64,000 nt of DNA, taken from positions 35,178,080 through 35,242,079 of the forward strand of contig OZ037765.1 in the NCBI GenBank assembly GCA_964035545.1. Reading direction: 5' to 3'. A program made the position numbers and the translations under genes. Source of the stretch: Bugula neritina. Lineage: Eukaryota; Animalia; Bryozoa. Each line of letters opens with the position of its first letter. The stretch's first letter is position 1. The notes below the pieces were generated by a model, which was not told the DNA's origin, made no database searches, and worked only from the letters and a program-made list of their open reading frames with translations. Positions 1-64,000 of this stretch are shown in pieces.

Positions 1-839
1 CCAACATATATGCATATATTAATCTTGTGTTGAATATATGTATAGAAATACTCAGTTCAAATTGCCACAAAATATTATTTATTCTTTCAAGAAACTTTCA
101 ACAACATACAAAAATAGATTGAACAAAAATAGATTAAATAATGAAGTTATTTTGCTAGCCATCAAAAACAGTTGTGCCAAAGAGCTGTTATCTAAAATAT
201 TATCACAAACAAAAATACAATATTATGCATCACATATGACAATATACCAAATATATAAAAATATATCATATATTATTATGTATTACAAGATTGTTGAGCA
301 ATAGTAAAAACATTACTTTAAAATATTTCAGAAGTCATTAAAACCACAATATAAAAATAAAAGTTTGTTTTACAACTCTGGAGATTGCTTTTAGCAGTTG
401 ATACAAAAGTCATGACTTTCTTTTGACATTTTCAATGACATTTTTTATGGCAATTATTTCAGTTGCTGAAAAATCTATAACAAACTGAAATTTCAAACAC
501 TTTTGAAAGTAAACCTTGCGTTCACATACCTCCTACTTATAGCCAAAAATAATCTTGTGTGCTATTATTAGATCAGCAATAATAAACCCTGCTAGGGATT
601 GCAACTCCAAAAAACCAAACCTTGCTTCTTTTTCACCATCATAACAATCAGATTAATAATGTGCCCATCTTGTAAAAAGTTTAAAACTGAGCGGCTGAGA
701 GAAAGAAGTGTGTAAATCATAAAACAAACTTTATAAGTACGTAGAAACTATATAGAACTAAACTTGTTAGCAGCACTTCGGTGTTGAGTGAGAAATCAGA
801 GAGATTATAAAGTGACATAACCTTGACGTGGAGTGGAGC

Positions 840-3800
840 CTATATAGGGTGCACCTTACCACTACAAATAAAAGCAGTAAGATCTCAGGCTTCAGGGGCC
901 ACTTTGTTTCTGAAACACAATGAGAGGACAATTCATAACGTGACTAAAGAAAGTATAACGATTTATACAGTAGGATTTTATGCTAAACAATTTTTATACC
1001 AATATGAGTAATTCAATTGATGGTTAGTGAAATAAATAATTACAATTTATCTTAAGTTAGTTATTTCATGAAAAAGTGATTCAAAGAGAGTTATTAAATA
1101 GCCATTTTGTTTCTCAGCTAGATACTGAAGCGATAGCCCATGCTAGTATAAACACACAGCAAGCTGATTGGTTGTTAGAGAAAACTTACGTGGTTGGTGG
1201 GCGGTAAGGTAAATCAGTTCCACTACAAAACAAGCGTTAGAGTTAAAAGCAAACCCGAGTTTAGTAGCAAGTAGTGTCATACTTGTAGTTATTATACTAA
1301 CACAACTCGGTGAGACTGAGTTCCCTACAGTTCAACACTTCAACTTGGTAGATACAATAATATTACATAGAGTAAATGATTGGATTGTTAACAGTCTAAC
1401 AGAGCAAGGTATGTTGCTTAGAGTTATGGTGACCCAACAGAAAGCTTCTGGTGAGGAGATAAACTTTGTGTTTCCAGTATTAACATTTACTGTTTATCAT
1501 TTAGTTTTGCTGGTGTGATGTTTACATAAAGTGCAGTTGAAATGATGCTAATAACATGGTCATACAACTCCTGACGAATTAAACCGTAATTCATTGGACG
1601 AGATTAATTAGGTCAAGTACGTTGAACTATTCATATCTAGATGAAAATAGACAGAAGTAGACAGAGAAAAGAAACATTAGAAATGGAAAAGTTGACAAAC
1701 AGTTTAATTATCTCAGAATCAGTGACTGAAGGCTATTGGTACAGATGAAGTTAGCAACACCCAAGTTAGAATAGGATAGAGGTGGATCAATAGAGAGTAT
1801 AAACTGAAGAACTTTAGTAAACTTCTTCAGCAGACTAAGAATCTGAGAGAATAGAACAGATATTGTTCAAACTTGGATATTTATTTTCAGTTAAAGAAGG
1901 TCAAGGTTATGTTTCATTCTTTCTTTGGCTGCTTAGGTTAACGCAGACATTGAAAGTCGGGAAAAATTTTTTCACAGAACTTTTGAAAACTAATTTTGTT
2001 TGATTGTCATAATACTTCTGATGTCATTTCCTGTGACGAGACACGAGTTACTATGACTTGTGTCAAATGAAGGAATTGACAGCAGGAGTGATATCTCTAA
2101 CAACTGAAGAGGGCAGATGGACAGAAGTAGTACTGCTCAGGGGGTTAGAAAAAGCCTGGGTAGTACTGCTCAGGGGGTTAGAAAAAGTATTATCTATCAT
2201 TAGAATGAAAACACTTCAAAAAAGCCGTTATTTAAACATAATGTTTGAACCTTTCTGGTCGGTATTTCCAATTGTCATCTTTACTCGGTGAACTGAAACA
2301 AAGAAAGATCTACTTTTGAAAGAAAAACCTGTTAAAGGGAATGTTTGTAAGGAAGAGGTGTTAATATTGTTTATACTTTCCAGAATATTGCAGTGTCGCC
2401 CTGAATGCTCATGAAACACCACATAGCATAAGATCTGAATGAAGTATTCTTTACTTACGGGTCATCAGGGTGAAGCTCCTTCATTATTCTGATGTGTTTG
2501 GCTAGTTTCACGGATAGAATCAGTCCTAACACCATGAAGGCAATAGACCAGCCCAGACTAAACCAGACACAGTTCTGCAAGAGAGAAGTGAGTTACAGCT
2601 TTACTATGTATACTTACTCTGTATACTTACACTACACACCTATACTATACACTTACACGGTATACTTACACTATATACTTACATTATATACTTACACTGT
2701 ATACTTACACTGTACACTTACACTATTGCTACTCTCTAGACAATGAAAATAAGCTGACTAGTACAGCAGCCATGTTTATGACTCACCCATGAGTCAATGA
2801 TAGATCCACAAAGAGTGTTCACCAAGATAGACTGATAGACATTGGAGATTGGCTTGCATTTCCCTAAACTGGTTCGAATTGTGTTGTTTACAAATGTAGC
2901 GTACTGTTCACCAACACCCACAACTCTGTATGCAAACTTGCTAGACTCCTGTGAAAATGTAACATACACTGACAGCTCAATGATATGAATATTCAATAAC
3001 TGAGTTCGATTACTGAAAATGTGATAATAAAAAATCGACACAATTTTCAAAAAGACGAGTTCAAATTAATGTAGAAAGAAAATGAATGAAATGAAATCAG
3101 CTTTTAATCAGCTAAGGGGATGCTTTGAACAGGCAGGAAGTTGCACTGAAAGAGGAAGTGATGACAATCAGGAATTGAGTAACATACGTTCTTGATGATT
3201 TGCTCTCCGTCAACCTGTAACACGGACTGTGTGCTCTCCAGAGCTGCAACGAGGGAGTCAATTTGATCGGGAACCGGGGTTGCTGTATTCTCCAGGTTCT
3301 GAACACTGATATACATTTCGTCCTGTGACGTCTTTACGTCTGCATAATCTTCTGCTTCTATTCTGTCCAACTCGGCAATGTGGTTTATGAGGTTAGCCTG
3401 GGGAAACAGACACAACTCAGCATATATATATCCTTATTTTATCATACAGGAATTTATGTCATCATAGTTATAACTGTCTCATATGTTGGCATCATTGCCA
3501 GTGGATAAATAAGTGCTTTATTTACAACAAAATGACAAAATCAACTGGCAAAAATTAATTCAACATATTGTCTCTTGACTTTTTAAATAAAAATAGAGTT
3601 GACATGTAAATACAGTATTTTGTATATACATACATGGCAGTACCTAAGGGGTTGGGTTAGTCTATACATACCGTACTACAGTACTAGAGTACAGTACTAC
3701 AGTACATTATACACATACAGTACTACAGTACAATATAGACACACAGTACTACAGTACAGTATACACATACAGTACTACAACGTACTACAGTACAGTATAC

Positions 3801-6800
3801 ACATACAGTACTACAGTACAGTATACACATACAGTACTACGGTACAGTATACACATACAGTACTACAGTACAGTATACACATACAGTACTACGGTACAGT
3901 ATACACATACAGTACTACGGTACAGTATACACATACAGTACTACAGTACTACAGTACTACAGTACTACAGTACTACAGTACTACAGTACTACAGTACAAT
4001 ATACACATACAGTACTACAGTACAGTATACACACAGTACTACAGTACTATAGTACAGTATACACATACAGTACTACAGTACTACAGTACAGTATACACAT
4101 ACAGTACTACAGTACAGTATACACATACAGTACTACAGCACAGTATACACATACAGTACTACAGTACAGTATACACATACAGTACTACAGTACAGTATAC
4201 ACATACATGCACAGTATCCAAAGGACTGGGTTGTCCTTGTGTGTTGGAGGCAGCATCCTGTAGAGTAGCTCTGAGACTCTGAAAGTCAGCGGTTACTGTC
4301 TGCTCCGAGAGCTCAGACTTAAGACCAGTGAAGTCAATACCGTCAATAGCATCTCGCATGCTGATCAGCTCAGTTTTGGTATCGGGACTAATGAGTTCAA
4401 TTGTGGAAAGGTCAACGCTGATCTTGTCTATCTCAGTGTCTACGTCAATTGTCTGCAACAGAAAGTAAGGCAGCGTGCTGACAAATTCTTGGTTTTAATT
4501 TTTTAATTGTTCAACCTGAATCATGGCTGAGCATAACTCTGCTTATCAGTCTCACATCCTTAGTAACTTAGTATCTACTCAGTAACTTATTCACAAGTCA
4601 TTCGTCTTTGAACTCACGAACCGATATAATCAATACACACAAGTTTACAAAGAAGTCTCACAATACTGGAGCAATGGGGAGAGTAGCGAATGAGATAATA
4701 GTTACTAGAAGTTAATCTAATATAATCCAAGCTATTAAAAGTTGCAGGTTATTGAAAGTTGTTATAAATTGAAATATTTTATTAGAAGATGTTACAAGAT
4801 ACTCAAAGCAATTTTGATATACTTTAAGCTATCATTAAAAGTCATCACTATCAAAAAGAAATATGTAATAAATTGTATTCGAGCTGAAGCCAACATAGTA
4901 TGCTCTGGTTTTGGTATTCTTACAGATTTGAAGTCTAGAACTTCGTTCAGATCAAAGAAGTTGTCAACGTAAAGGGCTTCCCAGGCTGATTTGTCGTTTT
5001 CACAGTCGGTGAGCATCCCAGAGACAGTGAGAGGAATAGAGGGGTCTCCAAATGCCATATCACCTAGCAGATACCCTTCCTGGTCTCCCAGAATGGTGGT
5101 GTGGGGGCCGGTGTCTGGACTTCCACCATCTATTAGCTGAGAGAGTAAAAAACCAACAATGCAGACACTGTATGCAGGGAGTATTTACTAGTAAAATATG
5201 ACTAGCAGAATAAGATTAGTAGAGTGTGACCAGTAGAGTGTGACTAACAGAGTGTGACTACTGGAGTGTGACTAGTAGAGTGTGACTAGTAGAGTATGAC
5301 TAGTAGAGTATGACTAGTAGAGTGTGACTAGTACACTGTGCATTACTATAGTAGAGTATGACTAGTAGAGTATGACTAGTAGAGTGCGACTAGTACACTG
5401 TGCATTACTAGTAGAGTATGACTAGTAGAGTGTTACTAGTAGAGTGTGACTAACAGAGTGTGACTAGTAGAGTGTGACTAGCAGAGTGTTACTAGTATAG
5501 TGTGACTAGTAGAGTGTGACTAGTGAGTGTGACTAGCAGAGTGTTACTAGTATAGTGTGACTAGTAGAGTGTGACTAGTAAAATGTGACTAGTAGAGTGT
5601 GCATTACTAGTAGAGTCAGAATGTTTGATAAAGAGACTTACATTTTTAAAAATGGTGTACTCCGGATCTCTGAGATTGACACAAGCGATCTCTTCAAGCG
5701 GAGCTCCGACAACATAAGTCAAGGTCACTAGCAGCATTATAAGGGATCCAAATATAAACACTAATCCCACAGACCTGCAACCGAGAAATCACTAGAGGTC
5801 CTTGTGCATTGTTTAGTGCAACTACCAACTAAATGTGTAACACAGTCTTAGTTATTGTCACAATCAATGATTATATTTATAGCAACAGTGACAGGCATAG
5901 TGATGGTTTTATTAGTCACAATGTATTTTAGTCCTTAGTACCAAACAAATTTGTGATTAATAGAGATCTACTGTAACTACAAGTGGAGAATGGTATAGAT
6001 CAAGTTTGTATAATTCTTAGTCATCATATAAGAAGCTAAACTCACGCCATCAGCAGGAGACCACCACAGTTACTAACTTTTCCTCTCTCTGTTGGCGTAC
6101 TGTTCTTATCACCACAGCAACAGCAGCCGAGGCAACCAAACACCAAACCAACCAGCTGCAGCAGGAATATTAGCAGCACGAAGCAAGTCAGTGCCACTCC
6201 TCCAGCCCACCTAAGATATCAAATCAGCAACTTTTTAGTTTGCTTTTGACAAATTTAATAATGTATTCGCAGTAGCTAACTAAATATTATTTTCACGGGC
6301 TTGAAAAAACCGCTATACTCCCCTCTCTCCTACTAGGCGTTGAAAACCACCTGGCTCAACCACCAGGAGATAAGGCAGCTGGTATAGCCACTTATCAGTG
6401 CTAAAGAACCTGGTGTAACCACTCAATACTGATAGTGATTGCAATACCTGTATGTTTCCAAATCATCAACTGTGAGACTTCCGGTGAGAGTCATGTTTCC
6501 AAGGTTACCTATGGTACTTGTAAGATTGGAAATTGAGTCAAAGAGGGTGAGCATGTCACTTACTCCCCCCAAAGCGTCTCCCACTACTGTTTCAAAGTCT
6601 GACACCATGCCAGTTATTGCTGAAATTCACATCACAGAAGATAAATTAACGGCTCTGCTTTGAGTCACATTAGACTTACAACAGAAGAAGTTTTAGAATC
6701 TAGAACTTCTTTTCACATTGTAACAAATTCTGCAGCACATTCTGAACATCATGCAGATTCTTTGCCTCAAACTATATCACATCACTGCTGGTTGAAACGT

Positions 6801-9800
6801 ATTATCACACAGAATTATTTATGCTGAAGCCATTTTGAAAATAACCAATAACTTACACATCCTCTGATAATATAAAATGTGTTATGGTAGTCCACTAGAC
6901 TGTACTAGACCACACCCCTAACTACTAAATCACACCCATTGCAGCTAGACCACACCCCTAACCACCTATACAACTAGACCAATGAGAAGTCAGTATTACC
7001 CTGAACAGTGGACTGGGACTCCGTCTCTACTCGCACTGAGATGTTGTCAAACTCCTCCTGTCCTTGAATCACCAGACCGGTTAGGTTGCTGTCTTGTACG
7101 TCTTCCAGATCCTGCAGCTCCGAGGAAAAGTCCGGCATCTGAAATAATTTACAAAATATATTGTCATAGTCATATTGTCACAGTGGTGTTGTCATATTGT
7201 CACAGTGGTATTGTCACAGTAGTATTGTCACAGTAGTATTGTCACAGTGGTGTTGTCACAGTGGTATTGTCACAGTGGTGTTGTCACAGTGGTATTGTCA
7301 CAGTGGTATTGTCACAGTGATATTGTCACAGTAGTATTGTCACAGTGGTGTTGTCACAGTGGTATTGTCACAGTGGTGTTGTCACAGTGGTATTGTCACA
7401 GTGGTATTGTCATATTGTCACAGTGGTATTGTCATATTGTCACAGTGGTGTTGTCACAGTGGTATTGTCACAGTGGTATTGTCACAGTAGTGTTGTCACA
7501 GTGGTATTGTCACAGTGGTATTGTCACAGTGGTATTGTCACAGTGGTATTGTCACAGTGGTATTGTCACAGTGGTATTGTCACAGTGGTATTGTCACAGT
7601 AGTATTGTCACAGTGTTGTTGTCACAGTAGTATTGTCACAGTGGTATTGTCACAGTGGTATTGTCACAGTGATATTGTCACAGTGTTGTTGTCACAGTGG
7701 TATTGTCACAGTGGTGTTGTCACAGTGGTATTGTCACAGTGGTATTGTCACAGTGGTGTTGTCACAGTGGTATTGTCACAGTGGTATTGTCACAGTGTTG
7801 TTGTCACAGTGTTGTTGTCACAGTGGTATTGTCACAGTGGTGTTGTCACAGTGGTATTGTCACAGTGGTGTTGTCACAGTGGTATTGTCACAGTGGTATT
7901 GTCATATTGTCACAGTGGTATTGTCATATTGTCACAGTGGTGTTGTCACAGTGGTATTGTCACAGTGGTATTGTCACAGTAGTGTTGTCACAGTGGTATT
8001 GTCACAGTGGTATTGTCACAGTGGTATTGTCACAGTGGTATTGTCACAGTGGTATTGTCACAGTGGTATTGTCACAGTGGTATTGTCACAGTAGTATTGT
8101 CACAGTGTTGTTGTCACAGTAGTATTGTCACAGTGGTATTGTCACAGTGGTATTGTCACAGTGATATTGTCACAGTGTTGTTGTCACAGTGGTATTGTCA
8201 CAGTGGTGTTGTCACAGTGGTATTGTCACAGTGGTATTGTCACAGTGGTGTTGTCACAGTGGTATTGTCACAGTGGTATTGTCACAGTGGTATTGTCACA
8301 GTGGTATTGTCACAGTGTTGTTGTCACAGTGTTGTTGTCACAGTGGTATTGTCACAGTGGTGTTGTCACAGTGGTATTGTCACAGTGGTATTGTCACAGT
8401 GGTATTGTCACAGTGGTATTGTCACAGCGTTGTTGTCACAGTGTTGTTGTCACAGTGTTGTTGTCACAGTGGTATTGTCACAGTGGTATTGTCACAGTGG
8501 TATTGTCACAGTGGTATTGCCACAGTAGTATTGTCACAGTGGTATTGTCACAGTGGTATTGTCACAGTGGTGTTGTCACAGTGGTATTGTCACAGTGGTA
8601 TTGTCACAGTAGTATTGTCACAGTGGTATTGCCATAGTGGTATTGTCACATTGTGTATCATGATCTTGTGATGTGTTGGCATTAGACAAAGAGCTATGCT
8701 ATATCATAGTATTATGCAATGCTATATCATAGTATAGTACAATGCTATGTCATAGTATAGTACAATGCTATGTCATAGTATAGTACAATGCTATGTCATA
8801 GTATAGTACAATGCTATATCTGGTTTAATTATGATAGCAAAGGACAATGAATCCTAACAACATGAGGTCACATTCTCCTCCTCTTTCAAAGAAAGTCAAA
8901 ATCTGATAGGTTAGATTGAGAAAATCACCAAAAACTAGTTCAAATAATGAGTCAGCGTATTTACATAAACCTGAGTTTGGGCCACTACAAGTTGTTAGTA
9001 GCTTGCTTGTGTGCAGAACCAAACTAATGCTGCATGATATACTTCTATTTGCTGACGTATGACTTACTTGACTCATTGTGACTTACTGTGACTTACACTA
9101 ATGTACTGTGACTTACTTTCATGTACTCTGACTTACTCTCATGTATTATTACTTACACTCATCTACTGTAACTTACACTAATGTACTCTGACTTACACTA
9201 ATGTACTGTGACTTACACTCATTTACTGTGACTTACTCTCATGTACTGTGACTTACTCTTGTCTACTGTGACTTACTCTCATGTACTGTGACTTCACTCA
9301 TGTACTGTAACTTACTCTCATGTAATGTGACTTACTCTCATGTACTGTGACTTACACTCATTTACTGTGACTTACACTTATGTACTGTGACTTACACTCA
9401 TGTACTGTGACTTACACTCATTTACTGTGACTTACACTTATGTACTGTGACTTACACTCATTTACTGTGACTTACACTTATGTACTGTGACTTACACTAA
9501 TGTACTGTGACTTACTCTCGTGTACTGTGACTTACTCTCATGTACTGTGACTTCACTCATGTACTGTAACTTACTCTCATGTAATGTGACTTACTCTCAT
9601 GTACTGTGACTTACACTCATTTACTGTGACTTACACTTATGTACTGTGACTTACACTCATGTACTGTGACTTACACTCATGTACTGTGACTTACACTTAT
9701 GTAATGTGACTTACTCTCATTTACGATTACTTACACTGTCAGGGTCAAAATTGGTGCCGGCTTTCAGGTCGGTGGTGTCGGGGGCTGAGCCGCATGTAGA

Positions 9801-12800
9801 GCCACACGTAGCGAATGTTGAGTCGATGTCCGTAGCCAGTTGAGTCATGGAGCTATCCAGCGCGGAGATGGAAGTTTTGATTGCCTGCTTTTTGTTCTCC
9901 ACGTCTGTCAGGTCGGCTATCATATTCACCAGAACTGAAAGAAGAAGGAAACCAGGCTAAACTGAAGGGTATGGTAGGCCTGTAACTGACAGAGTGATAC
10001 TATATACTGTAACTGATAGAGTAATACTATATACCTGTAACTGATAGAGTAATACTATATACTGTAACTGATAGAGTAATACTATATACTGTAACTGAGA
10101 GAGTAATACTATATACTGTAACTGAAAGAGTAATACTATATACCTGTAACTGATAGAGTAATACTATATACTGTAACTAAGAGAGTAATACTATATACTG
10201 TAACTGAAAGAGTAATACTATATACCTGTAACTGATAGAGTAATACTATATACTGTAAGTGAGAGAGTAATACTATATACTGTAACTGAAAGAGTAATGG
10301 TGTGGTGGTTCGTGGAACTACCAGCAGCACAACATGTAGGATCGCGTAATTGACCCGGAACAATGGATAGCCAATTAGCGTAGTTGATAGTTAGCAGCAA
10401 TTGTAGTTTCCCGCTGCTAAGTCAGTCGAAGCTAGAGTGTGAAATAGATTAGATGTGTAACTTGTTGGAAATAATGTATCGTGTTTTTATAATGTATAAT
10501 TGTGTATAAAATATACTCGTTCACTCGACTTAGCCTGGTGCAGTTCTATATTAGATAAATAGACTCTCTGGATAGCATATCAACCCTAAATCTGAAAACT
10601 ATAACAGTGGTGGCAGCGGTGGGATAGTGCATCCAAGATGGAGACTGAAAATGCTGAAACTCAACCACCGGCAATCGAAGGTGAGCGTAGAGACAATGCT
10701 GTAGAGACAATGCCTGTTAACCATGTAGTAGAAGAGCGAAGGGTTCCGCGAGAACTAGCTGAAGACCGCTACAGGTTAAAGGCGCCCACCTTCACGGGTG
10801 AAGAGGAGGTGGAACAATTTATCCAAGAGTTTAGCGACGTAATGGACGTCGCTCAGTGGCCCCCTAGGGTGGCCCTGCTGAAGCTTAGAATGGCATTGAT
10901 GGACAAAGCCAAGCCCTATGGGCTGGGCGTAGACATTGATAATATCTTTGCTTCTCTGCGGGCCCGCTTTGGCCTCTCGACTACAGATGCCAGGGCCCGA
11001 TTACAGAGGTTGCGGCGTGATCCCCGCACCCCGCTGCGGGAGCATGCCACCGCGGTCATGAAGCTGGCACAGATCGCGTACAGCGACTTGCCCCCAGTCA
11101 ACCGCGAGAGGTACACCCTCGACGCTTTCATAGCATCTGTCGACGATCTGGGTCTCCACCACCAGTTTCTAGCTAGGGGAGTCACCACCGTTGAAGATGC
11201 TCTGACTGAGGGGGAAGCTTACCTCCTAGCTAACCAAATGCATAAAAGTCGCGGAAGCTCCCGCCAAGTGGAGATAGACCGCGCAGACACGGCCGCGGGA
11301 CAAGGGGAGGAAACCCCCGCCGCGGCTGCCGTGTCCCAGTTGGCGACGGCATCAAAAGTCACTCAACTGACGGACATGCTAGCCAAGCTGATAGCAACAC
11401 TGACCCCACAAAACCCAGTGAGTACCGCCCCTGAGCCCATGCGGCCATTGGCGCCGCCACAGGGAGAAACAGTCAGTTTTTGCTGGGAGTGCGGAAATCA
11501 AGGACATTTCCGCCGATATTGTCCCTTCCTAAATCAGGGGTTAAACTACCGCGGCCCGCAGATGTTCCCACCTTCCGCGGGCCGACGAAACCTCTAGGGA
11601 AGAAGAAACGCAGGTCACCCAGACGGGCACCGCGTACTGGCAACCAACAGTGGCAACAGCCGCGACGGACCAGCAAGGGGCTTCGCCCCGCGGCTGCCTT
11701 TTCTATGCCCCTTCACAACAGATTCACAGGGCTACAAGTCCAAGAATCTGGATGGGAGCACACAAAGGTAGCTGAGAAACCAGCCTCGGCACCCCCGAGG
11801 CCTACCCATCACCGCCCCAAGAGACCTCCTTCGCGACCCAAAGCGAGGGAGGTACTCCCTGCGAGAGTCAGGCCTGAAGGGAGAGTTCAGGTGCAGCCCC
11901 ATGGGAACAGCTATTTCTTGCCCGGTAAACTGGAAGGCAAAGCTGTTACTTTTCTCATTGATTCGGGCTGTACCACAAACCTCTTAAGCCGCCAACTCTT
12001 CGACACCCTCAGTGCTAGGGTCAGGGGCGAGATGGAAGCATACGAAGGGGAATACGGCACCCTAGCTGACGGGTTGTGCCTTCCCTTCTATGGTATAATT
12101 GAGCTGACGGGACGAGTCCGCGATCAAACGATCCAAGAGACGTTCATCGTCAGTCAGCTCAAGGAGGATGCTATCCTCGGGATGCCGTTCCTTAAACGGC
12201 ACGGATGTCACATAGATTTTAGCAGATCTGCAATGATGATGTCCGGGCGGGAACTCGCCTGCGTCGACAAGTTCGGCTGCCCTTTAGTGGGAGGTGTGCA
12301 AGTGGTACGCAACCGTACCATACCAGGCCGCTCCCGGGCTACCATTCACTGCAGGGTGAATAGTAGCCGGATCTCTGGACTCGGGGTGGTTGAAGGCGCG
12401 CACGAAAAGATCCAACTTGCCAGCAGTCTGAATCAGCTGACTGAGCAAGGGGAGATCTTAGTGCAGTGCGTCAACCCCTTTACCGAGCCTATCAAGCTCC
12501 CGGCTGGGTCGATGCTGGGCCGTTTTCACTCTGTTCAAGAGGGAGACGTAGGCCCGTCGCTGGGTGATGCGACAGAGGCCCCCCCTCGACACCCTATTCA
12601 GGGACGAGGGGCAGTCCCAACACATCTCCGGGAGTTATACGAGACGGCCAGTGGTGGCTGCGCGAGTAACAGAGAGCGCCAAGCTATGGCCAAGTTACTA
12701 CGCGACTACGGTGATGTGTTCAGCAGCGGAGAGCATGACGTGGGACTGACTGGAATTGTCAGACACGAAATACCGCTGACTGCAGGGACAGTCCCTGTCC

Positions 12801-15800
12801 GGCAGCCCACACGCAGGTTGGGGCCGGAGAAAGAGAAGGAGGTTAGCCGACAAGTACGGGATCTTCTGGACCGGGGACTGATAGAGCCCGCCCATAGTGC
12901 GTGGAGCTCGCCAGTCGTACTGGTCCGGAAGAAAGACGGCAGTTGGCGGTTCTGTGTGGACTACCGCAAACTCAATAGCGTAACCATACAGGACGCCTAC
13001 CCTCTACCTCGTATTGACGAGTCATTGGACGCCCTAGCCGGCAGCAAGTACTTCAGTACGTTAGACTTGCTAAGCGGCTATTGGCAGGTTCCTCTGAGTC
13101 CCGACGCCCAAGAGAAAGCGGCGTTTATCACACGGGACGGTTTGTGGAAGTGGAAGGTGCTGCCCTTCGGGTTAACCTCCGCCCCAGCCACCTTCCAGAG
13201 GCTGATGGAACAAGTCCTTAGCGGACTCCATTGGAAGACACTGCTGGTCTACCTCGATGATGTCATCGTAATCTCTCCAGACTTCGAGACACATGTCAGT
13301 CGTCTGCAGGAGGTTTTCGAGAGACTCCGAGGTGCCGGTCTTAAGCTCAAACCTTCCAAGTGCGCTCTGTTGCAGCCGGAGGTCAAGTACCTGGGGCACG
13401 TTGTCGGTCGAAACGGCGTGGCAACGGATCCCGAAAAGGTACGGGCAGTAGAAGACTGGGTCACCCCTCAAGACTTGACCGGACTCCGGGCTTTCTTGGG
13501 GCTGGTAGGGTATTACAGGCAATACATACCAGACTTTGCGGGCATAGCCCAGCCGTTAAACCGGCTTACCGCAAAGGGGGTGACGTGGCAGTGGACTCCA
13601 GTCGAACAAGAAGCGTTCGACCGCCTCAAGGGCTGCCTCCTAACGGCGCCCATCTTGGCCTACCCAGACCCCACTCTGGAGTACATCTTAGACACGGACG
13701 CCAGTGACCAGAATGTTGGCGCTGTGCTGTCACAAGTGCAGGAAGGCCGAGAAGTAGTCGTAGCCTACTACAGCAAGTCTCTCTCTCCCGCTGAACGAAA
13801 TTACTGCACTACCCGCAAGGAGCTGCTGGCAGTAATCAAGTCAGTGAAGCACTTCAGACCATACCTATATGGCAGGAAGTTCCGGCTGCGTACGGATCAT
13901 GCCTCGCTGATCTGGTTGTGCAGGAGAGCAGAGCCCTCTAGTCAGGTCGCCCGGTGGCTCGAAATCCTAGCTGAATTCTCGTACCGGATCGAACACCGAC
14001 CGGGCAAGAGACACAGCAATGCGGATGGGTTGAGCCGCCGACCTGACGGAGGTTGCAAACAGTGTCTCAACATCGAGAGGAGGGATGGAGGTCCCCCTCG
14101 ATGCGAGTTGGAGACGCTGGCTCATCACGGAGCACCGTTTGACTGGGATCAAGGTCAACTCAGGCAAAGAGTTGACGAGTCCCCGGAGGATATACAAAAC
14201 CTCCGCGCCAACCCTGTACTGGCCGGTAATGTTCGAGAGCTGAAGAAGCTCCAAGAAGAGCTGCCTGGAGTCGTGGCAGACATCTACCGGGCCAAAAGGG
14301 AAGGGCGACGACCCAGCGAGGAACGCATAAGACAGGGATGCGCCGAATTCCGGCTATACTGTCAGCGTTGGGACTCGCTGCGGATCGGGCAGGATGGGTT
14401 GCTAACCATCTCTCTAGCTGCCAGCGGCAGACACCCGGAAAGGAAGAGGGTAGTCTGCCCCACAGCCATCCGCCGTGAGTTGATTTGGGATACTCACAAG
14501 CAGGCCCACGCAGGGGTCAAGCGAGTGATGTCCAAATTACGACTCCGGTGGTATTGGCCGCAGATGGAGCGTGACGTCCGGCTCAGAGTCAAACAGTGTG
14601 AGATCTGCCAGGCCAGTAAGCATAGCCGCCCCCCTGGTGAAGCAGGACGGCGGAGGCTATATGCTGGTAGGCCCTGGCAAGTAGTCGCTGTAGACCTGGT
14701 CGGACCCATGCCCCTGACCCCCAGAGGCAATAATTGGATCCTAGTACTAACCGACCACTTTACTAGGTGGGCGGATGCTCTGGCTATCCCAGATGCATCA
14801 GCCCCAACAGTGGCCAGGGCACTAGACCAACACGTATTCTGTTATTTTGGGCTTCCCGAACAGATACACTCTGATCAAGGCGCTCAATTCCAGTCTCAAC
14901 TGATGAGCGACCTTTGCCACCTCTGGGGAGTAAATCAGAGCAGGACCACCCCCTACCACCCTCAAGGTAACGGGGTGGTGGAGCGCAACAACCGGATGTT
15001 AGGTGATGCGCTCCGGAGTCTCCTCCTTGGACGAGGTCAAGAGGAATGGGATACGGTGTTGCCGCAAGTCATGCGTGCATACCGTAGCACCCCACACACC
15101 AGTACTGGTGAGACCCCAAACCTCTTGATGCTCGGGAGAGAGACTCGTGTCCCTGACCATCTCACCTATCACGTTCCAGAGCAAGATAACTCAGTCCACG
15201 AGTATGCCAGTGAACTAGTGGAACGGATGAAGGCCGCACACGAGATACTGCGTCAACAGCAGTGGAAGGTGCGGCATGAAGATTCCGATGAACCACCCCT
15301 CTATCAAAGAGGAGATAAGGTGTGGATGGTCAATTACCGTAGGCGCCGCGGACAGGCTGATAAGCTGAAGCCTAAGTTCGTAGGCCCCTACGTGGTCGTC
15401 GAGGCTATGCCCAATCATACGTACAAGATTGAGCGCTCAGGACAGGTGTCTATCCAGAATGAGTCTCGCTTGAAACCGTATTGGGCTAGCCCCGGCGGAG
15501 TGGGAGAAGCCCCCCCGTTGTTAGAGCCCAGGAGGCAGACAACGACGCGCGGGCGACGGCGGCATGGACCTGAATACGAAGTGGTCATACCGCGGGAGGA
15601 AAACTTGGTGAGAGAGGAGCGGCAGCTTTTGTCAACAGAAGCGTGTCCGCCACCGCCAAGTCTAATTCCATCACTTCCAGCAACCGAGCCGGTTCCGGAA
15701 GTGCAAACCCCCACGGAGGGAGGGGCTCCATCCGGAGAACAAGAAGAGGTGACCACTAACGGTGAAGTAGAGACGCCATTTGAGGCCCCTACTAACGAAC

Positions 15801-18800
15801 CGGCAAGCGTGTCACCCCCCCTAGACAGGGGACAGCGTACGAGGCAACCCCCCGCATACTTGAAGGACTTCGTATGTGACTGCGTTAAAAGCGGCACACA
15901 TGAAAGTCTAGGGGAAAACCGTACGAGAAAAGAATCGAGCAAATGTGGGAGTTGTCAACACCACGGAAATATCAACTTTTGTATCGGCGGAAGTAGGAAC
16001 AAAATTCATCCGCCGGGTGCACAAAGTCTTAGTCACGCACCCCAACCACGTTGCTCGATCTTTTCATACGCTGATGCAGTCAAGAGTAGACGTGTTTCTA
16101 AGCAGTAGTTCAAACCATTTCACATATTCAGTATGTCTTACGACAACAGATCGTGGGGTGAGTTAACTATATCTTAATACGAAACTAGATTGCATCGCTC
16201 AGCTCTGACTCACTGAGTCAATCGAGCTGGAGATAGGTTAGTGAAATACCGTAGTAAGAACTCAGTTTGACTTAGAGATTTTTATAATCTCATTGCAATA
16301 CGGTTCTATCTGACTATTCACTATCATTAATCTCTACGAGGTAACTGAATTAGGAGTTGCCAAGCTGTTCAAGCTGACAACACAGCAGTGTAATGTACTA
16401 ACACTGTTGAAACTTTTTCAGATTACACTCGACCCGCTACAACCAGGGTACGGGATAGAACACGTCCCGCTCCATATCCGGAGGACTATGCTAGTGGTGA
16501 CCGGCCTGAGCCACTACGCCGCCGTTGGCGGTGGGTGTCTCCACAAACCGAAGAAGAAATAGAAACAGCCTGGGGGTCCAGAGGACGGACGAGATGCCAG
16601 ATCTGTGGTGAAGATTGCGCCTCTCACCGCTCCCTTAAACTACACGTCAATGCTCATCTCCTACTGACCTTCTGCCCCTGCGGGTACAATGATGTGTATC
16701 CCTACCCCGTCACCAGACACAGAGCGGCGGGCTGTTTCCCTGGAGAAAACTATGTGGTCGACGCTAAGCTGTACCCAGAGTTCCTCACACATATACGACC
16801 TCTGGTAAAGAAGGCAATGCTACTAGCCGTTCTATCCTCGGGGTTCCAAAGTGTGTTAGACAACGCCCGCCAACAATCCCCGTTGGTGTCTGACCGCCCT
16901 CCAATTACCTACACCCCCGAGGAAACTACATATCCAGAAGAAGGAGAGATCTCCCCTACCCCGGCGAAGAGACGGACCAGGTCCCCCAGTCCACCATTAC
17001 GCCGCAGACGGACACCGTCCCCAGACCCAGTACGACTAGCCACAGTAGAAGAACGCCTCCTACGATTACAAGAAGAGTTCACCCAGCTGGCGCCAGATCT
17101 ACTCAACACTACCACAGGACTCTTCCAGCTGAAGGGATCCGTATGCCGTATGAAACGGAAACTGCGTACATGCCAAGCCAAGCACCGGCGTGCCCAACAA
17201 GGACTCTAGTATGCTACCCGGAATACTCCACATTTGGTGAAGAACCAAACTCGTGTAAATGCTTAACTGCTAGACAGGTTATTCCTTGTCTAATACCACA
17301 GCTAGCTAGTATTCCTCGTCTATCTACAGCTGGCCAATTGTATGCAACGGATCGTTATAACGACTCTGTGTATTATTATTATGTCTCTTCCTGTATATTA
17401 TGTATTATTTTTGTCCACTGATGTATGCAATTACTATTGAATGTTTTTTTTTATATATATATCAGAAAGATGGCTTTCTGCTGGTGGGGGCGGTGTGGTG
17501 GTTCGTGGAACTACCAGCAGCACAACATGTAGGATCGCGTAATTGACCCGGAACAATGGATAGCCAATTAGCGTAGTTGATAGTTAGCAGCAATTGTAGT
17601 TTCCCGCTGCTAAGTCAGTCGAAGCTAGAGTGTGAAATAGATTAGATGTGTAACTTGTTGGAAATAATGTATCGTGTTTTTATAATGTATAATTGTGTAT
17701 AAAATATACTCGTTCACTCGACTTAGCCTGGTGCAGTTCTATATTAGATAAATAGACTCTCTGGATAGCATATCAACCCTAAATCTGAAAACTATAACAA
17801 TACTATATACCTGTAACTGATAGAGTAATACTATATACTGTAACTGACAGAGTAATACTATAGGTATACTAAGGCTTATACTAAACTTTAGAATGTTTGT
17901 CAACATACCTGGATCCAAGGCTAAGAGTTGTGTGAAGGTGGCATCAATTCCAGACTGCTGACTAAGAGACTCCTCTACAGCCCCGCCCACTATAGGTCCA
18001 ATATCTGTCACATGTGAAAAGGTCAGATTAGATATTAAACTGAGTTCTAAGAAATATTCTGCTTCATCATTCAACTTTCATGTTGAGTGGCAGAAACAGA
18101 TTCAACTGTTTTATTATTGATTCAACTTATTTCTATAATAACTGCTTCTGCAGCGTAATAAACAAAGGTGAGAGGTCAACTGTATTCAGGCAGGTCAACA
18201 TGCTGCTAACTAGGTACTTGATTTAACTTGTCAACAGCAAACTATGGGATGACAACTTCTCAATACAAGGGTCATAATTTCAACTTGTATCATAGTAATA
18301 TGTATACTATTACAGTATCAGTTTGCAGTAGCTTGATAAGAGACAACTCTGACATATAGAGGAGTTATTCCACCCTGCTAGATATATAATATTCCAACTT
18401 ACTGTTGAGGTCTCTCAGCATGACCTTTGCTGTGAAGTTGAACCCGTCTAAAGCCACGTAATTGATTTGCTGAAAGTAATAGGAAACACTCATTAGAGAT
18501 CAATGCGCTCATATGATACAACATGCAGATGAATTAACCTCCTACAGCGAACTATTTCCCTATTATTACTAACTTAGTACATTGACCTCTCCTTTCATAG
18601 ACCTACACTTACCTGCAACTATACGGGGGGGGGGGGGGGGGACTAAAGAGAACCTAAACTTCCTTAACTTACGTTAGTAGAGAATTACAGAAATTAAACA
18701 GATGTATGTATTCTATGTGTGGGTGGCTGACATAACCCAACAGCAAATCAAAGAAGTTCCTACATTCTCAGATTCAACACTGGTTGTGGCAGCAGCAAGT

Positions 18801-21800
18801 AAACATCAGCTTTGCTAGATTGAGGCTTAACATCTCTAGTAGTAAACTGTAGACTTAGCTCAAGTGGCAACTTAAATTGTATGTTGCTAGGAATTTTGGT
18901 AAACAGAAATATGCTTTGATATTAAGAAGGTCCACAATGCAGCTCTAAACTTTACTTATCCAATAGACTCTCAGCTCACAAGACTTATGGCATGCAGATG
19001 TGCTGTCTGCCAGGATATTTATAGCAAGTTTCTCGTCAATCAGTTGGTAAACTATTCGCTGCCTATGACTCATATAAAGACTTTCTAGAAGCTGTTAGAT
19101 GTAGGTAGATCTATAGTGCTGTAGTAAATAGATCGTAGATACAGTTATGATGCTAGAATGTTCCATGACATTCTAGAAAGAGTTACCGTAATGGTGTTGT
19201 TGCCGAAGCTCTGGAGGTCTACGGTATTCTCCTGAACCGTCTGCGTTACTTCTGAGAACAGAGTTGACATTCTCTCGTTAGTCACGTACGTGCAGACCAT
19301 GCCGCAGCTACAACGAGGATGGTATTTCATATAACAATAATAAAAATCTCAAGCAAGTTTATATAAAGAGTATATATATATATATGTACATATGGAGTAC
19401 ATATACTTAAAGAGTATATATACATATACATATGGAGTATATATATAAAGAGTATATATATATATACATATGGAGTATATACAGTATATAAAGAGTATAT
19501 ATATATATAAATATGGAGTATATAATTATAAAGAGTATATATATAAAGATATACAATTAATTATCCTAAAAAAGACATGCTAACTAAAACAAATTACTGC
19601 ACGGCACACAGAACAATCCCTTAACAAAGACTAAGGATTCAGTCATTCAACCTGAAGGGAATGCAGATCAATAACAGCTCAACCAGTCACTGTGACAGCA
19701 TAGAAACAGTCTGTAATATCAGTTGGACAACTATTCAACTTTGAACATAGCATTTAGCTTTATGAAGCAATCGAGAAAGGTTTAGCAACATTCATATCTG
19801 AAAGTTTAAACCCGTTCACATTTGCTGTCAACAGCTCTAGCACTATGATGTCATATCCTTCTTCCTATCTAATATATTAACACTAAGATGTTCAAGGGCA
19901 AAAATCTAGATAAAACGAGTGTCAATAAAATCTCCTTGAACATGAGATTACGAAATAGCATCATACAAATCCTCTTGTACTCAGAAACCTAAATACTTGA
20001 GAATATTCAGCAGGTAAAGAGGGAACAACTTACAAGAGGAAGGTGCAGCTGAGGAACAGAGTGATGATGTAACAACACCTCCAGGCAGACGTATTGTCGT
20101 CTCTCTTCTGCATCATCTTTCCTCCGCAGTTTGAGCAGCAGCAGCGGCAGCAACAGAAGCAAAACCCGACGATTGGGAATATCAGGAAAAACAGAAAGCC
20201 GATGACGAGGCACGCAGCGTATCCGCCGGCCCATTTCCCGAGCTGAAAAGTAAAGCAACGTTTATTTCATTTGTAAACTTTTGTTTCTAAACAGGATGTA
20301 GTAGTCTATTTGCAGCCCTCCTATTTCTATTACAGTAACACAAATTATATTTAATGGGATAAATAAGTATAAGTTCTAGGTTTTGGAAGTTATGCTCTGT
20401 AACTGCGACTGTGGATGTCCCCATCTAGCCAGTTACAGTCATGTTGTTATCATCTTAACAGACAAACGACATGGTGAAAGTTACACTTTTACCTTCTGGT
20501 AAACAAGTAGATTTCTACTGTATTCAGCTGGTTCAAACAATTAGCTCATAACTTGGTAACTTAATATTTGAGTCATAACTTGGTCTCTTAATATTTGAGT
20601 CATAACTTGGTAACTTAATATTTGAGTCATAACTTGGTAACTTAATATTTGAGTCATGACTTGGTAACCTTAACCTGAAGGTAGCAGCTGGAGTAACCCA
20701 GACATAAAATAACGGAAGATACATAATTGAGTGGATTTGAAATTAATTCAAAGCTAATATACCTTGAGACTCAGTGAATGCCTCTATTACTTTAAACAAT
20801 AAGGCTAATTCACTCGGTACAGGTGTAGTTAAACACAAAGCTAGGTCTACCTTATAGCTAACTGCTTATAGCTACTTTATAATATGAAATTGAATTACGT
20901 ACTGGACTAGTTCAAGACAGCTCGAGGACTACAAAATCGATATCTTTTTATTAAGAGCCTTTTGTGTGCAGACAAAGGGGGTTGAAGGGGGTATTGTTAT
21001 GTCCCTGTATGTATAGTGGGTTGTGTCAACCGCATTACTTGCATTTCGTGAAGTTTGTTTACTGTAGTTACTAGTTACACTACGTTAGTGTCTGTGACTA
21101 CACCACTATTATAATATCTAGCTTTTTTATCATAAAAACAATATAATATAACATAATATAATATAATATAATATGCTATATATAACATGAATATAATATA
21201 TAACACATCAAATAAAAACAAAGGGTTTTAGGACGTGCAAATCTGTGATAACAGAGGAAAGTAATAACTGCATGTAAAGCTATGACTTATACGTGCAGAT
21301 ATAAAACACTCACCTCTAGTATAGTACTCTGACCTCTAGTATAATGCACTTACCTCTAGTATAGTACACCTACCTCTAGTATAGTACACTTACCTCTACT
21401 CCTCTAGTATAGTACACTCACCTCTAGTATAATACACTTACCTCTAGTATAGTACACTTACCTCTAGTATAGTACACTCACCTCTAGTATAATACACTTA
21501 CCTCTAGTATAGTACACTTACCTCTAGTATAGTACACTTACCTCTAGTATAATACACTTACCTCTAGTATAGTACACTTACCTCTAGTATAGTACACTTA
21601 CCTCTAGTATAGTACACTTACCTCTAGTATAGTACACTTACCTCTAGCATAGTACACTTACCTCTAGTATAATACACTTACCTCTAGTATAGTAGTCTGG
21701 TCAAAGCTGACTGAACCATCAACTAGTCCTAAGAAAGTATCTGCAAACAAATCAAAAGTGCAATCAACACAACAAAATTATTTGTTACTATCTAGTTCAA

Positions 21801-22160
21801 GTATATTATATACTAGATGGTATATATACTGTCTAGTATATATACTATCTTATACACTGTCTAGCATATAAACTATCTAGTATACAGATGACACCCACCC
21901 CAAGGTGTTTCCTTGCCGAAGGATATTCCCACAAAGCCCTGCATTCCATTGATGAGCGGCAGCAGACCCTGGTACTTGTACTCATCCGGCTTCACTATAT
22001 ACTCTATCCCCTCTGGAATGGCAGCGTAGGTCAGCTGACTCTCCTCGTCAGCATAGTTACCGTTAGAGTCAGTGATCGTCTTTGGCGACAGCTCCTTGTT
22101 AGGATTACCATGGCAACAGACTATGTATAGTGACAGTAGGGTCAGCAGGCAGCTCTTCAT
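840..22160 (-). CDS. PROM: Prominin-like (CD133 family) pentaspan membrane glycoprotein, multi-exon, about 874 aa
   Basis: Hand-assembled GT-AG exons with consistent phases: 22160-21899, 21740-21682, 20242-20034, 19307-19187, 18469-18403, 18004-17909, 9934-9735, 7138-7000, 6619-6448, 6210-6046, 5774-5642, 5136-4924, 4452-4207, 3397-3188, 2948-2787, 2574-2459, and tentatively 1222-1190 and 861-840 (total 2625 nt, a multiple of 3). Signal peptide MKSCLLTLLSLYIVCCHG; prominin Cys-rich motif after TM1 (GFCFCCCRCCCSNCGGKMMQ); PTERGKVSNCGGLLLMA motif between TM3 and TM4; CKPI...LCGSIIDSWNCVWFSLGW...SVKLAKH around TM5. The last two small exons are less certain. Confidence 0.9.
2600..2725. repeat. 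Intronic minisatellite, ~13-bp unit TATACTTACACTG
   Basis: Degenerate tandem copies seen directly; reverse complement contains GTAAGT. Confidence 0.75.
3673..4206. repeat. Intronic minisatellite built from CAGTACTA / CAGTATACACATA subunits (~26-bp unit)
   Basis: Tandem repeat abutting the prominin donor site at 4206; explains ORF 3599..4282. Confidence 0.9.
5197..5612. repeat. Intronic minisatellite, 14-bp unit GACTAGTAGAGTGT
   Basis: Tandem copies seen directly. Confidence 0.9.
7160..8650. repeat. Intronic minisatellite, 14-bp unit GTCACAGTGGTATT, ~1.5 kb
   Basis: About 100 tandem copies with higher-order duplication; generates the repetitive ORFs at 7247-8671. Confidence 0.97.
8695..8820. 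repeat. Short tandem repeat, 23-bp unit CAATGCTATGTCATAGTATAGTA
   Basis: About 5 copies. Confidence 0.8.
9075..9720. repeat. Intronic minisatellite, 20-bp unit ACTGTGACTTACACTCATGT
   Basis: About 30 copies, starting just inside the intron after the prominin exon ending at 9735. Confidence 0.92.
9980..10298. repeat. 27/28-bp minisatellite (TACTATATACTGTAACTGATAGAGTAA), continued at 17800-17862 after the Gypsy insertion
   Basis: Same unit on both sides of the LTR element. Confidence 0.9.
10608..10625 (+). promoter_or_regulatory. Primer binding site complementary to the tRNA-Leu 3' end
   Basis: TGGTGGCAGCGGTGGGAT one base after the 5' LTR; identical at 50173-50190 and near-identical (minus strand) at 42009-42026. 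Confidence 0.85.
10638..11597 (+). CDS. gag: Gypsy Gag (capsid plus CCHC zinc knuckle)
   Basis: 319-aa ORF right after the PBS; LKAPTFTG..FIQEF capsid-like start; CWECGNQGHFRRYC knuckle. Confidence 0.92.
   Translation: METENAETQPPAIEGERRDNAVETMPVNHVVEERRVPRELAEDRYRLKAPTFTGEEEVEQFIQEFSDVMDVAQWPPRVALLKLRMALMDKAKPYGLGVDIDNIFASLRARFGLSTTDARARLQRLRRDPRTPLREHATAVMKLAQIAYSDLPPVNRERYTLDAFIASVDDLGLHHQFLARGVTTVEDALTEGEAYLLANQMHKSRGSSRQVEIDRADTAAGQGEETPAAAAVSQLATASKVTQLTDMLAKLIATLTPQNPVSTAPEPMRPLAPPQGETVSFCWECGNQGHFRRYCPFLNQGLNYRGPQMFPPSAGRRNL
11480..16108 (+). CDS. pol: Gypsy Pol (aspartic protease, RT, RNase H, integrase), probably expressed by -1 frameshift near 11540-11546
   Basis: FLIDSGC protease; RFCVDYRKLN, LPFGL and YLDD RT motifs; DTDAS...TDH RNase H; HHCC and D,D,E integrase (VAVDLVGP, HSDQG, ERNNR); GPY motif; overlaps gag in the -1 frame. 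Confidence 0.97.
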   Translation: MLGVRKSRTFPPILSLPKSGVKLPRPADVPTFRGPTKPLGKKKRRSPRRAPRTGNQQWQQPRRTSKGLRPAAAFSMPLHNRFTGLQVQESGWEHTKVAEKPASAPPRPTHHRPKRPPSRPKAREVLPARVRPEGRVQVQPHGNSYFLPGKLEGKAVTFLIDSGCTTNLLSRQLFDTLSARVRGEMEAYEGEYGTLADGLCLPFYGIIELTGRVRDQTIQETFIVSQLKEDAILGMPFLKRHGCHIDFSRSAMMMSGRELACVDKFGCPLVGGVQVVRNRTIPGRSRATIHCRVNSSRISGLGVVEGAHEKIQLASSLNQLTEQGEILVQCVNPFTEPIKLPAGSMLGRFHSVQEGDVGPSLGDATEAPPRHPIQGRGAVPTHLRELYETASGGCASNRERQAMAKLLRDYGDVFSSGEHDVGLTGIVRHEIPLTAGTVPVRQPTRRLGPEKEKEVSRQVRDLLDRGLIEPAHSAWSSPVVLVRKKDGSWRFCVDYRKLNSVTIQDAYPLPRIDESLDALAGSKYFSTLDLLSGYWQVPLSPDAQEKAAFITRDGLWKWKVLPFGLTSAPATFQRLMEQVLSGLHWKTLLVYLDDVIVISPDFETHVSRLQEVFERLRGAGLKLKPSKCALLQPEVKYLGHVVGRNGVATDPEKVRAVEDWVTPQDLTGLRAFLGLVGYYRQYIPDFAGIAQPLNRLTAKGVTWQWTPVEQEAFDRLKGCLLTAPILAYPDPTLEYILDTDASDQNVGAVLSQVQEGREVVVAYYSKSLSPAERNYCTTRKELLAVIKSVKHFRPYLYGRKFRLRTDHASLIWLCRRAEPSSQVARWLEILAEFSYRIEHRPGKRHSNADGLSRRPDGGCKQCLNIERRDGGPPRCELETLAHHGAPFDWDQGQLRQRVDESPEDIQNLRANPVLAGNVRELKKLQEELPGVVADIYRAKREGRRPSEERIRQGCAEFRLYCQRWDSLRIGQDGLLTISLAASGRHPERKRVVCPTAIRRELIWDTHKQAHAGVKRVMSKLRLRWYWPQMERDVRLRVKQCEICQASKHSRPPGEAGRRRLYAGRPWQVVAVDLVGPMPLTPRGNNWILVLTDHFTRWADALAIPDASAPTVARALDQHVFCYFGLPEQIHSDQGAQFQSQLMSDLCHLWGVNQSRTTPYHPQGNGVVERNNRMLGDALRSLLLGRGQEEWDTVLPQVMRAYRSTPHTSTGETPNLLMLGRETRVPDHLTYHVPEQDNSVHEYASELVERMKAAHEILRQQQWKVRHEDSDEPPLYQRGDKVWMVNYRRRRGQADKLKPKFVGPYVVVEAMPNHTYKIERSGQVSIQNESRLKPYWASPGGVGEAPPLLEPRRQTTTRGRRRHGPEYEVVIPREENLVREERQLLSTEACPPPPSLIPSLPATEPVPEVQTPTEGGAPSGEQEEVTTNGEVETPFEAPTNEPASVSPPLDRGQRTRQPPAYLKDFVCDCVKSGTHESLGENRTRKESSKCGSCQHHGNINFCIGGSRNKIHPPGAQSLSHAPQPRCSIFSYADAVKSRRVSKQ
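16133..17209 (+). CDS. Gypsy ORF3, predicted spliced (16133-16157 + 16422-17209, 270 aa): two zinc-finger-like motifs, RS/P-rich basic tract, C-terminal coiled coil
   Basis: ATG micro-exon ending G|GTGAGT; TACTAAC branch site at 16396-16402; TTTTTCAG acceptor at 16421; splicing joins in frame to ORF 16535..17209; CQICGEDC..HVNAH and CPCG..H..C motifs. Confidence 0.72.
19365..19550. repeat. AT-rich degenerate tandem repeat
   Basis: Repeating ATATATAAAGAGTATATATA...CATATGGAGT units. Confidence 0.7.
20546..20670. repeat. 27-bp tandem repeat CATAACTTGGTAACTTAATATTTGAGT
   Basis: About 4.5 copies; explains ORF 20533..20724. Confidence 0.85.
21305..21693 (-). repeat. 20-bp minisatellite made of the prominin exon-2/intron junction (TACTATACTAGAG|GTAAGTG on the minus strand)
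   Basis: About 19 copies; the first copy is the real exon end and donor at 21682/21681. Confidence 0.93.
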
Positions 22161-23136
22161 ACTGCTGCCAGCAATGTCTGTGGCTGTCAGCAGATCTGAG
22201 TCTACATCAGAAGTAAGTAAAGGAGGTGGCTGTGGAGTTGAACTAGTTTATACAAGGAGAGCTGCCATAATGACACTTCATATCACTTGTGTAAGTATTT
22301 CACACATCGTGAACAAATATATTTCTACTAAAAACAAAAGGCAAGGGAGGGGAGTGCACAGTAAACAGCCAAGTTAATAAAACAAAGAGGAACAGCCTAG
22401 TCAATAAAACAGGGAGTGTGTAGGGAACAGCCAAGTTAATAAAACAGGGAGTGTGTAGAGAACAGCCAGTTTAAAAAATGGGCACTGTGCAGGGAACAAC
22501 CATGTTGATGGAAAACTAAAGTAATGTTTACTTTGCACTTCAAAGTGAAGATTGAAGATAATTTTACTACTTCACTATCCTAGCATCTCCGCACCATGAA
22601 GCTGTTATGAGGCATGAAGTTCTAGTGTTTACATAGTTTAACTTATATTATAAGAGGGTATATGCTCTCTGAGTGTGAATCCTGAGGGTACAATACATTC
22701 TACTATCTATGCTGGTGGTAAAAGAAAACAGCTAATTCTATGCTGAGATATCAGCCCTCCATCAGTATCGTAAAACTCCTAGCTATTCAATAAACAGTGG
22801 ATAGCATCTCCACCTGTGATACATGCCACCTTGACCTAGATGACTTATGACACCTTGGGTAACACATGTGACCTTGGGTGTCACATGTCACTTTGGGTGA
22901 CTTGTGACACCTTGAGCTGGGTGACAGGTGCCACTTTGAGTCACAGGTGGTTTCAGTGATGGGAAACTTCTTAAGTTATCTGATCAACTCCTAAATAATT
23001 ATCAAGTAATGCTTAAGAGTGACTGGAAAAATAAATTAAATGTTGTGCTTTTAAGCTAACTGAGCTCAGTGATAGCTTCAGAAAACCACAGTCTAATGAC
23101 TTATGTTTTGTCAACACTTTGCTCCATTCCTGGGAG

Positions 23137-23380
23137 CACTTGCTGAGGGCACTTGCTGAGGGCACTTGCTGAGGGCACTTGCTGAGGGCACTTGCTGAGG
23201 GCACTTGCTGAGGGCACTTGCTGAGGGCACTTGCTGAGGGCACTTGCTGAGGGCACTTGCTGAGGGCACTTGCTGAGGGCACTTGCTGAGGGCACCTGCT
23301 AGTGACACCTGCTAGTGACACCTGCTAGTGACACCTGCTAGTGACACCTGCTAGTGGCACCTGCTAGTGGCACTTGCTAG
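23137..23380. repeat. 13-bp minisatellite GGGCACTTGCTGA grading into GTGACACCTGCTA
   Basis: Tandem copies; explains ORFs 23013-23321. Confidence 0.92.
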
Positions 23381-23784
23381 AATCGCTTGTCAGAAGTAAA
23401 AATGCAAAGTGATGGAAACCAAACAATAAACATGGTTCTTTTACAAAAGTGAAACATCTCTAATATATAGCAACTAGCAGCCTCCTAGCAACATCTGTCA
23501 TATTTATGAGTTGTGAGATAACAGAGGTTGATATAAATTACACAATGTTGTACAACTTACACAATAGGACAGTGCAGTTGGTCTACAGGAAGTAGAAGTA
23601 AGAATACTTTGACTGTTGTTAGCTACAGGTATAGGGAATACCTGTAGCCACATGTCAGTTGAATGAAATTAGAAACTGAAGCTAAGTAAAATCACATTTC
23701 TTTGTGTGAAAAGCAATCATAGCTTGTTGAAAATATTGAAATGGTGGTTTATGAAGAATTTTGTGATCCGAAATCACAACTAAC

Positions 23785-23960
23785 CTGCTTGCTTTGTTGT
23801 CTTGAGTTGAAGAAAAGACGGTGGATCAGATATCACCGAAAGGGAAGGTGAAAATATATTCTTTAGTCAACTGCGTCAAGTTGAATGAACAGTACGGAGC
23901 GCATGCAGCTACTGAGCTTAACACCGCCGTGCTGTGACCGGATCACGTGACTCGCATTAC
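23785..23960 (-). promoter_or_regulatory. Possible non-coding first exon / promoter region of prominin
   Basis: Minus-strand CAG|GTTAGT donor near 23785; local CpG-richer patch with GCGCATGC (~23898) and E-box TCACGTGA (~23943). Inference only. Confidence 0.3.
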
Positions 23961-24717
23961 TGGGCAACTAACAAACATATTATTGACCACTTTGTCTTTA
24001 GTGGGACTGAGAACGACACGAGTGAATGCTGCTAACAGCTATTTATTTAAAGTAATCATTCATTGAAGTTGTAGCTCCCTGTAATATTGATTTTATTGTG
24101 AACATTGCCTACACCTAGTTAAATCAGTAAAGTGGAGACTTTCTAAAGCCTTTATTTAAGTTTGAAGACTACAATTAACCCTGAAACAAACAACCTTAAA
24201 ATTAACAATGTGCTGAATTCCTTCTGTTTTTCAAGCTACTAGTTCTAAATGCTACACCAGTTGTCTATTATAAGTATCAGTTTGTTGCTTTTATCTCTTT
24301 CACAACCTTAATGACAAAAAATGGCCCACTGTGCCCCAGTACCGGGTACAATGGGCTACTGGGTGGGACTCAACAAATGTAGTAATACTTTGCTGATTTG
24401 GTTGCATCTGATATTTATAAATACACAAGTAAATAAAAATAATCTTTCATATCTATAGCAAAACCCATGTTTTACCTGTACAGTTTGTGGCACCACAGAT
24501 AGCAGGGGGAGGCAAATCAACAAAACTACAATGGCTGAATAATTATGTCAATACCTTTTTATTAAAGAAAATTACAACTCTAAGTCAATAAGTTCTCTCA
24601 CAATTTGACCGGTTTGTTGCACCCCTATGACTGTTGTGCCCACCAAAAATTATGCAGTGCTACAAAAAAATAATAAATAGACTGTATTAGAAGTTGTCAC
24701 CACTTTACAACCTGAGC

Positions 24718-24911
24718 ATACACACACACACGCACACGCACACGCACACGCACACACAGGCACACGCACACGCACACGCACACGCACACGCACACGAATG
24801 CGCGTGCGCACACACACACACACGCGCACACACACACGCGCACGCACACACGCACGCACGCACGAACACACACACAGTAAATAGAAAGTAATTTAGTATA
24901 ATATATTATAG

Positions 24912-24982
<71 letters not shown>
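24718..24982. repeat. Compound (CA)/(CACG) microsatellite followed by (TA)n
   Basis: Seen directly. Confidence 0.95.
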
Positions 24983-24984
<2 letters not shown>

Positions 24985-25008
24985 CATATTGTATAATATA
25001 TTATAGAA

Positions 25009-25672
25009 ACAGAATAACAGAGTATAGGAAAGGTTACCTTATCAGAGGATATACTAAGTAATGTTTACATTAACTGATAGTGAGTGGTTAAGTAACTGAG
25101 TACAGTTCAAATTCCAACCTTAAATACATTATAGCATGACAAACTAACATGACTATTATATAATACTATAATATACTATACAATATGACTGTATAATACT
25201 ATAATATACTATACAATATGACTATATAATGCTATAATATACTATACAATATGACTATATAATACTATAATATACTATACAATATGACTATATAATACTA
25301 TAATATACTATACAATATGACTCGATATAATACTATACTATACTATACAATATGACTATATAATACTATAATATACTATACAATATGACTCGATATAATA
25401 CTATAATATATTATATAACATGACTAGATATAGTACTATAGTATATTATACAATATTACTATATGTCATGTTGTATAGTATATTATAGTATTATATAGTC
25501 ATATCGTATAGTATATTATAGTATTATATAGTCATATTAGTATATCATGCAAGTGTATTTAATGTTGGAGTTTGACCTGTACTCAGTTACTTAACCACTC
25601 ACTATCAGTTAATGTAAACATCACTTAGTATATAATCTGATAAGGTAACTTTACTATACTCTGTTACTCTGT
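25009..25672. mobile_element. Foldback/MITE-like palindromic element: ~130-bp imperfect terminal inverted repeats enclosing inverted arrays of a 28-bp unit
   Basis: ACAGAATAACAGAGTATAGG...CCTTAAATACA at 25009-~25130 is the reverse complement of TGTATTTAATG...CTCTGTTACTCTGT at ~25550-25672; inner TATGACTATATAATACTATAATATACTA units invert near 25450; no coding capacity. Confidence 0.75.
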
Positions 25673-25722
25673 AGTTACAGTCTACACAGTGTCACACAGG
25701 CACATAGTTTATTGAATACAGT

Positions 25723-28700
25723 ATGGAGTTTTCAGCAACAGGTGGGTGTGGCCATGGTTGATGTCTCAAACATTATAACATAAAAGAATATATTATATTA
25801 TATAATATAATATATTATATTATATTATATGTTATACTATAGCATTTAGGACTGTCATATTTCTGGGTTGTGATATGAACAAGATGGAGTCAAACATGTA
25901 CACAACAATGTTTTAACCAGAGAATGATTTTATTTAAATTAGAATCACTATCTATATATTTTATAAGTTTACCAGAAGATTTAAAATAACGATATGCGTG
26001 GGGTTACATCACTTCTATTTCTTATATCAGTCTATATTCAAGTCAGTAGACACACAGACAGACTACTTACTGTAGACACACAGACAGACTACTTACTGTT
26101 GACACACAGACAGACTACTTACTGTAGACACACAGACAGACTACTTACTGTAGACACACAGACAGAGTACTTACTGTAGACACACAGACAGACTACTTAC
26201 TGTAGACACACAGACAGACTATTTACTGTAGACAAACAGACAGACTAGTTACTGTAGACACACAGACAGACTACTTACTGTGGACGCACAGACAGACTAC
26301 CTACTGTAGACACACAGACATACTACTCACTGTAGACACACAGACAGACTACCTACTGTAGACACACAGACAGACTACAAACTGTATGTATTGGTATGCC
26401 ACCAATCGTTGAAGGTTTCTTGCTTTATTAATACATTCATCAAAAACTTTTATTAGCTGGCAGTACTGTTGCTATAGTTTACTGTCCTTAGCACAGCACA
26501 GGTCAGTGTGTTCTAATCAAACAGCCATAGAGAAGCATTTATTGACTTTCCTCTTTCAACAGACGGCTCACTACAATTGCTATAACATTATATGATCACA
26601 CAGTTTTATACTCCAACATTTACACTCTGAATAGACCATCAGTTTTGACATTGGGATGACAAAGAATCCTATCTGTGCATCAATATTGGTACGATTTGAT
26701 AGTCAATAAACTTAAGAATCTGTTGTCAAGTTGGCTAATAGATAAAGTACATCACATTCTAAGTCACCCAGATACTGTCACAGACCTGATACAGTACCAA
26801 TATTGATGAGGCTGACATGGACCGACAGGCCATAGTTCATCTCAAGAAGCAACGTACTACTCTAAGGTCTAAAGTAACAATGCTAGCTAATCTCATAGAA
26901 TCAGCATTCTCTAGTAGCAGCTCTACAAAAGTGAAGTGTCTGCGATCTCAGCTTGAATTTACATATCAAGAGTTTCTAACTATCCATTATGACTTTTCGG
27001 AATACGTTTCGTCAGATGAGTCCATGGAAGACATTGCTTACGTTAATAAGATGAGTCCAGTAGAGTACTATGAAGCTGTAAAGGCTATTTATGACAAACC
27101 TATTTCTGACTGTAATACTTAGCATAGCAAGTCACAGTCACAGAAAACCATAAATCTGATCCATCTGTGGTCCGGTCCGGTCTCCCAGAGAGCGGTATGG
27201 GTGGCTGGGGGTCACTTTCAGGGGGCGCGGGTCATGCACCGACTATGGTCGCGTCGGGTCAGTTGTCTTCTCCTAGATTACACCCTAGCACACGTGAGGT
27301 TACTCTTGCACCAAATCCAGATATCACAGCAAGCGGTAAGGACAGGCAGGTACTACGGAAAGACCATACATCCAGTGGAGCTTTGGCATCAAATCCAGCT
27401 GTCATAGCAAATGCCAATGTCAGAGATATTTTTTCTTCTAAATTTTCAAGACGTGATCTTCATGGTAATACTGATCGTGCAACTCATTCTAAATCTTTGA
27501 TTCAAGGCGCAACCTCCTCGGTTGTCAATGCATATGATAGCTACCCTAATGGAACAAGTCAAATAAATTATGACCCTAGACATACAGGTGGAAATAACTT
27601 CAATAGATCTATACATAAAACTTATTCGCAACTCAAGCCATTTAACGGAACTAGATGTCATTGGCCGGAATTTAGGTCAGTATGGCTAAGATATGCCACT
27701 ATGTTTTACGATGATGTCAACAGGGCTTGTGAATTAAAAAAATTTCTCACAGGCGAAGCTCTGGAGATGATTCAGCCAATCTTCGCAACTCAACCTCAAG
27801 CTTACGAGAAACTGATGTGTAGATTACAAGAGGTCTACAATGATCTTAGCATGAGTGTGCAAGCAGTCTTCAACAATCTACAAGAACTAAAGCTATTAAA
27901 GGAAGGAGATGCATGAGAACTCGCCAAAATGGCCAACGCAGTAGAAAGTTCGTACAGCCAACTCGGTGAAGCAGGACTTTTGCAAGCTTTTACGCTGTCA
28001 CAGGTCGATACTTGCAAACCTATTACCTACAAGCATTAGACGAGACTGGGATAGGCACTTTCACATACTTACTCACGAGGAGAGAATCAAGCCATTCCCA
28101 CACCTCATGAGGTTTCTAGAGCAGGAACGGCAAATAGCCCTCAGACGCATAGAAACAGTAAATCCGGAGTCCTCCAGCATGCATAAACAAAAGGTGAAAG
28201 TGTTCTACACTGAAAGCAGTGGCCCAAAATCTAGCAGTAACAGGTCTAATAATAATAACACAATCATTGATAGTAAGAATTACTGTTTTATTCATTGCAA
28301 TAAACGTCATTGTCTTGTTGAGTGCAGAAATTTCTTGGCGTTGTCTGTAGATGGAAGATACAAGTTATTAAAAACTAATTCTCTATGTGTTAGGCGATTG
28401 AGCGCCCATGAGCCTAAGTGCTGTCCAAATTTTTGAACCCCTTGTTCAGTCTGTAATAAAACAACTCACCATGTGTTATTGAGCATCAAATCAGCTGAAA
28501 CTGATACAAATACCAATTGTAATACCAAGTAAAAACTGATCAAATTAGGTACAAGAGTAGGGAGAATCCTGGAGCGTCTGCTGTTCGCACCAGGGTCTAT
28601 GTGTCTCCTAATCATGAAGTGCACAATCATCCAGGAAACACTACAGTACTTGCCATTCAGCAGGCCCAAGTTATAGTGGGTGCATCTCATACAGCTATTA

Positions 28701-31700
28701 TATTCTTCGGTGGAGGATTTAATGCTTCATTTATATTGGAGAGAGCTGCTAGAGCATGGGGTGCGTGACAGATAGATAAGGTGAACTTGGAAATGAACAC
28801 ACTTGGTGAACATAAAGTTAATGAAACTTCTACTATTTATAAAGTAAAGTTACAGACTACAAAAGGAAGGACTTATACCATTTTAGCTTACAGTCTTTGG
28901 AAACTCACAGGGGCTATCAGCAGGCCACTTGATGCAAACATCCTCAGATCTCTGTTTCCAAAAGTAGACACTAACAAGCTATTGAAGAAGACCGGACCTA
29001 TCGACCTGCTAATTGGTAACGATCTTCTTAGATTGCATCCAAAACACCAAGTTGATCAAGCAGGACCTCACCTCTATGTATATTCCGGACCCTTTGGACT
29101 GCGGCCCTTAACAACTTTTCTATGCTTCCATTTTCATCTTTCCATGTACAGGCTACCATGATGCATGAGAAGTTGGAGAAAGTTAAATTTTCTCAAAGCA
29201 TTGCCGACACGCTCAACGGCTGTGATCTGGACTTGTCTACAGTTTCTCTGCCGACCTACAGTGTCAATAGTCCCGACGCGTCTCCTAGTCAGTTTACAAG
29301 GTCATTTTCAAGGTCACCTGGTACAAGGCAAAGTAAATGTGACAGCTCTAGTAATAATAACTTTACCTGTGACAACGTATCACCTGGCAGTGTGTACTAC
29401 TTGGAGCAGGGATCTGAAGGTTATAATGTGAATATGAACACCTCAGTTGAAAAAGGTGAATCGAGTAATGATACAGTGTAGTCTCAGTTTCAAGCAAGCC
29501 ATTTATCCAGATAAAGGGTCAATTAGTAAATGAAGATGACTCCCCAGCCCTCCATGACTCGTGGGATGCAAAGGTCAACTTGAGCTCAACTTCGACCTCT
29601 GAGTCAACCAGTCAGGAGCTAGAAACATCTCCAAACCCAGCAAATCTCACATATAGTTTTAGCAATAATGACTGCAACCCCCGATCAACGTCACTAGAAC
29701 TATAGAAACTAGGCCTCAGGCTTTTATAAATTGTGGTGAATCTCAGACTACAGCCATTGGATTTTGTATGAATGAGTCAGCTGATGACTCAGACCAGTTA
29801 CAGAGCACTTTCTGCCCGGGAGAGCCAGACACTGAGTCTGCAGAACAAACCAGTTCTGAACAGTTGAACAGAACTTTAGAAGTCAATAACTCTATGCCCA
29901 TGTCTATAGAGAATAAGACAGAGTATGAAATTACTAGTAGTACCTCTATTACACATTCCACACCTGTCTCAGCCAATAAAAGGGCAGAATCTAAAGTGAC
30001 TGCTAAAGGGGTAAACAAAGCTCCAGCTAAATGCAGGAAATCCAGTCTACTGCAGGTAAAGAGTGGCAACTCGGACAAGCGACAATCTCTGCCTGCTTTT
30101 AGCAAACCTTCTAAACTTGCAAAACCACGGGAGAGCCTTTTACTGCCCCCACCCGCTACAAGGGACAAGTTAGATCTTCTCATCAAGCCTGTGATCCAGA
30201 AAAGTAAGCCTAAGAGTAAGTGGGCTGATGTAACTAAACAAATAGAGGAGAACACGAAGGGCCCACTTAAAGCTACACCTAGAAATATGCAGTCTAAATT
30301 ACACACATCTCCAGCCAGAAAGAATGTGGAAAGGTCACTGAGTGCATGCAGTAATACGTCACAACAAAGCCATGCATCTGCTGTGTCTACTAAGAAACCA
30401 CTGAAGATACAATGTTTATTACCTCCTATATCAGCCGGTGTAAAGAAAGATTTTAAAAAACCTCGGGCATCTCTCCTACCCGCTCTTTCATCTAAGCTGA
30501 AAGCTGACAGCAAAGCTTCTAAATCGGGTTTTGGATCCGCCACTGTTGCACCGCAGACAGCCCCAGTGTGCATGTGAATGGTACAGCACCCATCAATGTA
30601 ATCAATGGTAATGCAGCCAGTATACAGAGGGGTAGACCCCCGTCCCAGCAAACTGGCAGACTTCAGAAAGCAGCAACAGAGAAAGGCACCAGGAAGTCCT
30701 AAAGTCTGCTTCAAACTAGAGACTAGAGGAAATAACTAGACTGTGTGATGAGAAGAGTGTCTACAGCAGTGGACTAAAATTTGAGCTCTTATCTGCATGT
30801 CGCAGTGTAGAGAGTTTTGGAGTTGTCATACAGTGTCTAAGGAGAGTGGTAGAGGGGCAGAATATGAAGCTAGGTAAAGCTTGAGAATCTCAGCAACTGA
30901 TGGTAAAATCTTACAAATCAAACCACAGAATTAGAACTTCTAACACAAAACTATAAGGTAGTAGGAAAACTGAGAGACTATGTAGGCTGTAAAGACACTG
31001 TCATAACCCGCAGCTTGCGTAGGTTGGCTTTATCAACTGAGGTGAACGCATAAGTGACTGATCCACCTTATTGGCCGCGTGTACGCTCGAGTCGCTAGAA
31101 GAGGGTTCTCATTTGATCGTACCTTCGTGGGACTGGCTGGCGCCAAATTAAAGGAGTCAGTGGATCGGTGCAAAAATTTCATGATCTGTGACTGATTCTA
31201 TTTTTGTTTTAATTTACATAATTTATCAATATTTGTCAGAATAGTATCTGCAAAACAATTCGACCCCACCGATGTATTGGTATGCCACCAATCGTTGAAG
31301 CTTTATCTTGCTTCAACACATTCATCGAAAATTATTATTAGCTGGCAGTACTGTTGCTATATAGTTTACTGTCCTTAGCACAGCACAGGTCAGTGTGTTC
31401 TAATCAAACAGCCATAGAGAAGCATTTATTGACTTTCCTCTTTCAACAGACGGCTCACTACAATTGCTATAACATTATATGATCACACAGTTTTATACTC
31501 AAACGTTTACACTCTGAATAGACCATCAGTTTTGACATTGGGATGACAAAGAATCTTATCTGTGCATCAATATTGGTACGATTTGATAGTCAATAAACTT
31601 AAGAATCTGTTGCCAAGTTGGCTAATAGATAAAGTACATCACAATCTAAGTCACCCAGATACTGTCACAGACCTGATACACTGTAGACACACAGACAGAC

Positions 31701-33575
31701 TATTTACCGTAGACCCACAGACAGACTATTTACTGTAGACACACAGACAGAATACTTATAGTGTGTATAATGCTATTGTCAGCTCAACACAAACCTCAGA
31801 GTCACAGAGTGAAATTGGATATAAATAAGGTGTTTTGCTCAGTTATTCAGAGTTCATTTATTTGTGTAAATATCATATAATTGTAGAGAAATACAGAGTC
31901 TGGTTCAGACACTCTGGAGAAGAGCCACCTGATGATGAATGGTATCAAAGTGGCACAAGAAAATACACCATAGATGGTATAAAGAAGGAGGTTAAAGGTC
32001 ACACAATCACCCACATGATAGTAGATGGAGATCTACCATATAATATTCATCTACTGGCTCCAGAGCTGAGTCACCTGAGAGTGAAGAATGTCAAATCTGT
32101 CTCTAACCTGTCTGGGTAAGTATCCGATTATTATTAAGATGTTTAGGTAAAATAAAATAGGATGTTTTCAGTGGAGGTGCTAACATGTGAAAGTAGTCGG
32201 GTGGAACACATCAATACTAACCTTTTCACTACCAAACCAACATTCCTTGTTTTGTATCTGGAGGCAGAGTTCACATGATATGTAATTGTTTGAGTGATTG
32301 AAGTTTTTTATTTAAATTTTTACATAAAAATCCTGAGTAAAGATTGACATGTGGACAGAGCCTATGACACCATGTGTTGCTTTTCTGGAAATTTCTGATA
32401 TTCTCTGAGCTGACACTTTACAGCTAATTTTTAGGATGTAGACACTCTATGCTCTATAGTGTCCTCTTGACTCCAGTTCAGTCTGACAAATACAACTTTT
32501 TCTACAGTTTTGAAATTTAAAGATTTCAAAATCAGAGTTAGCTCCCAGGTTTTAAAAATTTGCTCTTTCATTCAATATTATTGTGTTTTATCAATTGAGT
32601 TATTACTATTCTGGTATAAATTAAACTTCAGTTAGGAATGATGAGCTGATGAAGATTAATCTACAGAGAGTGGTTATTGGCTGATGAGTTGTGTCTTTAG
32701 ATTTTTCTGTATCAGTTGGACCTGTCTTTGAGGTCAAAATAAAAAGAGGTCCTTTTGTTACACTAAATACTTATAAAATTATCTCCCAACTATAGATAGA
32801 CAAAAAGTTGAATATGTAATACATGTTGGCGCAGTGGTTTTGTAATGTATAACATGTTACATACAGTGTATAGTTTCTTAGACTAAAATAGTTGTATATG
32901 AAATAGACTAATATGTTGCTAGCTATTTCTTAGGACAATATAAAAACATAATTTTCTCTTATGTCTAAATACATTTCCGACTTTTCTAGTCAACAGAAAG
33001 TTAATTCATTAAGTTATTAGAAACATATTTCCAAGGTGTAATGCAGCTCAAAGTAACGGCTATCACATTGTACTTTTATTCCATTGCTTCTATACTACAT
33101 TTTATATAGATTTTAAGCATTTTAGATAGGTTTTGGCAAATAACCACAGTATAATAGTTTGAAATAATTTTTTATCCACTGTAGACATTTTTTACAAAGG
33201 CAGAGCAGCTTAATTGATTACTATACAACACCTAGGTATGTTAATTAATATCTAAATGTTGTGACAGATGAGAAAAGTGCCATGTCACAAGCATATAGCC
33301 ACCTTCTGCATGTCTTTTAATATTGTAACGTTTTGTTGTTGGGACATTACATGAGCTTGGAAAGCTTGTGGAATAATTACAGCTTTACTTGTATTATCAT
33401 AGCTAAATATATATATGTTAGCTACATTATGCTTTCCTACAATGATTTTTGCTATTACAGAATAGCTATATTTTTTTGACTGTTATATAAACCCAGCATT
33501 TTCTGTTATTCACTCTCCTTTCTCTTTTCATTCAGTTTGCGATAATAAACACACAAATATATACATATATATATT

Positions 33576-33657
<82 letters not shown>

Positions 33658-36600
33658 GTTTATTATCGCTGTGCTGCAGTAATTGTAGTTTATTTAAACA
33701 TGGAAAATGCTGGGAAGATACAAACACTCAGTCTCAGCTACTTAAGGCCAGCTCTCCTGTTTAGTTTTATACTTAATTCATGCTAATTTTTTCTTAATGG
33801 AGAAGTTAACATATTATGCAAGACCAGGTTTTTGATGAATGCCGACATGGTATTTTATCTTATTCTTATAATATATTATAAACATGTTTTTCCTGCAGTA
33901 TGTATACAACATAACAGTCTACAATGAGAGTAACTTTATTTTTATTAAAAAGCAATTGGATACTACAGATTTTACTTTCTCTGTCGGCACATTTCATTTG
34001 CTCTAGCACATTTATAAGGCTCTGTATGTACAACTATGTGGTGTATCAACTATAACGTATATAATATAGTACAAGTTTTGGTTACTATGGAATGTCTAAT
34101 CGAAAGGATCTGTACGCTGCTGGTTAAAACTCCCAATGTATTTCATGTTTTAGATTTTCTGATTAGCTTCTAATAAAGCATTCAGTATCATTTATTATAT
34201 TTGAAGTTTAAGGATTTTGTATAGATTATATGTAATAGTATCATTGCTTTCAATAGTGCAGTCAATGTTCCTCTGTATAAATGTTTATAGATGAAGTTTT
34301 ATTGTAAGTGTACAGCGTATATATAGTAGTTTATTCATTATTGAAAACAGCTAAGTGAGCCAGGAAACTTATTAGTAATGCATGTGGGGTAGAAAAAAAG
34401 CTTTCATATATATTTCTAAAGTCTGCTTATAATTTATTTTTTATAAATGATTCAAAAAACATTTTTACAGTATATATATTGTTCTGAATTTATATCGTTA
34501 GTTCACAATGCGTGTGGGTTATGTGTGTTTGAGCATGAAAAGACAAGACAAGACAAAAAAAAAATAATATGATACGCCAGGTATCCAGTTAGAATAGCCT
34601 ACAGAGGGCGACTCCTGACGATAAAAGAAAAGTCGGAAGATGCACTAAAATGTTATAGAGAATACAAAAGTGGCCGTGATAAAGAACCTCCACCCAAGAA
34701 AAAAAATAGACCAATGTTTTACACGACAAATAAAACTGTGCCCTGTGCGATAAAATGTTAAAAATGTACAAGAAGAAACACTGTCGGACTACGGCCCGAT
34801 ACTGATTAACACAGCAGAAAACAGCAGAAAGGCCCTGTAGCTAGGTCAGCTGAATGAGTAGCAATACAATATTGACAGCTACCCATCCAAAATATTAGAC
34901 AGAATGCAGATACTAACTACCTGTGACTGTCTGTCTACTACATAACAAGTCCTGCAGACGGGCAATCTTTAAGCTAGTCTGGTGGTGTTCATTGCCCGGA
35001 CGAGAGAAGCCCTCCTTCAATTTGTCAATTTGTGCCTGGATGTCCCTGTCGAGGATCTCACTGGGCTTAGGGGTTGTCTTGGTCTTTTGCATGTTCTCAC
35101 GACGGTAAACAGAATGAGGGACATTGCTGGCTAAGTTGCGGGTCTGCTGGTCAAGACTAGCTGCTACTACATGGAGGGGACGAGTCTCTATGACAGATAG
35201 AGGAGGGCCAACTAGATTCGGAAATGCATTTGCATTGCCAGAATCACTTTCTATGGCCGGCCTAGTGTTTGGGAAGCTTAGAAGAGAGAACTCTCTATGT
35301 GCTGATGATGGAACATGGAGAAGAATGAGATCTCAAAATTCAAGATCATTATTCTCATAGATGTGCCCTACATAACATCCAGCCGCTCAATAAAAATGAT
35401 GCATTCCACAGAGGCAGAATGTGACAGCAAAATGTTGTAGAACATGCAATTTCATTCTTTTCATAGTAGAAAAAATCCTGCGAGCTTTAGTACATTGTGT
35501 GTTTTGATCGGCCTGAGAATTGCCTGTATAAGTAACTTAATGTGTCAAGAGATCTATGCAAATTTATTTAATAATACTTGAGGTAGTTGAAATTAGCCCG
35601 TAGTAGCAGGAGCTTGTATGTGCCCCCTCTACCACTCCTAGGTCGGAGATTTTCTTACAGTTTACTCTGCAGCAAACTGTAGCCCAGGAGCACTCAGAGA
35701 TGATACAGCACTGCACCACCTGCAGTCCTCCCACAAAAGGCCTGCTAAATTTTTCAACACAAGCAAGCTCGCGCCTGTTAAAACCAATATGACACTTTTG
35801 ACTTTTTAAGAGCAGCATCCCATGGATGATATCCTCCTTCAGCTGACTGGCGATGAGAGTCTTGGTGATCACCTGATCACGGACTCATCTTGTCAGTTCT
35901 ATTACACCCTAGAATGAAAAACAAGATCCATCCGCCAATGTACCGTGTTTCCCTTCATATTGCTCTAGGTTGACCCTGTCTCGCGCGCTGTGTGTCAAAA
36001 AGACGTCTGCTCAGAAGGTTGGTAGTACACCCAGTGTCTAACAGGAATGTTGTAGCTTTGCCGGCAAAACTGCCTGACATTGAATAACTGCTTCCACATG
36101 GCTGGACGCTCTTTGAGAGGCTGATCTCTGGAGGCAGCACATCTTCTGCATTGAGTTTGGGATGCACCCCAGCTTTCTGATTGTGTGGGGTATTTGAGGC
36201 TCCGTGGGCAGTCGAGAGAAATCTTCCTCTTGCAATCTCTCAAAGTGATTTGTGAGTGGCCAAGGCCAAGCAGGAGGCATTGGCATACCTCAAAGTCTGC
36301 TAATTTTCTAGGGAGGCTTGCCACTCTGACGGAGGAGCCTCCTCACTTTACTGGGTTTGGGTCTAGGCATTGGTCTTAGAGCCGTTAACCGAGGCCCAGG
36401 GTGGACGAATTCTACCGCCGAGGTTTAATGACGTCCTCCTTGCGTGGGGACAGCTTTTCAGGAGGTGTCTTGCAGTACCACACTCCCAACAAGCAGAGGG
36501 GCGACCTCCAGCAGTAGCTGTCTTTGGCTGTGAAGGCTGTTCAGCTACTAATAGCTGTCAAAAATGCCTAACCTCAGCCAGCAGCTATTTGACAAGACTA

Positions 36601-37025
36601 GCTGTCAAGTTGGGTTCAGCAGCTGCTGTCGCTGATGTGGCTGTTGCCATGTGAGCGGGTACAGCTAAATTATATGGTGGCGGCTCGTCTTTGGCTTCTA
36701 TCTGCTAAGTATTCACCCCAGGCTAGGATGCACTATTGGCTTGAAAATAAGCACTCCCAAGCCGAAAGGCTCTCTCCATTGAGTCAATTTTGGTGACCAT
36801 CAAGTGTCGCTTCAAGTCAATGTTGTTGACTGTTTAAAGAAATGCCTCTAATGCAAGACTCCTCCAACCTTTTACTAGCATGTCGCCATAAGTGATTTGC
36901 ACCAGCCATTCGACTACAGTTACGTGTTCCCGCAGGGGCATTTTAGAATCACACTTAAACCCCTGCAGTCATGCATGCGCATCTTTAGTGGTGAGCCCGA
37001 TCCGAGCCCTCAACCCAACCCAACT

Positions 37026-37062
<37 letters not shown>

Positions 37063-40000
37063 AATTTCATCTAAAAAGAAGTGTTTTTATGGTTGGAAGA
37101 AATTTAGCATTGAGATTCTCTATATAGATATGGGGATTAACATCATTCCAGAGCAAATATTGAGTCGACCTACACCTTTTGATGTTATACAACCCCAGAA
37201 CATAACACCGATAGGGTGCTTAATTGTTCGAAGAATACTTTAGGGGCTATATTCCTCATACTGGTCCCTTCTAACAAAAAAGTTTCCAGCCTGATTGTTC
37301 ACATTAAATGTGGATTCATCTGAAATAATTACTTTTTTCTAATCCTTCACTGTCTAACTACCATGCTTCTTAGCCCACCGTAGCTGGTTTTTTTGCTACT
37401 GTTATAAATTTGTGCCTGTGGGTTCAGGTGTACTAGCTACTTATTGCATTGTTCAGCAACTCCACAGATTGTTCGCTTTGTAATAATAAAGTCTCTATAT
37501 TTATACGAATAATACACACAAGGAAAATTATGCACTAATGAAAACTGCTACATACATAAACACATCTTGCTACTCCAATGTCTCTAACTCAACTCTATTA
37601 ATTAGCCAGTCATGCTAACGTATCTAACTAATGTCCCTCCTGATTGGACAGTCATTTAGAGGCCACGCCATCCTTGCATGTCAGCTGAGTGCTGCATTCA
37701 GAGTATATCAAAAAGGGGAAACTGGCGAGTCCTTGTTTCTATTATTGTGGCTCCGCGAGCCACTACACCGCCCCCACCAGCAGAAAGCTTACTTTTTGAT
37801 AAAAAAATACAATAATAGAAACGGGAAAAAAACACTATACTACATAATATAAGAACACTAATATTAAAACATATATGTATATAAAACCATAATATAAAAC
37901 CCAAAAGATAATAAGACAATATGCAAGAGGAGGAGTATCACACAGATACATCAGTAATTACCCCGCAGGCAAGAACTGTCATCTACATGATCACAACGTT
38001 GTAGTTGGAGAATTCCCAGGAAGGACATTCACAGATATTACTGCGTCCGCCAAGGAACGAGAGGAGGGGAAGAAGAACAGGAACGTCATCTCTCAACCTG
38101 AGAGCGACTCTTAGCTTGTCGGGCACGCAGCCTTCTTTTGATTCTGCCTACAGAGTCCTTGAGTTGGCTTAATCCAGTCGTTGTGGATAATAAACTAGGA
38201 GCCAGCTGTGTGAAATCAAACTGCAACCGTAGGAGTCGCTCCTTCACGGTTGCCAAGCATGTCTGTTTTTCTGTTTGCAGTCTAGGAACTTTGGGGGGTG
38301 ACTCTGCCTCTTCCTCTACAGTGTTGTGGGTTGAGTCGGCTATAGTGGCTTATGTCTTGAGGTTGGTCGGGCACCACGAAGGATTTCCGTCTGGCGACTT
38401 CTAGGAGGGCGGAGAACCCTTGGGTCAGGGCAGCTAATAACCCATGCCTTGCGAACTAGAGGGCAAGTATCTGCATCGACGATATACGGGCCTCCGGGGT
38501 GGCATCCTTTCGCCATGTATTTGATGATTGGATGCGGTTGTATATCATGCCGTCCGCAATGGTAGAAAGTTAACAGGTAGTGTGTGTTCACATGTATCCG
38601 CAATGAGCGGGGTTGGGTTGGTCCTCCTGGCATACCTGGCATCTGGTGTTTTTGCGGGGTCCACATGCGACTTCTATCAATTTCTCCGTCTCTGGCGACA
38701 CCCACCGGCTGCGGCGGCGGAGCGGTACTGCCAGTCTTTCTTCCGTCTCATCGCCATCCTCCATGAGTGCGGAGGAAAATGAGTATAGAGTGGAGTCTGG
38801 AAGTCCCGCGGTGGTGGTGCGAGTGTTACTTAAAAGAGTTCAACAGTGTGAGTTATTTACACTGAAGTGCTGCCGGAACCTGGAAAGTTATGACGTTAAA
38901 CTAACTGTGTAGGTTGGTGGACCGTTGGCTGAGAGCGTGACTGCGTTGAGGATTACAAAAATCCCAAGTCAGTCTACGGTCTTGCCACTGATTTTCACCA
39001 ATAGTATCTCCAGCTAGTTAGTTCAACTGGGCTAGCTGACTGATGCAGTCTAGTTTTTGTACTAGCAAAAGATAGTTAACTCACCCTGAGATTCGGTATA
39101 GTCGGACATACTGGAATTATTCAGAATGATTATGAGCTATCTTTAGTACGTCTACTCTCGACTGCATTCACATGTGAAAAGGCCGAGTAGCGTGGCTGTG
39201 GCATGTGACCAAGGCGCTTTACCCGGCGGATTAATTATACTTGTAGCTCCGGCCTTGCAAAAGTTGATTTTTACGTGGTGCTCACAACTCCCACAACCAG
39301 TTGGGGTTTCACCGTGTCATACCCCGCTAGACTTACATACTTGCCGCTTGGCACGCGGTCATATGTGAAGCCTTGTAAGTGTGCTGGGGTTTGTTTGGTG
39401 TGTTGCCCTCGTCTCAGAGGGGGTGGCGTATCCACCGGCGGCCTACTAAGTTCTGACCACAGAACTTCTGGCTCATGGGTGGTCGCCTTCTTTCTGCTTT
39501 CTCCGGACGGAGCCCCTCCTTTCGTGGGGATTTGCACTTCCGGAACCGTCTTGGTATCTAGAAGTTATGGTGTCAGACTTGGCGCTGGAGGCGGCGGGCC
39601 CACTCCCGCTGAGGGGAGTTACCGTTCGTCTCTTGTCAGGCCTTCTTTCCGCGGCACGACCACTTCATACTCTGGTCCACGCTGCTGCCTTCCCCGCATT
39701 ATTGTCTGCCTCTTGGGCTTCAACAACGAGGGTGTAGTTCGACCAGGTCGACGGTTCCTGTCTACCCTGACCATCTAGCATCCTGCCGCCCCGTCCCATT
39801 GAGGGGCCAGCCATGTTTGTTAGCCTGACAATCTTTACACCGTTTCACTTTGTGCCGTACGTCTCGCCCCATCTTGGGCCAATACCACCGGAGTTGTAGT
39901 CTGTTGATCATCTGCTGGACTCCTGCGTGAGTCTGCTGGTGGGTAATCTCAATCAACTCCCGGCGCATGGCTTCGGGGCAAACCACCCATTTCTTTTCAG

Positions 40001-43000
40001 GGTGTTTGTCACTGGCAAACAGTGTGATTGTCAACAGCTCATTGTTTTTGATCCACAGTGAGTCCCAACTTCGGCAGAGCAGCCAAAATTTAGCGTATCC
40101 TTGTCCAAGTTGTACTTCATTGGGTCGCCGCCTCTTCCTTTTTGCTTGATAGACGTCAGCTACTACTCCAGGGAGGATCATTTGGGCTTCTAGTAGCTCT
40201 GTGATGTTATTTGCTAAAACAGGGTTAGCGCAGAGGGTTTGCACCGCCTCTGAATCTTTGCTGACTACCGGTGTGGGTTGACTCTGGCCCCAGTTGGTCC
40301 TTGCCACTGGGTTAGCCTGTGTCTCTGTATCGGATCTCGAGGGGCCCCCGTCCCTCCTCTCAATACTGAGACACTGCTGGCCCCTTCTCTCCAGAGGGCG
40401 GCCAAACTTGTCAACGCAGGCGATCTCTTGCCCGGACATCACTATTACAGACTTACTAAAGTTAATGCGACATCCGTGCTGTTTCAAAAAAGGCATGCCG
40501 AGTATAGCATCCTCCTTTAGCTGACTTACGATAAATGTCTTTCGGATAGCCCGATCTCGGACATATCCTGTCAGCTCTACTAGACCATAGAAGGGAATGC
40601 ATGACCCGTCTGCCAGGGTGCCGTATTCTCCTTCGTATGGCTCCATCTCGCCCCGGAGCTTAGCGCTCAGGGTGTCAAAGAGTTGGCAACTTATGAGGTT
40701 CGTAGTGCAGCCTGAGTCTAACAGGAAAGTGGCAGCTTTACCCGCTATCTTGCCGGGTAAGAAATAGCTGTTTCTGTGGGGCTGCACTCTGACTCTCTCA
40801 CCGTGCCGTTTCTTGACAGGGGACACCCCTCTCGCTGTGGGTCCGGTTTGAGGAAATCTCCGATGGTTGCGGGCCGAGTTCAGCGGGGGGGGGAGGTACT
40901 CTATGCGAAGCTTGTACCAGCCCCCGTCCAGACTCTGGCGCCGGCAATCCATTGGGGCTGTTGCGGGTGGCCTATAGGAGGCAGCCTTTGGGTAGTGTTC
41001 CCTGTCTACCCGCCTCGGCTGTTTCTACTCCCGAGCATCCATTTGCGGCCTCCCTTCAGGAGGTGCGCGTCTCTTCTTCCCTGGAAAGTTTACCTCCGGC
41101 TCGCAGCTGGCGGCAACCCCTGTGGGCCGTGATCATTCAACCCATGGGACAGAAGAGGGCAATATCTTCTGAAGTGTCCTGGGTTCTCACATTCCCAACA
41201 GAAGGTAGCTGTGTCCCCCGTCCCCCACCGACGGCCTAGGGGGCCTACGTTCAGCTAACATGACGGTCAGTTGTGCGACCTTCGACGCTGCTGTTAACTG
41301 CCCTACAGCAGTGGTTGGGGAGGTCCTGCATTGGTGTCGTCTTGAGCGGCCAACGACCCGACTTGCACCTGGTGGGAGGCTCCCCGATTCCTGTGCATCT
41401 GATTCGCCAGGAGGTAGGCCTCTCCCGCCACGAGGGCGTTTTCAACCGTCGTGACTCCCCTCGCCAGGTACTGGTGATGGAGCCCTAAGTGATTGATGGA
41501 TTGTACGAAGGCGTCAAAAGTGTACCACTCACGGTTAGCTTGAGGCAGGTCGCTGTACGGGCTCTGCGCCAGCTTCATCACTGCGGTAGCATGCTCTTGC
41601 AGCGAGATGCGGGGGTCACGCCGCAGCCTCTGTAACTGGGCCCTGGCGTCTACAGCGGAGATGCCAAAACGGGCCCGCAGCGAAGCGGAAATGCTGTCAA
41701 TGTCGGGTCCCAACCCATAGGGTTTGGCGTTTTCCATCAACGACATCCGCAGATGCAACAGTGCCACCCGGAGTGGTCACTGAGTGACTTCCATCACATC
41801 ACTGAACTCCACGATGAACTGCTCTACATCTTCGTTGCCCGCAAAGGTAGGAGCCTTCAACCGATACCTATCCGCAGCCAGCTTTCTATAAGCCCCTCTC
41901 TTTTCTGCCATGGGATTCTCCATAAAAATGTTATGACAACGTTCATTTTCTATCGGCCGTGGTCGAAGTTCAAAATCATCTTCTGCCATCTTCGATACGC
42001 CAGCAATAATCCAACTGCTGCCACCACTGTTATAAATTTGCGCACGTGGGTTCAGGTGTACTAGCTACTTATTGCATTGTTCAGCAACTCCACAGATTAT
42101 TCGCTTTATAATAATAAAGTCTCTATATTTATACGAATAATGCAGACAAGGAAAATTATGCACTGATAAAAACTGCTACATACGTAAACACATCTTGCTA
42201 CTCCACTGTCTCTAACTCAACTCTACTAATTAGCCAGTCATGCTAACGTATCTAACTAACGTCCCTCCTGATTGGACAGTCATTTAGAGGCCACGCTATT
42301 CTTGCGTGTCTGCTGAGTGCTGCATTCAGTGTATATCAAAAAGGCGAAACTAGCGAGTCCTTGTTTTTATTATTGTGACTCCACTACTTCTCGGTTAGTA
42401 GAGACTTCCGTTTTGATTTGCAGCCACGTAGACCATAGCTCAGCAATCTTTGCTTTATCTGGGATATTGAAGCTGCTGTTCCTGTTGATTTTGAGTGTTC
42501 TTTGCCAACTCAGGACTTGTTTTATGATAATCCCTTTGCTGATCCAAGTGAGAACAGCTTGTCATCTTTCGGTGTGCTTTTTCTCGGTCGTCCACTTCCA
42601 GGTTGATCTGCTACACTGCCAGTCTCCACAAACTTCTTGATAATTTGATGTACAGTTTTCTTTGCTTCGCCAACCTTTTCAGATATTTTCCTAATTGAAT
42701 AACCTTCGTTATGCAGGAAAATTATTACAAACCTTGCTTTTAAAGTAAGATTTACAGCTTTCATTTTGTCTATGCGCAGCGCCTAAGTGGACACCATGTA
42801 AAAGCTCACAACTAAATAAGAGATTTCAAATTATGGAAGAAAGTCATATACTTTATGATATCATGATGCTATGCACAAAGTAAAATTTCACTATTTAGCC
42901 TTTAGTGGTTATCAGAAGCGATAAACACTGGAAACATAAAAACACAGGAGTTGCGCTTTTCTAGCTGCTTGTATAGTTAGCCCGAAAATTGGTAAAAAAC

Positions 43001-46000
43001 ATCACAGCAGCAGAAATTTATGAGGTGGAAATTGTAGCACACATTCGAAAGGTCACTTTGATATATAGGAAAATACTAAGAACTTCGAAGAAATGTCTAA
43101 TAAACAAGCTACATAGAAATTTCTGCAAGCATCCTTAAACTTTTTCACAGCACCGTAGGTTTGTTGACATGAAGCTTCAGGGCAGGTTATTTTGTGAACT
43201 ATGTTGTGTAAGTGTCCTTTATTAGTTTTGTCGTTGATGCTGAAATGCGAACTTAAGGGAATTCCTTTGAATATAATTCAGGCATTAAGTTCAATTGGAA
43301 GTGAGTCTGCAATGAATTTGTTGAGAAAATGAAATATAGCTTTTCTCCTGCTACCCCTTTATAACGTAGTTGAAGTAAAATGTGTTTCCTGTTGTCCTTT
43401 TCACTGAGTAGTCCGTCACGAATGTTGGTAACAGTTTTCTCTATTATGTATACACAATTCAAATTTGGTTAATTGTTGCTAATTCTTCTTCAATTGGGAA
43501 GTTGACATATCGTGCAAGACCAAACTTATAAAAGTGTCACTAAATTTTTTCAAATTTCAAATAAGTCTGCTGAATTTAGCCTGCCAAATACATTTTATTT
43601 CCTTTAGAAATAGATAGATGTATACTATATATCACATGTCAACTAGTATATATGTTTACTATAGCATGTCTAATCTGAAGAATCTGAAGACTCTTAATAT
43701 GTCATGGAATAACTTCAGTGAAGGATTACCTGATGTAGTCACATCAATGACATCTCTAAGGAAGTTGGATATGTTTAACTGTAACCTACCAACTCTACCT
43801 GAGAGGTTAGTGAAACCAACTTCATATGAAATTTTCTTTCAGTAATTTCAAAGAATTATTGAATTATATAATTCGATAATTAGACATACAACTATGATAG
43901 TAAATACAATTTGCTTTTAGTTTTGCAAATACATTTTATTTAATTCAAAATATGTTATTCGATCTATTATATTATATTATATTTAATTACATCTAATATT
44001 TTTATTCATTATAATATTTTATTATATTGCATCGTATCTCAAATAGTATATCATATATTTACCATAGCATGTCTAATCTGAAGAATCTGGAGACTCTTGA
44101 TATGTCAGGGAATAACTTCAGTGAAGGATTACCTGATGTAGTCACATCAATGACATCTCTAAGAGAGCTGAATATGTATAACTGTAAGCTACCAACTCTA
44201 CCTGAGAGGTTAGTAAATGCAAGCACCCTCCTATAAGTGTTTTGCCTCCATGTTTATAGACATGCATCTCCTGTTGCTATATATTGTTAAAATTATTGCA
44301 AATTTCTTATTCTATATTTAAAGTTAACCAAAAAGATGCTAAATAATGTTTGAACTCAAAAGAAATATCATGTTGAATATGCTACTCTATTAACTTATTC
44401 CGTAAAAAGCTGCATATATCCTGCTATATAAAATGTCTCAAATAGTATATGTTTACTATATAGCATGTCTAATCTGAAGAATCTGGACACTCTTAATATA
44501 TCAGAGAATAACTTCAGTGAAGGATTACCTGATGTATTCACATCAATGACATCTCTAAGGAAGTTGGATATTAGTGACTGTAAACTATCAACTCTACCTG
44601 AGGGGTTAGTTAAACCAACTTCATATGAAATTTTCATTCAGTAATTTCAAAGAATTATTGAATTATATAATTCAATAATTAGACATACAACTATAATAAT
44701 AAATACAATTTGCTTTTAGTTTTACAAGTACATTTTATTCAATTCAAAATATGTTATTATATTTATTATATTATATTTAATTACATCAAATATTTTGTTT
44801 TATTATAATATTTTATTATATTGCATCGTATCTCAACTAGCATATATTTACTATAGTATGTCTAATCTGAAGTATCTGGAGACTCTTAATATGTCAGTGA
44901 ATAACTTCAGTGAAGGATTACCTGATGTAGTCACATCAATGACATCTCTAAGAGAGTTGGATATTAGTGACTGTGAACTACAAACTCTACCTGGGAGGTT
45001 AGTAAATGCAAGCACCTTTCTAGTGTTTTGCCTCCATGTTTATAGACATGCATCTCCTGTTGCTATGTATTGTTAAATTTATTGCAAATTACTTATTCTA
45101 TATTTAAAGTTAACCAAAAATTTAGAATTTACCTGCATGTTTTGAGACTTATATTTTTTTGCTAAATAATTTGTGAAAATTTCTCAAATCTGTTGAATGT
45201 TTGCTTATATGATGTATACAATATGCAGATAAATAGAAGCTAATAAAGAGATGCTATACGTAATATTATAACATGTGGTTATATGGAATATATAAAACAT
45301 GTTCCAATATTTTAATTTCCTATAATGCTTGAATTAAGTAGAAGCTATAGTAAGCTGAGTTTATTAGACTTTTCTTGAAAAATAAAAAGCTTAAGCTTTA
45401 TTATGTAATATCCTGCAGACTAAAATCAGGTTCTGACCTAGCAATATAATGTATAGTTGATATCTAAATAAGTTATACAGTCGTTTGTTATACTATAAGC
45501 AGTAATAACCTTTAATTGAAGTGTTATAAATAATTAATTTGTATTTTGAAGTATGAAACAAAAATGAATTATTTTAGCAATTATCTGTAACTATGACAAA
45601 CATTATTATATATAAAAATATAAATGCATAAACTGTGAAGGGTATATACTTTGTATTCAGCTTGGTGTTGAAAAAAAGGACTCATGCAGTATATTTCACA
45701 TGTATATGTGAAATTCATATCTACTGATGTCTTTTATTCCAACTTGATACTCCATTAAATGAAATTTATTATAAATCAATGGGAAACTTTATGCTAAAAT
45801 TATGTTTCTATTGCTTTAGATGGTTGTATTACTACATGATGTCTCAACTAGTATATGTTTACTATAGCATGTCTAATCTGAAGAATCTGGAGACTCTTAA
45901 TATGTCAGGGAATAACTTCAGTGAAGGATTACCTGATGTATTCACATCAATGACATCTCTAAGGATGTTGGATATGTTTAACTGTAACCTACCAGCTCTA

Positions 46001-49000
46001 CCTAAGAGGTTATAGTGAAACCAACTACATATGAAATTTTCATCCAGTAATTTCAAAGAATTATTGAGTTATATAATTCAATAATTAGACATACAACTAT
46101 AATAATAAATACAATTTGCTTTTAGTTTTACAAATACATATATTTTGTCTTATTATAATAACTTATTATATTGCATCGTATCTCAACTAGTATATGTTTA
46201 CCATAGCATGTCTAATCTGAAGAATCTGGAGACTCTTAAAATGTCAGGGAATAACTTCAGTGAAGGATTACCTGATGTATTCACATCAATGACATCTCTA
46301 AGGAAGTTGGATATGTTTAACTGTAACCTACCAGCTCTACCTAAGAGGTTATAGTGAAACCAACTTCATATGAAATCTTCATCCAGTAATTTCAAAGAAT
46401 TATTGAGTTATATAATTCAGTAATTAGACATAGAACTATAATAATAAATACAATTAGCTTTTAGTTTTACAAATAGATATATTTTGTTTTATTATAATAT
46501 TTTATTATATTGCATCGTATCTCAACTAGTATATGTTTACTATAGCATGTCTAATCTGAAGAATCTGAAGACTCTTGATATGTCAGGGAATATCTTCAGT
46601 AAAGGATTACCTGACGTATTCACATCAATGACATCTCTAAGAGAGTTGAATATTAGTGGCTGTAGACTACCAACTCTACCTGAGAGGTTAGTAAATGCAA
46701 GCACCCTCCTAGTGTTTTGCCTCCATGTTTATAGACATGCATCTCCTGTTGCTATTTATTGTTAAAATTATTGCAAATTTCTTATTCTACATTTAAAGTT
46801 AACCAAAAATCTAGAATTTACCTGTATGTTTTGAGACTTACATTTTTTTGCTAAATAATCTGTGAAAATTTCTCAAATCTGTAGAATGTTTGCTTATATG
46901 ATGTATACAATATATATGCAGATAAATATAAGCTAATAAAGAGATGCTATGTAATATTATGACATGTGGTTATGGAATATATAAGGCATGTTCCAATATT
47001 TTAATTTCCTATGATGCTCGAATTAAGTAGAAGTTATAGTAAGCTGAGTTTATTAGACTTTTCTTGAAAAATAAAAAGCCTAAGCTTTATTATGTAATCT
47101 CCTGCAGACTAAAATCAGGTTCTGATCTAGCAGTATAATGTATAGTTAGTATCTATAAATAAGTTATGCAGTCGTTTGTTATACTATAAGCAGTAATAAC
47201 CTTTAATTGAAATGTTATAAATAATTAATTTGTGTTTTGAAGTATGAAACAAAAAGGAATTATTTTAGCAATTATCTGTAACAATGACAAACATTATTAT
47301 ATATAAAAATATAAATGCATAAACTGTGAAGGATACATACTTTGTATTCAGCTTGGTGTTGAAAAAAAGGACCCATACAGTATATTTCACATGTATATGT
47401 GAAATTCATATCTACTGATGTCTTTTATTCCAACTTGATACTCCATTAAATGAAATTTATTATATATCAATGGGAAACTTTATGCTAGAATTATATTTCT
47501 ATTGCTTTAGATGGTTGTATTACTATATGATGTCTCAACTAGTATATGTTTACTATAGCATGTCTAATCTGGAGAATCTGCAGAATCTTAACATGTCATG
47601 GAATAACTTCAGTGAAGGATTACCTGATGCATTCACATCAATGACATCTCTAAGAGAGTTGGATATTAGTTATTGTAGACTACCAACTCTACCTGAGAGG
47701 TTAGTAAATGCAAGCACCCTCCTAGTGTTTTGCCTCCATGTTTATAGACATGCATCTCCTGTTGCTATGTATTGTTAAAATTATTGCAAATTTCTTATTC
47801 TATATTTAAAGTTAACCAAAAATCTAGAATTTACCTGCATGTTTGGAGACTTACATTTTTTTTGCTGAAAAATCTGTGAAAATTTCTCAAATCTGCATGT
47901 TGAATGTTTGCTTATATGATGAATACAATATGCAAATAATTATAAGCTAATAAAGAGATGCTATGTAATATTATGACATGTTTATGTCAGTGAGTGTTCC
48001 AATGTTTTTTAATTGTTATTGTAATCGTTTGTGGATAAACAGATATTGTGATAAGAAAGTTTGGGTTAGTTTCGTGTGATAGGTAATCTTTAATCTGTCT
48101 CAAACCATAAGCCAGAGAATGTACTACAAACACACAATGAAGTAATACTGGTATAAGTAATGCTTAGACACAAAAATATTATATAACCAGTACAAGTAAT
48201 TACTATAACGTATGCTACAGAGTTTACACATAATACAAATTATTATAATAACCTTGTAACAATAGAATGAAGATGGGAAGCCAAACATATCAGCGTGTTG
48301 GGTTATAACTGTTATAGGTTAAATTGCTACAGAGTATTAGTATTAAGTATTTAGCTGATAGCCTGAGGTCTAAGTCAATTGTCAGACACTATCATCAACA
48401 TCTCCTTTTCTTTTATAAAAAGTTGGTATAAGTTTGATAATGTAATGAATGAATTATAATTGATTAGGTCAATATAGTTTTAGTAGCAAAAGGGTTGATA
48501 CGATAAAAGCTTAGTTAGTCTAGATCATGGGCTACTCCAACACATAGTCCTGGTATTTTGGATGCATTTTGAAGTGGGAAACAAAAAGGAATTATTTTAG
48601 CAATTATCTGTAACTATGACAAATATTATTATATAAAAACATATAAATGCATGAAATGTGAAGGGTATATACTTTGTATTCAGCTTGGTGTTGAAAAAAA
48701 AGACTCATGCAGTATATTTCACATGTATATGTGAAATTCACATCTACTGATGTTTTTTATTCCAACTTCATACTCCATTAAATGAAATTTGTTATATATT
48801 TCAATGGGAAACTTTATGCTAGAATTATATTTCTATTGCTTTAGATGGTTGTATTACTACATGATGTCTCAACTAGTATATGTTTACTACAGCATGTTTA
48901 ATCTGAAGAATCTGGACACTCTTAATATGTCAGGGAATAACTTCAGTGAAAGATTACCTGATGTATTCACATCAATGACATCTCTAAGAAACTTGTATAT

Positions 49001-52000
49001 GGAGCAATGTCAACTAGTAACTCTACCTGAGAGGTTAGTAGGAATGCATTAAATAAAATATTCATCAGTGTGAAGGATATAGTTCTGCAATAAGAGTATT
49101 TATTTTTCAAGTAAAATTATCTAAAGGTTTTAAAGTTAAGCTTGGAAAGTTCTACAGAAACAGTTTTACATACTTTTTGGGATTCCCTAAGTACAATATA
49201 TCAGGTTCACAGTAGAATCACAAGTACCAATTGTGTTAAATACTTCCCACTGAGAATCAACCTCCGGCTTGCCAACTGAGGCTCTAACCATTACACTCTA
49301 AGGACCACTGGGTAATGTCAATGCTACACTAAACTGTTCACATGTGCATTCAGTTCTGGGGTCCCATAAAGCTATTCTGTGTACAGTCACATATCTCTAA
49401 TCACAGCAGACTATAATATAATTCTACATACCCCCTGCCTTCAAATGACATCACAATTACTATAAGACACCAAATTATCATAAGCAGATTCTATGGAATG
49501 AAATATTAATATATAATTATATTATTATTATTATTGCAGTTATGTGTCATAAGGAAACCTCATCTTCATGTTGTTTAGAGACAAAACAGTTGCATTAAGG
49601 GCAGAGTTCATCAAGTTGTATTTTATATTAGGTTGCATGTAATACATAAGGATTTATATATCGAAACAGTTGTATACAGATGTAACTTTTTAAATGACAA
49701 ATTTGAAAAAAGTTGCTCGTTATAAATCTGCAATCATGTTTGCAAATTAATAAATATTGTAATGGATTTCAGTGGTTCAATTAATTGTTAGTTATTATAT
49801 TGAAAGGGTCGACTCTATATTGTATATTATTGTGGATATCGACAGCATCGACCTCCAGCGACTTGTATCTATGGTCGACAGTGGCACCACTAATAACAGC
49901 CAATCAGGACTGACATGCTAATTGGTAGCAGGTGGAGCTAGCTACTCGTAGTGGAAGCCGCTGAGTAGCTAGCCAGGCAAACCAGCTTGGGACTTCGCTT
50001 AGAGTAGTTGTGTGTAAAGTCTCACTTATTATGTAATCGTTCAATTCATGTTAGCAGTAATTCAATTCTTGTATCTTGTAAATAATAAACTTATCATAAC
50101 GTAAATAACCTGGTGTAGTAGCTTTGTTTAAGTCGACCCACATAACATAGTGAATTGTGAAATTCACTACAGTGGTGGCAGCGGTGGGATTCCACTTGAT
50201 ACAAATGCTCCTAGCCAGGGAGTAGAAAGAAGATAGCCGACGAGGACGACGCGCCCGGACAGGAACCGGCAGCATTAGAGGAGGATCACATAGGCGGCCC
50301 AGCGCTGCCTATGGACAGGTACCACTTGCGGGCTCCCATCTTCTCAGGGGAAGGAGATGTGGAGCAAGTCATCACTAAGTTTAGTGATGTGGCGGCCATT
50401 TGCAGATGGCTGAATAGGGTTACTCTGATCCAGCTGCGGTTATGTCTGACAGGGCCGGCGAAACCCTATGGAATAAGCAAGAATGTCGGTGACATATTTG
50501 AAGCATTACGAGCTTGGTTTGGATTAACCGCTCGAGATGCTCGCGTGCAACTCCAGGGGCTTAGAAGAAATCCTAAGACTAACCTGCGAGAGCATGCTAC
50601 CGTAGTCGAACGACTGGCACAAGTCGCCTAAGGCGACTTGCCTGCTGATAGTTGACAGAGCTTAGCACTGGATGCATTCCTCCAGTCTATTAACAACCTT
50701 GGGCTGAAACAGCATCTGCTGGTGGCCGAGGTTGAGACTATGGAGAGAGCTCTAAGGCTTGGGAATGCTTATTTCCAAGCTGATAGTGCGTGCCGACCTG
50801 GTACGACAATACAGCAGGTCGGAGCAGACGACGACGTGTCGACGTCACCGGCGAAGACAGCTGTACATGTCGCCTCGGCAGCAGCCGACGAGCCGACTAG
50901 CTTGACCACAAGCTTGGTTCGAGAACTGCTAGCCGAGATCAGGCAACTGCGCCAGCAGTGGACAGCCGAGTGACCCAGGAGGTCGTCGGTAGCTGTCGAC
51001 GACAGGCGCCGCCCCGTATGCTGGGGCTGTGGTAGTGGTGGGCACTTCATAAGAAGTTGCCCCCGCGGTAGTGGGAGGCAGTTAAACAGCAATGGCCCAC
51101 GATAACTTCCGCCGACCGTGGGCTCCAGTTTAACCCCCCAAGGCAGAGGCCAAGGCCCAAACCCCACCGGGTAAGGAGGCCGCCTTCGTCAGAGTGGCAA
51201 GCCCCAAGGAGAGTTAGTAGGCCGCAAGGCCCGCCAAAACTTCCGGCTTGGGCACTCAAAAATCGCTTTGAAGGTTTGCTTGATGAGGGAGTGAATGACG
51301 AGTGAGAGCGAAACAGGGATTTTCCTTGGTTGCCCACACGAGCATCAGCCCGAGAATTCACTCGGCCACCTGTGTGTGAGCAAGACCGAGATGTAACCTG
51401 CTTGCCCACGCGACGTCGACGACCCCCTCGCAACCGAAAAGCACAGGTGCATCCCCAACTCCATGCACATGAGGTGTCGTCTCAAGAGACGAACCGCTCA
51501 ATGAGCGCTCAGCCATATGGAAGCAGCTATTTCCTCCCGGGCAAACTTGCTGGCAAAGCTGTCACATTCCTGTTGGATACTGGGTGCACCACCAACCTAC
51601 TGAGTCGGCGTCTATTCGACACTCTCAGTGCCAGGGACAGGGCTAGCCTAGAACCATATGAAGGGGAGCACGGCACGTTGGCGGACGGGTCGTGTATTCC
51701 TTTCTATGGGGTAATCCAGTTGACTGGTAGAGTCCGTGATCAGACGACCAGTGAGACCTTCATCGTCAGTCAACTCAAGGAGGACGCCATCTTGGGCATG
51801 CCATTTCTGAAGCGACACAGGTGCTACATCGAATTTAACAAGTCGGCGGTGGTGATGGCCGGGCGTGAGCCGGCCTGTGTCGACCAATTTGGCCGACCTT
51901 TGGTGGGGGGAGTGCAGGTGGTAGAGCGTTGTACTGTACCTGGGCGCTCCCGGGCTACAGTTCGCTGCAGAGTGAACTGTAGGGAAATCTCCGAGTTAGG

Positions 52001-55000
52001 AGTGGTGGAAGGTGCACTGGGGGGCGTCCAGCTCACTAACAGTCTGAATAGGCTAGATGAGCGGGGGAGTTCCTGGTCCAGTGCGTAAATCCTTTCACGG
52101 AGCCGGTAGAATTGCCGGCTGGGTCTCTAGTGGGGAAGTTCCACTCCGTGCAGGAGGAGGATGTAGGGCCCGCGCTGGAGACGGCGGACGAAACCCATGG
52201 GGTACCCACTAGAGCCAGCAGGGGGCCGGTGCCTGAACACGTAGCGGAGTTGTACAAGGATGCCTGTGATGGCTGTGAGAGCAAGCGAGAACGCCTGGTG
52301 ATGGCCCGGCTACTCTCTGAGTACAAGGACGTGTTCAGTTGCGGCGACCATGACATGGGTCTGACTAAGACTGTCTGTCATGAGATACCCCTGGCGGCGG
52401 GGACGGCGCCCATTCGACAGCCGACCCGCCGGTTAGGTCCTGAAAAAAGGAGAGAGAAGTGAACCGTCATTTGCATGACTTTCTGAACCGAGACCTGATT
52501 GAGCCAGGCCATGGGGCCTGGAGTTCTCCAGTCGTCCTGGTTCGGAAAAAGGATGGTAGCTGGAGGTTTTGCGTTGATTATCTCTTATGTACCCAGGCGC
52601 ACCCACAGAAAGAGGAAGGGTACTGGCAATGCGCCCCGAGATGACATTGGCCCTGACTAGTCCCTACTAGCAGACATCAAGAAACTACAGCGGCGTATGG
52701 CTCGCCTCAGTAAAGAACAGAAGCGAGCGGCTCCTGAACTGGCTAAGTTGCAAACACGACTGGAGAGACGACTGGCCAAAGAGTGACAGAGGAGCGGTTT
52801 CCCCCCATTGAGACTGTGTGTCGCGATGGTAATAGATAGGCGTTACTGATTATGCGTAGTAGAGACTCGATTATTCTACGTATACTGTTCTGTATTATAT
52901 ATTTTTTTTCCAGTTTTTTTGTTATCTCTAGCTTTGTAAAACCCTATGTTAGTTCCAATCTTTTTATTTTTGTTATCATATCAGCGTTAACCATAGAGTG
53001 TACCTTTCGATAGGTGTGGCGAGTGTAATGGATTTCAGTGGCGCAATTAATTGTTAGTTATTATATCGAAAGGGTCGACTCTATATTGTATATTATTGTG
53101 GAGATCGACTGCATCGACCTCCAGCGACTTGTATCTATGGTCGACAGTGGCACCACTAATAACAGCCAATCAGGACTGACATGCTAATTGGTAGCAGGTG
53201 GAGCTAGCTACTCGTAGTGGAAGCGCGCTGAGTAGCTAGCCGGGCAGAGCAGCTTGGGACTTCGCTTAGAGTAGTTGTGTGTAAAGTCTCACTTATTATG
53301 TAATCCTTCAATTCATGTTAGCAGTAATTCAATTCTTGTATCTTGTAAATAATAAACTTATCATAACGTAAATAACCTGGTGTATTAGCTTTGTTTAAGT
53401 CGACCCACATAACATAGTGAATTGTGAAATTCACTACAATATATGAAATTAATTTAAGCTAATTATATGCAGCCTTTAATGAGATAAAATACAAAAATGT
53501 AAAATTATTATTGTTATTATTATTATTGTTGTTATTTTAACGTCATGAAAAACTTGATCTTTAATTTGTCTTCAAATAAAACAGTTGAGTTTGATTTATT
53601 AAATTATATCTTGTAATATTGTAATGGATTTGTCCTCTCATGTATTCATGTATTTTAGTTACCTGTTATAGTTATTATCTTTTACAATTATAAAACTTAT
53701 ATTAAATAGTATTTGTGTTACCTTTGTTTTTTTTCTGTTTATATTTGTTATTTTTGTTTTGAGTTTGCGCAAAGGTCAACTTCCAGCCTGCGCAAAGCGG
53801 GAATTAGTTGAGAATTGAGTTATAATTTTAGTTAGAGTTGAGAATTGAGAGTAATTTTAGTTAGAGTTGAGAATGGAGTTATAATTTTAGTTAGAGTTGA
53901 GAATGGAGTAGCAATTTTAGTTAGCGTTGGAATGGCGTAGTAGTAGGAAACGAGTTATAATTTGAGTAGTAGTTAGAATGGAGTAATAGTTAGAATGGAG
54001 TTAGTTAACCGTGGTCGTGTTTTCAATTATCGAATAAAATATTCATAAACGTATACAAGTAAGTTCTGTTTAATATAATAATAACAGACAGTGGTAAAGT
54101 GATTACGATGGCTAACATTACATTCTAATGCATTCTAATGAGTTAACTCACCCCCTAAGACTACTACTGCTGAATGCCAGGTCTGTCAAAGGCAAATCCC
54201 CAGAATTGACATCTCTTGCTATGAATTACGATATAGTGTGTGTCACTGAAACCCATGTTGATGAGAGTGTCACTGATAAACAATTCCTGGATCTCTCTCA
54301 GAAGACTGTCTTTCGATGTGATAGGAACCTTCACGGTGGTGGTGTAATGATTGCCATTGACAATAAACTGAGTGTTTAACATGTAGAAGTCGGATCAGCA
54401 GACCTGGAAATAGTTGTCCTAAGACTAGATGATAATACTATTATTGGGTGTTTCTATAGACCCAACATTGCACACAGTCTCTCTCAATTTTGGCTTCTCC
54501 TCGAAGAAATTTCTAGCAAATATCCTACCGATCGAATAATCATAACTGGTGATTTCAATCTTCCCAATGTTGATTGGAAATATACCTAACTAAAAAAAAA
54601 CTGCCAATATCAAGCCCTTCACCGAGAGTTTCTCAATTTAATTGCTGAAAATAACCTGACTCAACTCATTGACCAACCTACTCACATCCAGGGTAATGCT
54701 TTAGATCTCATTCTCACAAATCAACCCAAAGACATTCAATCAATCAATATTGTTGAACCTGGCTTAAGTGACCACTTTCTTATTGAGGCTTCTATACAAC
54801 ATAGAGTGGCTACTACTAGTGTCACATCTCAATTGAAATACATTAAACTATACCGCCAAGCTAATATTGAGGGTTTCCGAGAACAAATGTCTCATGTACA
54901 ACTTCAGCTGGAAGAAATGAGTGATGTCGATAGCATGTGGCCGCTGTTTGTCTCCCAACTTAGAACCTCAATCTCTAACCACGTCCCTATAAGAATATGC

Positions 55001-58000
55001 AAACCAAAAGGTGATCAACCTGCATGGTTCAATCTTAGAGCGAAGAAGCTAGTCCAGAAACAACGTGAAACGTATAACAAATTTAAACAAACAAATTACC
55101 CTTTTTTTCTGACAAAATACAAACAACAAAGACGTGACACTAAACGCACTCTGAGAGAACTAAGGAACAACTATACCACTGAAGTAGTATGCGGACCATT
55201 GGAAGCTGGAAACAGCAAACCCTTCTTTAAATATCTGAAGAATATTCAGAACAAAACAAAACCCATGCTGACACTTACTCACCCTAATGGTACTTCCACA
55301 ACTGATCCTCGAGAAAATGCTGAGATGCTCAATAATTTTTTTCAGCAACAGTTCTGCCAGCAAGATTTCTACACCGACGACCTCCCTTATCACTCTGATG
55401 ATCTGAATGTGACTCCCGATGGGGTGGAAAAGCTTCTGAACGATCTCAAAACTGGTAAGGCACCTGGTCCGGACGGACTTAACAAAGAGGATCTCTGCAT
55501 CGATACTAGATTGATAGCCAACTGCCTAACACTAATCTTTAACGCATCCTTGCGCAGTGCCAAACTTCCTGCGGGATGGAAGCTAGCCAACATCATCCCT
55601 GTCCACAAGAAAAGCCAGCTAGATATGCCAAACAACTATTGACCAATATCATTAACCAGTATACCTTGCAAGTTACTGGAACACATTGTGCTACACTATC
55701 TCAATAAACTGTTAGATCCCATCCTCCATAATCGTCAACATGGTTTCCGTCGTGGCTTGTCCTGCGAAACACAGCTTTGTGGAACCATCCATGAAATTGC
55801 CAGGTCAATGAACAACTCTCACACCACTCATGCTCTTGTTCTCGACTTCCAGAAGGCCTTCGACAAAGTCCCCCACAAGCTACTCATACATAAGTTAAGC
55901 GTCGTTGATGGAAATAATCCTCACATACTCCGATGGCTCCATAATTTTTTGACAAAGCGAGAGCAGCAAGTAATCATAGATGGCCACTCTTCTTGTAGAT
56001 TACCAGTCTTTTCTGGCGTTCCACAGGGCTCTGTCCTGGGGCCCACCCTATTCCTTCTTTACATCAATGATCTCCCTGATCTACTAAGTTGCAGTGTCAG
56101 TTTATTTGCTGATGACACACTGATTTTTCAAGAGGTAGACTCCCTAGATGATGTCCGAAAATTCCAAAAGAATATTGAACAGATTGAGAATTGGTCTCTG
56201 AAGTGGAAGATGCCGTTCAACTCCTCAAAATGCCGAATCATGTCATTTGGCAAAGATCCCCAAATTCAACCATCATATCGACTAGGGGGAGAAACATTGC
56301 CCTACGTAGATGAGATTACCTACCTTGGAGTTACACTACAATCTAACCTCAAGTTTCACAGCCACATAACTAAGAAAATAAACAAAGCATACAAGGTTCT
56401 TGGCATGCTAAAGCTATCCCTCTATGGAGCTCCCAAGAAAGCAAAGCTGCTGGCATATATGACTCTCTGCAGACCTATACTAGAATACGCTGCAACCACT
56501 TGGGATCCTGTAACAAAGCAACTTGTGAAAGAAATTGAGTTAGTCCATAACTGAGCTATTAGATTCATCTGCTGTCTCAAAGGCCGGGAGGCTAGCATCA
56601 GTGATGCAAGACAACAACTCAACATATCATCACTGGAAGATCGTCGCAAAAGCCTACGAATAACCCTCCTTTTGAAGATCTTGTCCAAAGAAGAATGTCA
56701 TCAGGCATTATCTTCCAGCTACACTGAACTGACAAGGGACAAGTCAACCGCTACGGTTACCACGAGGGCTGCCTCTAACGGAATACCAACTGCGATATCT
56801 GCCATGTGCACAGCATATCATAACAGCTTCCTACCGCGCACTATTAGAGACCTAAGAATTGGAACTCCCTAAATACTTGATAAATGATAACCTGAAAGGT
56901 ACTACAATTACCAAATTTAAAATGCATAATGTATGCAAATACAGTTATAATTCTATGTCAAATGTATTGTAACAAGCTGCTGAGGCACGCCTCTTGCACC
57001 TTATGGTGATCTAGCGTGTGCTAAAGTCGAAGTATTGAAGTAAGTATATTCAGTCTACTCGGAGGTTGTCTAATTATAATTGTTCATCGCTTTTATAATT
57101 AGTCTAAGGTTGACAATAGTCTACACTGTTAATCCCAGTGTAGTTATTGGTTGCAAGTAATTAATTATTCATTAATTCTTGCTGTTGCCTGGTTTATAAC
57201 TGCTTATCCCAGTCATAGCCAGTTTTATATTGTAGGCTGCAATAAATAAAGACAGGTTGTGGCAGCAAGAGAATAATCTTTTCTTGTCGCCTCCAGTTGA
57301 TACTGTATTTGATAAGTTATCCCTGTTAAAACAGTAGTCATAAACTTATCACAATAACCTCCGCAAGTAGTTGTGTAGAGGCAACGTTAGTTCACTCGCC
57401 TTACAGTAAAAATCTTTTACAATATTTTGTTGTATTTAGTTTACTTCAAAGTGGTGCAGTAACATTTCTACAGTAACACAATTGTATAGAGTTGGACATT
57501 TTTAAATGATGTATATAAGAATAGTTTGTCGACATTTTTGCAAATGCATAACAGTTTGAATAAGTGTTGGGTTGAGGTTGTGAAATATTTCTAAACATCT
57601 GTAAAAGTTGTAATCAGAAGGAATATATTTGCCGGATTTTGAGTTATTATAATATATGTTTATCTGAATTACAGTTTACAGTATCTGAAGAATCTGGAGT
57701 TTCTGAATATCGACAAAAACAATGATCTAGCCACTCCCCCTTATGAAGTGTGTAGACAAGGATTGTCAGCTATCAGGCAGTACTACAGAGATTTTGCTAA
57801 AGGTAAAGGTGAAAGTCTTCCACTAGTCACCATTGCAGTGATTGGTAACACAATGGCAGGGAAGACAAGTCTCATCAGAACCTTGCAGAGTGAAGAGAGA
57901 AAGAGAGTGCTGACAAAACGTGGACCTGAGGCTGTTGTTGATGAAACAACTAAAGTCTTTAAAGTTGAAGAGTTGAAAGTAAATAACACGGTTCTGAGAC

Positions 58001-61000
58001 TAATTGACATGGGAGGACAACCAGTGTACCACATGACTTACCAGTTAACACTTAAACAGAACTGCATCCCGATAGTAGTGGTGAACATGAAGCAGTATGA
58101 TCAGCTGGCACAGGAGAAGGGAGACAGAGAGGCTGTGAGAAGACTGGCTTTTGATTGGCTAGCTCATTTATACGTAGCAAATCCTGACATTGGACCACCA
58201 AAACTTGTATTTACTCACAAAGACAAGTTTGATGAGGAGAATTTCACAAGGATGACAACTGCTTTCACCAGCACAGCTGATCTACTGAAAGATGAAATAA
58301 TCAGAGAAGAGAAAAAACTTGACCAATGCATAGCGAAGATAGAGCACTTCCATCAACACAGAGAGCTGTTCTTGCTAGAAGATATCTACTCAGTTGGAAA
58401 AGAAGATAATTATCAAACATACGAAGTCATGAAAACTGCCATTTTTGATTCAGCTCAAAATTTTGTGAAAGTGCTGCCAAAGCTATGGGAAGATGTGAAT
58501 AAGAAAGTTTTAGGATTACAGACAGCATTCAGTACATTTGATGAGATACTTCGTACAGTGCAGCAAGTAGATAGAAGTATCACACCTGATCAGCTCGCCA
58601 TAATCCTCACCTACATGCATGATTGTGGTAAAGTCTTATGGTACAAGGATATTAAAGAGTTGAAGCTGATTATTTTTCAAAAAATTGAAGAAGTTACTAA
58701 ACTACTCACAATCTTGTTTCATCATGATGAAGATGTGTGGCAGACTCGGCAAACAAGTTTCAAACCACTGCTTCTAACTAACGGAGCTTTTCTTGAGGAA
58801 GAACAGCTCCATCAACTTACAGAGGATTTCCGGTCCTCAGGTATTCTAGACAATCAACTTTTAGAATATCTGATTCGAACAGAGACAGCATTTTTTGATA
58901 AAGATAAAAGTCAATTTGCTGTCACTTTGCTGCAGAAATTTAGCATTATCTACGGACCAGTTGATCTGGAGTCAAAAAGCTATTTCATTGTTCCCTTCCA
59001 CTCCCCTGATTACCTAGAGAACACTCTCAATACTGATCAAGACATTATTCTCCATGCTGAGATCATTTTCAAAGGTCTCTCAATCCCACAATATGTTTAC
59101 CAACAGATGAGTGTAGTTGTCCTACGAATGTTCCCAAATGAGACAAGTTTTCCCCTCGTTAAAAAAAACGGTGTGAAGGTTTATCACGATGATGTCTCAG
59201 TGTGCCTTGTCCATGACGGCCTCTCAAGGAAGGCAGAAGTTACAGTGTCTGGAGCAGCAGAGAAAATCACAGATTGTTGGAAACATATTGTCATGGTTAC
59301 CAGAAAGATTTCTAAAGAAGTCCAAAGTTCATGGCCTGCCAGCAGAATGGTTCACAAGTCTAGTTGTACACACTGCATACTGAAAGGTGAATCTGGTCCT
59401 AAGATTCAGGTAACTCCCAGTTGGTGTCTTGACTTTCAAACTGAGAAACCCTTTCAACGGTTTCAGAAGGAGATGGTGACAGTTCGCTGTGGGGAACATA
59501 AGATCCTAAGCCCATTCATGCACCCGTGTAAGTTTGTGTTGTGATAGTTTTTGAGATATAATTTGTTATAAAAATATCAATAACATTAACATGATAGTCT
59601 ATTTTTTCAAACATTAAGCATAAATTTACTATTTAATTAAAGTGCTTTAAGCTTTTCACTTAAATCAGCAGATTAGATATTAAATTCTAACAGTATTTTG
59701 CACCCTTAGAAATCCACTTGCCCTCTATCCTTTTGGCACACATGTTCAGTTCAGAAATGTACTGTGGGATTTAGGTAATCGTTTGAATGAGTCTGAAACC
59801 AAGGATATAGAAAGAAGCGTTCACAAGATAAAAAAAGAGAGAAAGGATTTGGAAATGCCCAAAAACAAGCCTGGTAATGTATCATACGTCTAAAACTGAA
59901 AAAACTCAGTTTTCATGCTGGGCTCATATAACTAATTAATCGAAATGTCAATATTCGCATTATTGATTATTAACGCATTTATAGACTTGTTTACAGCATC
60001 AACTACATCAAGTCAGCCCATTGAGGAACATGAAGAAAGTGATTTGTCTGATGATGATGACTATCTGCTGCCTGAAACTGATGCTGACAGAAAGAAACTT
60101 TATCTTCACCAGACACCTGCTCCTACAACTAAACAGAAAGTTAGAGACCTATTCTCACACTCTGATAAAGTGAGTTTTATTTAAACAACACAACCAGTTT
60201 AAGTCACTTTTTCAAAAAATGAATCCCGAATTGCTTGTTGGCTTGAGGTCTGAGAGTGTGAAAGCTAACATATGTTGGTTCATTTTTGTTCGCAACATCC
60301 AGGTGTTTCCAATGACCAGGAAAAGAGGCAGAGCTCTGATTATCAACAATAAAAAAGTGAAAGCTCATCTAGATAGACATGGCTCTGATGTAGATGTTAA
60401 AAATTTAGAAGATTTGCTGGAATCTTTTCAGTTTGATGTTGTTACCAAGACAGACCTCTCTGCTCAGGTGTTGACACATTGTGTTTTATGAATAAGTGAT
60501 GATATAGTTAAATATACTATCATCTGTTGTTATTGGTTGCAGCAAATTTAATTTTATATATGCCCTGGTCTAAGCACAAACAAAGATATACTCATTAGCT
60601 GATTAGAAATCTGAATAATGAGTGCTCTGTTTGGCTGTGTATTATGTTGTTTATAGAAACAATTGAAATTAAGCCCGAACCAAGTTACCCAACTATCTAA
60701 TAGAAATAAATATAATGAAATAGAAAATGATAACTTCAAATTAAACATTTTATAAATATTGAAATTTACTGAATGCAGACTAATGAAAATATTTTGTTGA
60801 TTAAACTTTTTCCACAAAGTAGACTGACAAAGTTTTCACATGATACTAAATGTAACTACAGGAGATGTGGGAAACAGTGAAGGGAGAAGTGAATGGTGTG
60901 AGGAATGCTGATCATGGAATGTTCTTCCTGTTTATTGGTTCTCATGGAGTTGAGAGTCATGTCTATGGATCAGATGGAAAGTTGGTGAAACTGATAGACC

Positions 61001-63010
61001 TGTATGACCTGCTGTCTGTTCCTCAGAACCCAGTGATTGCTGATAAACCTAAGCTGGTTGTCATCCAAGCTTGTAGTGGTGGTGAGTATCTATTGAGTTG
61101 ATGTTTTATTTATTTGAAATTTAGCCACAGAGAATGCATATTTTTGACTGTTATTATTCTGACTGTTTCCTAATAATAGATGCTTCAATCTTCAAACTAG
61201 CAATAGTCACATGGTAAACAATGTTATTCCATGGTAAACAGGTAGAAAAGATTTGGGTAAAAAAGGATACAAAGATGTAGAGACAGGAGAAGACAATGAA
61301 TTTGGTGATGAAGATGAGAGTGTGACTCAACCAGAAGTATTCACTCCTCCAAAGTACGTCTCTGGTGGATACTATAAAGGAGATGGAATTGAGAGACTTC
61401 ACTGTGAAAACCTGTTTATTATAAATGCCAGCTTTGATTGTGAGTGTCTTAACTGTTCTTCAAAAGTAGTCTTTGGCAAATTATATGAGTTAGATGCTGG
61501 TTTACTTTGATACAGTAATAAATTGTAGAGCAGAATTTAAAAAATCTTTTTAAGTATGATTACTGCATAGCATGACTCTATTTCCCCTTACAGTATTTCA
61601 TTCCATCAGCTTGTATTTATTTGATGACAGTGTAAACGTCTTAAAATCTTCATATGCTGATACCCTATACCATTAAGCATTGTTCATATGTCACATACTG
61701 TATATAAATATATACTGATGTAATATATTATAGTATTCACTTTGTTATAGCCTATGTGTCCATGAGATCTAATATCTATGGTTCTCTACTAGTCAGATGT
61801 CTGGTCAGAACGCTCTACCGTCATGCCTGTCACAGAGACATGTACGAGATCTACAAAGCTGTAAGCCTAACTATATACCAATTCCACAGGCTATTGTCTT
61901 CTAATGCTCTTCCTTTTATTGAGTTTGTAATACCTCATTAGCTGAAACTGAGTTGAATTACTATCTATACTCACTCAAACAGAAACATGGAACATAAAAT
62001 ATTGGGCTTTTACCAATAGATTTAAAACCTACATTTTCTCAGCAAAAATTCTAAGAAATATTTTCTAACTGTTTGATCATTCTGCCATCTAATTTTTCTG
62101 TGAAGTATTTGCATATAACTTTTAACCAGCTATATAAGGCTATAGGATGTGTGAGGCTTGAAATACCAACACGTGAAAATTTATAAATAGAGTTCAGGTT
62201 CTGTATACGAGATACTGTTAGAACATGTTACATATTCTATATACTAGATACTGTTAGAGTATGTTACATATTATATATACTAGATACTGTTAGATTATGT
62301 TACATATTCTATATACTATATACTGTTAGATTATGTTACATATTCTATATACTAGATACTGTTAGAACACGTTACATATTATATATACTAGATACTGTTA
62401 GAGTATGTTACATATTATATATACTAGATACTGTTAGAGTATGTTACATATTCTATATACTAGATACTGTTAGAGTATGTTACATATTCTATATACTAGA
62501 TACTGTTAGAGTATGTTACATATTCTATATACTAGATACTGTTAGATTATGTTACATATTCTATATACTATATACTGTTAGAGTATGTTACATATTATAT
62601 ATACTAGATACTGTTAGAGTATGTTACATATTATATATACTAGATACTGTTAGAGTATGTTACATATTCTATATACTATATACTGTTAGATTATGTTACA
62701 TATTCTATATACTAGATACTGTTAGAGTATGTTACATATTATATATACTAGATACTGTTAGAACATATTTCAGGTTCAACACAGAATCAGTGAGTACTGT
62801 AAGAGAAAGAAGGACATTCTAACTGGACAGCTGGTAGTTGCTAGTGACACTCTCTCTCATGGAAGGAAACTCTACCTGTTTCCTGGATACAACGGAGTTT
62901 CTGGTACAGATATCCATCAGGGAGCTACTCAGATAGAAGGAGAGAATAAACCAGAGTCAGTTGGCTCTACCATGTTATATAGAAAACGGAATTCATGTTC
63001 TATAATATAA
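25723..63010 (+). CDS. LRR-Roc-COR-caspase fusion protein (ROCO-family GTPase with a C-terminal caspase), about 1523 aa
   Basis: Phase-consistent GT-AG exons: 25723-25741 (tentative start, MEFSAT), 31887-32115, nine 141-bp LRR exons (43665-49033), 57675-59527 (last LRR, Roc, COR), 59775-59873, 59997-60169, 60303-60467, 60862-61081, 61242-61439, 61751-61860, 62774-63010; total 4572 nt with no in-frame stop. Confidence 0.8.
26046..26386. repeat. 26-bp minisatellite AGACACACAGACAGACTACTTACTGT, continued at 31681-31758 after the BEL insertion
   Basis: Same unit flanks both LTRs. Confidence 0.9.
26387..31680 (+). mobile_element. Non-autonomous, degenerate BEL/Pao-like LTR element
   Basis: ~407-bp TG...CA direct repeats at 26387-26793 and 31273-31680 (similar, not identical); 5-bp TSD CTGTA (26382-26386 / 31681-31685); broken gag with LKPFNG..WPEF (DUF1759-like), three Cys/His knuckle remnants and a Pao-type protease region (IDLLIGND); no RT/RH/IN seen. 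Confidence 0.88.
26817..29161 (+). pseudogene. Disrupted BEL/Pao gag-protease
   Basis: Fragments 26817-27122, 27167-27916, 27966-28436 and 28781-29161 separated by stops and frameshifts. Confidence 0.8.
31887..32115 (+). CDS. N-terminal coding exon of the LRR-Roc-COR-caspase gene (LRR N-cap-like)
   Basis: TTGTAG acceptor and GG|GTAAGT phase-2 donor matching the phase-2 LRR exons; ends in LRR-like LAPELSHLRVKNVKSVSNLSG. Confidence 0.7.
33555..33654. repeat. (TA)n microsatellite
   Basis: Seen directly. Confidence 0.95.
34600..37025 (-). mobile_element. Degenerate, internally deleted Gypsy fragment of the same lineage (gag, protease, ORF3 tail); LTRs not identified
   Basis: Frameshifted homology to the 10301-17799 element (FLLDTGCTTNLLSRRLFDT, SQLKEDIIHGM, VEKFSRPFVGGLQVV); boundaries approximate. 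Confidence 0.8.
37060..43155 (-). mobile_element. Tc1/mariner DNA transposon remnant, split by a Gypsy insertion
   Basis: HTH region with GSGRPRK (42764-42522) continues to ...KSLLTEK at ~42390, then resumes below 37399 with ..LRWAKKH..VIISDESTF..VMFWGCITSKGVGRL; Tc1-type end TA|CGGTGCTGTGAAAAAAG at 43155; other end lost near the (TA)n at 37030-37059. Confidence 0.85.
37400..42383 (-). mobile_element. Non-autonomous Gypsy LTR element (RT/RNase H and integrase core deleted)
   Basis: LTRs 42028-42383 and 37400-37767; 4-bp TSD CTAC; tRNA-Leu-type PBS 42009-42026; same PPT region as element 1; broken gag, protease fused in frame to the integrase zinc-finger region (ORF 39762..40952), ORF3 remnant ~38090-39110. 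Confidence 0.92.
43665..49033 (+). CDS. Tandem array of nine 141-bp phase 2-2 exons, each encoding a 24+23-aa LRR pair
   Basis: Exons 43665-43805, 44068-44208, 44464-44604, 44857-44997, 45868-46008, 46207-46347, 46546-46686, 47559-47699, 48893-49033; consensus MSNLKNLxTLxMSxNNFSEGLPDVFTSMTSLRxLxxxxCxLPTLPE; all bounded by AG and GT. Confidence 0.93.
49758..53438 (+). mobile_element. Non-autonomous Gypsy LTR element (deleted from early RT to the end of ORF3)
   Basis: ~414-bp LTRs 49758-50171 and 53024-53438; TSD ATAT; PBS 50173-50190; gag with stops, protease (FLLDTGC), RT start ending at WRFCVDY. Confidence 0.93.
53805..54005. repeat. Degenerate tandem repeat (TTAGTTAGAGTTGAGAATGGAG...) upstream of the LINE
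   Basis: Seen directly. Confidence 0.7.
54100..56900 (+). mobile_element. Inactivated non-LTR retrotransposon (LINE ORF2: APE endonuclease plus RT; CR1/L2-like group)
   Basis: LLNARSV, VCVTETH, GGGV, GDFN, LDL and SDH endonuclease motifs; KAPGPDG, QHGF, DFQKAFD, GVPQGSVLGP, YINDL and FADD RT motifs; C-terminal SFLPRTIRD; several in-frame stops (54377, 55640, 56552) and a frameshift. Confidence 0.92.
56968..57421. mobile_element. Probable solo LTR
   Basis: TGTAA...TTACA ends, 454 bp, internal AATAAA at ~57241, flanks GTAT/ATAT (one mismatch). Confidence 0.45.
57675..59527 (+). CDS. Large exon: final LRR, PPxEV hinge, Roc GTPase and COR domain
   Basis: LKNLEFLNIDKN LRR; TPPYEVCRQGLSAIRQY pre-Roc hinge; G1 GNTMAGKTS, G3 DMGGQ, Roc-type G4 THKD; COR motifs LPKLW and LTYMHDCGKVLWY. 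Confidence 0.92.
60303..63010 (+). CDS. Caspase (peptidase C14) domain exons, p20 plus p10, ending in a CaaX motif
   Basis: RGRALIINN, RHGSDVD, catalytic SHG, KPKLVVIQACSG, p10 YVSMR...GSLLV and KLYLFPG; last exon ends YRKRNSCSII-TAA (stop 63008-63010). Confidence 0.92.
62208..62766. repeat. 36-bp intronic minisatellite GATACTGTTAGAGTATGTTACATATTCTATATACTA
   Basis: About 15 copies running up to the last caspase-exon acceptor (62773). Confidence 0.93.
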
Positions 63011-64000
63011 CAGTCTGTCTGATTTTCAGCTTTATTACCAACATTTAATCTACCACAAACAAGAAGATACATTCATGACATCATTTCCCTTTAGCTTTAG
63101 CAGCAAATGTATAGACAAAGAATTATATTCTATGCAAGTTTTTTTACATTGAATAACATCTTAATTATTATGTAATCATGTTGCTACTTTATCTATTTCA
63201 TTATTTTATATAGCCTCAACAACTACTCATAATACTTTGTATTTTGCATCTTAGAAGTTAATTAATGCATAATTGAGTTTTCCAGTTGTCTATTTGAACC
63301 TTTGATTTTGGTAAAAATGATACATTTTTCAACCGGAATTTCTAAATAAGTTAAACTTTGATCGTCTTCATGTAAAATAATGCTAATTAATTAAAGTTGA
63401 GGTTCTTTCATGAACACAACTTCTTTTGTTATAATTTTAATCTGGAACACAGGCTTTTCTCAGTTTATACTGCATCTACTTTTCTCTCTATAGCAGTAGA
63501 AGGTTGACTGTAGTATAGCGCTGCCTTTTCCCATTACAAAAGATAGTAAATTATTACCTAAACATTTTCAACTATACCATATAACATAACATAATATAAT
63601 AACAATCTGGGATTTTTATATACTCCAAGTTTTACTCTAGTTTAAAAATAAAGTACTAAGCTTATTCTAAAAGTGACAAAAATCTCTTATAATGTATTAA
63701 CCATGACTACTGTCTCAGCTAGAAACTGTAGCTTAATTCAAGCAAACATACTTCAAGTCTTGACTCAGAGAGCTAACACAGCTTTAAGGAAGCTGAATTA
63801 TGTGATATGCAACTCAAAGTGAAATAACTTCATGTGAATAGCTCAGCTACAGAGAGAGACATGGAAGCACAACTCTACCATGTGTACATTAGCAAACAAT
63901 AGGCCCTTTGCTAAGGGTTGGGCACAGATTTCTTAAAAATCTTGTACATATCAAAGGTTCTACTAAAACTAGTAAAGTCATGCAGCTAAAAGTCGTACGA

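What the first reader, a model, noticed from the sequence alone, without database searches (positions are those of the whole stretch)
25723..63010. Single-chain LRR-Roc-COR-caspase: candidate all-in-one immune sensor, GTPase switch and protease
Seen: the Roc-COR exon (57675-59527) splices in frame through two linker exons into five caspase exons, with no stop and no separate start for the caspase. Roc G1/G3/G4 motifs, caspase catalytic His (SHG) and Cys (QACSG), and both S1-pocket arginines (RHGS, SMR) are intact. Established: ROCO proteins (LRRK, MFHAS1, DAPK1) use COR for dimerisation and usually carry kinase or death domains; initiator caspases are activated by induced dimerisation. Inference: ligand binding to the LRRs could shift the Roc-COR dimer state and activate the attached caspase directly, i.e. 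an NLR/inflammasome-like pathway collapsed into one polypeptide with a GTPase in place of the STAND ATPase. I do not know of a characterised protein with this architecture, but could not search.
Basis: partly seen in the sequence, partly recalled or inferred. Interest (0 to 1): 0.95.

Follow-up and report, generated by a model that had tools for sequence, protein, structure and literature searches.

The report
Bryozoan LRR-Roco GTPase fused to caspase
This intact gene, most likely from a bryozoan (moss animal), joins a fast-varying leucine-rich-repeat surface, a Roc-COR GTPase switch and a complete caspase in one protein, a layout already listed for bacteria and partly noted in amphioxus and an annelid, but not tested in any paper I found.

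Summary
Observation confirmed. Nineteen exons give an open 1,523-aa LRR-Roc-COR-caspase with intact GTPase and caspase motifs. One RNA-seq contig of a close relative (about 92% identical) splices Roc-COR through both linkers into the caspase. Intron positions match Watersipora and Bugula homologues.

The architecture is not new. Kaur 2021 lists bacterial LRR+AP-GTPase+COR+CASPASE, Zhang 2008 reported amphioxus 'LRRs-caspase', and Horkan 2024 an annelid ROC-caspase. I found further full fusions in Watersipora RefSeq and at least 12 in Branchiostoma, where sister Rocos carry GT4, Death or OTU domains instead.

I found no paper on the bryozoan family. Here nine tandem 141-nt LRR exons vary mainly at the ligand face (pN/pS 2.2; p=5e-4), while Roc-COR and caspase are under purifying selection (dN/dS about 0.25). 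This resembles brown-algal ROCO exon shuffling.

Best reading: a cytosolic sensor whose Roc-COR state gates caspase dimerisation. Ligand, activity and direction of the switch are untested. The scan already found this family on other DNA of this genome (60+ copies, unchecked notes). Verdict: new variant of a known kind.

The parts
25723..25741 (+). Putative first coding exon (ATG, 19 nt); least certain part
   Evidence: ATG plus GT donor, phase fits exon 2; no RNA or homology test
31887..32115 (+). Exon 2, N-terminal cap region before the LRRs (phase 1-2)
   Evidence: Homologous to N-termini of Watersipora and Bugula family members, E down to 1e-21 with the first LRR exon; Bugula P0239 has a 238-nt phase 1-2 exon
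43665..49033 (+). Array of nine symmetric 141-nt phase 2-2 exons, two LRRs each (starts 43665, 44068, 44464, 44857, 45868, 46207, 46546, 47559, 48893)
   Evidence: 87-96% nt identical to the first copy, all open with AG/GT; Pfam LRR; variation concentrated at concave-face x positions, p=5e-4, pN/pS 2.2
57675..59527 (+). Single exon: last LRR, Roc GTPase, COR-A, COR-B and a conserved CxHC motif
   Evidence: Pfam, PDB sequence hits to C. tepidum Roco, fold match to LRRK1 and CtRoco; dN/dS 0.25 against paralogue L001
57844..57870 (+). G1 P-loop (GNTMAGKTS)
   Evidence: G, G and K conserved in 56-58 of 60 rows
58006..58020 (+). G3 motif (DMGGQ)
58213..58224 (+). G4 motif (THKD)
59542..59544 (+). 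In-frame TGA inside the intron, reached only if the 59528 donor is not used
   Evidence: RNA contig splices at 59527; X1 contig depth 0.36 in 59528-59683 against 32.6 just before
59775..59873 (+). Linker exon 1 (phase 1-1), predicted helical
   Evidence: RNA joints; helix at this position in the homologue model
59997..60169 (+). Linker exon 2 with conserved acidic S[DE][LVI]SD motif at 60038-60052; candidate caspase-cleavage or CK2 site
   Evidence: RNA joints; motif in 13 of 16 bryozoan linkers against 0.04 expected in shuffles, 0 of 10 amphioxus
60303..60467 (+). Caspase exon 1, S1 Arg (RHGS, 60375)
   Evidence: Pfam C14, RNA joints
60862..61081 (+). Caspase exon 2, catalytic His (60943) and Cys (61072, QACSG)
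   Evidence: Pfam C14, alignment, dN/dS 0.23
61242..61439 (+). Caspase exon 3, acidic inter-subunit linker with several Asp
   Evidence: joint to 61751 in RNA; close paralogues have an unrelated sequence here
61751..61860 (+). Caspase exon 4, second S1 Arg (SMR, 61765)
62774..63010 (+). Last exon: end of small subunit, 40-aa tail ending in a basic patch plus CaaX-like CSII (62996-63007), stop
   Evidence: intron position shared with Watersipora and amphioxus; CaaX absent from 26 homologues checked

Best explanation
A functional member of an expanded bryozoan family of cytosolic sensor-proteases. Shown: one spliced reading frame carries about 19 LRRs, a Roc-COR module and a caspase with a complete active site; the LRR ligand face diversifies while the enzymes are conserved. 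Inferred: the LRRs bind a variable non-self or damage ligand; this changes the nucleotide state and COR-mediated association of the Roc-COR module; two tethered caspase domains are thereby brought together, dimerise and self-process (inter-subunit Asp residues, and possibly the conserved DxSD site that would free the protease); the result is cell death or a defence response. It would work like an NLR plus adaptor plus initiator caspase in one chain, and like the bacterial AP-GTPase conflict proteins.
For: Open 19-exon frame. RNA contig across the COR-caspase joints. Intron positions and phases from the COR end to the caspase end shared with Watersipora P0028 (six identical columns plus the linker intron within 5 columns) and mostly with Bugula P0239. 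Purifying selection on Roc, COR and caspase, dN/dS 0.22-0.28, against 0.8-1.5 for LRR exons compared with the same paralogue. Concave-face variation. Many paralogues. In amphioxus the same chassis swaps caspase, Death, GT4 and OTU effectors, as described for bacterial AP-GTPases. The caspase falls outside the executioner clade in quick trees. In a homologue model Roc-COR and caspase fold with high confidence either side of a disordered linker, pTM 0.68 against 0.90 for Roc-COR alone, which fits a loose tether.
Against: No ligand, activity, infection-response or localisation data. The RNA contig is from a relative, not this copy. CtRoco is dimeric in the GDP or empty state and monomerises on GTP, so a resting dimer would need another brake. 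The linker is about 90 aa and partly disordered, so coupling may be loose. Whether this COR dimerises was not testable. pN/pS values rest on few synonymous changes.
Confidence: 0.55

Rival explanations
1. Same sensor role, opposite logic. The resting Roc-COR dimer or the acidic linker holds the caspase inactive. Ligand or GTP loading monomerises the module or exposes the conserved S[DE][LVI]SD site, and cleavage or dephosphorylation there releases the caspase.
For: GTP-induced monomerisation of CtRoco. Motif conserved in 13 of 16 bryozoan linkers and lying at the end of a low-confidence stretch in the model. DxxD and CK2-like character are from my own knowledge.
Against: Initiator caspases generally need dimerisation (own knowledge). 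The motif is absent from amphioxus fusions and from both Bugula proteins and one Watersipora model checked.
Confidence: 0.2
2. The protein is a regulated protease for something other than pathogen sensing, such as colony self/non-self recognition, polypide recycling or stress signalling; or the caspase is mainly a scaffold.
For: No immune data for any member. Brown-algal ROCOs respond to many stresses. This copy has a private CaaX-like tail suggesting membrane targeting.
Against: Ligand-face diversification, copy-number expansion and effector swapping are typical of conflict genes. The catalytic and S1 residues are kept across the family.
Confidence: 0.17
3. This particular copy is silent, or is two genes: an LRR-Roc-COR ending at TGA 59544 and a separate caspase.
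For: No exactly matching RNA contig spans a joint. An in-frame stop follows the donor by 15 nt. The introns are full of retrotransposons. Paralogue L001 carries frameshifts. Some Watersipora models lack the caspase or are caspase-only.
Against: Spliced contig of a close relative, no sign of intron retention. Conserved intron positions. No stop or frameshift in 4.6 kb of coding sequence.
Confidence: 0.08

Closest known systems
Bacterial AP-GTPase (Roco) conflict proteins, LRR+AP-GTPase+COR+CASPASE, e.g. OQX07365.1 (Kaur et al. 2021, PMC8195603)
   Same: Identical domain order; variable N-terminal LRRs; C-terminal effector slot; paralogue sets; predicted counter-invader role.
   Different: Here a spliced animal gene with a metazoan-type caspase (QACxG plus S1 Arg residues). 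The four bacterial Roc-COR rows form a separate branch in my tree. I did not compare the bacterial caspase-bearing members themselves.
Amphioxus 'LRRs-caspase' (Zhang et al. 2008, PMC2575513); Branchiostoma proteins such as XP_002614028.1
   Same: Database proteins have LRR-Roc-COR-C14. The 2008 paper already proposed a direct link from recognition to apoptosis. Four introns inside the caspase are shared.
   Different: The paper did not mention Roc-COR, and I could not confirm which gene models it meant. Only about 25% caspase identity to the window. LRRs lie in one large exon and the linker is short without the acidic motif. Common or separate origin is unresolved (AU p=0.2 and 0.099).
Owenia fusiformis caspase with ROC pro-domain (Horkan et al. 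2024, PMC11463336)
   Same: Animal caspase with a ROC domain in the pro-domain.
   Different: Single gene, no LRR or COR reported, no mechanism; sequence not compared here.
Brown-algal ROCO candidate immune receptors (PMC11378527)
   Same: Tandem symmetric phase-2 LRR exons, selection on the concave face, family expansion.
   Different: 72-nt one-repeat exons rather than 141-nt two-repeat exons; most have no effector, three have a non-caspase peptidase. Alternative splicing is shown there and untested here.
MFHAS1, LRRK1/2, DAPK1
   Same: Roc-COR fold; RefSeq labels many homologues 'MFHAS1 homolog'.
   Different: No kinase or death domain; MFHAS1 has no C-terminal enzyme.
NLR inflammasome and Apaf-1/caspase-9 apoptosome
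   Same: Proposed logic: repeat sensor, NTPase switch, proximity-activated caspase.
   Different: GTPase rather than STAND ATPase; no CARD, PYD or DED adaptor; sensor is N-terminal and caspase is in cis.

Membership tests
ROCO proteins | Roc GTPase domain with G1-G4 motifs | tested here: met
   Pfam Roc 30.5 bits, above cut-off 27; motifs conserved
ROCO proteins | COR domain directly after Roc | tested here: met
   Pfam COR-A and COR-B below cut-off, but the model aligns over about 580-630 columns with LRRK1, CtRoco and the isolated COR 3dpt
ROCO proteins | GTP binding and hydrolysis; nucleotide-dependent dimer cycle | not testable with these tools
   Needs biochemistry
Caspases (C14A) | His-Cys dyad in SHG and QACxG context | tested here: met
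   x is Ser in almost all bryozoan members
Caspases (C14A) | S1 pocket Arg/Gln/Arg for P1 Asp | tested here: met
   RHGS, Q of QAC and SMR align with homologous positions
Caspases (C14A) | Caspase fold with large and small subunit | tested here: met
   Shown on Watersipora homologue P0152, TM by target 0.79-0.86 to caspases; the window's own joined caspase was not folded
Caspases (C14A) | Asp-specific proteolysis | not testable with these tools
   Needs assay
Initiator caspases | Long pro-domain; outside the caspase-3/6/7 clade; activated by dimerisation | tested here: inconclusive
   Long pro-region and bryozoan-specific clade outside executioners in quick trees, but long branch, subclass unresolved, AU test unfinished
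NLR / STAND receptors | NACHT or NB-ARC ATPase | tested here: not met
   Central module is Roc-COR
LRRK / DAPK | Protein kinase domain | tested here: not met
   No kinase in the exons scanned or in full-length homologues
Bacterial AP-GTPase conflict system | Variable LRRs + AP-GTPase + COR + C-terminal effector | tested here: met
   Same order
Bacterial AP-GTPase conflict system | Descent from the bacterial members | tested here: inconclusive
   Bacterial rows branch apart, but only four were included and none carried a caspase
Exon-shuffling ROCO receptors (brown-algal type) | Symmetric LRR exons with concave-face diversification | tested here: met
Exon-shuffling ROCO receptors (brown-algal type) | Alternative splicing or somatic shuffling of LRR exons | not tested

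The most novel reading that the evidence does not exclude
Bryozoans use a large family of single-chain Roco-caspases as a main intracellular immune receptor class, in the role NLRs and inflammasomes play elsewhere. The LRR ligand face is diversified by duplication, exchange and perhaps alternative splicing of cassette exons, and a GTPase cycle directly gates caspase dimerisation, a mode of caspase activation I found no experimental report of.
Probability: 0.3. Interest if true: 0.85.

Novelty: new variant of a known kind. Interest (0 to 1): 0.62.

Why it matters
If the mechanism holds, this is a natural adaptor-free route to caspase activation, and it gives a simple fluorogenic read-out for a disputed question in the LRRK2 field: which nucleotide and oligomer state of Roc-COR is the active one. 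It also suggests that animals run the same LRR-Roc-COR plus exchangeable effector design described in bacteria, and that bryozoans and brown algae converged on cassette-exon LRR diversification in Roco genes.

Tried and rejected
Read-through to TGA 59544 as the main product: rejected for the family on the RNA joint and shared intron position. Extra or decayed LRR exons in the large introns: none found. Independent origin of bryozoan and amphioxus fusions: suggested by the free trees, but AU tests did not reject sister relationships (p=0.2 for Roc-COR, p=0.099 for caspase). Only strict monophyly of all caspase-bearing Roc-CORs was rejected (p=3e-49), which reflects effector swapping in amphioxus. 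CaaX as a family trait: absent from 26 homologues. Linking Zhang 2008 to specific gene models: the supplement is an image. Paper searches for ROC-COR+caspase+Branchiostoma and for bryozoan caspase expansions found nothing relevant; the library lacks most subscription papers, and my attempt to fetch the 2008 amphioxus immune-repertoire paper by a remembered id failed. ESM Atlas returned only MFHAS1 and Roco clusters below 0.9. Slips: exon 2 start was off by one (fixed); the tblastn query was out of frame and was not used; the careful caspase tree and the executioner AU test did not finish.

Full report
Method note. Inside local scripts I did join the exons read from window.fa. I used that translation to test the frame, to compare it with proteins already fetched (local phmmer and BLAST), and as one row in alignments, trees and motif checks.

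Gene model. Nineteen exons join in frame with GT-AG introns: 4,572 nt, 1,523 aa, no internal stop. Layout: short first exon and cap exon (aa 1-83), nine two-repeat LRR exons (83-505), one 1,853-nt exon with a last LRR, Roc and COR (506-1123), two linker exons (1124-1214) and five caspase exons (1215-1523). Pfam finds Roc above its cut-off, COR-A and COR-B weakly, and Peptidase_C14 in two exons. The closest PDB sequences of the big exon are C. tepidum Roco. Its AlphaFold model (pLDDT 90.8, pTM 0.90) matches LRRK1, CtRoco and LRRK2 across Roc and COR. G1, G2 Thr, G3 and G4 are conserved in the family alignment. The caspase dyad and S1 residues align with those of homologues.

Is it one transcript? 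An RNA-seq run (X1, marked RNA by guess) holds one 714-nt contig whose joints fall on the predicted introns from the end of Roc-COR through both linkers into caspase exon 2. The joint 61439>61751 appears too. These joints are not listed for run X3, which has unspliced exact-match pieces, and there is almost no X1 depth over the intron that holds TGA 59544. The contig is about 92% identical, so it proves the spliced fusion for a close relative, not for this copy. Separately, the introns from the COR end to the caspase end fall at the same aligned columns and phases as in Watersipora XP_067947674.1 (six identical, the linker intron within 5 columns) and, for five of them, Bugula KAF6024315.1.

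Family and organism. The Roc-COR exon has 88 relatives at E<1e-30 among 50%-identity representatives. Named close ones are Watersipora subatra RefSeq proteins, several with LRR-Roc-COR-C14 in one chain, and Bugula neritina proteins labelled CASP8. The window is therefore most likely a bryozoan; the species was not established. Many diverged contigs pile on the exons, consistent with earlier scan notes of 60 or more copies in this genome (count not checked by me). At least 12 Branchiostoma proteins have Roc or COR followed by C14, and their closest Roco relatives carry GT4, Death or OTU instead. In the Roc-COR tree these effectors interleave within one well-supported amphioxus clade, while the bryozoan proteins form their own clade. 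Strict monophyly of caspase-bearing Rocos is rejected, but a sister relationship of the bryozoan and amphioxus groups is not, so one or two origins remains open. The bryozoan caspases form a long-branched clade outside the executioner group in quick trees.

Selection. The nine LRR exons are 87-96% identical to the first and all open. Structural Leu, Asn and Cys columns are invariant; 21 of 41 extra amino-acid states fall in the 10 concave-face positions (permutation p=5e-4); pairwise pN/pS is 2.2. Against a close paralogue (L001), dN/dS is 0.22-0.28 for Roc, COR and two caspase exons but 0.8-1.5 for the LRR exons. LRR dS (0.11-0.21) is lower than Roc-COR dS (0.43), a hint of exon exchange between paralogues that rests on few sites. 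Watersipora and Bugula also use phase 2-2 LRR exons of 132-153 nt, while the amphioxus gene checked has its LRRs in one exon. This parallels brown-algal ROCO genes (PMC11378527).

Mechanism. A model of a Watersipora homologue shows Roc-COR and caspase each folded with high confidence, joined by a helix and a disordered acidic stretch, pTM 0.68, which fits a tether rather than a fixed interface. That stretch holds an S[DE][LVI]SD motif in 13 of 16 bryozoan proteins, 0.04 expected; it could be a self-cleavage or CK2 site (inference). The most likely reading is ligand-controlled Roc-COR association that drives caspase dimerisation (0.55). Because CtRoco is dimeric without GTP and monomeric with it (PMC5714945), the opposite release logic is a real rival (0.2). 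A non-immune role gets 0.17 and a silent or split gene 0.08. This copy ends in a basic patch plus CSII, a possible prenylation signal that homologues lack (lead from scan note s1-487344).

Prior description. The exact architecture is listed for bacteria (PMC8195603), with an animal APGTPase+COR+DED+TRADDN+CASPASE in a sponge in the same source data. Amphioxus LRRs-caspase was published with the shortcut hypothesis (PMC2575513), and an Owenia ROC-caspase in 2024 (PMC11463336). A 2019 Roco review lists no such group, and I found no paper on the bryozoan family or any experiment on such a protein.

Verdict. Real and well supported. It is a ROCO protein and a caspase by every sequence test I could run; it is not an NLR; it works, by inference, like a one-chain inflammasome. 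New variant of a known kind, interest 0.62.

Noticed in passing
window 62981-63007: C-terminus has a basic patch plus CaaX-like CSII on a 40-aa tail; none of 26 homologues checked ends in CaaX.
   Followed up: partly
window 61242-61439: Close paralogues in RNA runs X1 and X2 and in run X3 leave the match near 61024-61073 and rejoin at 61779, so the inter-subunit linker exon differs strongly between paralogues.
   Followed up: no
window 45868-46355: LRR exons 5 and 6 have a different donor context (gttata instead of gttagt), a candidate for skipping.
   Followed up: no
window 59365-59376: CxHC motif at the end of COR-B; both Cys invariant in 60 homologues, with a further Cys conserved 38 residues on; possible zinc site.
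   Followed up: partly
L004:10001-15043 and L005:3074-7726: Intronless single-ORF proteins (1,680 and 1,550 aa) with a weak Roc hit and a C-terminal QACRG caspase but no LRR hit, on ENA contigs of unknown, probably eukaryotic origin; possibly another Roc-caspase fusion type.
   Followed up: partly
Branchiostoma proteins P0159-P0211: Amphioxus Rocos exchange C-terminal effectors (caspase, GT4, Death, OTU) within one clade; some carry two, e.g. P0159 caspase+Death and P0162 caspase+GT4+Death by Pfam list.
   Followed up: partly
L001:6801-8615: Paralogue 85% identical over Roc-COR with +2 and +1 insertions (frameshifts): pseudogene or assembly error.
   Followed up: partly
window 10300-17800: Apparently full-length Gypsy-type LTR retrotransposon with open gag-like and pol ORFs (RT, RNase H, integrase) and a third ORF at 16535-17209 without a Pfam hit.
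   Followed up: no
window 26386-31680: LTR element (412-bp repeats, 95.6% identical; BEL/Pao-like by eye) in intron 1, carrying an open 269-aa Ser/Lys-rich ORF at 29768-30577 with no Pfam hit.
   Followed up: no
window 35500-42400, 49758-53438, 54100-57000: Decayed Gypsy-like elements and a LINE-like RT in the gene's large introns.
   Followed up: no
window about 2400-22300, minus strand: Exons of an upstream, divergently oriented gene that looks prominin-like; recognised by eye only.
   Followed up: no
P0158; P0255, P0264: An ankyrin-RING-caspase protein (Logan), and Watersipora caspase-only models nested inside the fusion caspase clade, which are either truncated gene models or derived stand-alone caspases.
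   Followed up: no

What the first reader, a model, noticed from the sequence alone, without database searches (positions are those of the whole stretch)
43665..49033. Nine interchangeable LRR exons with variation confined to the ligand-binding face
Seen: all nine exons are 141 bp, phase 2-2 and nearly identical, but differences cluster at the x positions of LxxLxLxxN/C. First repeat: K/E/D/E/E/E/K/Q/D, N/D/N/N/N/K/D/N/N and W/G/E/V/G/G/G/W/G. Second repeat: K/E/K/E/M/K/E/E/N, then MFN/MYN/ISD/ISD/MFN/MFN/ISG/ISY/MEQ, then N/K/K/E/N/N/R/R/Q. The scaffold (NFSEGLPD..TSMTSLR) is almost invariant and I found only a handful of synonymous changes. Established: these positions form the concave binding surface, and this pattern is typical of lamprey VLRs, plant NLRs and the exon-shuffled LRR-ROCO genes of brown algae. 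Inference: diversifying selection on a pathogen or allorecognition receptor in an animal ROCO gene.
Basis: partly seen in the sequence, partly recalled or inferred. Interest (0 to 1): 0.88.

Follow-up and report, generated by a model that had tools for sequence, protein, structure and literature searches.

The report
Fast-evolving LRR exon cassettes, ROCO-caspase gene
Nine near-identical 141-base exons build the sensor arm of an animal gene that joins leucine-rich repeats, a GTPase switch and a caspase, and the residues on their predicted binding face change about three times faster than neutral DNA, as in immune receptors, though the function is untested.

Summary
Nine 141-bp exons sit at the stated coordinates. 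All have AG/GT splice sites and phase 2-2, all are open in frame, and each encodes two LRRs.

The exons follow an N-terminal exon (31887-32115). They precede a single Roc-COR exon (from 57675) and caspase exons, so this is one LRR-Roc-COR-caspase gene.

Diversifying selection is supported by four tests:
- Minimum-event counts in this array give 5 synonymous against 46 non-synonymous changes.
- A codon model gives omega 9.3 at the xxLxLxx positions in this array, and 5.7 in 42 family exons. The LRT against omega=1 gives P=4e-8 and 1e-22.
- M2a beats M1a. The selected sites are 11, 14, 25, 33, 35, 37, 38, 40 and 42.
- In 11 independent exon pairs, x-site replacement divergence (0.209) exceeds flanking-intron divergence (0.077). 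Other replacement sites lie below it (0.048).

An extreme-recombination null did not reproduce the signal.

"Confined" overstates the pattern, because about half of the replacements lie outside the ten canonical x positions.

The scan had already found the same pattern in the neighbouring gene. The closest published parallel is the brown-algal LRR-ROCO family.

The parts
31887..32115 (+). N-terminal coding exon (…WFRHSG…HITHM… motif). It enters in phase 1 and leaves in phase 2 with donor GTAAGT. No ATG lies in it, so a short first coding exon is still unlocated.
   Evidence: Sequence read. BLASTP to Watersipora P0036 N-terminus E=2e-4. The paralogous gene 46 kb downstream has the same exon.
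43665..43805 (+). LRR cassette exon e1 (x-site signature K N W / K D MFN N); followed by an A-type intron
44068..44208 (+). LRR cassette exon e2 (E D G / E N MYN K); followed by a B-type intron
44464..44604 (+). LRR cassette exon e3 (D N E / K D ISD K); followed by an A-type intron
44857..44997 (+). LRR cassette exon e4 (E N V / E D ISD E); followed by a B-type 870-bp intron that is 4.3% diverged from intron 7
45868..46008 (+). LRR cassette exon e5 (E N G / M D MFN N); weak donor GTTATA
46207..46347 (+). LRR cassette exon e6 (E K G / K D MFN N). It is the youngest duplicate of e5: 2 differences, both replacements at x sites. Weak donor GTTATA.
46546..46686 (+). LRR cassette exon e7 (K D G / E N ISG R)
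47559..47699 (+). LRR cassette exon e8 (Q N W / E D ISY R)
48893..49033 (+). LRR cassette exon e9 (D N G / N Y MEQ Q), the most divergent. Its nearest flank relatives are exons of the contig-8 arrays.
45842..45867 (+). Example of the conserved 26-nt acceptor-proximal intron element that ends in the AG. It is present in front of seven of the nine exons with up to 3 mismatches and in looser form before the other two. It is also conserved in the contig-8 arrays. No inverted copy occurs in the window.
57675..59527 (+). Single large exon: last LRR, Roc GTPase (P-loop GNTMAGKTS, switch II DMGGQ), COR-A and COR-B. The acceptor AG at 57673-57674 is phase-2 compatible with e9. The 3' end is approximate (GTAAGT at 59528).
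60291..60467 (+). Caspase exon, start of the large subunit. Limits are approximate and lie inside open frame 60174-60488.
   Evidence: Pfam PF00656 E=4.7e-10; tblastn with P0030 and P0048
60859..61080 (+). Caspase exon carrying the catalytic His (SHG) and Cys (QACSGG). Limits are approximate.
   Evidence: Pfam PF00656 E=2.2e-9; translation
61750..61863 (+). Caspase small-subunit exon. Limits are approximate.
   Evidence: tblastn with P0030 and P0048
62864..63007 (+). Last coding exon (5' limit approximate). It ends …RKRNSCSII followed by a stop: a polybasic + CaaX-type tail.
   Evidence: translation; paralog conservation

Best explanation
The nine exons are tandemly duplicated two-LRR cassettes. 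Together with one N-terminal exon and the first repeat of the Roc exon, they form the sensor arm of a single-chain LRR-Roc-COR-caspase protein. The array grows and is reshuffled by tandem exon duplication, unequal crossing-over and sequence exchange between cassettes of this gene and of five close paralogs. Equal length (141 bp) and symmetric phase 2 mean that any gain, loss or skipping of a cassette keeps the reading frame. Selection favours amino-acid change at the solvent-exposed residues in and just after the two beta-strands of each cassette (unit positions 11, 14, 33, 35, 37, 38, 40 and 42). The hydrophobic LRR core and the helix side are held nearly constant. Shown here: anatomy, phase, family size, omega above 1 at those sites, and x-site replacement divergence above intron divergence. 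Inferred: the concave face binds a variable, probably intracellular non-self ligand; binding releases the Roc-COR GTPase switch; the fused caspase is then activated by proximity, in the manner of NLR/inflammasome logic with a ROCO module in place of a STAND NTPase.
For: Anatomy: nine AG/GT, phase 2-2, open 141-bp exons. The N exon leaves in phase 2 and the Roc exon enters in phase 2. Roc, COR and caspase Pfam hits with an intact P-loop and His/Cys dyad.

Selection in this array: 5 synonymous against 46 non-synonymous minimum events, with x-site replacement density 5.9 times synonymous density, P=3e-5. M0 omega=2.86 (P=0.006). Omega at xxLxLxx=9.25, LRT against 1 P=4e-8.

Selection in the family (42 intact exons): omega_x=5.7 against 1.29, 2dlnL=96.5. 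M1a against M2a gives 2dlnL=125-135, with 19% of sites at omega about 6.

Neutral benchmark: in 11 independent pairs with homologous flanks, intron p=0.077, pS=0.057, pN(x)=0.209 (Fisher P=5e-11) and pN(non-x)=0.048.

Controls: simulated nulls with neutral x sites, with and without extreme recombination, gave omega_x 0.7-1.7 and LRT up to 12.4.

Structure: the AF2 model of the homologous Watersipora 47-aa units puts strands at unit positions 9-13 and 33-37 and a helix at 21-26. The model matches InlA, SHOC2 and CtRoco LRR solenoids at TM about 0.75.

Duplication and exchange: two intron classes alternate. Fifteen of 45 site pairs fail the four-gamete test. Exons of this array interleave with those of paralogous arrays in the tree and by flank homology.

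Family: at least 71 Roc-COR exons in the genome, nearly all open. Watersipora paralogs carry 2 and 4 such units, varying at the same positions.
Against: Inclusion of all nine exons, and even expression of the gene, is therefore unproven.

The first coding exon with the ATG was not found, and a 5.3-kb insertion sits between the promoter-proximal region and the N exon.

e5 and e6 have a weak GTTATA donor.

Synonymous sites of the youngest pairs are more conserved than their flanks (0 changes where about 5 are expected). dS alone would therefore exaggerate omega, which is why the intron benchmark matters.

The codon model was my own implementation with branch lengths scaled from a poorly resolved nucleotide tree.

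The structural mapping uses a moderate-confidence model (pLDDT 69) of a homolog, not of this protein.

Site 25, in the helix, is also selected, so the binding-face story is incomplete.

Ligand, GTPase control and caspase activation are entirely inferred.
Confidence: 0.72

Rival explanations
1. Relaxed constraint only. The exposed x positions drift neutrally after recent exon duplication while the scaffold is conserved, so variation clusters there without any positive selection.
For: Clustering at exposed sites is what purifying selection on the core alone would produce. The youngest pair, e5/e6, has x-site pN 0.08 against intron 0.05, which is not significant on its own.
Against: X-site replacement divergence is 2.7 times flanking-intron divergence and 3.7 times synonymous divergence in 11 independent pairs (P=5e-11). 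Omega_x is 5.7-9.3, with LRTs of 30 and 96.5. Simulated neutral x sites gave omega_x 0.7-1.7.
Confidence: 0.07
2. Concerted evolution with protected sites. Gene conversion keeps exons and introns similar, so neutral divergence underestimates age. Old differences at binding residues persist because conversions that erase them are selected against. The substitution rate is not accelerated; diversity is maintained.
For: Four-gamete failures within 141 bp. Blocks such as MFN and ISD recur in exons with different intron classes. Exons of different genes interleave. Young pairs have fewer synonymous changes than their flanks predict.
Against: Conversion tracts would have to skip single codons repeatedly. 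Positions 14 and 38 carry 8 and 12 different residues among 42 exons, which needs many new substitutions. The very young pairs differ by single-nucleotide replacements at x sites, for example e5/e6. This rival still implies selection for diversity, so it changes the mode rather than the conclusion.
Confidence: 0.13
3. The selection signature is historical and this copy is a decaying or silent gene. The first exon may be missing, transposons fill the introns, and two cassettes have weak donors, so the array has no present function.
For: No ATG exon was found. There is an insertion upstream of the N exon. Gypsy and LINE elements lie in the 11.5-kb and 8.6-kb introns. e5/e6 have GTTATA donors. 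Broken cassettes exist elsewhere in the family. There are no RNA data.
Against: All nine cassettes, the 1.85-kb Roc-COR exon and the caspase exons are open, with intact motifs and compatible phases. Non-x replacement divergence is below intron divergence. Transposons in introns are normal for this genome.
Confidence: 0.08

Closest known systems
Brown-algal LRR-ROCO genes (Ectocarpus, Saccharina): Zambounis et al. 2012, PMC3341825; Teng et al. 2024, PMC11378527
   Same: LRR arm in front of Roc-COR. Repeats are encoded by equal-length, phase-2 symmetric exons in tandem arrays. There is exon duplication and shuffling, and gene clusters with birth and death. PAML site models pick four sites on the concave face (14, 16, 18, 19 of the 24-aa exon). 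By my inference these correspond to LRR positions 3, 5, 7 and 8, the same as unit sites 33, 35, 37 and 38 here.
   Different: Here one exon holds two LRRs (141 bp, not 72 bp). The host is an animal. The C-terminal effector is a caspase with a CaaX tail, whereas the algal proteins end after COR. Alternative splicing of cassettes is documented in the algae and is untested here. Common descent of the exon architecture was not tested and is unlikely; convergence is the simpler reading.
Watersipora subatra (bryozoan) RefSeq proteins annotated 'malignant fibrous histiocytoma-amplified sequence 1 homolog' (P0030 = XP_067947674.1, P0033, P0154)
   Same: Same LRR-Roc-COR-caspase layout (33-35% identity over Roc-COR). 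P0033 and P0154 carry tandem 47-aa two-LRR units with the same scaffold (…NxFSEGLPxV…) and variation at the same unit positions. Unit number differs (4 against 2) between near-identical paralogs.
   Different: Different genus. These are automatic names only, with no published analysis that I could find. Human MFHAS1 itself has no caspase and no cassette array.
Plant NLR / receptor-like protein LRRs and lamprey VLRs
   Same: Hypervariable, positively selected xxLxLxx residues on the concave beta-sheet over a conserved LRR core. This is established knowledge and is restated in PMC3341825.
   Different: The switch here is Roc-COR, not NB-ARC/NACHT. Nothing indicates somatic assembly: the cassettes are ordinary exons with AG/GT inside the gene, not promoterless donor cassettes beside an incomplete gene as in VLRs.
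Prokaryotic Roco proteins (Chlorobium tepidum CtRoco: 3DPU, 6HLU, 8R4B; Methanosarcina barkeri 4WNR)
   Same: They are the closest solved structures by sequence for the Roc domain (E=1e-9 to 1e-8). The CtRoco LRR is among the best fold matches of the LRR model (TM 0.75). The LRR-Roc-COR order is the same.
   Different: No caspase, no exon cassettes, and no evidence of hypervariable LRRs.
Fungal NLR-like HET-D/E (NWD) WD40 repeat genes (from my own knowledge, not checked here)
   Same: Near-identical tandem repeat units exchanged between paralogs, with positive selection on a few surface positions per repeat. They are cytosolic non-self or allorecognition sensors that trigger cell death.
   Different: WD40 rather than LRR, a NACHT switch, repeats not split into exons, and a different kingdom.

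Membership tests
ROCO proteins (Roc GTPase followed by COR) | Roc (Ras of complex) GTPase domain with P-loop and switch II | tested here: met
   PF08477 scores 30.5 bits against a cut-off of 27. GNTMAGKTS and DMGGQ are read in the translation. phmmer to CtRoco 3DPU gives E=8.6e-10.
ROCO proteins (Roc GTPase followed by COR) | COR domain directly C-terminal of Roc | tested here: inconclusive
   COR-A (PF16095) E=2e-5 at 25 bits is below the cut-off of 35.3. COR-B (PF25497) at 15 bits is below 27. Both lie in the right order and place. Several ROCO proteins found with the Watersipora LRR query carry both COR families in precomputed Pfam.
Caspases (Peptidase C14) | Caspase fold with catalytic His and QACxG Cys | tested here: met
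   PF00656 scores 40.0 and 37.8 bits against a cut-off of 21.4 on two exons. SHG and QACSGG are read. Activity was not tested.
Exon-shuffled LRR-ROCO receptors of brown algae | Each LRR encoded by its own 72-bp phase-2 exon | tested here: not met
   Here there are 141-bp phase-2 exons with two LRRs each. The principle is the same but the unit differs (PMC11378527).
Exon-shuffled LRR-ROCO receptors of brown algae | Diversifying selection on concave-face residues of the cassette exons | tested here: met
Exon-shuffled LRR-ROCO receptors of brown algae | Alternative splicing of LRR cassette exons | not testable with these tools
Lamprey VLR-type somatically assembled LRR receptors | Incomplete germline gene flanked by promoterless LRR donor cassettes copied in somatically | tested here: not met
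   The cassettes are in-frame exons with canonical AG/GT inside one gene. Somatic change itself could not be tested.
Dscam-type mutually exclusive exon clusters | Docking site and selector sequences (complementary intron elements), or introns too short for double inclusion | tested here: not met
   Introns are 198-1193 bp. The conserved 26-nt intron element has no inverted copy in the window. This was a limited test: only that one element was searched.
NLR / STAND immune receptors | NACHT or NB-ARC NTPase between sensor repeats and effector | tested here: not met
   Pfam finds Roc/COR and no NACHT or NB-ARC in the 622-aa central exon. The resemblance is in logic only.

The most novel reading that the evidence does not exclude
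The cassettes are used combinatorially. Because every exon is 141 bp and phase 2-2, regulated skipping (perhaps favoured by weak donors such as those of e5/e6) or somatic exchange between cassettes could give different cells or zooids different LRR arms. A few germline ROCO-caspase genes would then yield a large anticipatory repertoire, making this an animal counterpart of Dscam or VLR diversity built on a ROCO-caspase chassis.
Probability: 0.1. Interest if true: 0.95.

Novelty: new variant of a known kind. Interest (0 to 1): 0.68.

Why it matters
Animals are thought to build intracellular pattern sensors mainly on NACHT/NB-ARC switches. Here a large family couples a hypervariable, positively selected LRR face to a ROCO GTPase and directly to a caspase. 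The family has at least 71 Roc-COR exons in a 216-Mb genome, and six close paralogs carry these cassettes. That would be a third way to wire recognition to cell death. It would also be a striking convergence with brown-algal LRR-ROCO genes, down to symmetric phase-2 repeat exons and the same selected LRR positions. It gives colonial bryozoans, whose immunity and fusion/rejection genetics are essentially unknown, a concrete candidate receptor family. I found no paper in the held library describing it.

Tried and rejected

2. More of the family. The contig-8 arrays are therefore sampled only through 3-kb loci, and the set of 42 exons is not the whole family (at least 98 candidate copies).

3. 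Joined nine-exon protein. Exons were handled one by one by reference, and the structure was taken from a Watersipora homolog (P0033:100-345).

4. Metagenome scan for an invariant 21-mer of the cassettes found 0 hits.

5. Dscam-like docking/selector idea. No inverted copy of the conserved intron element was found.

6. Amphioxus caspase paper (PMC3196919) and the Aravind death-domain paper (PMC8195603). Neither describes a ROCO-caspase.

7. Start codon. Homology with the paralog places the promoter-proximal region at about 25.1-26.4 kb. I did not find a convincing ATG exon.

8. My first null simulation was partly stuck at its starting value omega_x=1. It was repeated with other starts and with recombination.


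Full report
**Observation**

BLAST of the first exon against the window returns nine full-length copies and nothing else of comparable score. They start at 43665, 44068, 44464, 44857, 45868, 46207, 46546, 47559 and 48893.

Each copy is 141 bp and preceded by AG. Seven are followed by GTTAGT and two by GTTATA. Each consists of one base, 46 codons and two bases, so both flanking introns are phase 2. All nine are open in that frame.

Each exon encodes two leucine-rich repeats (Pfam LRR_1, LRR_8, LRR_4).

**The gene**

- Upstream, an exon at 31887-32115 ends with two codon bases and a GTAAGT donor, so it is phase-compatible with e1. It resembles the N-termini of bryozoan homologs. The paralogous gene 46 kb downstream conserves it. 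It has no ATG, so a short first exon remains unlocated.
- Downstream of e9, an 8.6-kb intron full of gypsy and LINE fragments leads to an acceptor at 57673-57674. A 1.85-kb exon follows. It starts with one more LRR and carries Roc (above Pfam threshold), COR-A and COR-B (below threshold, right order) with an intact P-loop.
- Caspase exons follow, with SHG and QACSGG. The frame ends in a polybasic-CSII tail.

This is therefore one LRR-Roc-COR-caspase gene of about 31 kb or more.

The nearest annotated proteins are RefSeq models of the bryozoan Watersipora subatra with the same layout. Earlier scan notes also call this genome a bryozoan. I did not verify the species.

**Family**

- The Roc-COR exon has 71 scored matches (124 candidates) in the 216-Mb genome, nearly all open. 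Six, at about 80% identity, form the subfamily with 141-bp cassettes.
- The cassette itself has at least 98 candidate copies, clustered on contig 1 at 35.22-35.49 Mb (near the contig end) and on contig 8 at 4.81-5.03 Mb.
- From the window, 200 kb downstream and 30 short loci I collected 48 copies. Forty-two are intact: 141 bp, AG/GT, no stop.
- Array sizes differ. This gene has nine. The 7+6 of the neighbouring region share the only Roc-COR exon found downstream of them.

**Is the variation more than neutral?**

*Tree-free minimum events in this array.* There are 5 synonymous and 46 non-synonymous events where neutrality predicts about 1:3.6 (P=0.02). The replacement density at the ten pre-specified xxLxLxx codons is 5.9 times the synonymous density of the exon (P=3e-5). 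That of the other codons is not different from it.

*Nei-Gojobori.* This gives piN/piS=2.25 for the array and 1.64 for the 42 exons.

*Codon model.* I wrote a GY94 likelihood with branch lengths scaled from an IQ-TREE nucleotide tree.

| Data set | Result |
|---|---|
| This array | M0 omega=2.86 (P=0.006 against 1); omega_x=9.25 against 1.70; LRT for omega_x=1 is 30.0 (P=4e-8) |
| 42 exons | omega_x=5.7 against 1.29; LRT 96.5 |
| 42 exons | M2a beats M1a by 2dlnL 125-135; 19% of sites at omega about 6 |

The sites with posterior above 0.5 are 11, 14, 25, 33, 35, 37, 38, 40 and 42. A tree built from all sites is dominated by the x sites. It therefore minimises inferred change there, which makes the test conservative.

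*Intron benchmark, independent of synonymous sites.* I used 11 non-overlapping exon pairs in which both 250-bp flanks are homologous.

| Class | Divergence | Count | Test against flanks |
|---|---|---|---|
| Flanking intron | 0.077 | 372/4815 | reference |
| Synonymous | 0.057 | 19/333 | P=0.20 |
| Replacement at x codons | 0.209 | 56/267.5 | Fisher P=5e-11 |
| Replacement elsewhere | 0.048 | 44/917 | P=0.001, below flanks |

The binding-face positions thus evolve about three times faster than neutral DNA, and the scaffold at about 0.6 times.

*Controls.* I simulated data with neutral x sites, first on the real tree. I then simulated four independently shuffled blocks with the tree re-inferred, as an extreme-recombination null. 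These gave omega_x 0.7-1.7 and LRTs up to 12.4. That is far from the observed values.

*One caveat.* The four youngest pairs have no synonymous change, although their flanks differ by 3-5%. Synonymous sites may be constrained, or the exons may have been converted. This is why I rely on the intron benchmark.

**Where are the selected sites?**

I could not fold the joined protein because joining exons was excluded. I folded residues 100-345 of Watersipora P0033 instead. It contains four homologous 47-aa units.

The model has pLDDT 69 and pTM 0.71. It shows a regular strand-helix solenoid with strands at unit positions 9-13 and 33-37 and a helix at 21-26. It matches internalin A, SHOC2 and the CtRoco LRR at TM about 0.75.

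- Sites 11, 33, 35 and 37 lie in the strands, at the outward-facing alternate positions.
- Sites 14 and 38 directly follow the strands.
- Sites 40 and 42 lie in the following loop.
- Site 25 (V/F) lies in the helix.

"Confined" is too strong: 22 of 46 replacements in this array are outside the ten canonical x codons, and 12 of those are scattered.

**How the array changes**

- Two intron classes alternate: short A-type after e1, e3, e5 and e6, and B-type after e2, e4, e7 and e8. This indicates an ancestral two-exon unit that was duplicated.
- Introns 5 and 6 differ by 5%. Introns 4 and 7 differ by 4.3% over 866 bp.
- e5 and e6 differ by two single-base replacements, both at x sites.
- Fifteen of 45 informative site pairs within 141 bp fail the four-gamete test.
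- Blocks such as MFN and ISD occur in exons with different intron classes.
- Exons of this array are interleaved with those of paralogous genes, both in the tree and by flank homology.

Tandem duplication, exchange between cassettes and new point substitutions all contribute.

**Splicing**

A 26-nt element ending in the acceptor AG is conserved before the exons, even between contigs 1 and 8. It has no inverted copy in the window, so I see no Dscam-type docking/selector arrangement. Introns of 198-1193 bp impose no steric exclusion.

The Watersipora RefSeq models include consecutive units in one mRNA model. This favours constitutive inclusion, but it is only gene-model evidence from another genus.

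e5 and e6 alone have a GTTATA donor, and read-through meets a stop at once. They may be skipped.

**Function (inferred)**

- The single-chain layout, the absence of any detected secretion or membrane segment in the parts found, and the CaaX tail predict a cytosolic, membrane-tethered protein.
- Its hypervariable LRR face senses an intracellular ligand.
- Its Roc-COR switch controls a fused caspase.
- This makes a pathogen or effector sensor more plausible than a cell-surface allorecognition receptor. Sensing after cytoplasmic contact between fused colonies is not excluded.

**Comparison with what is known**

The closest published system is the brown-algal LRR-ROCO family. It has 72-bp phase-2 exons with one LRR each, exon shuffling, alternative splicing, and PAML-selected sites on the concave face (PMC3341825, PMC11378527).

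The present case shares that logic. It differs in the unit (two LRRs, 141 bp), the kingdom and the caspase effector. I found no paper on animal ROCO-caspase cassette arrays.

The scan itself had already reported the same pattern in the neighbouring gene (s1-487198) and the family size (s1-487177). My data set includes that neighbour's exons and agrees with those notes.

**Limits**

- No RNA or population data.
- The family was only partly sampled.
- The codon model was home-made.
- The structure comes from a homolog.
- The 5' end is incomplete.

Noticed in passing
window 46009-46014 and 46348-46353: e5 and e6 are the only 2 of 42 family cassettes with donor GTTATA, a TA insertion relative to GTTAGT. 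Reading through gives TAG at once. They are the youngest duplicates and may be skipped or poorly spliced.
   Followed up: partly
window ~3100-22250, minus strand: Exons of a prominin gene (Pfam PF05478 pieces covering profile positions 90-154, 519-570 and 648-726). A long open Ty3/gypsy pol frame (11435-16105, plus strand: protease, RT, RNase H, integrase) lies in one of its introns.
   Followed up: partly
window 26380-31680: About 5.3 kb is present here but absent between the homologous segments of the paralogous gene (585 bp there). It is bounded by a duplicated stretch (26660-26803 resembles 31547-31690). It is probably a transposon insertion between the promoter-proximal region and the N exon of the ROCO-caspase gene. 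Its ORFs have no Pfam hit.
   Followed up: partly
L051:129-269 and L051:6754-8673 (JGI metagenome sample 3300002729): A related species' copy of the gene. Its Roc-COR is 85-86% identical in DNA, split there by a frameshift in the called genes. One 141-bp cassette is 90% identical to e2, with its own x-site signature (D W / E S MQN E). The cassette architecture is therefore shared across species.
   Followed up: partly
P0033 and P0154 (Watersipora subatra, same 67-Mb contig): Two near-identical ROCO paralogs differ in the number of 47-aa cassettes (4 against 2). Only P0154 retains the caspase. This shows cassette copy-number change and effector loss among recent duplicates in another bryozoan.
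   Followed up: no
window 62975-63007: The frame ends …RKRNSCSII, a polybasic stretch plus CaaX-type box. This fits the earlier notes on this window and implies a cytosolic, membrane-tethered protein.
   Followed up: partly
G000 contig 1, 32.5-35.5 Mb, and contig 6, 2.5-6.3 Mb: Most of the 71 scored Roc-COR exons lie in two large clusters. The contig-1 cluster occupies the last ~3 Mb of a 35.64-Mb contig, so it is possibly subtelomeric.
   Followed up: no
exon pairs A7_4/A7_6, A1_7/A2_1, A1_4/A1_6 and window e5/e6: The four youngest cassette pairs have no synonymous difference, although their flanking introns differ by 3-5% (about 5 expected, P about 0.008). This hints at constraint on silent sites (splicing enhancers?) or exon-limited conversion.
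   Followed up: partly
window 3587-4279, 7223-8668, 62187-62819: Three minisatellite-like arrays give long spurious open frames (repeated YSTTVQY…, YCHSGIVTVVLSQW… and ILDTVRVCYIFY… units). The last lies in the intron before the final caspase exon.
   Followed up: no
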